Assembly: GCF_004010195.1 (NCBI RefSeq)
Contig: NC_057751.1
Span: forward strand, 19,368,535-19,432,534
DNA from: Chiloscyllium plagiosum
Taxonomy: Eukaryota
Reading direction: 5' to 3'
DNA length: 64,000 nucleotides
Below the pieces are notes generated by a model. It was not told the DNA's origin, did no database searches, and saw nothing but the letters and a program-made list of their open reading frames with translations. Positions 1-64,000 of the stretch are shown here, one piece after another (position 1 is the stretch's first letter; each line of letters opens with the position of its first letter). Both the position numbers and the translations under genes were made by a program.

Positions 1-1220
1 TCCCTGCCAGTATGTTAGTCCCCTTCCAATTCAGGTGCAATCCATCCTTCTTGTACAGGTCACTTCTACCCCAGAACTGATTCCAATGATCCAAAAATGT
101 GAATCCTTCTCCCATACACCAGCTCCTCAGGCATGCATTCATCTGCTCTATCCTCCTATTCCTACCCTCACTAACTCACACTGTGAGTAATCCAGATATT
201 ACTACTCTCGAAGACCTCCTTTTCATCCTTCTTGTACAGGTCACTTCTACCCCAGAACTGATTCCAATGATCCAAAAATGTGAATCCTTCTCCCATACAC
301 CAGCTCCTCAGGCATGCATTCATCTGCTCTATCCTCCTATTCCTACCCTCACTAACTCACACTGTGAGTAATCCAGATATTACTACTCTCGAAGACCTCC
401 TTTTCAAATTCCTGCCTAACTCTCTATATTTCCCTTCAGAATCTCATCCTTTTCCCTTCCTATGTCATTGGTTCTAATGTGTACAATGACCTCTTGCTGG
501 GCCCTCTCCCCCTTGAGAACATTCTGCACCCTCTCTGAGACATCCTTGATCCTGGTACCAGGGAGGCACACACTATTCTGATTTTTCGCTGCCAGTCACA
601 GAAACGTCTGTCTGTGCCTCGGACTAGAGAGTTCCCTAACACAATTGATCTCTTGGAACTCAACGTATCCCTCGTTGCATTAGAGCCAGTCTCAATACCA
701 GAAACTTGGCTTTTCGTGCTACATTCCCCTGAAAATCCATCACCCCCTACATTTTCCAAAACAGCATACTTGTTTGAAATGGGATAGCCACAGAAGACTC
801 TTGCATTACCTGCCTACCTCTCTTACCTTTTCTGTAGTTAACCGCATCTAAGCAACTTTTCTCCCCTCCTATAACTGCCATCCATCACACCCCCTTGCTC
901 TTGTAAATTCCTCATTGCCTCTCACTGTCTCTCCAACTGATCCATTCGATCTGATAGGATTTGCAACCAACGGCATTTATTGTAGATATAATCCACAGTA
1001 ACATGTAAACTCTCCCTAAACTCCCACATCCAACAAGAAGAGCATTACTAAAGACCATTTTTGCTTCTTCCAATCTGCAGACCCAGAAAATAGCACTGTC
1101 TTATTCCTCTACAAAACACTGCTCCAGGCTAACTTAATACTTATGGCTTACATATTTAAGTTTAATCAAGAGACGTATCTCAATAAAACCTATAAGCAAG
1201 AAAGAACCCACTCTACTCAC
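1..1220 (-). mobile_element. CR1 LINE, decayed ORF1 (SGNH esterase-like) region
   Basis: ORF 460-759 contains IVLGNSLVRGTDRRFC, a CR1 ORF1 esterase-type motif; flanking sequence has stops and frameshifts. Confidence 0.8.
43..406. repeat. Exact 181-bp tandem duplication inside the CR1
   Basis: 43-223 is repeated at 224-404 with a CA microhomology at the junction; the ORF track gives identical peptides starting at 99 and 280. Confidence 0.95.
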
Positions 1221-2639
1221 TGGTTTGCATTGTGTAAATGTTTGCTCAGTGTTGGCTTCCTGCTGTGTTACTGCTCTGTATAGTATCTGTGTTTAAATAA
1301 TTTCATCAAAACAAAGAGCCTATCTTATACTCAGGAGGACTCAGATATCTTTGTTTTCCCACCACCAAGTTATCACATCTAATTGGACCTTTGACACTGC
1401 AAATTTGAGAAAATCCAGCAGCCTTTTTATATTTAATGACATGTTCCAATACTCGAGTTGATTGCTGTTGATGAGAAGTTAAGCATTAAATTGGGAAGGA
1501 GCAGATTTACAAAAGAGTTAATGGTCAATATATTACTTTCAGGAGATTTTGACTATTTGTATCCAGGATTATGGGAGAAATATTCTTGCAGGAGTTGAGC
1601 CTTCAGGAGAGAATGAGAAAAGGAGATAACCAGAGAGGAAAACAAAACAGAGCAGCATTTAATTCAAACATACTTTATTTGCCACACACTCCATTCCCTG
1701 ATTAAAGAAGAAGCCCTGTAGGTGCTTCTACTGCACTTGGTAAAACAGAATACATCTCTGGAGGGCACCTTTCCTTTCAGTGAATGTCAGTCTGCAGATC
1801 CACAGTGTCATGTCCAGCTGGTGGTTTAACCTGAGGGTCAAGGTTGAGAAGGTGGGACCTTCATGGTGCCACTCGGCTGGCACAGGCATTAAACCCCCAC
1901 TGTAGCCCTTACTCTGTATCACAAACCGGCTATTCAGCTAACCGACCTCCACTGTAGGCATAGTGCAGTTTTTAACCAATGTCAAGTCTAGATTCTGATT
2001 TTCATAACTTCACTCTGCCATTCATTCCAAAAATATCCAGCCATTACCATTGAGAAAGCGCAGTAGATCGACCAAAAACTGTAGGTCTGCTATTTGCTGC
2101 TGCAATTTTGGCCCTTTAGCAAGTACAGTACATGAGACTGTTCCGATATGCCTTACTACTTGTGCATAGGGTTCTTCATTCCACGCTTTCTGCTGTCACC
2201 AGTCCCTGACAAGTCTCCCAGCACACAGAACACATTGGAAATTCAGAAACTAACTCAATCCACCCTCCATTTGCTGCAGCTGTTGGAGCGCCTGGCATTG
2301 CAAGGCAGTAGCGATCAGGTTGTAAAATAGACTATGTTAACCAGTACCCAGAGAAAAGTGTCATTAATCAAATAGATTTCAAAATGATCTTGATGTCTGA
2401 GAAGAATGTCATAGATTGCAAATAGCGCTTGGAATAAAGATTTACAGTGAGACACAAGAGCTTTTCATTAAAAAAAAGTGACTGTCCAAAGAACTGAGAT
2501 CTGAATAAGCATGGTCTGATATCTTATAATTAAAGCTGTGCAGCAAAGGTCAGACATAAGCAGCGTAACAAAGGACAATAAATGTGGCTTTGTGTGAGAA
2601 GGCGAGGCAGGTTTGCCCCTTTGCTGTGCATTTGCTTAC

Positions 2640-2739
2640 ACTGATAAACTTGGGGATCGGAATCTGTTCATGTCCCTCGGTGATTGTGTAGAAAAGCATG
2701 TCTTCCAGTCCTGGCATCAGGCCCGGTTTGTGCTTCCTC
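2640..2739 (-). CDS. GLS2: Glutaminase coding exon 2 (RKHKPGLMPGLEDMLFYTITEGHEQIPIPKFIS)
   Basis: Peptide matches the vertebrate glutaminase motif [21 protein letters not shown]. Acceptor ctgtcctcag|G at 2740/2739 and donor AGT|gtaagc at 2640/2639 give a 100-nt exon. The rest of the gene must lie left of the window. Confidence 0.93.
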
Positions 2740-4373
2740 CTGAGGACAGACAAGCGCAGTAAGAGGGACGATAGATCACATTTCAACAGAGACTGATTAG
2801 AAGCTGACCTGATTGGGCAGTCAACTGGATCTGTCCAACAGCAACCTGTAGAAGCATTGTTTTGTCTGCAAACTGTATCACTGGCCATCAACCCAGACTA
2901 TTGGTCAGTAAAAATAGGCTGATCATTTTATGCTGGCGGTTTCATTTCCTTTACAGAGCACCCTAGTTCACACCTTGGCATTCAATTTGATTTTACAATC
3001 AGATTAAAATAGTGTACGAAGGAACTTTATTTTACACGTTCACCATCCAGATTAAGATGAACAACAGCAAGTAACATTTAAATAGCACATGGTAAAGATT
3101 TCACGATGTTCATCACAGAGGATCCTAAGCAGTAATGGAAGAGTTAAAAGAGATGGTTGAGGCAGTAGCTTTGGAGGAGATTTTTGAAGGTTCAAGCGAG
3201 GTATCAAGAACTTGCATTTATTGCCTTCAGGATTCCCAAAGTGCCTCACATCTAATTTCTGGCTTAAGTGCAGTTACTGAGGTGATGTAGGCAAGCACAA
3301 TGGTTAATTTGCAGACAGCAAGATTCCACAAACAAGTAAGAGGAATAACCAGTTAATATATTGATGATGACATTTGAAGGATGCGTGGTATCCAGGATGC
3401 ACTCCGTTGCTTGTCTTTGAAGAGTGCCAAGGATCTTTCACAATTATTGGAGCTACTGATTACTGCTTTGATTGAACTTTTTGCCCAAAGGTGAATAAGC
3501 AATAATTACTTTAGGAGAATTTTCCAGAATGTAGGGCCAGAATAGCTGAAGATAGAGTATAGGTAGGTCAGTGCAGAGGAGGGCAGAATCAAAACAGAAC
3601 ATGTGAACATATAGCTGGAGAAGACAACTGAGGCAGAATAAGGTGAGGCCAGAGAGGGAATTGTAAATAAACCATTTTAATGGGGACATGGAATCAAAAG
3701 AGGTCAACAAGGATGGAATAATAGGAGAACGAGATACATAGACAGCAGAGTTTGAAGAGTTACAGAATCACAGAGTTGTTATAGTACAGAAGAGGGCAAT
3801 TTATCCCATTGCGGCTGTACCAGCTCTCCAAATGAACAATTCATTTAGTGCCATTCTCCCACTTTCTCTCCATAATCCCGCACTTTCTTCTTTTTGCAAT
3901 AATCATCTAATTCCCTTTCCAAAGATTCAACTGAACTTGTCTCCACTACACTCTCTGCTACTGCATTCCACACCTTAAGCACTTTTGCTTCTTTTACCAA
4001 TAACTTTAAATCCATGCTCCCTCATTTGTAATCCTTTCATGAATGGGAACAGTTTCTCCCTATCTCCTCTCATGATTTTGAATACCTTTGATTTTGCATA
4101 GCACTCCTTTTGTCTTTGGAGGCTTTGAGCACTCTCATCATCTGTTCCATTCGCTCTTTCTCCCTCTTTGTCAACAACCTTCATTTTCCAGCCCTGTTCA
4201 GTTCTGAAGAGGAGTCATGGGACTCAAAACATTAACGCTGCTCCTCTCCACAAATGCTGGCACATTTTTTCCACCACTGTTTTATTTCAAAATAACCTTC
4301 TTGGTCTTGTACTCTATGCCCCTATTCATAAAACCTAGGATACTATATGCTTTATTAATCATGCTCTCAACTT

Positions 4374-4675
4374 GCACGGTGGCTCAGTGGTTAGCGCTGC
4401 TGCCTCACAGCACCAGGGACCAGGGTTCAATTCCCATCTTGGGCAACTGTATGTGTGGAGATTGCACATTTTCCCTATGTCTGCGTGGGTTTCCTCCGGG
4501 TGCTCCGGTTTCCTCCCACAATCCAAAGATGTGCAGGTTAGGTGAATTGGCCATGCTAAATTGCCCGTAGTGTTGGGGTAAATGTAGGGGAATGTGTATG
4601 GGTGGGTTGCTCTTCGGAGGGTTGGTGTGGACTTGTTGGGCCGAAGGGCCTATTTCCACACTGTAGGGAATCTAA
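4374..4675 (+). mobile_element. tRNA-derived V-SINE (HE1-like)
   Basis: A box TGGCTCAGTGG, B box GGTTCAATTCC, V-domain ...tctgcgtgggtttcctccgggtgctccggtttcctccc..., and a CR1-like tail. Confidence 0.9.
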
Positions 4676-4679
4676 ACTT

Positions 4680-5470
4680 GCCATGCAACCTTCAGTGACA
4701 TACACATGTAACCCAGGTTCTTCTGCTCCTGCACTCCAAACAGAATTGTGTCATTCACTTGTCCACCCACTGCACCAACATGTCCATATCCATTTGAAGT
4801 TCTACATTATTTTCCTCAAAGTTCATGGCACTTATAAATTTTGTATCATCTGTAAATTTAGAAATTGTGCCATGTGAATCAAGATCCAGGTCATTAATAT
4901 AACAGGAAATGTCAGAATCCTTATACTGACCACTAGGAACCCTCATCCAGCCTGAAAAACATTCATTAACCACAACTCAGTTTCTTATCAGTCGGCCAGT
5001 TTCATATCCATGTTGCTGCTCTCCTTTTCATAAGGTATAATATTGCTCACAAGTCTGTGTGGCACTGTATCAAACTAATTTTGGAAGTCCACATATCTCA
5101 CGTCAACTGTTTTGCCTTTGTCAACCTTCCATTACCTCTTTAAAAAACTCCAAGTTAAATATGATTTTCCCTTCGTGAACTTTCTTTAATTAACCCATAT
5201 TTGCCCATGTGACTATTAAATTTGTTCTGAATGATTGATTCTAGAGGTTTCTCAGATACCAAAGTTAAACTGACTGGTCTATAGTTCCTTGGCTTATCCT
5301 TACACTTTTTTTGAACAAGGGTATAACCTTTGCAATTTTTCAGTTGTCTGCCTTGAACCATAAGTCTAAGGAAGACTGAAAAATTATTGCAAGTGTTTTT
5401 GCAATTTCCACCCACATTTTTCTCAGTGATTGGATGCATCTAATCCCATCCTGGTTTCTTATCCACTTTA
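4680..5470 (-). mobile_element. CR1 LINE ORF2 (RT) decayed fragment
   Basis: Peptides NYRPVSLT and YINDLD...ISKFTDDTK in the ORF track. Confidence 0.85.
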
Positions 5471-5716
5471 AACACACACAATCTATACAGTTAGAAAAGT
5501 GTAGAGTACAGGTATAGAGCAGGACCACTGGCAAGATGACCACTAGAGAAAGTAAAAATGGAGGTTATGTATATTAGAGAGAGTTTTCAGCAATTGGTGG
5601 ATGATATTGTGGAGGTAAAACTAGATGGTCCTTTTAATAGATGAGATAAATATACAGTAGTTTTAAACTAATGCATATAGACATGGAACATTGGAGTTGA
5701 GGTGGTGAACATGGTA

Positions 5717-6143
5717 TAGAGTCATAGAGATGTACAGCATGGAAACAGACCCTTCGGTCCAACCCGTCCGTGCCGACCAGATATCCCAACCCAATCTAGT
5801 CCCACCTGCCAGCACCCGGCTCATATCCCTCCAAACCCTTCCTATTCATATACCCATCCAAATGCCTCTTAAATGTTGCAATTGTACCAGCCTCCACCAC
5901 TTCCTCTGGCAGCTCATTCCATACACGTACCACCCTCTGCGTGAAAAAGTTGCCCCTTAGGTCTCTTTTATATCTTTCCCCTCTCACCCTAAACCTATGC
6001 CCTCTAGTTCTGGACTCCCCGACCCCAGGGAAAAGACTTTGTCTATTTATCCTATCCATGCCCCTCATAATTTTGTAAACCTCTATAAGGTCACCCCTCA
6101 GCCTCCGATGCTCCAGGGAAAACAGCCCCAGCCTGTTCAGCCT
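5717..6143 (-). mobile_element. CR1 LINE 3' end (young)
   Basis: RLNRLGLFSLEHRRLRGDLIEVYKIM...WNELP, with a (ctatgact)n-type tail. Confidence 0.92.
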
Positions 6144-9100
6144 GTATGCATACTCACAGAAAAGAATGCTTTGAGGTGAAAAGCAGCCTGCAAGTCCATT
6201 TGTCAGGAGAGATTGGGAGACAATCATATGTGAATTGATACAGGATTGTTCAGAAGCAACATACCTGAAGGTCAAGAAACAGGTCATCCTGTCCTTTCAG
6301 CCAAGAATACGAGAGGAACAATGAGTTAAGATTTTTCATGAGAAAATATATTTGTTTTGTTTAAGTCCTCAAGATGTCAGCTATGAATGAGTAACAGATA
6401 TAGCTAATATACAGGATCGTACCGGAACAATACCATATATGTGTATTATTGTATTTTTTTTACTGTTAAAGAGGTATTCATTGTGGAAAGGGTTATGACT
6501 GTGGCAGAAAGATGATGGGAGAAAAGTAGCTCGAGGAAGCAATCTCTTAAATCAATTGGTCCGATTTACTTTCACACCTTTTAATAAGGCAAACTCTTGC
6601 ATTTACACAGCGCCTTATAACAACTCAGAAGCATGCCAAAGCATTTCAGTACAATAAATGACTACATCGGAACTGATTTCTTAGGTAACTATGGAAGTCA
6701 TTTTGCACGCAGCAAGGTTCCACAAGTAAGACCCATTGAAAGAATATTGTCTAAGATACTGGAAGACACTCAAAGAACGTTTTTTTAATTATTCTAATTT
6801 GTTCATGGGATCATTAGCACTCACCTGAGCCAGTAAAACAGGCATCTGAAGGAAATCTCCAGTATTGTGGTTCAAGTCCAAGGTGTAGGCTTGAATCCAA
6901 TCTTTTGGCTCAAGGTGAGAGTGCTGACCACTGAATCACAGTTGACACTGCTAAAGTCAATTCACATTTGCATATTGGTAAAATCAGAAATGAGAGTTTT
7001 GACAAATGCTCAAAATAACCTCACTGCCAGCTCGCAGGAATCATTAAACCCCAGAAAGAACTCAACAAAGGACTCCTTTCCAAGACTCTGTACAGCTGAA
7101 ATTATGTTTTAGGAACATAGAAACAGAAGTAGGCCAGCAGCCCCTCGAGCTGGTCCTGCCATGGAATGATTGATCTATGGCTTAACTCCAATGCTTGTCT
7201 TTAGCCCATATCTCTTAATACGTTTGCTTAACAAAACGTTATCTTTTCCATATTTAAAACTAACAACTGATTTAGCATCAACTTCAGTTTGTGGAAGAAA
7301 ATTCCAAACCTCTACCTACCATCTTTTGTGTGCAGAAGTGCTTTTTATTTAAATAGAGATATTTAAAATCATGAGGGGATTTGGTATATAAGTGAGTTGG
7401 TAATTAGAAGTCATAGATTTAAAATAATTTGCATAAAAATGAGAGAGGCTATGAGAAATTTCTTCACACAAAGGGTTTTTAAGATCTGGAGCACTACCTG
7501 AAAGGGTAGTAAAATCAGATATCATTGGAACTTTAAAGAAAAATGAATAAGTACTTGAAGGAGATTGACTTACAGAGTTCCGGGGGAGAAGAAATGGCTA
7601 GGACTATATTGGATGTCTCTTTTCAAAGAGCCAGCACAGGCATGATGAGTCAAGTAGCCTCTCCATTGAAAGATTCTTTGAATCACAATGACTCACCACT
7701 CCAATGATATGAGAGACAATACTTCCTGGAACATTCCCATCAATGTTGTCAGTAGCCTTAGTGTATTGGGACCATGACATTTGGAAAAATTGCATTTAAG
7801 TCAATATACCTTCATTCATCACTTTGATTTGCTTTACGTGTCATCAGTGACAGATTGTACATCAGATAAGTGGATGGAATCTTGTTTCTCGGTCTTTGCT
7901 ATTACTATTCTGGACAGGCTGCTAGGAGATACACAAGAACTATCCAGGGAACAACTCAGCTTTGCACTGTTTCCGTTCCCTTGAACACCTGAAGTGCAAA
8001 ACCTCCAGCATGTCTCAGAGCAGAGGAAATGTGCTTGCTACTGCATAGCGCATTGTGTTGACGCTACAATATATTGTGCCATTTTACCAAGTCTTTTCAG
8101 CTACAGTGACAGGAGAATGTGACATCTATCAGAGGATGGTGGCTAAGAGGTGTACAGTATGATTACATTAGAGAAAACTGAATTTAGATTTTCTGGCCAT
8201 CTGTGTTGGCTGTACAATTGCGGGGGAATGAAGGGGTGGTGCAGTGGCACAAACTGTCGGCAAACTTTATCTGTGTGGTTCCTCTGGCTACATTGTGTGC
8301 TAGAGTGTCAGTACAGTTTCATCTTGTCTTGATGCCACAGATATACAGTATTCAAAAATATTTAATTGAGTATTCAGCTTTTGCAACAGGACTGCACCTA
8401 CCCTCTCGCACAGCTCATTTTAAATGAACTTAGTATGTACCTTGGATCCTTTTATAGAACATTTTTAGTGCTATGTTTTTATTGAAGATTTCTTGTTCCA
8501 AATGTTTATGTACATTTATCTGAAAAGATGGTGAACTTTTTTGGGGAACAATTATATTTCACAGTTACAAGTTTGAGTTTAAGCATCCCAATTATATAAT
8601 GCCCACTAAATCACTGGAAAGTGAACCAGAAGTTAAATATGTACAAGCCGATGGTAGAGCAGATGCAGGTGATAGGACACCTAAAAAAGATTTGTTTTGA
8701 TATCAACTTTCAGAAGAGGTCAAGCAATTAGAGTGTAGAGGCAGGGAACAATTGACATCAAAGCTTACACTGAGGGTTGATTTGGAAGTGCCCCAAATGC
8801 AGTATTTTAGGATTGAAGTGGTACAATAGGAAAGGAGACATGGCAGGACAATCAGTAGACAGCTAAGTTGCTTACCATAATGGCACCAACTACATCTTTG
8901 GTCCTTGCCATGTTTCCTAATGACCAAGTGGAACTTCATCCACATGTCCTGGGTCAGCAAGAGCCACTTGAAGAATTTTGCCACCTACTACAAGGACATC
9001 TGCAGCGAACAGGAAACTAATATACAGTGTTGGCAGCAGTCAATCAAGGTCACCATTATCTTCAAATATTTGCATTCAGAAGAGCCAGTTGCACATGTAG

Positions 9101-9596
9101 CAATCAGGTGACTGATGACCAGCCCTCACATCTCTTTTCCCACTGAGTAACAATAGAACCGTGACTCAGCTGCCCAAGGCAAAGAGTAATTAGTTACAAT
9201 CTTAGTTATTAACTTTGGCGAATGATGCTGGAATTCTACAGATTAAAGAAGCATAGATTAAGGGTTGTATCTCATCAAGGTTCAAATGATAATGACATCT
9301 CAAAACACTGCAAATGTACTACCAGTATTGTCTTCACAAGATCCTCCAAATCCAGTGACAAGAATGGTGGTTCAACAGCAGCATCCTCTCCCAAACTAAC
9401 CTGTCCAGCATTGAGATGCTGATCTCTCAAAACCAGCTCTGCTGGGCAGGACAAGTTGCTTGTATGTCTAAAATTAGACTTTGGAGTCCCTATCCCAGCA
9501 AAAGTGCAGGAAAATTGTGTTAAAGTAGAAAATCAGCAATGGTCTTATTGAATGGCAGAGCTGAATGTCTTCCTCCTGGTCCTATTTGTTATGTCC

Positions 9597-10955
9597 TTAA
9601 GCCTAACATCTCTGGTAGGTAAGTTACTTGAGAAGATTCTGAGGGATACGATATACATGCATTTGGAAAGACAAGGCTTGATTAGGAGTAGTCAGCATGG
9701 CTTTTTGCATGAGAGACCATGCCTCACAAATTTGTTACAGTTCTTTGATGAAGTGACCAGGAAGGTTGATGATGACAGGGCAGTATACGTGGTCTATGTG
9801 GATTTCAGTAAGGCCTTTGATAAGGTTGCTCATGGTAGGCTGCTCTGGAAGTTAGATCTCATGGAATTCAGGGAGAGCTGGCAAATTGGATACACAATTG
9901 GCTTGATGGTAGGAAGCAGAGGGTAATAGTGGAAGGATGCTTATTGGACTGTGATGAGAGGGGTGCCTCAGGGGTCGGTGCTGGGCCCATTGCTGTTTGT
10001 TATCTATATCAATGATTTGGATGAGAATGTACAAGGCATGATTAGTAAGTTTGCAAATGACAGTACAATAGGCGGTATCATAGACAGTGAAGAACGCCAT
10101 CAGAAATTGCAGCAGGAACTTGCTGAGCTGGGGAAGTGGGCTGAGAAATGGCAAATGGAGTTCAATATATTGAAGTGTGAGGTGTTGCATTTTGGAAAGT
10201 CAAATCAAGGTAGGAGTTTCATGGTGAATAGTAAGGTCGTAAGGAGTGTAGTGGAACAGAGGGACCTTGGAATTCAGATGCACAGTTCTCTAAAAGTGGA
10301 GTCACAGGTAGGCAGGGCAGTGAAGAAGGCTTTTGGCACATTGGCCTTCCTCAGTCAGGGCACTTGAGTATAGAAGCTGGAAAGTTGTGTTGCAAATGTA
10401 CAGGAAGTTGGTGAAGCCGCATTTGGAGTATTGTGTTCAGTTTTAGACACCTTGCTGTAGGAAGGATGTTATTAAAGTGGAAAGAGTGCAGAAGAAATTT
10501 ACAGGGATGTTGTCAGGACTCGATGGTCTGAGTTATAGGGAGAGATTGGACAAGCTGGGACTTTTTTTCTTTCGAGCATAGGAGACTGAGGGGAGATTTT
10601 ATAAAAGTCTGTAAGATGATGAGAGGCATGGAGAGGGTGCACTCAGTCTTTTTCCCAGGGTTGGGGAATCAAGGGCTCGAGGACATTAGTTTAAGGTAAG
10701 AGGGGAAAGAATAAAAGAGAACCTGAGGGGCATTGTCTTTTTATAGAGGGTGGTACACATTTGGAAGTGGAATTGGTTGAGGCAGGTACATTGACAACAT
10801 TTCAAAAGCATTTGGACAAATACATGGATAGGAAAGGTTTGGAAGGATATGGGCCAAGTGCAGGGAAATGGGGTTACTGTGGATGGACATTTTGGTTGGC
10901 CTGGACCAGTTTGGGTTGAAAGGCCTATCTCCATGCTGTAGGACTCACTATTCTA
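9597..10955 (+). mobile_element. CR1 LINE ORF2 RT to 3' end, decayed
   Basis: DFSKAFDKV, GVPQGSVLGPLLF and SKFANDS motifs with stops. Confidence 0.92.
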
Positions 10956-10964
10956 TGTAGCGTA

Positions 10965-11300
10965 TGCTTGACTTGGAACTCAGTTGCAGATAGAGACTCC
11001 CAAGAGGACAGTGGAAATTTAGAAATGTCCTTAAAGCCTCCCTGAAGAGGCCAAACATGCCCCACTGACTCATGAAAGTACCCTGGCTTTACACCAACCA
11101 AAATGGAGAAGACTCATTTCGGAAGGTACGATACCATCAGAGACTGTGACAGAAATACAGAGGCCGAGTGAAGATATCAGACGGAGCACTTAAACATTCA
11201 TAGAATCCATTTACTTGACTCTTTAATCACTCCCTGCCCATATGTGGCAGAGCCTGTCAAGCCTGTCAAGCATGATTGGACTCAGCCATCTCAGAATCTA
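10965..11300 (+). mobile_element. RTE-type LINE 3' fragment
   Basis: Degenerate LKASLKRANM...KWRRLI, resembling the RTE ORF C-terminus. Confidence 0.5.
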
Positions 11301-11579
11301 TTGAACTGGAGTGAAGCCAGGTTATCCTCAATTCAGAGAGACTGTCTAAAAAGATTATGAAGGGAGTAAATTGTGCTCCAATTAACTGTTTGTTCCAAAT
11401 AAATAGGCTAAGGAGGTTGGGTGAGGTGTGAGGTCACTATTTGAAGTTTGTAAGTCCAGAATCAGGTTAATTAGTTGTCAGGAGGAGATGATTCTTTTCC
11501 CAGAGAATAGTGGCCCTGTGGAGCACACTACCATCAGGTTTGGAAATTAATTTTCCCCTAATTGGATTCATTTTTGCTA

Positions 11580-11985
11580 AAACAAAAGTGTTGCTGGAAA
11601 AGCGCAGTAGGTCAGGCAGCATCCAAGGAGCAGAGGAATCGACGTTTCGGGCATAAGCCCTTCTTCAGGAATGAGGAGGGTGTGCTAAGCGGGCTGAGAT
11701 AAAAAGGTAGGGAGGAGGGACTTGGGGGAGGGGCTTTGGGAATAGATAGGTGGAAGGAGTTTAAGGTGAGGGTGATAGGCCGGAGAGGGGGTGGGGGCGG
11801 AGTGGTCGGGAAGAAGATTTCAGGTCAAGAAGGCGGTGCTGAGTCCGAGGGTTGGGACTGAGATAAGGTGGGGGGAGGGGAAATGAGGAAGCTGGAGAAA
11901 TCTACATTTATCCCTTGTGGTTGGAGGGTTCCTAGGCGGAAGATGAGGCGCTCTTCTTCCAGGCGTCGTGTTGCCATAGTCTGGC
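11580..11985 (-). mobile_element. Penelope-like element 3' fragment with 9-bp TSD
   Basis: GIY-YIG tail (RRLEEERLIFRLGTLQPQGINVDFSSF on -), then the pLTR with a hammerhead core. TSD tttttgcta at 11571-11579 and 11986-11994. Confidence 0.85.
11641..11668 (-). ncRNA. Minimal hammerhead ribozyme core (Penelope-type)
   Basis: On -: CUGAAGA-A-GGGC-UUAU-GCCC-GAAA-CGUC. Confidence 0.7.
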
Positions 11986-12890
11986 TTTTTGCTAGTAGAT
12001 TACATTAATCTTGGTAGAGAGTGTACTGTGATGCACATGGCATCCATTTGCTTTGACCAGGCTGGATAGACCAGAGGGATTTTACTTATATTTCATCACT
12101 GAGTTGGGTTGCCGGAATGTTGCTTGCAGGCAGCTTGTCACCTGTATCCAGAGCTGAGCTAACACTGCATCCGCCAAATGTGACAAAGCTGACTTACTCA
12201 AACAACACTTTTTGACCAAAAACTTGCATATTTGTTTTATTCCTTCACAGAATGAGGGGGAGAATACTCATTCCGAATTGCCCCGGAGAAGATCGTGAGC
12301 TCCCTTCTTGAACCACTGCAGTTTGTTATGTCATTGTAAATTCAAACGTTTATAACCTGTAGATTAAATGACGCGAAAAACTGCTCACAGAAGGTTAATT
12401 ATTTTTGAGCAGGACATTTTTTCCGTCCCGTGCGCCATATGATGTGTTTTGAATAAGGTGAGACACTACAACACAGAAGCACTTGTTGGTTCATTCTTTA
12501 TAATCACGGGTTAACCTGCCACAACACAACACAACATAAACCATAATGTTTTACTCAATTTACTTCATTGCTTCGGTAGCTTCAGAAAGCTACTGTTTAC
12601 CCAGTCAAATCCACTCAGATTGTCAATAGGAAATGATTGTGACAACTCAGTATTATCTATTTGTCTTTAATCTACGATGTAAACTTTAAAATTCACGAAG
12701 CTTCGAAATAAAGTACACGAAAGGAACAAGAGTGAGATAGGTTCGACCTGTCAGTATCAACAAAAATTAAGACTGGAGATCGAACGTCAAATTAATGTTA
12801 ATCAGCCTCTTTCTCTTCACATATGCGGACAGATCTGCGACGTGGCTGTGAAGTAAACTGGAGTTGATCTGTGGCGCGTGTTTTACTCAC

Positions 12891-13117
12891 GGTTCTTTCT
12901 GAACGTCTCCATTCTCATTTTTTTTCACCGGGGACTTCAAGGCTTTTAGGAGGGGATTTCTATCAGCACCGCTCACGCCTCTCGTCGCTCGCCCCCTGGG
13001 GGAATGTTGCCATGTCCACAGTCGATTGACAAAGCTGTTGGGTTTCCCCAAAACATTTTCGACTCGAAAGTGACAGGCTCCAGCTGTGAAGCAAGGTAGT
13101 GATTTTAAACGATGCAT
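12891..13117 (-). CDS. GLS2: Glutaminase, mitochondrial (GLS2-like), coding exon 1 encoding a probable mitochondrial presequence
   Basis: ATG at 13117 opens MHRLKSLPCF...DVQKEP, which is Arg/Lys-rich and poor in acidic residues at the N-terminus. The exon ends at a strong donor (GAACC|GTGAGT at 12890) in phase 2, matching the phase-2 start of the glutaminase exon at 2739. It lies in a CpG-rich region. GLS2 versus GLS/GLS-like paralog is not certain. Confidence 0.8.
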
Positions 13118-13560
13118 TCCTGACTAACACCTAGCGCATTTCCCTCTTCGGTAATATAGTGATCCTTCAACCTCTTTCTCTAATATATCTGCCTAGTCAA
13201 CTCTTCCTTTCTTCTTCCCTTTCACTAACTCCGTTTTTTCCCCTCCTCCCCCACTCGCAGACTGTCAATCAATTTCCCTCCTCTCTTCCATCTATCAATG
13301 TTGAACACGCGGTGCAGGCAAACTTTACAAGTGTAGGTGGGGCCAAAACGACAGGGCTCCCGTCCAAACAGAAACGTCGCTCCCTGGAAGGCGGTGCCCC
13401 GACTCTGTCAGGCTGTCTGGTCATTGCTGACATCAGTTAGATTTGCCACTGGGCTGACGACTGGATGGTGAAAGCGGTGATGACATTATTGACACTTGGC
13501 ATCTATTCTAGTGTGAGGGGAACAGGAGCACGAAAGGTATCACGCAAGAGCTTCTAATTC
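13118..13560 (-). promoter_or_regulatory. Glutaminase 5'UTR/promoter region
   Basis: Non-repetitive sequence with locally elevated CpG, immediately upstream of the exon-1 ATG. CRE-like TGACATCA near 13428. Confidence 0.55.
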
Positions 13561-13594
13561 AGTGCTTCACACCCAGCCCAGGCTGACATGTACA

Positions 13595-14720
13595 TGATAA
13601 AACGAACTGTGGATACTACAGATCTGATACAAAAACAGATATTGCTGGGAAAATTCAGCAAGTCTGGCCAGCATCATTGGAGGGAGAAACAACTAACATT
13701 GAGATCAGTGACCCTTTTTCCAGAATTGATGGTAGCTAGGAAAAGATGATATATATACTGATGACAGGGGTAGGAAGGAGTGAGTGGATAGGTGGAAAGA
13801 GATCGGAGACAGAGAGACAGAAAAGTTAGATAGACAAAGGGAAGAACAAAATGCTGATAATGGGGACCATAAGCAGGTGAAAATGGGTTGGCTGTCTGAA
13901 AGCAGCTCATGTCATAACAGGACCTGGGGTGTGGGACTGGGTAAAGTACATGGAAGGAGGTGGTTAGGCTCTAGAATTACTGAATTTGATACTGAGTCCT
14001 AAAGGCTTCAGGATCCCCAAGCAGAAAATGAGATGCCGATCTTCTAGCTTGTAGGTGATCCACAAAGCTGTGTTTTGTCTCCCCGGGATAGAGGAGATCA
14101 TATTGTGAGCAGCAAATACAGCAAACTAGATTGAATAAGGTGCAGGTAAATCAGTGCTTTCACCTGGAAGGTGTGTCTGGAGCATTGGACAGTGAGGAAG
14201 GAAGAAGCAAGTGGGCAAGTGATGCACCTTATGTGATTGCATGGGAAGGTGCCATATGGGTATAGGGAGGTATTAGGAGTGGAGAAGGACTGGAACATAG
14301 TGTCCTGGAGGGTACAATCCCTGCACAATGCTTACAAGGAAGGGGAGGGAAATATGTGTCTGGTGGCAGCATCTCACTGAGGTGGTGGAAATAGTGACTC
14401 ATGATTTTTTGGATGCAGATGCTGTTGGTGTAGAAAGTGAGGACCTGAGGTGGGGGGTGCGGAACACCTGATCGGTGTTATAGGACAGAAGAGAAGGGGT
14501 GCAGAACTGCAGGAAATGGGTCAGTCATGGCTGAGCGTCCTGTCAACCACAGTGGCAGGAAATACTTGGTTGAGCAAAAAAGTGGACATGTCTAAGGCCC
14601 CAGGAAGGTGGCATCATCAGGACAAATGTAACAGAGATGGAGAAACTGAAACTGGGAGAATGGAATGGAGTCTTGACAGGAAGAAGAGTGTGAGGATATA
14701 TTGTCCAGATACCTGGAATC
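13595..14720 (-). mobile_element. Penelope-like element, decayed RT/GIY-YIG 3' portion and pLTR
   Basis: GTFPCNHIRCITCP...HTFQVK (Cys motif preceding GIY-YIG) and the pLTR end gatctgatacaaaaacagatattgctgg. Confidence 0.8.
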
Positions 14721-15214
14721 TATGGATATAGTGGCCAATATCTCTGACACCTATTTCAATTTCTGTGGATAGGCTGGCCACTTTACCTTGAATTCTCTGC
14801 CCAAAGGGAGGCCTTTGAAAAGTATTCACTGAATTGCAGCAAAGTGCCATGTTTTTTACTACATGTAGAGCAAGAAGGAAGATTCTGAGTCTACCTCAGC
14901 TGGACTAGGGTGTGAAGCCTGTGCTGTTAGCATTAATCTGATCCACATGCTATATTTTGTCATGATATTTTGCAACTGAATACAACACATACCTTTAAAA
15001 ACCAGGGTTTTATTTTCCCGTATGAAGATGACACTTTACTCTAAGCAATTGTGCCTATCTCTCTCTCTTTCTCTCTCTCTCCCTCTCTCTCCAGAAATAA
15101 GTAGTCTCCATTTTTTTGAAGCACCGTAGGACAGAGGTAAATTATTTGAATAATTACAAATTAGTTAGTAAAGACTGCATCTTTTTATTTTACTCTGTTT
15201 TTGATTGTGTGCAG

Positions 15215-15690
15215 TTCTGGTCACAGAAATGATGAAATTGTACTGGAGAGGGGTCAGAGGAGATTCATGAGGATGTGCTAGGATTAGGAAAATGCAGCTA
15301 TGAGGAAATATTGGATAGGCCGGAGCTGTCCTCCTTGGACCAGAGGAGGCTGAGGAGAGATTTGATTGAGATATGTGAAATTGTGAGGGTGCCAGGAGAC
15401 AGTGGAAGTGAAAAAAAAAGAATGTTTTCCTTAGCAGAGAGGCAGTGACTAGGGCCATAGATTTAAAGTGAATGCTGAAAATACTCGAGCAGACACGAGG
15501 AAAATCTTCTTCACCTGGACGGTGGTAGGGGTCTGGAACTCACTGCCAGGAAGGGCAGTAAAAGCAAAAACCTCCCAGGATATGGACCGAGTGCAGGAAG
15601 GTAGGATAGAGCTGGCTTGTTTTTCAGTTGGTGCAGATATAATGCCCAAGCTGCCTCTTTCTGTGCTGTAAAACTCTCTTTGATTCAATG
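15215..15690 (+). mobile_element. CR1 LINE 3' fragment, old
   Basis: FFTWTVVGVWNSLP motif. Confidence 0.7.
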
Positions 15691-18196
15691 ATAAAAAGTC
15701 AGCACATTCATCTTGGCCAATAACAACAACAACAACAAAAAATTAAAGGAGACAAGAGGGAAAAAAAAATTGCCCTGCGCATAGCATGGACAACAAACCT
15801 GCATGCCAGTCTGAGACCAGAGTCATATTGAAATTGTCTGTACTTGGAGGAAGGGATACCTACACTTAAGTGTACAGCAACTGTAGATGACTGGACTCAA
15901 GCATTCCTGAAAAATGTCAAGTATCTTCACTGACTCATGGGCATCCCTGGCCTATGACTAAAATGGAGGGCACGAAGTACATTGAGAGACCTCGTTGGTA
16001 ACAGCAGGGGTGAAGTCCTCAAGGCATCAGAGGAAACATACAAGCCCCCCCAACAAGAGTGCATGAGAGTGAGTTCTGGAGCAGAGATGCTAGAGAAAGG
16101 GAGCTGCCATTTGAGGAGCTTGTCTGACTTGCTACTAACGAGTGAGTAGTTTCTAAGGTATTGTGAGTTCTGTGGGAGCAAATATTTGTTTGAGGAGAGG
16201 AGCACTTTCGGGATTGATTGAATTTTCTCCCAGCAGAGATGCTGCTGCACACATTGGCTGAAACGGATCCTTTGTGGACCAGCAACACGATGATTTACAG
16301 AACCAGCTGTGCTCAATAGGAGGCGATGAGTTGGAAGGTTCAGGAGAGAAGTAGAGAGTCCGGACTCTGCCAACTCATCACCTCACCCTCCCTGCTGCTT
16401 CTGTCCTTCCTAAACTCTTGTGCTCGCTGCCTCTCTTGTTTCAACTTTGTCACTGACTATCCCCCATTTCCTGCTTCCTTTGTGCAGTCAGAAGGAGGGT
16501 CTGGGTTCACATGTGACTCCAGGCCTGAAGCAACATGGTTTCTCTCTTAACTGTATCAAATAGAGGTTAAATAACTCCAAATGAGGCAGGAATCCGCAAA
16601 TCACCCTTTATTTACACACGAACAGTCCTTTACTAAAGTATTGCCTCAGCGTCAGCACCATAGTGTCAGTATCTCTGACATTCAACCTTTTTATGTCTGT
16701 CAGGGTTCCCTGATTGAACCAGATTAACAGCCTGAATCAGGGAACTCTTATTCTATGAGATCCAGCTGGTTGATCTTGTGACAATCACTACATCCCTCCC
16801 CCTCTGAGTGTATGGATATAGGCCAGTCTGTTTTACTTGGAGAGCATCCTGGGGTGTTTTAGCACTGAGTCAGGTTCCTCCAACCTGGCATCCGATACAG
16901 ACATGGGAGTTCGCTTCTTGTGCCAGGAGTGCCTTGATAGAATTTCACTCTTTTCCGGTGGCAAAGATGTCAAGGTGGCTACTTCTGTCACCTCCATCTC
17001 TGATTCAGAGGACTTGACAATGTTTGATGGAGACAGTTAATCCACAGATTCCAGCAGCACTTCTGAAAGTTCTGAGGGACAGAGCTTGTTTTGTTCCCAC
17101 ATGTTTAAAAATTTACGGTTTTCAAATGATCCGCATGTTTATTCAGGACTGTCGCACCTACCCAAATTTTAGATGTCACTGGTCCTGATCTTGCATTGAC
17201 CATGCCTCTTACCCATGCAGGGCCATTTCTGTGATTCTTACACCAAACCTTGTCCCCTGTACAAAAATTCTCTTTTGCCTGATGGAGTCTTAGGTCCAGG
17301 ATTGGATTTCCAGATGTTGTTTGACTCTTCTTCTACCTCACCTCCCCCTGCCCCCAGGTCTGGGAAGATCAAACTTAACCTGGTCTTCAACCCATTACAA
17401 CTTTGCCAATGCTATCCCTGTAGTTGCATGTGGGGTGGTCCTATAATCAAAGAACCATGACTGCTTGGTATCTAGTGAGGCTGTAAGCTGTTTCTTCAAT
17501 CCAACCTTCAAAGTTTGGACGCTCTTTCTGCCAGGCTATTTAATGCTGGGTGGTATGGAGCTGTCCTTGTATGTTGAATTATCTGTGACCAACATTTCCG
17601 TGACTCCGTGTGTTGCAGAAGATGTATGCAGTTTTTCTGTTGTTGTTCCAGTCTTTGACGAATAGACTCTATGCACAAGTCCAACCAGTTTGAATCTACA
17701 ATGACTAAGAACACTGAACCCATGAAACGACCTGCATAGTTGATGTGCAACTGAGTCCAAATTTTACCCGGCCATTCCCATAGATGTGGGGGAACTGCTG
17801 GCTTGAACTTTTGTCCTTGTTGATATTCTGGGCACTGCCCCACCAACACAGCTGTGGCTGCATCCAAGCCTGGTCACCAGATATAACGTCTCGCCAACAT
17901 CTTCACTTTGGAAACCCCTGGATGGTCTTGGTGGATTTAACCAGTATTAGATGGCAAGCTTTGTTCAGGACAATTACTCATGCCCCCATAATATTCCATC
18001 CTGTACTGTGAGCTAATCTCTTCAGATCCAAAAACGTTTCAATTCTAGTTGTAATTGCTCCATGGTTTCCCCCATTAATATGAGGTGTTTCAGTTTAAAA
18101 AGGACTGGAATTTTCTGTGTCCAAAGTCTGATATTGTTAACTGTGACTGGGAGTGTGTCCAGAAAATTTAATATCATTATAGACTCTTCCATTGGG

Positions 18197-18291
18197 TGTT
18201 CTGAAGAAGATTCACTGGACCCAAAACATTAACACTGATCTCTCTCCACTGGCAAACCTGCTGACTTTTTCTGGCAGTTTTGGCTTTTGTT
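18197..18291 (+). mobile_element. Short Penelope pLTR-derived insertion with 12-bp TSD
   Basis: TSD tcttccattggg at 18185-18196 and 18292-18303. Degenerate ctgaagaa...caaaac core. Confidence 0.75.
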
Positions 18292-18987
18292 TCTTCCATT
18301 GGGGCATCTGCTAATGGGAGGTGGCTCAATGCATCCGTATTCGCTACTTAGCCTCCTGGACAGTGTTCTAACTTGTAATTATACACACGTAGTATTAGAG
18401 CTCACCACTGAATGTGGCCTGAAGCTATGGGCAACAGTGCCTTGCACTCTTTAAGCAGACCAAGTAGGGGTTTGTGGTCTGTGATTGTCACAAATGTTCA
18501 TCTATAAAAGGTATTGGTGGAACCTCCTGGCTCCAGATATGACCACCAATCCTTCGTTTCCTATTTGGGCATATTTATGCTCTGCATTAGCCAAAGTCCT
18601 GAATGCAAAAGCTATTGTGTGTCCCTTGTCATTGGGCCACCTACGAACTAATACCACCCTGAAACCATACATGGAGGCATCGCACATCAATATTAGATCT
18701 TTCTTGGGATCATAATGTCCTTTGAGGATGATAGCTGTTTCTTTACTTCATTGAAAGCTAGAGTTTGTCTATCTATGAGACCATTTCCAAGGCTGACCTT
18801 TTTTAGGAGATAATGCAAAGGTACCAGGATGGATGCCAGGTTATGTATGTACTTTCCATAATAACTTACCAACCTAAGTAATTATCTAAGCTCCTCCAAG
18901 CCAGAGAATCTTTGAGCACCCTCACTTTATCTTTTAATGGGTGTAACCCAGTCTTATTTACTCTGTAGCTAAGTGGGTCACTTGGAG

Positions 18988-19222
18988 CCAAAAGAGAAAA
19001 TGCTGGAAAATCTCAGCAGGTCTGGCAGCATCTGTAAGGAGAGAAAAGAGCTGATGTTTCAAGTCTAACTGACCCTTTGTCAAAGCTTTGACAAAGGGTC
19101 AGTTAGACTTGAAATGTCAGCTCTTTTCTCTCCTTACAGATGCTGCCAGACCTGCTGAGATTTTCCAGCATTTTCTCTTTTGGTTTCAGATTCCAGCATC
19201 CGCAGTAATTTGCTTTTATCCT
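18988..19222. mobile_element. Penelope-derived inverted-repeat insertion (196-bp palindrome plus 39-nt tail) with 14-bp TSD
   Basis: Arms 18988-19085 and 19086-19183 match at 96/98 positions with no spacer. TSD tgggtcacttggag at 18974-18987 and 19223-19236. Confidence 0.92.
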
Positions 19223-20218
19223 TGGGTCACTTGGAGGTCTGGAACACATTTTTCCCTTCTAAGGTGTATGCCTGCCTTGGAAACATGCCTTAGGACTACA
19301 TCCAAATTCTGAGTTGTCCTTATTGGTTTTCCCTGTTATCAGAATGTCATCTAGGTAAATGGTGACCTGAGGTAGACCTTGTAAAATGTCCTCCATTGTT
19401 TGCTGAAACATAGAACATGCAGACAATACCCCAAATGGCAGTCTCATATATTGGTACAAGCCTTCATGGGTATTAATTGTAGCAAACTCTGGGAATCCTC
19501 TTCTAAACGCAATTGCAAGTCAGTGTGGCTCAAGTTCTGCTTTGTGAATTACACAATGAATTTCGCCCTATTAAGCTTGGGCCTGAGCCTTTTACTATAA
19601 TCAGTGGTAACTGAATCAGCTGCTTCACATAAGAGACCAGAACTGAAGTTGTACCTTTAATCTTTAAAGGTTCCCTGGTATCGGTTCTCAGCCTAGCTGA
19701 GGTCTTGTGGAAAGTTGAGGGCCGGAGTCCAAAGCAAATTTTATTAAAAACTGGTTCTGCAATCACTGATATGGCCGCACTGGTATTGACCCCCATTAGA
19801 ATTGGATAACCATTTAACCAGATGTTATCTTGATGAGTTCTGATTTTAATGTTGCTAAGCAATTTAAATTCCAAATCAGATGTATGTAGACTTTCCAGGG
19901 TATAAACTTTCCTGGATACCCTCCTGAATACTGGCCTATGAGATATCCTATACAATTTACGTATGGTTGGACTCTTTTACTGTCTTGAGTCCACATACCA
20001 GCAATGTTAGGGTTGTCCATTTTTGAGAGACACAAGATGGCTGGCAGCTAAGCTGTCCCTCTGGTCCTGCACAAAATGGTTGACAAGAGGTTAAACAGAA
20101 TTAAAAGCCTGCTCCAGCATTTAAGTGAGACACAATGGTACCTTTGAGAAGGTGTTATTCCGAGGCAAAAGGGAGCCTTGCACAAGCAACAGCTGCAAGT
20201 AGATTTGTTAGAGATAAT

Positions 20219-20544
20219 AGAATCCCTACAGTGTGGAAACAGGCCCTTTGGCCCAACAAGTCCACACTGACCCTCCGAAGAGTAACCTACCCAGACCCAT
20301 TCCCCTACATTTATCCCTGACTGATGCACCTAACCTACACATCCCTGAACAATATGGGCAACTTTAGCACAGTCAATTCACCTAACCTGCACATCTTTGG
20401 ATTGTGGGAGAAAACCAGAGCCCCTGGAGCAAACCCACACAGACACGGGGAGAATGTGCAAACTCCACACAGACCTGCGGTGGGAATCAAACCTGGGTCC
20501 CTGGCACTGTGAAGCAGCAGTGCTAACCACTGAGCCACCATGCC
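20219..20544 (-). mobile_element. V-SINE (HE1-like)
   Basis: Same family as 4374-4675, in reverse orientation. Confidence 0.9.
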
Positions 20545-21091
20545 AACAGTTTAATAAGAAACATCCAAGGACAGAACAGAGTTAGTTAGGAAAAGGGGTG
20601 TAAATCACCCCAGAAGACAGTCAGCCTAGCTCATCATGTAGCTGTAAAAACAGTAGATAAAGGTATTCTGCATTAATTAGTTGTTTCTTTGAAGTTATTC
20701 ACAAATATAAGAAATAGGTTCTAGTTAAAGATTATTCAGATAATCACAGAGACAGATTTCGATGTAATTATAGATACACATATGTAATAAAATGCAAAGA
20801 TCATTAAAGCATTATGGGAAACGATTTGAATAGATGTGAAAGTTAATTAGTCTCGTGAAGCTTTTCTTTATCACTAAAGGAATGCCTGGTGTACCCTGTA
20901 AGAAACAAATTGCTCGCAACTCATTAGATAAAGAGTGCTAACTGTAGGGGTAGATATAAAACTTTACAAATAACTAACTTTATAATAGAAATTAATATTA
21001 CAAATCTTATAGCAGTTAAGATGCACCAAATATCTTTTGTATTTTTTAATATATAATTAGGACAGTGCCAAAATGTAAGAGTAACAGAATT

Positions 21092-21332
21092 TGATACAGA
21101 GGGTGGTGCGTGTATGGAATGAGCTGCCAGAGGAAGTGGTGGAGGCTGGTACAATTGCAACATTTAAGAGGCATTTGGATGGGTATGTGAATAGGAAGGG
21201 TTTGGAGGGATATGGGCCGGGTGCTGGCAGGTGGGACTAGATTGGGTTGGGATAACTAGTCGGCATGGACGGGTTGGACCGAAGGGTCTGTTTCTATGCT
21301 GTACATCTCTTTGACTCTATGAATACAATGAA
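21092..21332 (+). mobile_element. CR1 3' end with 10-bp TSD
   Basis: Near-identical to the 3' end of 5717-6143. TSD taacagaatt at 21082-21091 and 21333-21342. Confidence 0.9.
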
Positions 21333-23715
21333 TAACAGAATTCAAGTAGTCCTTATAGATCAGCAAGACTGGGACTTGTGCAAAAGGAGTATAGCCAAGA
21401 GCTTTGGAATGCATGGAAGATCCCAAGGCCTGCTGACTACAATGTTTGTTAAACATTGTGAGATCTTGGGAACCTAGGGATGTCCGTAGGAGCATTCATC
21501 ATTGATTAGGTGTTTCACAGGATTGGATGCATAGAATAAGAGGAAGGGCACAGTGACTACTTTGTATGTGATTATTGTAACACAAAATGTATAAAATACT
21601 GTATCCCACTGTGAAAATCAGGAGAGCATCATTGACCTGTCTTCTGATCTGAGTTGAAGTTTAAGAGGACAACTGCGTCCTCATGTCAAGGCCAGATTCA
21701 GGAGAGTCTGTGGCCCTCTCCCTGCATGATCTGGTGACTGCTTAAATAAAGACTGCCATGTACCTGAGTTCTGCCCGCCTCCTGCATCTTTGTCCTCAGT
21801 TGGAGGTTTCACTCCTATAAGCAACAACTACAATGGCTTGCCAGCCAGGTTCCTGAAGAAAATGTTAAACCATTTGGCTGAGCCCTTGCATTGTTTTGGA
21901 GTTTTGCTGTGGGCTGACCGAGAGTCCCTCTGCTCAGGATATGTCCTGAATGAGGCTATGCAATTACCTGTACTCAAGTGGTGTTCCCCAAGCTCTGTCG
22001 GACTGGCAAAGATGTCCACTTTCATCAGAATACCCTGCAACTCATTTGCTCCACTTGCTGCATTTTCCAATGATAAAGCCAATTGTCACGCCTGTTTGAA
22101 GTCCAGTTGAGCTTCAGTTAATGGGCATTTTTGCATAGTTACATATTTAGTCCAGCCTACCAGATGGTCTCTAAGTACCTCATTAAGTAAGAAACCAAAT
22201 TCACAGGCTTCTGCCAGTCATCGTAACATTGTCAAAAACCCCAATACAGATTCTCCTGGTTCTCAAATTGCTGAGTAAAAGCAATAGCATCTCAGAATTA
22301 GGGGAGGCTTGGAGTTGTAATATTCTTTAACTATGTCAGTTGATTCTTGAAAGGTTTTAGTATCTGGTACCTCAGGGAAAGTTAGGCTCCTGATGACAGA
22401 AAAAACTGCTGCTTTAGGGCTGTCAAGAGAATTACTCATTGTTTTTTACCTGCTGCAATGTCACTTGTCCAGAAAAAAAATACGTTCTTCCCAAATACTG
22501 GGCCCAGTTTTCAACAGCAGGATCGAATGAGTCAAGCTTCCCAAACAAGAGCATAATTTAAGAAAATGCTTACCCCAGCTCAAAAATGATTGTTGCAAGT
22601 GAGTTTCTTCAGGATCATGCTGATCTCATAACCACTGAAATAACTCCACAGATGCCAGTATCATGTCCCCGAGTCATATAGTGTGACGCCCAGCTGGCTG
22701 ACCTCATTACAATCACTACAAGAAGGCCCACATCCTCCTCCTCAGGGCAACAAGGAATTACCAATAAAGTCTTGCTAAATTACTTCATATTTTTATTAAC
22801 AGAGTCCGCAGAGTACCACATTCTTACTTTGGTTTGGTCTTTTATATTTTAAGAACTGGCTCGAAATTATATTCATTTGGAACCGCAGCAGCCAAAGAAG
22901 AGATTTTCATCCCATCATTCTGAATTGAATTGAAACCACATGGAAAGATAGTGTCTAACTCACTCTGGCAGAGAAGGCTGAAGAGGCTGAATGGCTGACA
23001 CCTATTCCCATATTCTTATGTCCTATTTGCGTCCTGCTGCCTTAGGAATTTCTCACAAACAGTGAAATAGAGTTTTAAAGCACAGAAAGGATCCCCTTGT
23101 TCCATTGTGTCTGTGTCAGTCATCAAGCACTCTTGTCCTGTTTTCCAGCATTGGACCTGTCGCCTTGTCAGGGATAGAAGACAGATGTGAAGGCAGATCT
23201 CAGAAGGACGTAAAGATTAATAAGGTAATAATAGTAGGGAAGTTAAATTCTCCACTATTAACTGGGATAGACAAAGTGTGAAAGATTCAAAGGGAGCAGA
23301 ATCCTTAATCCAGAATCCAGGAAAGCTTTTTAAACCAGGACATAGAAAGTCCTACAAGTACTATATTACATACATATTAAGCTCTTCCACATCAAATAAG
23401 AAATGTATGTAATTATTACTGTGGTGCGAGGACAATTTATAAGCTTGTCAAATGTAGGGGGGGACACAAAACCCAGTTGTAGGCTGAATTCACCAAAACA
23501 CATCTGATTTCCTACAAATGATTTCTTTTGTGATATTTCTGTATTTTTAATTATAAATTGTTGATCACAATGACTACAATAATCGGTTTTGTTCTACGGC
23601 TACATGTTAGAATTCATTTTTATATCCATTTTGGTCAATTTTTGCTTTAAGCAGTGTTGATCTCTGTCATTATGGCACAGCAACTAGAATTTAACTTTGA
23701 GCATACAGTGTTAGC

Positions 23716-24350
23716 ACCAAACAATCCCAGGACAGGGACAGCACAGGGTTAGATACAGAGTAAGGCTTCCTCTACACTGCCCCCTCCCCCCCCCCGTCAA
23801 ACACTCCCAGGACGGGGACAGCACGGGGTTAGATACAGAATAAAGCTTCCTTTACATTGTCCCCATCAAACACTCCCCAAGACAGGGACAGCACGGGGTT
23901 AGAAACGCGAGTAAGGCTACCTGTACACTCTCCATCAAACACACGTAGGACAGGTACAGCATGGGGTTAGATACAGAGTAAAACTTCTATTCTTTTAAGC
24001 TGAAGTTCTAGCCCTCTCTCTTTTAAACGGAAAGTAAAGCTCCCTTGACACTGTTCCCATCAAACATTCTCAGGATAGGTTCAGCACAGAGTTAGAAAGC
24101 GAGTAAAGCTACCTCTGCTGTTTTGAAGAGCAAGTAAATGTTCCTCATGTTTTTAAAAACTGAAATTAAAGCTTCCTTGACTCTTTTAAACTGTAAGTTC
24201 CCTCAATATAGTCCCATCACATATTCCCGGGATTGGACAGCACGGGGTTAAGTACAGAGTAAAGCACCCTCTACTCTTTTAAACGGAAAGTAAAGCTTTC
24301 TCTAAACTATTCCCATGAAACACTTCCAGGACGGGAGGCATGGGGTTAAA
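23716..24350. repeat. Degenerate ~70-bp satellite, about 7 units
   Basis: Core acagcacggggttagatacagagtaaagct...ccatcaaacactcccagg at ~23738, 23818, 23888, 23956, 24081, 24237 and 24336. Confidence 0.9.
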
Positions 24351-25124
24351 ACGATCGATTGCAACAAGTCTCTATCATGGGGCAGAATTTACTGTTGCCA
24401 GCTAACTCTTGGAACTCTGTACCTCTGAATATTACACTCTTACAAAATGCAAGAAACAGATTTCATCATAAAATAGACGCTACCTTTAAAATATGCTAAT
24501 TCCAGGCTTGTTTGATACGCATTTACATCAGAGTTGTTATGCCAGGTTCTGAACCACATGCTATTTTTCCACAATTAAAACTTTAACTCTGAAAGCCAAA
24601 CATTATATTCTAGAAAATATGAATTATGTACCAGATATTTGCAATACATGTATAATTGTAATTTATGGTCACCCAACATTTATAGCCAGTGCAGATCTGA
24701 CGTGCAGATTTTTGAGACTTGTCAAATTTTTCTTTGTTAATTTAATCTTGAAAATCATTAGCAGAAGAACGCAGCACTCATTTCAGTTAAATTGCAACAA
24801 TTGTTTCCTCCTTGTAGAATATTAAAAGAGGATATTCATCAGTAAAAACAAGTACAGGATCACTCTCATCTGTCAATTGTTGTGTGGCAGGTGGAGAGTT
24901 GACAATAGTTTACACTTTGTCACCAGTAGAGGACACCATTGTTTTTTGGTACAACTTTGAAATGTTCAGTCATAACATGACACAAAACTTGGTTGAAAAT
25001 GGCAAACTATCCTCTCATAGCTTTTCAGTAGTCTGCTCACAGGCCCCTGGAGGTGGCACAGAGTCACAGAAACTTCTCCCTTCTTTTTAGGATCTATTTG
25101 CCTCACCCCTTACATGAAATAAGT

Positions 25125-25615
25125 AATAGGAGCAAGAGTAGGCTATTTGGCTCCTTGAGTCTGCTTTGTCATTTGATATGATCATGGATGATCTTCTATC
25201 TCAACTTCCCACCCTATCCCAATATCTCTTGATTTAGTGTGTCCAAACATCTACCAGTCTCAGCTTTGAGTGTATTAATTGACTTGCTGTCTATGGACCT
25301 CTGGAATAGAGAATTCCAAAGATTCACAATCTTCTGACTGAAGAACTAGCTCAACTCAGACTGAAATGCTCAGCCCTTTACCTGAAATGTTTATTCCTAT
25401 TTCTGGACTCTCCAGCCAGGGGAAACAGCTTCTCGGCATCAATCCCATCCAGAGTTTGAAACATTTGAAACAAGAGATAACTTCTAATTTTTCTAAACAC
25501 CAGAGAATAGAGGCCTATTCCATTTATCTCTTTATGGGAAAACTCTATTATTTGGGGAATTAGTGAACTTTCATTGCACCCCACCAAAGCAAATGTATCC
25601 TTTCTTAGATAAGAG
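25125..25615 (-). mobile_element. CR1 LINE 3' fragment, old
   Basis: GLYSLVFRKIR...AEKLFPLAGESR. Confidence 0.75.
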
Positions 25616-25991
25616 ATTGCAATTCAAACACATAGAAGTGTATAAGACTGTCCCATGAATATCTTTCATTCCTTTTCATTTTAATTCCTTTCTGTGTGAA
25701 ATACTTGGCTTCATCCTGTGCACTAACTTAATTGCCATTTTTATCCATGATTGACAGCAGACTTTGGTTAAAGCAGTTTTGCCAGCCCTGGTCAAAAGGA
25801 ATCCTCTGGGTGAGTTCCAATAACAGGCAAGTTTGGTACCCTCCAGCTGAACTATGAGGACATTTCTAGTATCTGGAGTGAGCAGTAAATCTGTTTCAAA
25901 TGTACGTACAGCAGTATTCAATACGAGGACTTCATTGAAATGAAGCTTAAAATGTCTGCCTACAGGATACAACCTCATGGTACAGGTAACG

Positions 25992-26285
25992 TAGAATCCT
26001 AATCATGTGGAAGCAGGCCATTCAGCCCATCAAGTCCACACAGACCCACCCCACTACATTTCCCACAGCTAGTCTACCTAGCCAGCACATTCCTAGACAC
26101 TATGGGCAATTTATCATGCCCAATCCATCTAACCTACATATCTCTGGACTATGGGAGGAAACCAGATTACCCAGACAAAACCCACACTCGCAGGGAGAAC
26201 ATGCAAACTCCACACAGTCACCAAGGCTAGAATCGAACCCAGGTCCCTGGTGCTGTGAGGCAGCAGTGCTAGTCACTGTGCTGTG
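25992..26285 (-). mobile_element. V-SINE (HE1-like), degenerate
   Basis: tRNA-like head and V-domain on the - strand. Confidence 0.8.
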
Positions 26286-26399
26286 CACAACTACAGCAAA
26301 TTAGGGCAGACGTTTGTACATAATTGTATTTTAATCCAAACACTCCCCTTTTGATACAAAAGAGAAAAAAAAGGCTGCATTATTATGTACATTCTTAGT

Positions 26400-27140
26400 T
26401 ACCCAAGTTACCAACTATATAAATTAATTTTTCATTTAGCAGTTTGTTAGTTCCATCAGACAATGCACATGCATTGCGTATGATCCTTAAATTGTGTTGG
26501 TCTCTTAATGCTGTTGTCATTGACTGCTCATCTGGATTATGTTGTTTCACGAGGGAGGAGTTGTTGCTATGGTAGCTGTTGTTCCGTTCCTGTTGCTGGG
26601 TTCCTCTGGACCTCTGGTTCTGATTGTTGATATGTGTTTGGTGTAGGTAATCATTCACTTGTCCCTGTTCAGCCACCTGCAGTTCAGGAATAACTTTGGC
26701 TGTTCGGCATATGTACCTACGGTTGCAACTGTATTTCTGGAGAATAACCTCCACCATGTACAATTGAGTTAACAATTGCTTCCTCAGGTCCCAAGTTGCC
26801 ACTTGAGTTGACTATTGTTGAGAGTGTTGAATGCTTATACCCTATTTGGCTCTCCAATACTCAACTCTGAAAATGGTTTAGCAGTCTTGTTGAAATGAAA
26901 TTTTGCTTTCTGCTGTTTCTCTTTGATTTTGTCACTCACACCTGTTACTACTCTGGCTTCAGTAGATTTTTTTTGCTATTGGAAGAGTAGTTTGTGTGTG
27001 GCATGACATTGGTCTTTGTACTGGACTACTTTCCATGCCTTCAATCGGTGTATTTCTCTAGTCGAGGATTGCCTTGGATACATCTATGTGGGATTTGCTT
27101 GATTTTCTTTGGTGATTTTAACTACTGCCTCTGCCTTTTC
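26400..27140 (-). mobile_element. Old Gypsy integrase C-terminal remnant
   Basis: On -: KAEAVVKITK...ILD*RNTPIEGMESSPVQRPMS, resembling the Gypsy integrase RNTP...SPAQRLM motif. Confidence 0.7.
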
Positions 27141-27681
27141 AGTGTGTGATTAGCTAGAATGTGTAATCACTGGGAGTTCAGCTAAGTGTGTGAGTTTAGG
27201 CAAGTGAGGGAGGGAGGCATTGCTGTATCTGGTTCCAGCCATTTTTGCAAGGCGCTGCTTTGTGGACAAGTGCTGTTGGTTAGATCTTCGAGCGGGCCTA
27301 TGTGAATACCAGGCTTTGTTGCGGGCGAGCAACCACAAGATAAGTGTAAGATCCTTTTCTTCCCTTAAGTCCACTAGTTATTAAAGGGACAGAGGTGGCA
27401 GTCAATGGAGTTGTATGATCCTTCTGTCAGATGTAGGAGATCAGGGAGCAGTCGACTTTCCCTGGTGATTGTGTCTGCAGCACCTCTCAGACCACATGGA
27501 CCAGTTGGAGTGACAGTTGTATGTGCTGAGGATTATACAGGAGGCAGAGAGTGTGATAGACAGTAGCTTCAAGGAGGTGGTCACACCACAGGGGCAGTCA
27601 GGTAGATGGATGACTGCCAGAAGAGGTAGGCAGGTAGTGCAGGAGTCTCCTGTGACTATCCCCCTCTCAAACAAGTACATG

Positions 27682-28692
27682 TATACCATCCACATGCCTT
27701 TTAAATGTTGTAATTGTACCAGCCTCCATCACATCCCCAGGCAATTCATTCCATGCACACACCACCCTCTGCATGAAAAAGTTACCCGTTAGGTCCCTTT
27801 TATATCGTTCCCCTCTCACCTTAAACCTATGCCCTCTAGTTCTGGACTCCCCCACCCCAGGGAAAAGACCTTGGCTATTCACTCTATCCATGTCCCTCAT
27901 GATTTTGTAAACCTCAATAAAGTTACCTGTCAGCCTCCACACTAGGAAAAAAAAGCCCCAGCCTATTCAGCCTCTCTCAATAACTCAAACCATCTAATCC
28001 CAGCAACATCTTTGTAAATCTTTTCTGAACCCTTTCCAGTTTAACAACATATTTTGTATAGCAGGGAGGCAGAATTGAACACAGTATTCTAAAAGTGGTC
28101 TTATTAATGTCCAGTACAGCTGCAACTTGACATCCCAACTCCTATACTCAGTGTGCTGACCAATGAAGGCAAGCATATCAAATGCCTTCTTCACCACCCT
28201 GTCTATCTGTGACTCCACTTTCAAAGAACTATGTTCCTGCACCCCTAGGACTTTTTGTTTGGCAACACTTTCTAGGGCCCTACCACTAACTGTATAAACT
28301 CTGCCCTGGTTTGCCTTACCAAAATGTAACACCTCAAATTTTCTAAATTAAATTCCATCTGCCACTCCTTGGCCTATTGGCCCATCTGATCAAGGTCCCA
28401 TTGTACTCTGAGATAACCTTCTTCACTGTCCACTACACCAACAATTTTAGTGCCATCTTCTAACTTACTAACCTCCTATATTCATATCCAAATCATTTAG
28501 GTAAATGACGAAAAGCAGTGGACCCAGCACCTATCCACTGGTCACAGGCCTCCAGTCCAAAAAACAACTCTCTACCACCACACTTTGTATCCAGGTGGCT
28601 AGCTCCCCCTGGATTCCATATGATCTAACCTTGCTAACCAGTCTACGATGCGGAACGTTGTAGAATGCCTTGCTGAACCCCATACAGACAAC
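27682..28692 (-). mobile_element. CR1 ORF2 RT to 3' fragment
   Basis: FSKAFYNVPH, LHFGKANQGR, RPLLEYCVQF and WNELPG. Confidence 0.9.
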
Positions 28693-28870
28693 TAGTTGAA
28701 AGTGAGTACAGCAGATGCTGGAGATCAGAATCAAGATTAGAGTGGTGCTAGAAAAGCACAGCAGGTCAGGCAACATCTGAGGAGCAGGAAAATTGACGTT
28801 TCGGGCAAAAGCCCTTCATCAGGAATGATTCCTGACTGACTTGCTGTGCTTTTCCAGCACCCTCTTGACT
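28693..28870 (-). mobile_element. Penelope-derived fold-back insertion with hammerhead core and 13-bp TSD
   Basis: TSD ccata(c/t)agacaac at 28680-28692 and 28871-28883, plus a partial inverted second arm. Confidence 0.85.
28795..28822 (-). ncRNA. Minimal hammerhead ribozyme core
   Basis: On -: CUGAUGA-A-GGGC-UUUU-GCCC-GAAA-CGUC. Confidence 0.7.
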
Positions 28871-28953
28871 CCATATAGACAACAACTACTGCTGCTGCTT
28901 CCCTGATGCTAGAGTGGTTGCAGTACATTGTCAAAGGGGTGCTTTTGCAGCCA

Positions 28954-29683
28954 TAAGAGGTACAGTTAGTAAGTTTGCAGATGACACCAAAATTGGAGGT
29001 GTAGTGGACAGCGAAGAGGGTTACGTCAGATTACAACAGAATCTTGACCAGATGGGCCAATGGGCTGAGAAGTGGCAGATGGAGTTTAATTCAGATAAAT
29101 GCGAAGTGCTGCATTTTGGGAAAGCAAATCTTAGCAGGACTTATACACTTAATGGTAAGGTCCCAGGGAGTGTTGCTGAACAAAGAGACCTTGGAGTGCA
29201 GGTTCATAGCTCCTTGAAAGTGGAGTCGCAGGTAGATAGGATAGTGAAGAAGGCGTTTGGTATGTTTGCCTTTATTGGTCAGAGTATTGATTACAGGAGT
29301 TGGGAGGTCATGTTGCGGCTGTACAGGANNNNNNNNNNNNNNNNNNNNNNNNNNNNNNNNNNNNNNNNNNNNNNNNNNNNNNNNNNNNNNNNNNNNNNNN
29401 NNNGGTGAGAGGGGAAAGATATAAAAGAGACCTAAGGGGCAACTTTTTCATGCAGAGGGTGGAACGTGTATGGAATGAGCTGTCAGAGGATGTGGTGGAG
29501 GCTGGTACAATTGCAACATTTAAGAGGCATTTGGATGGGTATATGAATAGGAAGGGTTTGGAGGGATATGGGCCGCGTGCTGGCAGGTGGGACTAGATTG
29601 GGTTGGGATATCTGGTCGGCATGGACGGGTTGGACCAAAGGGTCTGTTTCCATGCTGTACATCTCTATGACTCTATGACTCTA
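28954..29683 (+). mobile_element. Young CR1 3' portion containing an assembly gap
   Basis: Open frame SKFADDTKIGG...MLRLYR, then Ns, then WNELS and the ctatgactctatgactcta tail. Confidence 0.92.
29329..29403. other. Assembly gap (75 N)
   Basis: Run of N. Confidence 0.99.
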
Positions 29684-30027
29684 AGTCATCATACACATTG
29701 GTACTAATGACATAGATGGAAAAGGGGGTGAGGTCCTGCAGAGTGAATATTGGGAGTTAGGCAGGAGGTTAAAAAGCAGGACCTCAAGGGTAATAATCTC
29801 TGATTACTCTGGTGCCACGTGCTAGTGAGAGCAGGAATAAGAGATAAAGGCAGATTAATGCATGGCTGAGGAGCTGGTGCCAGGGGGCAGGGATTCAGAT
29901 TTTTGGATCATGGGGATCTCTTCTGGGCCAAGTGACTTGTAAACGATGGATGGGTTGCACCTGAAAGGGGCCAATTTCCTGGTAGAGAGATTTGCTAGAG
30001 CTACCCAGGAGGGTTTAAACTAGTTTG

Positions 30028-30645
30028 AAACATAGAAAATAGGTGCACGTGTCGACCATTTGGCCCTTCGAGCCTGCACCACCATTCAATATGATTATGG
30101 CTGATCATGCAATCTCCGTATCCCATTCCCACTTTCTCTCCGTACCCCTCGACTTCTTTAGCTGCAAGGGCCATGGCCAGCTCCCTCTTGAATGTATCTA
30201 ACGGACTGGCCCCAACAGCTTCCTGTGGGAGAGACTTCCACAGGTTCACAACTCTCTGAGTGAAGAGATTCCTGCTTATCTCAGTTCTGAATGGCTTAGA
30301 CCTTATTCTTAGACAATGACTCCCTAGTTCTGAACTTCCCCAACATGGGGAACATTCTTCCCACATCTAACCTGTATAGTCCTGTCAGGATTTTATGTTT
30401 CTATGAGATGCCCTCATTCTTCTAAATTCCAGTGAGTACAAGCCCAGTCAATCCAGTCTTTCCTCATATGTCAATCCTGCCATCCCAGGGATCAGTCTGG
30501 TGAACCTTTGCTCGACTCCCTCAATAGCAAGAATCTCCTTCCTCAGACTAGATCAAAACTGCACACAATACTCAAGGTGTGGTTTCACCAAGACATCCTT
30601 ACTCTGATACAAATCCTCTTGCTATGAGGCCAGCATGCCATTAGC
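30028..30645 (-). mobile_element. CR1 3' fragment (second family)
   Basis: RNLFTQRVVNLWKSLPQ. Confidence 0.85.
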
Positions 30646-30739
30646 TTTCCTGATGAAGGGTCCTGTCCGAAACATTGACTCTCTTGCTGTTCTGATGCTG
30701 CTGACCTGCTGTGCTTTTTCCAGCTCCACATTTTATCGA

Positions 30740-31240
30740 CCTGATTTGTTCTGGCACAAATCTGCTCCAACTGCTGATTCATAACCTCAGCATTTCAGCA
30801 CAGGTCAACTGCTCTCCTGAGTGTAAGTTTGTTTGCTCTCTGTAGGTGTGCTTTCACTTTTGGATCACGTATCTTGAATGTAATCCTGTCTCTGATCAGC
30901 TCATCCTTTAATTGTGTAAATTCAGATTTCTATGGACTGAGTTAATGACTTTATGTATTGGCCAATGGACAATTTTCTGCTTTGTTCCTGGTATTGAATA
31001 TATTCATGCATAGGATTCACTTGGGGCTCAGAACATGCTTTCAAAGCTTTTAAGCTTCCTGCCATCTGTTTTGTTCTGCTGTTCAGAGAGATTTAGGATG
31101 GAACATATTTTGAACAGTCTCTGTCCAACATGATAGAAGTGCAACAACCTGTACTTGTTCTGGTTTGCTCTACAAATCCATTGTTATTGTGAAATTCTAC
31201 CATTGTTCATGAAAGAATGTAGTAGCATTGTAAATTTGAA
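30740..31240 (-). mobile_element. Old Gypsy gag remnant, probably the same element as 26400-27140
   Basis: On -: LKDELIRDRITFKIRDPKVKAHLQRANKLTLRRAVDLC. Confidence 0.7.
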
Positions 31241-31429
31241 GACTTTTTCTTTATTTCTTTACTATTCTTCCTTTATATTCTATGTTTTGTTTTATGTTTT
31301 CTGTGTTTTAAGATGGCACTGGAGAGTGGCAACACCAGACAACATTTTTCACTGTATTTTGTAAAAAAAATACATGTGACAATAAATAAATCAAATCAAA
31401 TGCTGTAGTAGGCTGAGCAGGGAGGATGT

Positions 31430-31740
31430 GGCATGGTGGCTCAGTGGTTAGCACTGCTTTCTCACAGTGCCAGGGACCTAGGTTCAATTCCACCCTCAGG
31501 TGACTGTCTGTATGTGTGGAGTTTGCACATTCTCTCTGTGTCTGTGTGGGTTTCCCCCAGGTGCTCTGGTTTCCTCCCACAGTCCAAAGATGTGTAGGTT
31601 AGGCGGGTTGGCCATGTTAAATTGCCTATAGTGTGCAGGCTAGGTGGGTTAGCAATGGGAAACGCAGGGATCAGGTGGATGCTTTTTTGAGGGTCTATGT
31701 GGGCTGAATGGCCTGCTTCCACACTGTAGGGATTCTATGA
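31430..31740 (+). mobile_element. V-SINE (HE1-like)
   Basis: A/B boxes, V-domain and tail. Confidence 0.88.
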
Positions 31741-31936
31741 TTGTACATATGATGTCTTAAGAAACTAGTTTGTCATGAGCAAGTGGACTTTGTATATGGC
31801 ACTATCCAACTGTAATGCCTTGAGGTATTCTGATCCAATACACAATTTGACATCTGTATTTTGAACACTCTTCTGTGCCAAAGGTTTGACAATATATTTT
31901 TTAACATTTCCTTCCATGGGTTTTTCAGAATTATAA

Positions 31937-32119
31937 GGAGAAAGTGAGGACTGCAGATCAGAGTCAAAATGTATGGTGCTGGAAAATGCGCAGCAAGTCA
32001 GGCAGCATCTGAGGAGCAAGAGAGTCGACATTTTGAGCATAAGCTTCCTGATGAAGAGCTTATGTTTGAAATGACAACTCTCCTGCTCCTCGGATGCTGC
32101 CTGACCAGCTGTGCTTTTT
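31937..32119. mobile_element. Penelope-derived hairpin insertion with 10-bp TSD
   Basis: Inverted arms around a central ctgatgaagagcttatgtttgaaa. TSD agaattataa at 31927-31936 and 32120-32129. Confidence 0.8.
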
Positions 32120-32788
32120 AGAATTATAACCAAACTTCATTGGTAAATTATTGCATCTATACCAGTTAACCTATTGGTACAGTTCCAGTACAATGGAACA
32201 GTGCAGCTAAGGAATAGTCTTAATAAGAGACCAAAGTACTATAAAGTTGCAAATTTGCAAAACATTATGAACAATATTTTGACTATATTCCATCCAACAT
32301 TTGCTTACCCACAGTTTTCAGAGAAAAAAGAACATTTGTAGAAAATATCTTTTAAAAAATTAAGAAATGTCTAAATGAATGGAAACAAAAACTAAGCTAT
32401 GGAAGGTGTCTGTGACATATGTCCTGGACTAAAAAGTTCATACTTTAGATTTAGGGTTTAAGGAATATGCAGATGAGTGTCTCTAAGATATGCTGTGAAA
32501 TAACAGTGACACCAGAGTCAGGTCAGAAAGACGATGCTAGAAGTTTGGAACTGGGGTATCTTAGGATAGAGTTGTCTACTGCAAAAACCTTTTGTATATT
32601 GTGTAAGCAAGTACTGTTTAAAGAAATCCCTTGAAGTCTGACGTGAACTTATCTGTACAGACAAACCCAAGCCAAAACATGGTGGCACCCATCGAAACAT
32701 CAAACTAAAGTGGATGGTATTTCCCTTCAAAGAATCAAGACAAAATAGACCTGATGAAACTTCCAAAATACTTTACATGAAGACATAC

Positions 32789-32868
32789 CTTAAGTACAGT
32801 ATTCTTCAATGTGGCAGCCATGTCTTCAGCAGCCAAGCAGCCACTGTCCCTTCTGTGGCCCTTTGCTA
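32789..32868 (-). other. Candidate 80-nt exon containing a Kozak ATG (MAATLKNTVLK)
   Basis: Pyrimidine-rich acceptor ...ggtcctttgacag|, strong donor AAG|GTATGT, and gacATGG at 32821. No homology recognised. Confidence 0.3.
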
Positions 32869-33704
32869 CTGTCAAAGGACCAATGTAGATAATGCAGAGA
32901 GAGATGGGAATTGTGGAAGGCACACTTTCACAGGTATATAACAGCCTCAGGTCTCCATTCAAAGTAACATCAGCTCCAGGTCAGTGCTTTCTTATACGTA
33001 ATACATCCCATGGTAGACAATGTCCTTCTGAGACAAGGTGTTCACAAGATCTCTGTAAGGTTTCAGTTGATTCTAACAATATTAGATGCCTTGAACAATT
33101 AACTTGCAGTCCGAAAAGCCAGGGAGTCAGCAAACTCTTTTATTAGTCATTTATTTAGATTGTGGTTATGATATATTGAGGGATGAGCTTATTTGAGCTA
33201 GAATAGTGGTCAGTGTCTCAACAACAAACTGTCTGATGTTTTGTAGTTCAAAGAAGATTTAATGTTAGAGCAGGCAGTTCAACACATGAGGCAAACTTCA
33301 CGAAGACTGTGATACCAGGATGTGTTTAGGATAACTCCAAGGCTCAGTCCCAATCCATTAGCGGGCTAGGCCCAAAGATATCCACCCTGCCCACCAAAAC
33401 GATTGTCAGAGCCAGCAAAAAGCTGGCAAACATCATTTTGAAATGCTTGGAGTGGCCTCTTGTACTGCAATACAACAACAAGATTGCTCAGCAGGGAGTG
33501 TTAACAGTTCTTACCAAGACAAAATTGGATCCTTTCAATAATTTTGTTTTTCTAAGTCACTTTATAAAGGAAAACAATGCAACTCAGTTCCTGAATGACA
33601 TTGAGTTCAAGGAATAGAACAAGAAGTCAACAATTCCTATCCTGTGAGCTGTGAAGCCTTTTCTTCAAATTCTTACACAATTGATATCTTAAGACTTTCT
33701 CGAT

Positions 33705-33835
33705 TTGGAGATACCGGTGTTGGACTGGGGTGTACAAAGTTAAAAATCACACAACACCAGGTTATAGTCCCAACAGGTTTAATTGGAAGCACTAGCTTTT
33801 GGAGCGCCGCTCCTTAATCAGGTGGTTGTGGAGTA
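33705..33835 (-). mobile_element. Second Penelope pLTR family fragment with degenerate hammerhead
   Basis: On -: cacCTGATTAaggagcggcgctccAAAAgctagtg...acctgttgggactataacctggtgttgtgtg. Helix I (cac/gtg) and helix II are intact; two core positions are mutated. Confidence 0.7.
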
Positions 33836-34759
33836 CAAGATCATAATACACATATATCAAGCCTCCTTTAACAGCACTTTCCAGACCAAATTTCTACCAA
33901 TTAGAAGTGCAGCAGGTGCATGTAAACATCACCAACTGCAAGTTCTCCTCTCACCATCCTGATTTGGAAATATGTGGGCTATTCTTTCACTGTCACTGGG
34001 TCATAAATCTGGAACTTGCTTTCTCAACAACACAATGGGGGTACATACAACACACATTGCAGTGGTTCAAAAAGGCAGCTCTCCAGCACTTTTTCAAGGA
34101 CAATTCGAGATAAGCAATGAATACTGGGATTGTCAGTAAAACCCAAATCCTGTGAAAGAATTTTTAAAAATGATTCTGACCAAGTATCAGACTGCCAAGT
34201 AAGTGCACAATTTGATAGGTTTGTGTTGTCAGGCCTATGAGGGATCAGACTATTCAACCTTGGAGTTGCCTTACCTATAACATGAGAAGAATCCATCCTC
34301 TCAGTTCGGACCAGATTTGAATCCTGGTATGCGTACTGATTGAGCAGATGTCAATAAAAACCTGTGCAGAAGTGCACTTGCTACAAGGGAGGGTGATTGA
34401 ATAGTGATCAGGCATGTTATTTATCATTTCCTTGGCCTTTTCATGTCTCAATCATAGCATCCCCATTGGTTGAGCATCAATTAATTCACTACAGAACAAG
34501 AACCGAATCTGAGAAATTACCTTTAAAAGTCAATGGGGTAACCCCTATTCTGTTGTTTAAATTGGAAAACTAATACATTATGCGTAGGAGTGTATATTGA
34601 TATAGCAGTCTGACAAAAAAAACATCAAGCTTCACTGGCTTAAAGACTATCAATTCTCCAATGAGTCACAGGTTTATTTCGGATTTTATTTTTGTTCGTC
34701 AGAAAATGCTATTTTTTATTTCATTTTTCAACCTTGTCGATAGTTTTCTTAAAATAAAT

Positions 34760-35160
34760 ACCGAAGCGTTGCCACAGGCGTGGATTTAATTCAAGAACAA
34801 TAAAGATCGCATATCAAAGTTTAATAGGTCATTCAAACAAATTTGCACTTGCAAAAACGGATAATGTCCGGGAGTCCTTTCATTCGTTTAGTGTTGCGGT
34901 GTGCCGCTTGGTGCACTCACTGGCTTTTGTGCACCGCAATATTGCGCAGATTCATATTTTCCACCTTTCGTCAGCGGTTACTTTTCTGGGAAGTCCCGGA
35001 AGTATTCACAACTTTACAGTAAATCAGCATCAACTTTCTGAGAAATGACCCGTCAATTGCACAGAAGATCCCACCCACGGTTTCTCCTGATTGGCCCAGT
35101 GGCATTCCTTTGTCTGTCAGTCATACGCAGTTCATCTTGTCAGTAGAGCACCGGCAGTTG
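34760..35160 (-). promoter_or_regulatory. CpG-rich promoter/enhancer with STAT (GAS), ETS, C/EBP-like and CCAAT motifs; possible non-coding first exon ending at 34921
   Basis: TTCTGGGAA 34984-34992, TTCTGAGAA 35036-35044, CCGGAAGT 34996-35003, ATTGCGCA 34941-34948, GATTGG (CCAAT on -) 35089-35094. A - strand donor CCA|GTGAGT lies at 34921/34920. Confidence 0.5.
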
Positions 35161-35974
35161 CAGAAACAACCTGTTATCTTAAAGTGTTGGCACTTAACTA
35201 ATACCTCATTCCATATTTGGGTCTGGAACATCTCAGGAGTCACAGAATTTGTAAAGAACTCTGAATGTGATTATAATAACTATTGCTCAGTGGGATGGCA
35301 CTCTTTGCTGAAAGTCAGGACTTTGTGGATTAAATTCCCACTCTGGAGCCTCAAGGACGTCATCCAATTACCCACTCCTAGTGCAAGCTATTTTCTAGTC
35401 ATCCTGTACAGAAATGTTATTACAAACTTTTGGAGCAGGTGGGACTTGAACCCTCTCAGGTGAATGTAAAAAAATCCTATGGCCAATATTTATCCTTCAA
35501 CAACCATATATTTTAAAACAAATCATTATTTCTTTGCTATTTGCGCAAGCTTGCTGGGTACAAGTTGGCTACCATATTTCCTACTTTACAATAGTAACAG
35601 CACTTCAAAATTTGGCAGTAAAACAGTATGGAATGTCCTGAGGTCATGAAAGACTCCTAAACATGCAATACTTCAAGTAAGAAAAATACGGATTCAAATT
35701 CAAATTTGAACAAAATACAAATCAAAAAGATGTCTTGCATTACACTTCTTTGCCAGAATTATATGTGGGGGTTGACCTGATATTTTAGCGCAGAACTGCA
35801 CTGTGTGTTATAATGCGTGGCAGGAATTAATGGTAATTTGGTCTCAATGCACCTCGGCTACCTGCTGTAAAATGTATGTCAGATCAGCAGAGTATTAGGT
35901 ACAGTTGCAATAAGCTCCCTACCCCCATTCCAAATTAATCAAGGATTCTGTACAGCAATTTAACCACATTGTAA

Positions 35975-36270
35975 GTTTAAGAGTAAGAATAGGGGGTCAC
36001 ACATTTAAGACAGAGATGAGGAATTTCTTCTCTGATAGGGTAATAAATCTGTGGAATTTGTTAACACAGAGGGCTCTAGAGGCTGTGTCATTAGGTATAC
36101 TTAAGGTTACGATAGACAGATTTTTAATCAGTAAGGGAATCTAGGGGTGTAGGAAAAGGTAAGCAAGTGGTGTTGAGGATGATCAGATCAGCCATGATCC
36201 AATTGAATGGCAAAGCAGACTCGATGGGCTGAATGGCCTACTTCTGCTCCTACGTCTTCTGATCTTAATA
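35975..36270 (+). mobile_element. CR1 3' end
   Basis: gagatgaggaatttcttc...gggctgaatggcctacttctgctcct tail. Confidence 0.75.
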
Positions 36271-37081
36271 AGAGGTAAGTACTATCACTTTATAAATAGA
36301 TTCGTTGATCTGCTTATCATTGTGATATTTCCTCAAGAATAAAGGTTTTTCAGACATTCCAATCAGTCACTTTCTCATGATTACATGGGAGGCAAGATCA
36401 AAGTACCAGTTAAAACCAAAGAGTGAATTTACTTTTGAGGAATGCTAGTGTGCTGTACAAGTGACAAAATTGGAATTGGATGCTAAATTCGTCACTTCCA
36501 ATGCCTTGTACACTGTAAAAAAAATTCATAATATGAAATAGGCTTGTTGGCATCTGTTAATTGAACATTTTTTTATATTTTGTGAAAAGGACAGCTCTGT
36601 CTCCCTGCTCCCCTCCTTCCTCCCTGGCTCAAATTTTCTCTCTCCTTTCTTAAAATCTCACTGAGTGACAGTTGTAAAGATGTCAAGTGACTTTGAGTAT
36701 CTCACCCAAGAGACCATTCTCAGTGTGTGCAGCTGGGCAGTAGATATTGGCAAGTGATTCCATGGTGAGATATATCACAGTCAAGCCGAATTCTAATCCC
36801 CTCCAGTCTACACACAAAAAGGAATTTCCAGTTTGGCTTGATTTCTCTCTCTGTAACCTGGCAACACAGGATAATTGTAAAAAGAAAAGAACAAACTTAC
36901 ATTCACCTGAGGACATCCTGAAGTGTGATATTGCTCAATCTTGTATGGCTGTATGCCACTTGTCCCTATCAGAAGTTGGATATGCTTTATAGCTAATGAA
37001 GTACCTTTGAATTGTGCCCATTGCTGTAATATAGGTAAGCACCCCTAAGATCACCTAAATCAGCACATATTGGCCACTATA

Positions 37082-37291
37082 CAGTCGGTTCTGATATAAT
37101 GCAATAGTGCCATTCCAGTGTGATCACGCGTTATAAGAAAATCACGCAAGTTCCACACCATTTAAAGAAATAGGACTGAAATCGCATTATACCCAATACA
37201 GGTAAGGAAAATTCGCATTCTACAAATAACGGTTTAAATTCTTCAATTGCATTAAAGCCCATTTGAAATGAAGAAACAGTGGAACCAACTG
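37082..37291. mobile_element. Tc1/mariner-type MITE
   Basis: TIRs CAGTCGGTTC / GAACCAACTG flanked by TA on both sides (37080-81 and 37292-93). A second copy lies at 61995-62191. Confidence 0.85.
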
Positions 37292-39929
37292 TACCTATTA
37301 TGAATAAGGAATTCTGACACATTTGAAATCTCTAGTGTTTTATTTCATCTATTTATGAGAGATCGTTGTTCAATTTAAACTTGATTACTACATTCTAGAA
37401 CAGAATCCATCAGCGGTTTGCTGGAACAAACACAGAGAATGCTATAGAAACTCAGCAGGTCTGGTAGCATCTGTGGGGAGAGAAACAGAGTTAATGTTTT
37501 GAGTTTGGTATGACCCTTCTTTAATTTTCAAGAAGAATTAAACTGATTGAAAATGTTAACTCTGTCCACAAACATCCATTCCCTCCACCACTGATGCTCA
37601 GTCGCAGCTGTGTGCACCATTTAAAAGAAGCAGTGCAAAAATTCCCCAAGGCTCCTTTGACAGCACCATCCAACCCTATGATCACTCCCCATCTAGAAGG
37701 ATGAGGTCTGCAGGTACATGGGAACTCCACTCCCTGCAAATTCCTCTCCAAATCACACACCATCCTTATGTGGAAATATACTGCCATTCCTTCAGTGTTG
37801 CTTAGTAAAAATCCTGGAACTTCCTCCCTAACAGCGTAGTGGGTATACGTACACCAAATGGATTGCAACAGTTCAAGAAGGCAGATTGACACCACCTTCT
37901 CAAGGGCAACTAGGGATGGGCAATAAGTGCTAGCTTAGCCAACAATGTCTATATCCCATGAATGATTAAACAAAGTAAACACAGGAGGCGTGTCACCTGC
38001 CCTTTCACCTCCTTCCTCTCACCAACCAGGGTCCCAAATATTCCTTGCAGATGAAGTAGCAATTTACTGATATTTCTTTGAATTTAGCATACTGTATTCA
38101 ATTCTCACAAAAAAAGTCTCCTCTCTATCACGAAGACCAAACGCAGATCCTGACACAAGGTAATCAAACTGGAAAATTAACCTGTTGCTCTCTCCACAAA
38201 TGCTGCCTGACATACTGAATATTTCCAGCATTTTCTGCTCGTATTTCAGATTTCCAGCACCCACTAGATTTTGCTTATGTACAGTATTCCGGTTATGTAG
38301 ATGTTTTATTAAGAAGTGGCTTAACACAAGGGGGTGCTAGAGATTAAAGTCCCTCAGACTTCAAAAGTTCCAGTTCATAGGCCAGAAATAAAAGAAATAC
38401 CTCTTTAGTCGCACTCATTCGAGCAAAGTATAAATATCAATGTACACCTACTAGAGTAGTCATATATGTCTATATGAAAACAGATTGGACTCCCGGTGTG
38501 ACAGCCATCATGGTTGATTAGCTTACTTCACTGTCTATGATTGAAGGATACCAGTCCTTGTGGAACTGTATCTCAGCAAGTTTCAACACTGGCAGGTAAT
38601 GTGGAGAGCAAAACCAGGAAAAAAAGATTTAGTTTATTTTTTTTTCATTGATTTCCTAAATGATTCCCACCCTGCAAGTATTATATTGTGTCTCAAAACC
38701 AGCTACATCTCACCCTCCTTCATAATTCCATCCTCAATATCTATTCTTGAAATCCACCATTCTCTCTCTAAAATCTCCTTTGTGGTGGAAACTTAAAAAC
38801 TCACTTATTCTATCTCTCCCCTGCTACTGTCTTATGGGTTGAACCTATTCAATGCCGAGGCAAGCCTCTGAACTTATATTCACAAAGTTTCCATGGCCTT
38901 AATGCTCCCCGTCTTTGTTAATTCAGTCCCTTTAACCCAGCACAAAATCTCTATTCCCAGATTTTGGCAGATTGTGCATCCACTCTTCCTTAGCCCCACT
39001 ATTAGTGGCTGTGTCTTCAACCATCTAATTTCTGTGCCCCAGAATACCCCCTCTCGAAACCCTTCTGCCTTTCTGCTTTTCTTCTTTAAAATCCCCCTTC
39101 AACTATGATCAACTTTCCTGATTGATCTTCAGCTTAGTATTGATCATTTTTGATTATGCCTCTGTGAAATACCTTTGGATCTTTTTCTATATTAACAGTG
39201 CTGTATAATGGCAAGTTGTTTTACATTATAATTGCAAGGTCCCATTTGACTTCCTGCTGTAATTATGATTTTAAAAATTAACACGTTTGCCATAAACCCC
39301 CAATATCAAATATGAGCCTATAGTGCCATTAAGGGGAAGTGTCACTAATTTTGCATGTGTATGCTGTGTGAAATTATTCACTTGAGGCAGATTCAAGTAC
39401 AATCTTTGGAAGATAGTACTGTATGTAATGTATACTATTTTCTTGGCATGAATTACACCATTATATATGATGACTTTAAACAGGGTCCCAAAACTCTTTT
39501 CAATACTTTACATGAGCACTAATGCCCTTTTAGTGGTATTCAATAAATTGTGGAATAACACTTCAATGTGAAACTCTGCCCATTCATGAAGACTGTTGTC
39601 TATAAGGGCAACAGAACACAGTTAAAAAGTAGAAACATAAGGATGACATTTTAGTGATTCCTCTTTGTTAAATCCCTGCTCTCCGATATTGCATTGGAAT
39701 TCCCTCCATTTTATGACCTATCTCTTTTATTGGAAACCTACTGAGACCTGTCATTGTTAGCCATGCCTTTGATTCTCATCGAAGGTACTCTCTTTCCTTA
39801 TGTCTTGTAATCAATGTGCCATTTTAAACCTCATTGTAAAAGACTCTGATGTCTTTATGCATGTGAGAAACACTACACAAGTGAAAATTATTGTTGTTAA
39901 TAGTAATAGCTGATAGGCAATTGTTAAAG

Positions 39930-40095
39930 GAAGAAACCAGATCAGGCAGCGCGTCGAGGAGGGGGTCATATTTGCGACTGCATGCTCTTCTTCTGCGGTT
40001 ATGTTCAAGCTCGGGTGTCCGGGAGAGGGAGCAAGTGGTGTCCACCAATGCTCTGGATGCCTTTAGGGAGAGGTGGGCAGCACAGGGGGTGGAAT
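39930..40095 (+). mobile_element. Tx1-type LINE ORF2 C-terminal fragment
   Basis: FCGYVQARVS / REQVVSTNALDAFRERWAAQGVE, resembling Tx1 ORF2 termini. Confidence 0.6.
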
Positions 40096-40884
40096 ACTTT
40101 ATTTTTATTTGATCCTTATCCTTCACTTCTCTTTCATGTAAGCATTGCTCCTATTGAGCTTTGCTTGTTACTGGTTCCCTGGCCATTTGGGTATATTTCC
40201 TGGCGGTGGAAATAATGAATAGAATTATTTTGCACATCGTATTTTTACTGACTCCCGCACTTACACACAACACAGGTGCTGTTGGGAAAAACAAGCATTA
40301 CTGCTATATAGCAGTAGTGTAGGGGTTTATAAAAAAAAGAAACCAGAGCCAGTTTTGGAATAGATTTTATTCACAAACTGAAACAATACATTCATATATC
40401 TCCTGACTCTGCTGTAATCCAGTGTCATTATGTGTCACTTTATAATGTTTTCTACCAATTTTAAACCAGGGACATTTCACAGATAAAGTGACTGTGACAA
40501 CCACTTCACTGCAGACACACTTTAAAACCTTGAGATTCAGAGACAAGAGTACTAACAATTGAGTTATGGCTGACACCTGTGATTTTAAAAAAGTTTTTAT
40601 AATCTATTGATTCTCTATGAAACATACAATGCACAGATAATCAGTTCAACAGAAACCACAAGCTAAGAAACAAATTCACAAATTAGTCTGTGCTCAATTT
40701 CTTAAAAATAAATGGTAATTTGGTAGTACAGAAATTAAGTATTGCTGAAAATGTTCTTATAAATGCTTGGTCCATTTATTTAGCCTTCCCTCCATTTTTC
40801 AGGGTGATCTTGTTGATGGGAGGTAAGTCTGGATACACCTCAATGTGCATCATATTCTGAGGAAGGACTGAAACCAGGTTTTTT

Positions 40885-41690
40885 TTTATTTGGACATATT
40901 ATGACACACCTCCACAGTACACAGGACTTGAACCCAGACCTTCTGACTGAAAGATGGGGACACTATCACTGTGCTATGACATATCATATCCATCAACCCA
41001 TAGTACACGTTCAAGAAGGGTTTCTTTTTTTAAAAGAAAAATCAATCTATTCAGATATGTTGTAACACACCTCCAGGCTGGTTGGGACTTGAACTGGACT
41101 GTCTGCTCCAGGAGTAGGGACACTACCACTGTGCTAGAAGACCCCTTTTGAAAGAGGTATTTTAATTATTTTTAGTCAATTCATTCTGAAATACCTCCAG
41201 AACAGATGAAACTTAAACCCAAACATAGGAGCACTATCAATGTGCTACAGGACCCCTTAAATAAAATAGTATTTTGTAAAAAAAAACTTATTTTTCTAAT
41301 CAATCTGTTCACAGATGTTATGACACACCTCTGGGGCAGGTGGGTCTTGAACACAGATCTGCTGATCCAGCTGTAGAGACACTACCACTGCACCATAAGG
41401 GAGCCTCATAGGTTGGCTTTTTTATTTAACCAATTTTTCTAATCCACCTGTTCAGGGATGTTATGACACATCTCTGGAGCAGATGGGATTTGAATCCAGG
41501 CCTTCTGGTTCAGAGACACCACTGCAACAAAAGAGGACCTTGAAATAGCCTTTTTTAAAAAAAAATTTAACCTAATTTTTCAAACTAACCTGTTCAGATA
41601 CATTATACTTGCCTCTGGAGGAGGTGGGACTTGAACCCAGGCCTCTTGGTTCAGGTGTAGGGACACTATCACTGCACCAGAAGAGGGCCT
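40885..41690 (-). repeat. Six head-to-tail ~115-bp tRNA-derived units
   Basis: Units at ~40890-40980, 41040-41146, 41172-41258, 41291-41405, 41434-41539 and 41576-41690. The best units read TGGTGCAGTG(G/A)TAG...CTGAACC...GGTTCAAGTCCC...ctgaacaggtt(g/a)attagaaaa on -. Confidence 0.85.
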
Positions 41691-41867
41691 CAAAAATAGC
41701 CTTTTGTATTAAAATACTGAACCAACCTCCACCTGTTTGTACTTGACCTCAGTTGATATAGTAACAACAGTTAACAACCACCTCACCCTCTGTGAAACCA
41801 TGTCCTATTAGTTTGTCCTTCATTATGACCTTTCATTTTAGGCTTTTTGTACAGCAATAATTTTGAA

Positions 41868-42297
41868 GGCTTCTTGTGGTGCAGTGATAGTGTCCCTGCC
41901 GCTGAATTAGGAGGCCTGGATAAAAGTCCTACCGGCTCCAGAGATGTGAAATAATATCTCTGACCAGGTTGGTTAGAAAAATAAGTTAATTTTTAAAAAA
42001 TGCTCTTCCTTATGATCTTCCACATTAGGCCTTTTGTATAGACATAATTTTGAAGGGGTCCTTTTGTGCAGTGGTAATGTCCCTATCTTTGAACCAGGAG
42101 GCCTAGATTCAAGTTCCATCTACTTCAGAGATGTGCAATCACCTATCTGAACAGGTTGATTAGGTAAATATTGAGCCATGATTTTGGAGGGCTCTTGTGG
42201 TATAGTGGTAGTGTCCCTACACCTAAGGAAGTCTACATTCAAGTTCCACCTATTCCAGGGGTGTGTAATAATATCTGAACAGTTGAGTAGAAATATC
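41868..42297 (+). repeat. Three head-to-tail units of the same tRNA-derived repeat in opposite orientation
   Basis: Units at ~41868-41983, 42055-42171 and 42188-42297. Confidence 0.85.
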
Positions 42298-42673
42298 TAA
42301 AACCATGATGTTTCTCTCTGGCATCTGTGGTGAGTTTGGTTTCCTGGAGGTTGTGCATCATTGAAGTGGTCCTAATGTCGATTTGTGGCTGCTGCAGCAA
42401 AGGTGAGTTTAGGTTCCTGGTAGCGTCAGTGTCCAACGCAGATTCATGGAGCTTGTGGCGGAGGCAAGTTTGGGCCCACTTCAAGACCCGGCAGCATCAG
42501 CAAAGGTGAGGTGGGCCCAAAGTAGACTCGTGGCAGCAGAGTTGAGTTTGGGTTGGTGCGGGATCTGGTGGCATTGGTGGCAGCCCCATAGGCGAGGTCC
42601 AGCGAGGAAGTTGATGGAGGCGAGATGGTGCTGAAGAATGGCAGTCATGGCGTGGCTAAGGAGACTAATGGTT

Positions 42674-42833
42674 AGGTAAAAAAAGGCTGCAGATGCTGGA
42701 AAGAGAGTCTAGATTTGTGGTGCTAGAAAAGCACAGTAGGTCAGGGAGCATCCGAGGAGCAGGAAAATCGAATTGTCTGCTCCTTGGATGCTGCCTGCCC
42801 TGCTGTGCTTTTCCAGCACCACTCTAATCTTGA
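42674..42833. mobile_element. Penelope-derived hairpin insertion with 18-bp TSD
   Basis: TSD ctaaggagactaatggtt at 42656-42673 and 42834-42851. Inverted arms meet near 42770; the ribozyme core is absent. Confidence 0.88.
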
Positions 42834-43639
42834 CTAAGGAGACTAATGGTTGGCCACCAGGCCCATGGCTGAACACTTAACAAGAAGGACTGTAAAAGTG
42901 AACGCTATTTCTCTGGTACAACACTTTTCACTGTATTTTGTAACAAAATATACATGATAATAAATATATTGAGTCTAGTTCTACCGAATGTACAACTCAA
43001 ATAACTTGTTACATTAGGTGAGGATAGAATTGTTAAGCTCTCTAAAGGTTAGGTAATTGGCGAATTCCTGTGTGAAAGTTCAAAAATTAAGAATAGCCAC
43101 TCCATCGAGGTATTCGAAAATACTAGAAGAATCCCAGTTTCCCAGTAAAAGCGCACACTCACGGTGGAAATAAAGGCAATTAAAAATGCAATCTATTTTA
43201 GTATATGCTACTCCCACAAGCAAAAGGGCCTTCACGTGCAATTTTTCCCAAAGCCTTAACGCCACCCCCCATCCTTGTAACCTTCTTCAGACCTGTAATC
43301 GTCGGTAATCTAAACGCTCTTCCAATTCGAGCCTCTGGCACATACTGCTCAATGTCTATCACTGGTAACCATCATTCAACTGCGTACGACCACACCTCTA
43401 GCATTCCCTTCCAAAACTTCCCACCTAACTCTGTTCTCTTTGAAGGGTCTCGTTTAAACCTACTTATTTGATAGAGCTTTGTCAGCTGACCTAATTTTTT
43501 ATGAGATTGCGTCAAATTTTGCTTGACAATATTCTTACGAAGCAGTTCGGAACATTTCACTTTAACTGAGTTTACAGATAAAGGTCATTAGGTCTTTACT
43601 CAAATTACTGGTCAGTTCAAAGGCAACATCCGGCAGATG

Positions 43640-44500
43640 TTGGAAATCTGAAAGAAACAGAACTGCTTGGACCACTCAGGTCAGGCAGTATCCGCGGATA
43701 GACAAATAAAGGATTCTGGTGGAAAACCTTTTACTCATCTCTGATCATAAGTCCAACGTTTGGTATTTTCATAGACATTGCTTTTCCTAACATGACTCAA
43801 CTTGCCAGAAGATTAATAAAATTATTTGCCTTTTCACTTGTGTAATTGATCGCCGACAGGGTAGGGTTAATGTTTCTGGCGTTGTCTTGCTACTGACAGC
43901 CGTGGTGTGTTGTTTTTTTCTGGGTGCAGTGTTGCTGCTGGATTTTCGACCAATCACTAGAAAAGCGAAAACAAACTATTTTCACGGGGAGGAACTCATG
44001 CCACACAAGCGGAAACCTCTCGAACTTCGAGCGGTAGAGCCGTCCGCAGTTTCGTTTTGTCTCCAAATAGCAAATAGTCAGACGCGCAGGAAAATATTGT
44101 CTTTCTACTATTAAAGAAGCTTGTTCAGGAAAAAAAAAGCTGCAAGTCAGAACACAAAAAGTGTAGATACAAGGATTAAATGGAAAAGAATTCACCTGTG
44201 CTTTTGATGTGAGGTAAAGTGGGCCAAACTCGGGCGTGTTCGACTTTCGTTTGGACTGAAAAGTTGAAGTCTCTTTGATTGCCCCTTTTTTTTTGTCCCG
44301 AATCCAAAGTTTTCAGAAGGAACAAACCAAGTGCGTCTAGTTTTTAATGATTTTTGTTTGTTGTTTGTTTTAAATCGCTAGCCCCAACCGGCTGTCACTT
44401 TTCCGCTGAAAACCTTTCGTAATGTTGGAAAGCAAACTATTAGTTTAATTCTGGACGTTTGTCTCGAAAGAAACAAACGAACGCTTTTTTACGAATTGTA
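43640..44500 (+). promoter_or_regulatory. CpG-rich promoter and probable non-coding first exon of an unidentified divergent gene (donor near 44213/44214)
   Basis: CpG-dense unique sequence with CCAAT near 43950 and donor GAG|GTAAAG near 44214. No recognisable coding exon in the following 20 kb. Confidence 0.5.
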
Positions 44501-46359
44501 TAAATATGCAGATTTAAATCGTTAGATTTGTGATGTGGTTATATTTATCGGTATTATTTTGATTCAAGGTTTAGTAAGAAAAACTTGAGGCTAATGGAGC
44601 CAGAGATAAATGTTGGCAATGGACCTTCGAGCCAATTGGAAAAGCACTGTCTGTGTTAGACAAACCCAGTTATATTTTCCCCTCTTCCAATTGGTTAACG
44701 CAGATGCTAATCATGATGGTCACCCATCCTGATTAGGCCAACGTGGGACTTTAGTGCGATTAAAAACAGAAAATGTTGGCAGTTGGGTTAAGCAGTTTAT
44801 GTGGAGAAGAACCATAATCAATGTTTCAGTCCGATAACTATTCATCAGAATGCAGTACAGAAATAACGAGTTACTACCATTTGAGCACGTTTAAAAACAT
44901 GCTTTGAAAGTCAAGCAACTCGCTCGAATATGAAGTTTAATCAAAAATAGTTAAGTCACAAACTGGATTTTTAAGTGTTTGGCTTGTAGTGACCATAACT
45001 AAAATGCTCATGTTCATTGTTTTATGATTGTATGTGTCACTTTAGAAACAGGATTAGATTATTTGACCCCTCGAGATCGTGGTTGATTTGACGGCGAAAT
45101 CCACACCCCTTTCTGTCTGTCATCTCCATAACTTTTGACTCCTTTAAACGTTTCTCCCACTTCGATAATCTAAACCATAATATTGACGTCGACTACCATG
45201 TATGATGGTCATGTGTTCCTTAACACCGCCCAAATATTATTCGATCTGTGCTTTCCAGCAAAAATTATGACTAGTTTACAGGTATGATGACTATGGTGTT
45301 TTACCCTATATAACAGGTGCTAATTTTAAAAGAACAAGCAAGTATACGAATTTGTCTGAGACCTATGTACGTGAAAGTATGCTTCATAACGCGCAGCTTC
45401 CATCATTCAGTAACAGTATTAAACTAAACAGTGATTGGTGGTTAACTGTATGCACATAATGGTTAAGCAGTCCTCTTATGCTGCCGACTATGTTTGCACT
45501 TTGTAGCAAGCATCCAGATCAGGAGTCGTGGTTAATGTTCTTCCTAGTCTGTGGCACGGGCTGATTGTGGTTTCTCAACTACCACCCTGGCTGAAGTGCT
45601 ACCAAGACTTTATTATTCAGTCACCTATGCCAATATTTAAAATTCAAACTTGGAAAATTACAATGCCTGATAACCATTTTTAGATTTTACAACTCAAGTT
45701 TCTGACTGACAACGTGTCCTATGTGAAAAAGTGCATTAGTTTGTAAGCAGTAGCAAAATAGATATGCCTCTAAATGGGTTTGCCTTGTTTATTTGTGATT
45801 TGATTTAATTTTAAAGCATCTCTTTGTGAAAATCAACACCAGCTTCTCTGAAGTTCATACTCTCAATTCTCATCGTTTGCAATAATTTTCTTGCAATCTA
45901 CAGGTTTTCAAAATCAGATGCAGTATAATCTATTACTTACTTGGGTTTAAGATTGATTTTAACAGATTGAAAACAAACTAGAATAAATGTACTGTTTTCA
46001 GGTTGGCAGGATGTAACTGCAGTTTTGCAAGGTTGCCAGTGAGTAGACTGGAGGGCACAAAAGTTGCAAAGGAGATTAAATTGAGGAAATTTGAAATTAT
46101 CCACTTGGATGTGATAGTAGAATATTCTTTAACCAGTAAGAGACTAGTAAAAATAAAATACTGTGGATACCTGAGAATGTGTGGCCATGCAGCTCCTGAG
46201 AGACCCTGTACACATTTGGTCAGGAGGTCTGGTCGCATCTATGCAGGGAGAACAGTTAGTGTTTCAAGTCCAATTCTGTATTGCTCTAAACCTTGGTGCG
46301 CAGAGGTCTTTGGATGTCTTAGTGCATGTTAACTTTGTGATTTTTGTTGGTGCAACAAT

Positions 46360-46860
46360 TGACCTTCATTAGGAAGTGTATTGTTAAACTTGAGAGGATG
46401 CAGAAATGACTTGCAAGGATGTTGCAGAGACTGGAGGGTTGGGTTATAGGGAGAGGCTGAATAGGTTGGGGCTTTTTCTCTAGAGCATCAGAGGTTGAGG
46501 GGTGACCGTATAGAGGTTTATAAAATAATGAGGGGCATGGATCGGGTGAATAATCAAGGTCTTTTTTCCTAGGGCAGGGGAGTCGAAAGCTAGAGAGCAT
46601 ATGTTTAAGATGAGAGGAAAAATTTTAAAAATGACCTGAGTAAACTTTTTTCACATAGGATGGTCTGCATATGGAACAAGCTGCCAGAGGAAGTGGTAGA
46701 AGCTGATACCTTTGCAGCATTTAAAAGGAAGCTGGATGGGTATATGAATAGGAAGCGTTTAGAGGGATATGGACGAAATGCTGGTAAATGGGACGAGGTT
46801 AGATTAGGACGTCTAATTGGACCAAAGGGTCTGTTTCTGTGCCGTATGACTCTCTGAAAG
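46360..46860 (+). mobile_element. CR1 3' fragment
   Basis: WNKLPEEVVEADTFAAFKRKLDGYM. Confidence 0.88.
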
Positions 46861-47144
46861 TGACTGATACTTTGACTTTCATTGCAAGGGGGATGGAAGT
46901 ATACAAGTAGGGAATTCTTTCTGAAATTGTATAGAACTTCGGTGAGACTAGGGAAGGATGAACTTAGTATAGAAGGGTGCAACAATAGTTCACTAAATTT
47001 GATTCCTCGATGAGAAAGTTGTTTTCAGGAGATATTGAATTGGGCGTTAACTTTTTTGTTTGTTCGTGGGATGTGGGTGCCACTAGCATTTGTAGGCCAT
47101 CCCTAATTATCCTTGAATTGAGTGGCTTGGTAGGGCAGTTAAGA

Positions 47145-47975
47145 GTCAAGAATATGGCACTAGAAAAGCACAACAGGTCAGGCAGCATCCGAGGAGCAGG
47201 AGAGTTGACGTTTTGGTCATAAGCCTTTCATTAGGTAGGGGTAGGTTGGTGGGGGTGGGGGGGGCGGAAGGTAGCTGCGAAGGCAATAGGTAAATGCAGG
47301 TGGGGGTAATTGTGAGGTCGGTGGAGTGGGTAGGTGGAAAGGAAGATGGACAGGTAGAACAAGTCAAGATGGTGGTGCTGAATTGGAGGGTGGATGACCT
47401 GGTGGCCCAGTGGTTAGCACTGCTGCCTTGCAATGCCAGGGGCCTGGGTTCGGTTCCAGCCTCGGGTGACTGTCTGTGTGGAGTTTGCACATTCTCCTTA
47501 TGTCTGCGTGGGTTTCCTCTGGGTGCTCTGGTTTCCTCCTACAATCCAAAGATGTGCAGGTTAGGTGAATTGGCTATGCTAAAATTGTCCATAGTGTTCA
47601 AGGATGTGTAGGTTAAGTGCATTAGTCAGGGGTAAATGTAGAGCAGTAGGGGAATGAGTCTGGCTGGGTTACTCTTCGGAGGGTTGGTGTGTACTTGTTG
47701 GGCCGAAGGGCCTGTTTTCACACTGTAGGAATTCTGCCTATTCTATAAGGTGATCTGGGATGAGGATAGGGTAGGGGAGATTTGGAAACTAGTAAAGTCG
47801 ATGTTGATAGCATGTGGTTGAAGGGTCCTAAGGTGGAAGATGAGGTTTTCTTCCTCCTTTCGTTGGATGGCTTGGATTTGGCAGTGGAGGAGGCCCAGGA
47901 CTTGCATATCCTTGGTGGAGGGGGAGTTGAAGTGGTTGGCCACAGGGCGGTGGGGTTGTTTGGTGCATGAGTCCT
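47145..47975 (-). mobile_element. Penelope 3' fragment interrupted by a V-SINE
   Basis: ANHFNSPS...EEENLIFHLRTLQPHAINIDFTSF at 47743-47943, with the pLTR at ~47145-47395. Confidence 0.82.
47401..47735 (+). mobile_element. V-SINE (HE1-like)
   Basis: A/B boxes, V-domain and tail. Confidence 0.9.
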
Positions 47976-49099
47976 AGAGAGTTGAGTCCACCACGTATGC
48001 CAGTTGAGATAAGAACAGCATGTTTTCTTCAAAGGACGTGGGTGAACCAGATCATTGTTTTTACAACATTGTAACCATTGCCGTGGACCATTAGACTAGC
48101 CTTTTATTACATAAGTTTTAATTAAATTCAGACTTCACTATCTGCCATTCAAACCTATGTCTCCAGAAGATTAGCCTGGGGTTCTGGATTACTAATCTAG
48201 TGACAGTACCACTGCCTTTCTTTTGGCAGTCAGATCTCTTGAATCAGGTTTTCATTAGTCTTTATGCCTTGGGATTCAGAATATATTCTTGATTATCAAT
48301 TTGTGCCATGTTTCTTTCCTGGTCAGTTTTGTATTCTGCTTTCAATTTAAGTGAATGGAATGAATCACAAACATCAGATCCCCATTGTTTGTCTCTTTAA
48401 TACAAACCAAAATAGGAGCCCTAATCTGAGGAAGGGTAACTGGAACTGAAGCATTAACTCTGATTTTTCTTCGTAGATGCTGCCAGACATGCTGAGCTTT
48501 TCCAGCAACTTGTGGTTTTGTTTGATTTACAGTGTCTGTAGGTCTTTCAGTCCTAATCTGAAATTCAGCTGCCTTGAATACAACTGATATGAAAAAGTTG
48601 GGTTCTGTATGACTGACTACTTCTCAATGAACTAGAGGTTCTTAAAAGAGCCATATGTATTCTTGGCTCTCATTTCTAATTTTTAATTGAGGATCGAGGT
48701 GCACAATTTTGTGTGTCTTGACTCTACCCTTTTTGTCACAGGTGTTATTCCTTGCATTCAATTGATGTTTGGCTGGTGCAAATAAATTCCCAGGCCTGTG
48801 TGCCTGACTCGCCATTAACTAAATAGCTGAGCAGTACATCAGTTTTCCAATCTAAAGCACAATTCGCTGAATCTGGAGCGCTGTAGAAAATTAACACCTG
48901 AATCTCTTCACCAGTTTCTTTGAATATCTTAGATTGCTAGAGATTTGTCTTCATGTTTTTGTGTAGGACGCAGTCTACATGCTATTTTAATGTGCTAATT
49001 TGTTTGTTCTAAATGGGATTATGCCTATTAACTGTTAAAATAGTTCCAGAGGGGTGTCATCAGAATGTGGTTGTTTTGTAATTGGCAGTGCATATTAAT

Positions 49100-49660
49100 A
49101 AAGGTGTTTCTGAAATGGCGGGAATATCTATGAAGAGAGCTTGGGCAAACTGGGCCTGTATTCTCTAGGGTTTTGATGAATGACAGGTGATTTTGTTGAA
49201 ACTTGCAAACTACTAAGGAATAAACAGGTTAAATGCAGGGGATGATGTTTCCCATGGCTGGGCAGTCTAATAGCAAGGTAGACAAGCAGGCGGCTGCCTG
49301 GGTTGCTGTGTTCTTCCAGCCCTCCTGCCTGTCTACTTTTAGATTCTAGCATCTGCAGGGTTTTTTTTGTGTCTCTATCCCGGTCTAGTACCAGGGGCAT
49401 AATTTTAAAATAAAAAGGATGCCACTTGGATCTGAGGTGTGAAAAGTTTTTTTTAATCAGGGTTGCGAACCCTTTAAAATTCTCTACCTCAGAGAGGGCT
49501 GTGGAGGTTCAGTCTGAGTATGTTTAAGATAGCAATTGATTTCCGTTTACTAATGGTGTACGGGGCTGTGAGGACGGGATGACAAAAAAGTCCTGAAGCG
49601 TTTATCATTGTATTGAATGGTGGGGCAGGCCTGATGGACTGACTGGCCTGCTGTTCCTGT
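49100..49660 (+). mobile_element. CR1 3' fragment with a small Penelope-type insert at ~49280-49378
   Basis: tatgaagagagcttgggcaaactgggcctgtattctcta..., then a CR1-type tail. Confidence 0.7.
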
Positions 49661-50087
49661 GTCTGTTTATTTTAACTGTATTGGTGAAAGTCTAGTTTAA
49701 TAGCTACTAATGAAGAGTTTGTCACCATATAACTAACAATGTAGGATAGTTTGGCAGCCAGCAATTGTATGATAACTTATGACTTTCGCTAAGATGTGCC
49801 TTGCGTGAGAATGTTGTTTTATAATGAAGTGATATTTGTGCAAGTGGTTTGAGTAATGCACTTTTTATGTATTCAAAGCATATAAGTAACTTATAAAAAG
49901 GAGGGGGAGGTGGAAAAATAAAGACTTTACTCTGATAAGGCACATTATTAACCTCTATGGGGAAGTGACTGATTGTGGAAGGAGCATGGTTCCTTGCTTT
50001 TCTCAGCTTTACTCAAACTGCACCCTCAAAATCAAAAATTTACAACAATATGTAGTTGATTACCAAGTCATCAGCATCATAAGATAT

Positions 50088-53000
50088 ATTTTTAAAAAAT
50101 ATATTTCTATTGAAAAAATTTTAATATTAAAACAAATACAAAATAATACAATTCAAAACAATACAAAGAACACAAGTTTTAAAAAAAAACCCAAACTGCC
50201 CTCATGTAAAATGTATAAAAACATATTTTAAACCCAACTAACTACTTAATAAATAATAACTAACAACAAACTAATAATAATACAGCTCAGCAAAACAAAA
50301 CACTAACTCTTGAATATAGAGAGCATTCATATGTTCACAGTTCCCCTGTCTGGATATTGGACTCGTAACGCACAAATGTTATGGCTATATAAAAGCCCTT
50401 ATTAGTGTGGCAGACAAATCTGTGTCCAAGTGGTCCAAAAAAGGCTGCCATGTCTTATAGCAATTCTCAGTTTTGTGGTGTACCGTACTTGTAAGAAAAT
50501 CCAAGGGGATATACTCCATAACAATCTTCGGCCAACCCGACAGGCCCGGAGGATTTTCGGACAACCTAACGATATTCTTTCTTGTGCAGAAAGTGAGGAT
50601 GTTAAAAAGTTTTTTTTTTCTTATGCGGGTCTAAAGGGGACACACTGGGTAGGCCAAGAAGAAGACAGATCGGGTCCTTCTCCACCCTTACACCCAAAAT
50701 CCCCTCCATTGCACCTGCCACAGTGCTCCAGTATGTTTTAAGCCTGCCATGGGGCCAGAGATAATGGGTAAGAGTACCTGTACCAACTTTATACTTGGGA
50801 CATGTTGAAGATACCCCTGGTTTAAATTTTGATAATCGATCCAAGCCAAATGGACGCTGTGGAGAATCTTCAACTGTAAAGCATAGGTCCTTTTGCAAAT
50901 TGATATCTTTCTTGCATTTTCCCAAATATCCTCCCATGCCTCTGAGGAGACTTCAACTCCTAGCTCGCTCTCTCCCACACCCTGCAAAGCTGATTGAACT
51001 CATCTGAGGGGCCGGCTCTCCCCTCTTTCCCCCCCCCCCCCCCCCCCCAGTTGATGATATCAAGTGCAGACAGAAAGTGATTTGTAGGGATCAGTCAAAG
51101 TCGTTTTTTTTTATAAAATCCCTAACTTAAAAAATGAGGTCCTTGCTACGTAGTTCATATTTCCACGCTAACTGATCAAAAGACATCATTGTGTCTCCCT
51201 CAAATAAATCACCCATGCAAGACACACGCCTAGCTGCCCAATGTTTGAATCCTGAATCCATCACCCCAGTTGAAAATCCGACATACCCACTATAGGTTTA
51301 AGAAAAGATGTTTTGCCAATATTGCCTTCCCTCTGCCAAATTGCCCTCTATGCTTTTAACAGTATTGATAACTATTGGGTTATGGCAATATTCCCTAACT
51401 GTCCTCATTTTGTCCAAAAACAGCAAGCTAGTAAGAGGGCACTTTGCCTGAGAGGTTTTGATATCTAACCATATTGAAAGGGGGTGCCCACAAGCCCAAT
51501 CACTCATGTAAGATAAAAGCTGAGGTGATAGTTTTTGTTGTCTGGGAGATTCCACCCCCACCCCAGTCTGTGAGGCAATTCCAGTTTAGCTAATTTAATA
51601 AAGGGCTGCTTACCGTGTCAAATAAAAGCTGAAACCAGCCATTCAGTTTCTTCAACGTTTGCTTATCGAAAATAAGATACAACAAACAGTGACGAATATT
51701 CATCTTAAGAGCTATCTGACCTAACCATGAGACTGGAAGCACCTCTCATTTTGAAGGTCTTGTTTGATTTTGTTGAATAATTGAACAAAATTAGCTTTAA
51801 ACAACCAATCAAGAACTGGAGTGATGAATATGCCAAGATACATAAAACTCCCCTGTGACCACTTAAATGGGAATTGAGATTCACCCTCAAGACCCAGCAC
51901 CTTTGTAAGACCACCCATAGGTATGGCCTCTGATTTTGCAAAATTAATCTTGTACCCTGAAAAGGTGCCAAACGAGCTGATGCATTGTATCAGGCGGGGA
52001 ACCGAAACTGCTGGATTTGACAAAAAAAGTGAGGGCGTTGTCCACGTACAACAAAATCTTATGTAATTTTGACCCCACTTCTGGAGCTGGGCAGCACAGT
52101 GGTTAGCACTGCTGCCTCACAGCGCCAGAGACCCAGGTTCAATTCCCGCCTCAGGCGACTGACTCTGTGGAGTTTGCACATTCTCCCCGTGTCTGTGTGA
52201 GTTTCCTCCCACAGTCCAAAAAATGTGCAGGTTAGGTGAATTGTTCATGCTAAATTGCCCGTAGTATTAGGTAAATGTAGGGGAATGGGTCTGGGTGGGT
52301 TGCGCTTCAGCGGGTCGGTGTGGACTTGTTGGGCCGAAGGGCCTGTTTTCACACTAAGTAATCTAATCTACATTGGGATCCCTACAAATGGCCTTTATCA
52401 GTGCTTTTTACATTGGTGATTGAGCCAATGACGAAAGGGGACAGCCCTCTCGGCTGCCCCTAAAAATGCTAAAATTGCTGAATTGTACCCCATTGGTGAT
52501 GACTGCAGCGAGAGGGTCACTGTAGAGAACCTTTACCTATCTTCTAAAGGCTTCACCCAAGCCAAACTGCACCAGAGTATAAAAAGGTACGGCCACTCAA
52601 CTTGGTCAAATGCCTTCTCTGCATCTACAGAAAACATCAATCCCTGTATTGACTGTTGTTGACACACTTGAATTATATTAAGCAGCCTCCTAACGTTGTT
52701 GGAGGATCTGCGGCCCTTTATGAAGCCTGTCTGGTCCCCTTTAACAATAGAAGGTAACAGTCTCCAGCCTTAACGCAAGAGTCTTAGATAGGATTTTAAA
52801 GTCAACACTTAAGAGTGAAATGGGCCTGTATAAAGCACAGTCCTCTGGGACCTTCCCTTTTTTAAGAATAAGCAAAATATTGGCCTCTCTTAGCTGGCAG
52901 GAGACAACCATGACCGTACGAGACGTTGAACATCGGGCCTGACAATATGCTTATAAATTCCGTAAAATTCGCTGGGAAGTCCATCCAATCTGGGGCCTTT

Positions 53001-55998
53001 ACACTCTGAAGCTGCGTCACACCCTCCTGTACCTCTTGCTCTGATAAGGGGGCATTGAGAAAAGACTTTTGTTCGAGGGTCACTCCCGGAAGCTCCAGAT
53101 CCTTGAAAAAGGACTCCATCTTGACTCACCCCTCCTCCCAACCCTCAGATTGGTATAGTTCAGAGTAAAATCTCTAAAATGCCGCATTAATCTTTTTGGA
53201 ACCACATTAGGTTCCCAACCCTTTCCCTAATTGATGTAATGGCTTGAGGGGCACTTCTTGTTTTTCTCTCGTGGCGAGATACGCTAGGTGGTTGCCCGGT
53301 TTGTCACCATACTCATACAACCTTCGTTTTGCGAAAGTAAGCTCCTTCGTTGCTGTCTGTGTGAGCACAGAATTCAATGCAGACCACAGTACTGTAATCC
53401 TCTGTAGCTTGGCCAACAAAGGCCTGTCAAAGTAGGCCTTCTCAGCTGCCTTCAACTGTGCTTCAAGAAGACATTGCTGCTCACCCTTCTGCCGCTGCTT
53501 ATGGGCAGAGTAGGAGATAACTCACCCCCTGGCATAGGCTTTGGCAATTTCCCAAAGGACGGATGGGCTACTAACCGAGCCTGAATTAATGTCTAAGAAC
53601 GGCCTAAATTCCTTAGAGAAGTACTCCAAAAACGTATTATCCTTAAGGATAAAGGGATCCATTTGCCAATGCCTCGGTCCCACTATAGCATCCTTAATCT
53701 TAACCAATAGGTACACTGGAGTGTGATCGGAGATGGTAATATTACCAATTGTACAAGATGCCATTAAGTCCAGGGTTGCCACGGGGGTCGGAAAAAAAAC
53801 AATCCTAGTGTGACATCTGTTTGGATTGGGAAAAAAAACATAAAATCCCTGCCTGTAGGGTGGAGACGCCTCCGGATGTCCACCAACCCTAGCTCCACAC
53901 ACTGATCCACTAATTGTTTAGTTTGTACAGAGGGTATCTGGGGTGGTGGGGGTGGACGTGTGCTTTGGGCACCTGTCTACTGTAGGATCCAATTAAAATC
54001 TCCCCCATGATGATATGCTGCGACTCAAGACTGATCAATTTAGAGAAATTTGAGGGGATGTGATGGAGGGCAGTAAACATTTAAAACACCATGTTCTTCC
54101 CTGTTTATTAGGGCTTTGAGGATTACAAACCTCTCATGTGTCTTTAACACACTCTAGTAACTTAAATGGGTGATTCCTCCTAACCAATATAGCCACTCCC
54201 CTACTTTTGGTATTAAAAGATGAAAAGTAAACCCAATCAAAACCATTCTGTAGTTTCAAATGCTCCCTATCATCCAAGTGTGTTTCCTGTGATAAAGCAA
54301 TATCCACCTTTTTCCTTTCTAAGATTTGAGTACCTTTTTCCTCTTAATTGGTGAGTGACTCCCCTTGATGTTCCAGGTCCACCATTTAATCAAGTCATTA
54401 ACCATAATCACTTGCAGTGACATTTAGATTCCAGAGAGGAGGAACACAAATTACAAATTGCCGAGCCTTAGTGTCACAAGATCCATCGAACATAAAAAGT
54501 ACATAAACTAAAACCGCTACACTTAACAAACCTACAAAGCTATCAAAGATTATATACAACAAAAACCAAAAAAAACAAACCAACATATAAAGTGCCAATG
54601 GCACTGAATAGGGGAACTCACCCCCTCCCCAAAGGGAGCATCTACCCATCCCAAAAGCCAACTTCCCATCCTGCAGCCAGGGCATTTAACTACTTGAACC
54701 GGGCATAAACTGCCCGTTAGTAGGTATCTAGCCATCCCAACCATTTTCTCTCCTCCTAGCTAGAGCCGCACGCAAACACAAACGGCAAAGAAAGAAAATC
54801 CACCATGGAATAACAATGTGAGCAAAGAAATTTTGAAATATAAAGTAAGTACCCCACCCCTCCTTTTGGTATAACTTAGAAATTGAAAGTAAGCATCCCA
54901 GCCACCTCCAAGCATAGTTTAGACCAGATTGTTACCAATAAAAGAAAAAGGAAAAGAATGCCCTGACTGGAAAGAAAAGTAGAGGCCTACCCAAACAACA
55001 CGACTGTTTGTACCTACTAACTTGTTCAGATTAACTTAACTTGTCCACAAAGTTTCTTGCCTTCTCCAACGTGTTGAAGAGATGTACGGATCCATCTAAG
55101 GCGATCGAAGCACCACTGGATGCCTCAGAGTACTGGATCCTGAGCTCCTTCAGTCTTGTCTTGATGCCATCATAGGATTTTCTTTTCCGGATCACCACCA
55201 CTGAGAAGTCCTGGAAGAACATGATCTTAAAGCACTCGTAAGCTAGAACCTTCAGATCCTTCCCCTGGATTCTGGATGCTTCCATGATTCTCTCCTCATC
55301 TCTAGAAGTGATGAAACCTCACCGAGATAGGATGAGGATGTTGGTCCAGACCTGACCTCCGCACCGTGACCCAGTGAGCCCCCTCAATCTACAAGCTTCT
55401 CATTCCAACTTCCAAGTTAAGGAATTTCGGCAGCCAGTCCTCAATAAGTTCCACTGGTTGCTCGCTTTCATTACCCTCTGGCAGACCAATCCGAATATTT
55501 TTTCTCCTGTCCCTGTTCATGATGTCATCAACCTAGTCGAGCAAGATGCAGGGCTTGGATCCTATTCTTGGAGGGACCGATATCACTGTGACTGCGTTCT
55601 ACCTCATTCGTCCTTTTCTTGAGGTCTCCCAGCTGCTGTTCATACTTCTGCAGCACGATCGAGATCAGGGCCAGCTTCTCCTCTATCGGCATCCCCAACA
55701 TCTCGCAAGATTTCACAAGCTCCTTTACCAGGACCTGGTAGGAAATAGAAACCAAGGATCCTGTAGGCTGAGCTACGGGCCCTGCCTCGGATGTACCTGC
55801 TGCCTTCTTCATCCCTGGACAGCGAAAACCAAGGTAGGTTGCTCTCTAACAGTTTCCTGGGACTCCACGACCTTACCAGAGTCCCAGGATATTGCGGTGA
55901 TCTGAGTAGGGTGGATTAGGACTTAGTCCCGCTTGCGATGTGGTGCAGAGCTCTGCAACGTGATCTTTCTAGATCACAGCCATCTTGGATCCCTCCCA
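50088..55998 (-). mobile_element. Near full-length, decayed L1 LINE (ORF1 + spacer + ORF2)
   Basis: 5' end gggagggatccaagatggc. ORF1 remnants at 55031-55812 (IMFFQDFS...). ORF2 begins at 54405 (MVNDLIKWWTWNIKGSHSPIKRKKV), with endonuclease ISDHTPV, RT motif YVDN near 52040 and C-terminal CPKYKVGTGTLTHYLW. A-rich 3' end near 50090. Confidence 0.92.
52089..52370 (+). mobile_element. V-SINE (HE1-like) inserted in L1 ORF2
   Basis: Same family as the other V-SINEs, with an aatctaatcta tail. Confidence 0.92.
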
Positions 55999-56327
55999 GT
56001 AACACCTTTTCTTCAGGTAGAAAAATGTCCTGAAACACTTGAGGTGCATTAACAAATGTAGCAGAAAATCCCCCTTGTGCGGTGTGAACTGATCCCAGGC
56101 AGGCAGTGGTAGGAGTGTTGTAAATGGCCTCTGTACTCCTTCTGGGAATGAGAAAATGACATCCATTCTATGTTGAACGTGAGTTAAAAGTAGTGTTTGC
56201 AGCACACAAGTGCCAGGCAATGCCCATTTCCAGCAAGGGACAATTTAAATAACCATTGCTCCTCGGCACTCAATGATATTGCCATTGATGTCTCCTCCAC
56301 TATCAACATTCTGTGGATCACTATTGA

Positions 56328-56510
56328 CCCCACCCCCACCCTCCTCTAGCTTATCTCTCCACGCTTCAGGCTCTCTGCCTTTATTCCTGATGAAGGGCTT
56401 TTGCCCGAAACGTCGATTTTGCCTGTCCTCGGATGCTGCCTGAATTGCTGTGCTCTTCCAGCACCACTGATCCAGAATCTGGTTTCCAGCATCTGCAGTC
56501 ATTGTTTTTA
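56328..56510 (+). mobile_element. Penelope pLTR insertion inside an older LINE 3' fragment (~56225-57095)
   Basis: pLTR text ...cctgatgaagggcttttgcccgaaacgtcg...ccagcatctgcagtc interrupts ...ctattgacc|agaagctgaattgg. Confidence 0.82.
56387..56414 (+). ncRNA. Minimal hammerhead ribozyme core
   Basis: CUGAUGA-A-GGGC-UUUU-GCCC-GAAA-CGUC. Confidence 0.72.
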
Positions 56511-57387
56511 CCAGAAGCTGAATTGGACTAGCCATATGAATACGGTGTACAAGAGCAGGTTTAAGATCAAGAATTCTGCTGTAATTCTCCACCTATCTCC
56601 CCAATGCCTGTCCTCTGTCTACAACATACAGGAGTGTAATGGAATATACTCCACTTGTCTGGGTGACTGCCACTCCAATAAAACTATTCGGGACAAAGCA
56701 ACCTAATCTATCAATTCAACATTCACTCTTTCCACAAACGCACAATGGTAGCAGTGTATGCAATGTATAAGGTGCTCTGCATCAACTAGTCAAGGCTTTT
56801 CTGACACCACCTTCTGAACCTGTGACTTCTGCCCTTTCAAAGGATAAGGGCAGCAGACACATGGACACATTACCTTCAGGTTCCCCTCCAAACCCCCCAC
56901 CATCCTGACTTGGGACTATATTGCTGTTCCTTTGCTCGGTCATAATTCTGGTCTCTCTCTCATAGTATTGTGACTGTCTGTACGCCCAATGACTGCAGCA
57001 GTTCAAGAAGGTCACCATCACCACCTTAGGGCAACTGGGATGGGCAATAAATACTGGCCTAGCCAGTGATGCCCACATCCATGAACAAAAATACCATTAT
57101 CTTTAGAATCATAAAATGGTAACAACATCAAAGGAGGCTTTGGAGGAAAAAAATGAAAGCATAAAACCACCACTGCACTGGTATGGGCAGTGACACATTC
57201 TGGTCAGGATTTTGAAAGTAGCAATAGTAAAACCACCGCACCCTCCCCAAGCACTTTGTACTGCTGGTTTTACTTTAATGTGTTTCTGTATCAGTCATCT
57301 GTGGAATTTGAGTATGCAGCAACATTCTGGATTAGTGGTGCTGGAAGAGCACAGCAGTTCAGGCAGCATCCGAGGAGCAGTAAAATT

Positions 57388-57415
57388 GACGTTTCAGGCA
57401 AAAGCCCTTCGTCAG
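57388..57415 (-). ncRNA. Minimal hammerhead core in a short Penelope fragment (~57325-57420)
   Basis: On -: CUGACGA-A-GGGC-UUUU-GCCU-GAAA-CGUC, with a G-U pair closing helix II. Confidence 0.6.
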
Positions 57416-57550
57416 GAATACAGGCTGACTTGGACAGTTTACAATCCACAGGACTCTTCGTATCTTTAACATTGTATCTATCCTGTGTACCTTTATCAAC
57501 CACCAAGTTTGTTCAAATAGTTTTAAAAAATACAATTCACTGACTCCTAG

Positions 57551-58074
57551 TATGACGATGCTGTCACTTTTTAAACAAGGTGATTTTGTTCTTGGGTTTT
57601 TGAGAGCGGTCATAAAGGCAGAGGTGCTGAGGGGTTTGGAAAGACCCTGCTTGTAAAATTGCAGGGGAGTGGCCAGTTCTCTGTTTGGTTTAGCTGTAGC
57701 AGTCACAAGATAATGAAGTCCAAGAATGATTGAAAACTTCAGATACCTGACTGACTTTCTCTCTGGATGTTGTTCCCTCCTGCCCATAAGAATGTGTTTC
57801 AATTTACCTTTTGCCAAGGGGTGTGTTTATGGAATGTATTGGATTGGAATAGTTCCTTTTGAGTTGCTGTATTGGGTCCAACAGTTAAGTTATTCTAAAT
57901 TCTGTTTTCTTTTGTTAGTGTTTCAACTGTAGTGTTTAAATAAAGCGGAGTGATTTGACCAGCTTCATCACACCTGGAATTTCCACTTCACATCTGCCTT
58001 TAAAAATAAGAAAAAGTTAGGGTCTAGGCTACCTTTTTAAAATATTTTAAGGGAGTCTAGCCTGGTCCATAACA
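57551..58074 (+). mobile_element. Probable solo LTR
   Basis: Ends ...ccataaCA and starts tatga, consistent with a TGTTATG terminus missing 3 nt. ctag on both flanks. AATAAA near 57939. Confidence 0.55.
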
Positions 58075-59797
58075 CTAGCAAATAACCACTGTCATGACTG
58101 ACTGACTTGGGAAAGTGTGCTGATATTTAAGCCCAACTATGCCCAGGGTTGGCACAAACGTAGATTTAATCAAATTACTCAAAGTCTCTAGTTTTCCTGT
58201 CTAAATTCAAGGCAAGAGAAAATGCTGATCAGGTTTCTGTACTTTAAAAGGAATTACTATATATTATAAAGAAAGTTGTGACTGAGGGTCTGGTCACCAT
58301 GCTGACTTGTGCCTTTTGTGGAGAGGCTTTGGAGAGTTTGGGAGGTGAGTTACTCACTGCAGAATTCCCAGAATAATGGTTCTTCTATGGCTTAGAAAAT
58401 CTCTAGTTAGACTTTCAGTTGATTTGGTTTTCCTCTTTCTCTCCACCCCCACCCTCACCTCCCAAAAAAGGATGTTGTGATGCCATTGAATGTAAGAAGG
58501 CGATGGTAACTTTGTTACTTTTTTTCATAATGGCACTGTGAAGCATGAATGATACTTGCCACTTATCCCCAGGTCTTATTGCATGTGACATGGACTGCTT
58601 TGGCTTCATGAATGAAGAAGTCAAACGTCCCCTCCTCTGCCCTTTTTATGTTGAAGGGAAGTCATTGTCGAAATAGCTGAAGGCAGTTGAGCCTAGATAC
58701 TACCCTGAGAAATTCTTGCTGTGGTGTTCTGAGGTTTAAATTGAGCTTCCAACAGCCACAATCAGCTTCCTTTTGTGCAAAGTATGATTTCTTCAATCAA
58801 TAAAGATTTTCCCAGATTCCCACTGACTTCAGATTTTTGCAGGGGCTTCTTTGTTGTCATATTAAGGCAGCATTTGACGGAATGTCAAGGACGGTCACTC
58901 CCACCTCACTTCTGGAATTCATCTCCTCTTATGCATGTTTGTATGAAGACAGTTGTATATTTAAAATGTTGACAGACTAGACCAGTTTGCCTGGGTGTGT
59001 TCATCTTAGAATTTAGCAATACATTTAATAGTGGATACAAACTGTTTTGAGAAACACAATCTATGGTTCACCTATTTTCTGTATTGGCCATAAAAAAGAG
59101 CAATTCAGTTTAATTCTACTTAGTCTCAAGTCCTGTTCAACACATGTATGAGTTTGCGTTTCTACCACCCTTTCAGAGCATGATTTCCAGGACCCCACCC
59201 CCACTACTGATCTGGGTGAAAAAAATTCTCCACTTGCCTCTACCTTCTGCTAATTACATTAAATCATGTCCTTTTGTTATTAACCCTTCTATTAAAGGTC
59301 CTTCCTGAGAATTCTATCCAGGCTGTCAATTTTATGCATTTTAGAAAGCGTCTTCTCTCAGCTGCCTTACAGGGCTGTAGGAATTTAGCATCAACATTTT
59401 TATAAATTTCCTGTGTACTCTCCACACAATTACATCCTTCCTTTTTAATGTATTAACCAGAGTTGTATGCAGCACTCTCGCTGTGGTCTGATTTAGGATT
59501 TCGTTACTGTTTTTCATTGCTCTTGAATTCCACGCCTTAGTTAAAAAGGAAATTTACTTGCCTTTATTCGCCATCTGTCATATGTTACTTCACTGTGCAC
59601 CAACTGAGGTGACTTAGGCCAAATAGCTACTCCGTGGTCTCCAAGATTGTTTGTTTGTTTGTTTGTTTTTATTGTGAAGACAAAGTTGGGTAAAATGCTG
59701 CGTGAATTATTGTTTTTTTTTAAAAGCCTTTGTGCTGTTATGAGCATCAGATGTTTTCTGTACTCGTGTTTGTGCATCAGGTCCAGAACATCCTACT

Positions 59798-59974
59798 AGG
59801 AGAAAGTGAGGTCTGCAGATGCTGGAGATCAGAGTCGAAAGTGGGGTGCTGGAAAAGCACAGCAGGTCAGGCAGCATCCGAGGCGCAGGAGAATCAACAT
59901 TTCGGGCATAAGCCCTTCATCAGGAAGTATACTGCCTAACCTGCTGTGCTTTTCCAGCACACTACGCCCTTCAC
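59798..59974 (-). mobile_element. Penelope-derived fold-back insertion with 15-bp TSD and hammerhead core (59896-59923)
   Basis: TSD ccagaacat(c/g)ctact at 59783-59797 and 59975-59989. Core CUGAUGA-A-GGGC-UUAU-GCCC-GAAA-UGUU. Confidence 0.85.
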
Positions 59975-60019
59975 CCAGAACATGCTACTTCTGGGTATCT
60001 GACCTTTTTTGATCATGTT

Positions 60020-61343
60020 TAAGTTGTTGGAGGGAATCCTGAGGGAAAGGATTTACATGTATTTGGAAAGGCAAGGAATGATTTCGGGATAGTCAATATG
60101 GCTTTGTCTGTGGGAAATCATGTCTCATGAACTTGATTGAGTTTTCTGGAGGATTGATGAGGGTAGAGTGGTGGACGTGATCTGTATGTACTTCAGTAAG
60201 GTGATCAACAAGGTTCCCCATGGGAAACTGGTTAGCAAGGTTAGATCTCATGGAATACAGGGAGAACTAGCCATTTGGATATAGAACTGGCTCAAAGGTA
60301 GAAGACAAAGGGTGGTGATGGAGGATTGTCTTTCAGACTGGAGGCCTGTGACCAGTGGAGTGCCACAAGGATTCGGGCTGGGTCCACTGCTTTTATTTTA
60401 TATAAATGGATTTTGATGTGCACATCAGAGGTATAATTAGTAAGTTTGCAGATGACACCAAAATTGGAGGTGTAGTGGACAGCGAAGAAGGTTACCTCAG
60501 ATTACAACGGGATCTTGATCAGATGGGTCAATGGGCTGAGAAGTGGCAGATGGAGTTTAATTTAGATAAATGCGAGATGCTACATTTTGGGAAAGCAAAT
60601 CTGAGCAGGATTTATACACTGAATAGTAAGGTCCCAGGGTTGTTGCTGAACAAAGAGACTTTGGAGTGCAGGTTCATAGCTCCTTGAAAGTGGAGTTGCA
60701 GGTAGATAGGATAGTGAAGAAGGTGTTTGGTATGATTTCCTTTATTGGGTCAGAATATTGAGTACAGGAGTTGGGAGGCCATGTTGGGGCTGTACAGGAC
60801 ATTGGTTAGGCCACTTTTGGAATATTGTGTGCATTTTTGGTTTCTCTCTCCTATTGGAAGGATGTTGTGAAACTTGAAAGGGTTCAGAAAAGATTAACAA
60901 GGATGTTGCCAGGGTTTGAGGGCTTGGGCTCTAGGGAGAGGCTGAATAGGCTAGGGCTGTTTTTTCTGGAGTTTTGGAGGCTGAGGGGTGACCTTCGAGG
61001 TCAATGAAATGATGAGGGACATGGATAAGGTAAATAGACAAGGTCTTTACCCTGGGGTGGGGGAGTCCAGAACTAGAGGGCATAGGTTTAAGGTGAGAAG
61101 GGAAAAGATTTGAGATCTAAGGGGCAATGTTTTCACACAGGGTGGAACGAGCTGCCAGAAAAAGTGGTGGAGGCTGGTACAATGACAACATTTAAAAGGC
61201 ATGTGGATGGGTATACGAATAGGAAGGGTTTAGAGGGATATGGGCCAAGTGCTGGCAAATAGGACTGATTAGGTTAGGATATCTGGGTTAGCATGGATGC
61301 GTTGGACTGAAGGGTCTGTTTCCGTGCTGTAAATCTGACTCTA
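60020..61343 (+). mobile_element. CR1 ORF2 RT to 3' end, decayed
   Basis: ISKFADDTKIGG, ERVQKRLTRMLPG and a CR1 tail. Confidence 0.92.
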
Positions 61344-61994
61344 AAGGTTCTTCATTCTCAAATGGACAAGCCGTACAGTATATGGATGCCTGCAGGAGTA
61401 GGCAAGTTTCCATTTCTACTTTTTGGATGCAAAGTGTATTAGTTTCTTTTCGTTCTATTTTACTTTGCATTTTCATTTCTTTATGCATTTTTGTTACTAT
61501 TTAGCTCTTTGCTACCATTGCAAGGTTATTTTATTTACTCCAGCATCAAAATGGGCAAGGTGATAATTATTTTGGGAATTCCAATGATTCTCTAACTTGG
61601 AGGAGGAAGGGCAGTTTCTGAGGGATTGAGGAAGGGGAAAGTGCATGACTGTCCTTGCCCCAGGACCACAGTCTACTGCCTGGGCAGTCTTTCCTAGATA
61701 TGTCAGTGAAGATTTATACTTGGCTGTCCTTTGAAGGAGCTGCCACATGTCATTTTCTTGAGTCCAGTTAAGCTGACAGCTGAAGCCATGTTGGAGTCCT
61801 TTTTTTGTACAGACATGTGTTAAGAATTTTAATGCCCTTGAATACCTTCAAGACATACTAAATCAGTCATTATATGCAGACACATGGAGGTTTTGCTTGT
61901 AAAGGAGTTTAAGTTCACCACTTCCTCTGTGGATAGGAGGCTTTAATTTGACAAGACACAGAACGTTCCATGGGCATCGGGGTTTACAAGGATA

Positions 61995-62191
61995 CAGTTG
62001 GTTCTGCTATAACATTTGTTTCTTCAACGCGAATTGGTTATAAGGCGATTGAAGAATTTAGACCATTATTTGTAGCGCACAAACTTTCTTTACCTGTATT
62101 GGCTAAAATGTGACTCCGGTCCCATTGGTTTAAATGGTGCTGCTATTACACAATTTTCTTAACACAGGATCATACAGGAACAGAACTATTG
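61995..62191. mobile_element. Second MITE copy (reverse orientation), truncated by the Tx1 tail
   Basis: TA+CAGTTGGTTC start; aligns in reverse to 37082-37291; the far TIR is missing. Confidence 0.78.
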
Positions 62192-63331
62192 TTTTTTTTT
62201 CAAAAATATACTTTATTCATAAAATAATTTGATGGTCTGGACAGTTGGTCATGCATACATATGTAAACATGTACATACAGAGATCAAAATTTATTATTTT
62301 TATACAGGTCTGTACATTTTTCAATCATATGCCCATATAATTAGCTGAGGCGTCAGCAGAGCCCAAACGACAGCATGGGCCCCCTGTTCTTTGTTAGGCA
62401 GGCAGGCTTTACACAGTGGTCTTTCCCCACCGCGCCTTGGCGGCAGCTGCCCCAAGCTTCAGCGCATCCCTCAACACGTAGTCCTGGACCTTGGAATGTG
62501 CCAGTCTGCAACTCTCAGTCGGGGTCAACTCCTTCAGCTGGAATATCAACAGGTTTCGGACTGCCCAGAGAGCGTCCTTCACCGAGTTGATGATCCTCCA
62601 GGCACAGCTGATGTTCGTCTCGGTGTGCGTCCCGGGGAACAGGCCGTAGAGCACGGAGTCCTGTGTCACAGCGCTGCTCGGGGCGAAACTCGACAAACAC
62701 CACTGCATTGCTCTCCAGACTTCCTCTGCGTAGGCACATTCCAGAAGGAGGTGTGTGACAGTCTCGTCCCCCCGCAGCCACTTCGAGGGCAGCGTGCGGT
62801 GCAGCTGAGAGTCCGGGCGTGCATAAAGGATCTCACAGGCAGAGCACTTCTCACCACCAGCCAAGCCATGTCTTGGTGCTTGTTGGGAAGTTCTGGCGAT
62901 GAGGCATTCTGCCAAATGACTTTGACAGTCTGCTCAGGGAACCGCTCGATAGGATCCGCCCTCTCCTTTTCCCAAAGGGTCTCAAGGACACTACATGCTG
63001 ACCACTTCCTGATGGACTTGTGGTCAAAGGTGTTTTTCTTCATAAATTTCTCCACGAAGGACAAGTGATACGGAACGGTCCAACTACTCGGAGCGTTCCG
63101 CGGCAGCGAGGCCAGGCCCATCCTTCGCAACACCGGGGACAGGTAGAACCTCAGTACGTAGTGACACTTGGTGTTTGTGTACCGGGGATCCACGCACAGC
63201 TTGATGCAGCCACACACAAAGGTGCCCATCAGGGTGAGGGTTGCATTGGGTGTGTTTTTTCCCCCGTTGCAACGGTCTTTGTACATTACGTCTCTTCGGA
63301 CCCGGTCCATCTTTGATCTCCACACGAAGTA
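62192..63331 (-). mobile_element. Young 5'-truncated Tx1-clade LINE (ORF2 C-terminus, 3' UTR, polyA)
   Basis: FVWRSKMDRV...ALPVRSFMH...CPRSGCGG/ETVTHLLLEC (CCHC finger)...ARWGKTTV*, with one frameshift near 62770. AATAAA and an A-tail near 62192-62217. CpGs are retained. Confidence 0.9.
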
Positions 63332-64000
63332 TCCAGGGCAGAGCCCCGGCTCCTCAGACCACACCTCTGTTATGCTAATTTCGGCATTCGGGCCGCTCGT
63401 CAGATGTCAAACCGGTTCTGAAGCAGGTGAAAACCTGACCGAGAGGAGCCGTTTCTGCTCTGAGCGCACTGGTACATGTTTAAGGAGGCGGCAACCGATG
63501 GCGACTCCATCAACTTAGTGGAGTGCACGGTGTTGGTGTTTTGCTACATTAGCAAGTGCGTTGATGATGTCATTGTGTCTGAGACCATCAATTCTTGCCC
63601 CAACTAGAAGCTGTGGATGACCGCAAAGAAGTGTGTGCTACTGACGACCCATGATTCTGCCTTCAGAGCAGATGACAGAGTGGCCATAGCAATAGCAAGG
63701 GCCAAACTGTCCTGGGCCATCAAAGAAGCAAAGCATACATGCGCTAGAGAACATGCAATCTTTTTCAGGACAGCAGTGATATGTGGAACATGTGGAACAT
63801 GTGGAAGGGTATTCAGGCTATGACCAAGCACAGGACAGCATCACCTGCTGTGCTGCCACACTCTCAGGAGTTGAACAACTTCTGTGCACGGTTTGAGGCA
63901 CGAAATGATGTGGCAGCGAGGAGGGACCCCTCTTTCCCCCCCCAAACCCATGACCAGGTGTTGTCTTACTGTGGCTGATGTAAGGAAAATCACTGCAAAG
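63332..64000 (+). mobile_element. Rex1/Babar-type LINE fragment (end of endonuclease to RT linker), running off the window
   Basis: SDHTSVMLI, WMTAK...DSAFRADD...[22 protein letters not shown] and [12 protein letters not shown]. Confidence 0.8.

Follow-up and report, generated by a model that had tools for sequence, protein, structure and literature searches.

Short Penelope-like element insertions with minimal hammerheads in Chiloscyllium plagiosum and a recurrent 5' boundary at helix I

The 64-kb stretch of Chiloscyllium plagiosum DNA analyzed here (the window) contains many short insertions with minimal hammerhead ribozymes, which raises the question of whether these are mini-elements in their own right or the ends of longer elements, and what sets the points at which they begin.

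Hammerhead motifs in the window

Five headline motifs, at 11641-11668(-), 28795-28822(-), 56387-56414(+), 57388-57415(-) and 59896-59923(-), were confirmed at the positions and on the strands given in the initial annotation, and its degenerate motifs were also found. The headline motifs are Penelope-like element (PLE) minimal type I hammerheads. In total, 18 motifs from four families were tabulated, and the hammerhead helices covary across families. The core, GAAA, the palindromic helix III and NUH are intact in four motifs (11668, 28822, 56387, 57415), two of the 18 additionally having three of the four helix I pairs, while 14 are broken. The helix III of 59896-59923 is non-palindromic and its triplet is GUU. 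The features of PLE minimal hammerheads (core, helix II with the extra nucleotide and G10.1-C11.1, palindromic helix III, short helix I) are fully present in 2/18 motifs, and the core in 4/18.

A strict descriptor (core, helix II of at least 4 bp, palindromic helix III, NUH and three of four helix I pairs) matches the window twice, at 11668(-) and 56387(+), while the chance level is 0.02 on average and 1 at most (100 order-1 and 100 order-3 Markov simulations). The first of these serves below as the reference for positions:

11641..11668, minus strand: intact minimal type I hammerhead, with helix I strands at 11672-11669 and 11640-11637

As in the metazoan PLE minimal hammerheads described in PMC4209133, there is an extra nucleotide between A9 and G10.1, a G10.1-C11.1 pair, a palindromic 15.2-16.2 and a short helix I; the U3-A8 variant and closely spaced opposite-strand pairs are shared as well. 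The U3-A8 variant comes there from Schistosoma, sharks not being named in the available text, and helix II is 4-5 bp here versus 7-8 bp in Schistosoma. The same source attributes thousands of solo minimal hammerhead motifs to truncated PLEs.

Searching the window against Rfam yielded no hammerhead family at E<=5. The 11 matches obtained, all below the gathering score, were dismissed as hairpin matches; nine of them, to models of microRNA or sRNA type, lie on the fold-backs at 19086 and 42770. An exact motif scan found 0 loci in metagenome contigs and 0 in viral contigs. Folds of single-copy hammerhead plus tail were not more stable than shuffles (z from -1.3 to +1.1, five sequences). Minimal hammerheads in solo copies have already been reported to show no cleavage. 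In the seven family A copies, 3/77 core cells deviate from the majority versus 31/308 tail cells, but conservation of the core beyond the flanks was set aside as evidence, since the copies had been chosen by the core motif. In a raw RNA run (about 2% of it read), 3,021 reads match in both orientations, and 97% continue into unlike sequence; these reads derive from other copies within host transcripts and are uninformative on ribozyme activity.

Insertions, tails and endonuclease remnants

The window holds 20 PLE insertions of about four families, ranging from 80 bp to at least 0.9 kb. The density, proposed initially as about one unit per 5 kb, is about one insertion per 3 kb (20 in 64 kb), intact ribozymes occurring only about once per 16-32 kb. 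The insertions are as follows (nt 3 refers to the hammerhead numbering; fold-backs are unstranded):

4200..4290, plus strand: decayed family C hammerhead and short tail
11580..11985, minus strand: 5'-truncated family A copy of 406 bp with the last ~40 GIY-YIG endonuclease codons, pyrimidine-rich 3' UTR, hammerhead and short tail; 9-bp TSD
13600..14500, minus strand: old copy of at least 0.9 kb, in which a frameshifted CX4CxxC linker and GIY-YIG domain are followed by 3' UTR, a decayed hammerhead (~13723) and tail
18197..18291, plus strand: family C copy of 95 bp starting 4 nt before nt 3 (18201); 12-bp TSD
18988..19222, unstranded: near-perfect family B fold-back of 235 bp, its centre being the helix I 5' strand AGCT (19084-19087), with one long and one short tail and the U3-A8 core variant in both arms; 14-bp TSD
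28693..28870, unstranded: head-to-head fold-back of 178 bp, with a long-tail arm on the minus strand carrying hammerhead 28795-28822 and an internally deleted short arm, both arms ending 4-5 nt before nt 3; 13-bp TSD with 1 mismatch
30647..30745, plus strand: decayed family A copy, homology from ~3 nt before nt 3 (30650); TSD not found
31937..32119, unstranded: fold-back whose long-tail arm ends within helix II and whose sense arm begins 3 nt before nt 3 (32048); 10-15-bp TSD
33690..33830, minus strand: unrelated family D copy with a decayed hammerhead, nt 3 at 33821, helix III palindrome AGCU
37430..37530, minus strand: decayed family C hammerhead and tail
37920..38280, plus strand: endonuclease-hammerhead joint copy, coding sequence to ~38147 followed directly by the hammerhead (nt 3 at 38150)
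42676..42833, unstranded: fold-back of two tail-only arms, with centre TCGA (42768-42771) spanning the predicted cleavage site; 18-21-bp TSD
43625..43710, minus strand: tail-only copy whose start lies close to the predicted cleavage site
44769..44890, minus strand: decayed family C-like copy, hammerhead at 44848; 9-12-bp TSD
47145..47990, minus strand: older family A copy with decayed hammerhead at 47234 and the endonuclease C-terminus (47955-47773), interrupted at ~47400-47760 by a SINE-like repeat
48426..48551, plus strand: family C copy with long tail, its 5' end overlapping the TSD at nt 3; 10-13-bp TSD
49290..49370, plus strand: tail-only copy without hammerhead
56328..56510, plus strand: family A copy with ~59 nt of 3' UTR, intact hammerhead 56387-56414 and long tail; TSD not found
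57325..57425, minus strand: family A copy starting ~10 nt before nt 3, with hammerhead 57388-57415 and short tail; TSD not found
59798..59974, unstranded: fold-back of 177 bp, its long-tail arm on the minus strand, which ends 3 nt before nt 3, holding decayed hammerhead 59896-59923, and its short arm being tail only; 15-bp TSD with 1 mismatch

TSDs were called as direct repeats scoring at least 9 at the expected insertion ends, and such repeats arise by chance at a rate of 11/300 (60x60 search). By this measure 9 of the 20 insertions have one, and the headline hosts 56387 and 57388 have none, so the view that most hosts have their own 9-18-bp TSDs is not confirmed. Repeats scoring 7-8 were discarded as chance, as was a 9-mer at 13607/14763, which came from a wide search.

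The copies fall in two classes of 3' ends, ~35-40 nt apart, and each of the five head-to-head fold-backs combines one long and one short tail, a pattern of insertion already described for PLEs (PMC8557442, Fig. 2; PMC3846280). For transcripts of the fold-backs, long hairpins with 63-88% pairing are predicted. Three of the fold-backs are nearly equal in length (177-183 bp), which counts against the reading preferred below, but a fixed-length family was ruled out, as their inner junctions differ.

Contrary to the impression that the hosts encode little or nothing, remnants of the PLE endonuclease frame accompany the copies at 11641, 47207, 13700 and 38149. Thus 4 of the 20 insertions reach upstream into GIY-YIG endonuclease coding sequence, two of them with the Neptune-type Cys linker or a part of it. 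In tblastn, homologues matched the window at 47955-47770, 14361-14052, 11974-11852 and 38027-38101. A 61-aa endonuclease piece matched 56 proteins at E<=0.001, the four named among its best matches being whale shark gene models. The piece in 11580..11985 is 73% identical to homologue P0001 over 41 aa (E 2e-16), and 13600..14500 matches homologue P0054 (E 3e-8), in which a weak RVT_1 match is joined to the linker and GIY-YIG. The joint copy 37920..38280, devoid of the ORF end and 3' UTR, scores 41 versus a random 95th percentile of 23. The Pfam GIY-YIG model matched 4 of the 12 homologues scanned, weakly and below the curated cut-off, and did not match the window pieces on their own. A word-indexed protein search returned no longer homologues, while a profile-free scan did detect them. 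No reverse transcriptase remnant was found in the 64-kb window.

In the 14101-14331 frame a CX4CxxC linker precedes GIY-YIG, as does the CX2-5CxxC linker of Neptune and Nematis (PMC8557442; PMC3846280); on this sequence feature the 13600..14500 copy would belong with these clades, and the family A copies, whose span lies outside the linker, probably do so too. Moreover, as in C-terminal EN+ PLEs of the Neptune/Nematis type described in the same sources, the GIY-YIG C-terminus lies upstream of a hammerhead pseudo-LTR (pLTR) and 5' truncation is strong; adjacent inverted truncated copies, 30-40-bp tails at a single end and variable or absent TSDs are likewise shared with EN+ PLEs. Unlike the EN+ PLEs in the available parts of these papers, the window insertions mostly comprise only the terminal 80-240 bp.

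The hammerhead-plus-tail 3' module is common to short and long copies, the long ones running on into the endonuclease ORF and including both the family A and the B/C-type tail. Since the module is shared with longer copies that enter the endonuclease gene, the short insertions are read as 3'-end copies. The initial annotation correctly recognised the hammerheads as minimal ones of PLEs, lacking a normal helix III, and the copies that carry them as products of PLE RT/GIY-YIG. Our preferred explanation, with a probability of roughly 0.6, is that they are dead-on-arrival 3'-end copies of autonomous, probably Neptune-type PLEs, many of them starting at the first base of helix I through RT run-off at a discrete RNA 5' end.

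The 5' boundary at helix I

Placed by hand, 5' ends range from within the tail to at least 770 nt upstream of the hammerhead. Upstream extension of the hammerheads at 4204, 37524 and 44848 is not clearly above random, and therefore among these a 5' end was assigned only for the TSD-bounded 44848. Nine of the 22 placed arm 5' ends, from 7 of the 20 insertions, sit 0-5 nt before nt 3. The random truncation continuum named initially as the contrary outcome is thus half present: a continuum exists, but with a sharp hotspot besides. Under a smooth exponential model, with the interval chosen post hoc, p is 4e-4 to 4e-6 (7/19) or 0.014 to 6e-4 (5/19). The same boundary recurs in three separate families, and wherever element sequence reaches that far, families A, B and C all have an A 4 nt ahead of nt 3 (TCATTCC at 11674-11668 in A, centre AGCT in B, TCAGTT at 4198-4203 in C). 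The family A and C contexts presumably fit a pyrimidine-A initiator.

Public contigs under three related species labels have loose ends behind 11672, the first base of helix I, in 319, 372 and 370 contigs (counts for this base, from the rows listed, 6 per run of 1,529 by an unstated ranking). Among the joints listed, 10 of 12 have a side at 11668-11673, 9 of these 10 joining 11636-11641, and five skip joints begin at 11669-11676. The depth step at 11672 is ~20-fold in RNA reads and ~4-fold in DNA contigs; subfamilies diverge immediately upstream of 11672, which can make alignment ends pile up there and inflates this step. Purely random 5' truncation, with the hotspot an alignment artefact of subfamilies sharing just the hammerhead-tail module, would agree with the variable upstream sequences of the subfamilies and with RNA-run loose ends at 11672 that look like the upstream sequence of another subfamily. 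However, in six window insertions the boundary is fixed by a TSD or palindrome centre, independently of alignment, and the DNA-run loose ends are long (median length 255) with near-random agreement (0.32), i.e. their flanks are unrelated, so that we consider an artefact very unlikely.

Alternatively, the copies may be truncated PLE ends whose hotspot stems from RT or cDNA joining favoured at helix I (strand fold-back or ATT microhomology), or from a splice acceptor. ATT is the preferred endonuclease cut of the anole PLE (PMC11167929), and both family A junction clusters lie on ATT (11672-11670 and 11639-11637); moreover, the two helix I strands are linked by inverted joints, and fold-back centres are self-complementary 4-mers (AGCT, TCGA). 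But families B and C, whose boundary is identical, have no ATT in their helix I strands, and no ATT is common to the TSDs. For splicing, AG occurs 2 nt before nt 3 in families B and C and is missing at the corresponding place in family A. RT stalls are expected on the near (3') side of a structure rather than on the far side, which counts against a hotspot caused by structure. For D. virilis, the start site is placed ~120 nt upstream, and what maps to helix I is an intron end, a point for a splice acceptor and against our preferred explanation. Taken together, we regard an origin of the hotspot in joining or splicing as unlikely.

The boundary also bears on the proposal of retrozyme- or SINE-like mini-elements, non-autonomous and ribozyme-processed, with their own master copies and PLE proteins acting in trans. 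A common 5' boundary, the many copies consisting of hammerhead and tail alone, and the far greater abundance of this module than of the ORF end would suit such units; mobilisation in trans needs no more than pLTR sequences (PMC3846280), and pLTR-derived tandem retrozymes are reported in vertebrates, one chondrichthyan included (bioRxiv 10.64898/2026.07.22.740005). The window copies resemble metazoan non-LTR retrozymes (PMC7229834; bioRxiv 10.64898/2026.07.22.740005) in being small, non-coding and pLTR-related with a type I hammerhead. However, retrozymes in these sources are repeated in tandem, head to tail and with a length of 150-450 bp, their hammerheads are mostly canonical and circular RNA is abundant, whereas the window has solo or head-to-head copies with minimal hammerheads, contiguous with coding sequence of PLEs; none of the six tandem arrays in the window contains a hammerhead. 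Instead of a PLE-independent unit of fixed length, we find module types shared with ORF-bearing copies (4/20 entering the ORF, 80 bp to at least 0.9 kb) and a boundary that recurs across unrelated families and differs from the cleavage site. Neither the window nor the joints listed (49 others unlisted) show circular permutation at the cleavage site. The 15 joints listed include none from the RNA run, whose polyA single-cell library is unsuited to showing circular RNA joined at this site. The 14/18 broken motifs and the hairpin transcripts of fold-backs also count against mini-elements, and self-propagating retrozyme-like units, as first suggested, are therefore improbable. Tandem retrozymes have previously been surveyed in one chondrichthyan (bioRxiv 10.64898/2026.07.22.740005).

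Template ends and proposed mechanism

According to the preferred explanation of 3'-end copies, the PLE protein would nick DNA and prime reverse transcription within its own RNA, at two tail sites; nicking and RNA-internal initiation have been demonstrated in vitro for the anole PLE (PMC11167929). Second, the PLE mRNA would begin inside the upstream pLTR, placing a hammerhead-tail module near its 5' end, and PLE transcription is known to start inside the pLTR from a TATA-less internal promoter (PMC2377424). Initiation in this upstream module would give a run-off cDNA of ~90-130 nt terminating at the RNA start, and initiation in the downstream read-through copy would give longer, randomly truncated copies with ORF remnants. 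Third, the cDNA end might join the target, fold back, pair with a second cDNA or jump along the RNA, which would account for the observed pattern of solo copies, head-to-head fold-backs and endonuclease-to-hammerhead joints. The decay observed after insertion would be neutral, the ribozyme being a passenger of the pLTR, and the minority of ends at the cleavage site may stem from cleaved RNA.

Since the favoured boundary, at the upstream edge of helix I, precedes the cleavage site by ~32 nt, the template there was for the most part uncleaved. A polyA single-cell RNA run lists no site where many molecules begin, a library of this type being hardly able to show one. With somewhat less than even confidence, we propose that the first base of the hammerhead is the exact start of shark Neptune-type PLE mRNAs, and that internal RT initiation ~100 nt downstream gives strong-stop-like run-off cDNA, integrated in very large numbers or template-jumping into fold-back and tandem pLTR forms.

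The Poseidon element PAc of Anolis (PMC11167929), although of a different clade, offers a parallel: two internal RT initiation sites downstream of the hammerhead account for the tail, cutting and extension take place on both strands of the target, and insertion proceeds without need for cleavage. That study maps 3' ends, and its main text does not report a helix I 5' hotspot, while its Fig. S2 may show 5' ends. The pile-up of 5' ends at the first base of helix I is also unreported in the available parts of PMC8557442 and PMC3846280, and no report of it was found in the literature searched.

As a catalogue entry the locus is ordinary, solo minimal hammerheads of truncated PLEs being known since 2014, and the boundary rather than the repeats themselves is the point of interest. 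TSD-flanked palindromes of this kind may be mistaken for MITEs, SINEs or microRNA hairpins in annotation. PMC8557442 and PMC11167929 name the role of PLE hammerheads and the origin of inverted and tandem insertions as open questions. With a single-base hotspot at helix I and a minor hotspot at the cleavage site, genome data alone suffice to test the matter, since hotspot positions tell at which point the template RNA or cDNA stops and with what frequency cleaved RNA is used. If the proposed mRNA start is correct, the genome would preserve, like a fossil map, the points at which RNA and RT start and templates are jumped, and would show that the usual template is headed by the uncleaved ribozyme rather than the cleaved one.

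Hammerhead motifs and their host copies

The five hammerhead motifs claimed by the initial annotation, 11641-11668(-), 28795-28822(-), 56387-56414(+), 57388-57415(-) and 59896-59923(-), were all found. Their layout (helix I 5' strand, CUGANGA, extra A, 4-bp helix II, GAAA, palindromic two-base helix III stub, NUH, helix I 3' strand) is that of the minimal hammerhead of metazoan Penelope-like elements (PLEs; PMC4209133). A strict descriptor matches twice in the window, at 11668(-) and 56387(+), the mean in Markov-simulated windows being 0.02; the Rfam search of the window reported no hammerhead family. Among 18 tabulated hammerhead-like motifs, core, GAAA, palindrome and NUH are intact in four, two of which also retain three helix I pairs. 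Many defects fall at CpG positions; G12 is replaced by A in four motifs, and G1.1 by A in four of the eight family A copies.

Helix I covaries between the PLE families of the window (AUUC/GAUU in A, AGCU/AGCU in B, GUU/AAC in C, CAC/GUG in D). Moreover, in both arms of family B at 19083-19094, U3-A8 replaces C3-G8 alongside a perfect 4-bp helix I, a core covariation known from Schistosoma PLEs (PMC4209133). Going by the covariation between families, selection likely maintained the fold while the ancestral elements were active, and in the window copies it is now decaying.

Self-comparison of the window gave 20 insertions with 25 arms. On their upstream side, four insertions extend into the coding sequence of the PLE endonuclease:

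11580-11985, minus strand: endonuclease-bearing PLE copy
47145-47990: endonuclease-bearing PLE copy with a SINE-like repeat inside
13600-14500: endonuclease-bearing PLE copy that keeps a CX4CxxC linker
37920-38280: endonuclease-bearing PLE copy

The 61-residue piece at 47773-47955 has 56 protein matches at E<=0.001; the ten looked up include four whale shark gene models, four skate or ray entries and one sea urchin RT-endonuclease protein. Pfam GIY-YIG is matched by 4 of 12 scanned homologues, weakly and under the curated cut-off, and by none of the window endonuclease pieces by themselves. A linker of the CX4CxxC type is characteristic of the Neptune and Nematis clades (PMC8557442). From these matches, a Neptune-type element in a shark-type host is predicted. 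A PLE GIY-YIG C-terminus also forms the end of an NCBI skate neuromedin-U receptor model (protein P0009); this is probably an artefact of the gene model, although exonisation is possible.

The SINE-like dispersed repeat, which we take to resemble shark HE1/V-SINE, occurs at 47400-47760, 4378-4673, 20218-20474, 31439-31737 and 52090-52366; the 47400-47760 copy interrupts the PLE at 47207 and is therefore younger. LINE RT fragments, presumably CR1-like by their motifs, are numerous (5716-6296, 9552-10367, 27686-29678, 60423-61350), and a 75-N gap (29329-29403) sits within one. At 62349-63406(-), a set of overlapping ORFs (174-246 aa) containing Cys-rich motifs likely belongs, by its resemblance, to the 3' region of a Tx1/L1-type LINE. 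An old LTR retrotransposon, the target of the PLE insertions 18201 and 19086, is the likely source, judging by resemblance, of the integrase-like and protease-like ORF fragments at 17508-17873 and 19530-19976 (-). Near the window start, 43-406 is an exact tandem duplication (181 bp, 100% identity), either a recent event or an assembly artefact.

Target-site duplications, tails and fold-backs

A flanking direct repeat scoring at least 9 was found in 9 of the 20 insertions, the chance level being 11 of 300 random 60x60 searches. The earlier proposal that hosts have their own target-site duplications (TSDs) holds for these nine and fails for two of its five headline hosts, where the TSD is absent. 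The 3' ends form two classes, separated by ~35-40 nt. Head-to-head fold-backs within a TSD account for five insertions, each combining one long-tail and one short-tail arm. The published PLE pattern is a truncated inverted copy with a 30-40-bp tail at a single end (PMC8557442, Fig. 2 legend; PMC3846280). For an anole element, PMC11167929 attributes the tail to two internal RT start sites; the protein of that element makes cuts in both target strands and extends them, ribozyme cleavage not being required. In the short arm of one fold-back (28827-28845), the start of the hammerhead passes straight into the tail via a shared CCTGA, a microhomology deletion.

Excess of 5' ends at helix I

The 5' ends, placed by hand for 22 arms, range from within the tail to at least 770 nt upstream. 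Nine fall 0-5 nt ahead of hammerhead nt 3 (7 of 20 insertions, three families), so that ends are in excess at helix I; the cleavage site is the 5' end of three further arms. A smooth truncation model gives p from 4e-4 to 4e-6 for 7/19 and from 0.014 to 6e-4 for 5/19 (post hoc, n=19).

To look beyond the window, its segment 11500-12100 was compared at 80% likeness with one raw RNA run and three DNA contig sets, whose three species labels are not independent, as old insertions are likely common to them. Among the loose ends listed (24 of 1,529 rows, ranked on an unstated basis), the sole upstream-side end with long unrelated flanks in every DNA set is 11672, where helix I begins, with 319, 372 and 370 contigs ending there (median loose length 255, agreement 0.32). 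Of the 12 listed joints that contain intervening letters, 10 have a side within 11668-11673, and 9 of these 10 reach 11636-11641, on the opposite strand of helix I, at the cleavage site. Subfamilies diverge immediately upstream of 11672, which can pile alignment ends there; still, a purely artefactual hotspot is very improbable, as a TSD or palindrome centre fixes the boundary in six of the seven window insertions (in the seventh, 30650, it is placed by homology loss only).

Past 11672, the loose-end consensus begins (at 11673) with C on the plus strand in all three DNA sets, a single consensus letter without frequencies, equivalent to a sense-strand G not present in the 11641 copy. A reverse-transcribed cap would leave a sense-strand G, and this base is possibly cap-templated, which we regard as a lead only.

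Possible origin of the short copies

The copies show a common 3' module, tails of two classes, remnants of the ORF, fold-backs and decay, together with the helix I end excess. Given a real hotspot, we put the probability of a run-off origin at about 0.6. PLE RNA would start inside the upstream pseudo-LTR (pLTR), and hammerhead and tail would therefore lie near its 5' end; in D. virilis Penelope, the RNA start is in the pLTR, with a TATA-less promoter 46 nt ahead of a 75-nt intron (PMC2377424). RT initiating in the 5'-proximal tail would run off after ~90-130 nt, yielding short copies, and RT initiating in the downstream read-through tail would yield long, randomly truncated ones. The 38149 copy (37920-38150), with hammerhead nt 3 joined straight to endonuclease coding sequence, is a candidate template jump after run-off; its joint resembles the five contig skip joints starting at 11669-11676, each from one or two contigs. 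Families A, B and C all carry an A 4 nt ahead of nt 3; going by the initiator consensus, we take its context to be initiator-like in A and C. More tentatively, Neptune-type PLE mRNA in sharks might start exactly at the first hammerhead base, leaving a strong-stop-like run-off cDNA. It is rather unlikely that the hotspot stems from a junction driven by structure or by ATT, or from a splice acceptor.

True non-autonomous units would be in line with the greater depth of tail and hammerhead relative to the endonuclease end (~20x in RNA reads, ~4x in contigs, ratios that are not copy numbers). However, the favoured end precedes the cleavage site by ~32 nt, so the RNA that usually serves as template is uncleaved there. 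This speaks against units processed by the ribozyme and makes the explanation improbable. Tandem units define retrozymes (PMC7229834; bioRxiv 10.64898/2026.07.22.740005), whereas none of the six tandem arrays of the window checked has a hammerhead; the retrozyme-like units of the initial annotation thus find no support. The preprint covers one chondrichthyan and describes most PLE insertions as 5'-truncated with a single terminal repeat. The short copies are very probably by-products of autonomous PLEs, not retrozymes. A minisatellite-like degenerate array (23718-24283, 70-80-bp unit) is also without a hammerhead.

PLE minimal hammerheads, solo motifs of truncated copies and tailed inverted insertions are already published. 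A full-text literature search, mainly of non-subscription papers, returned no report of the helix I 5' hotspot and no shark-specific catalogue in the portions of text it covered. For PLE transposition, the boundary at helix I offers a modest lead that can be tested.
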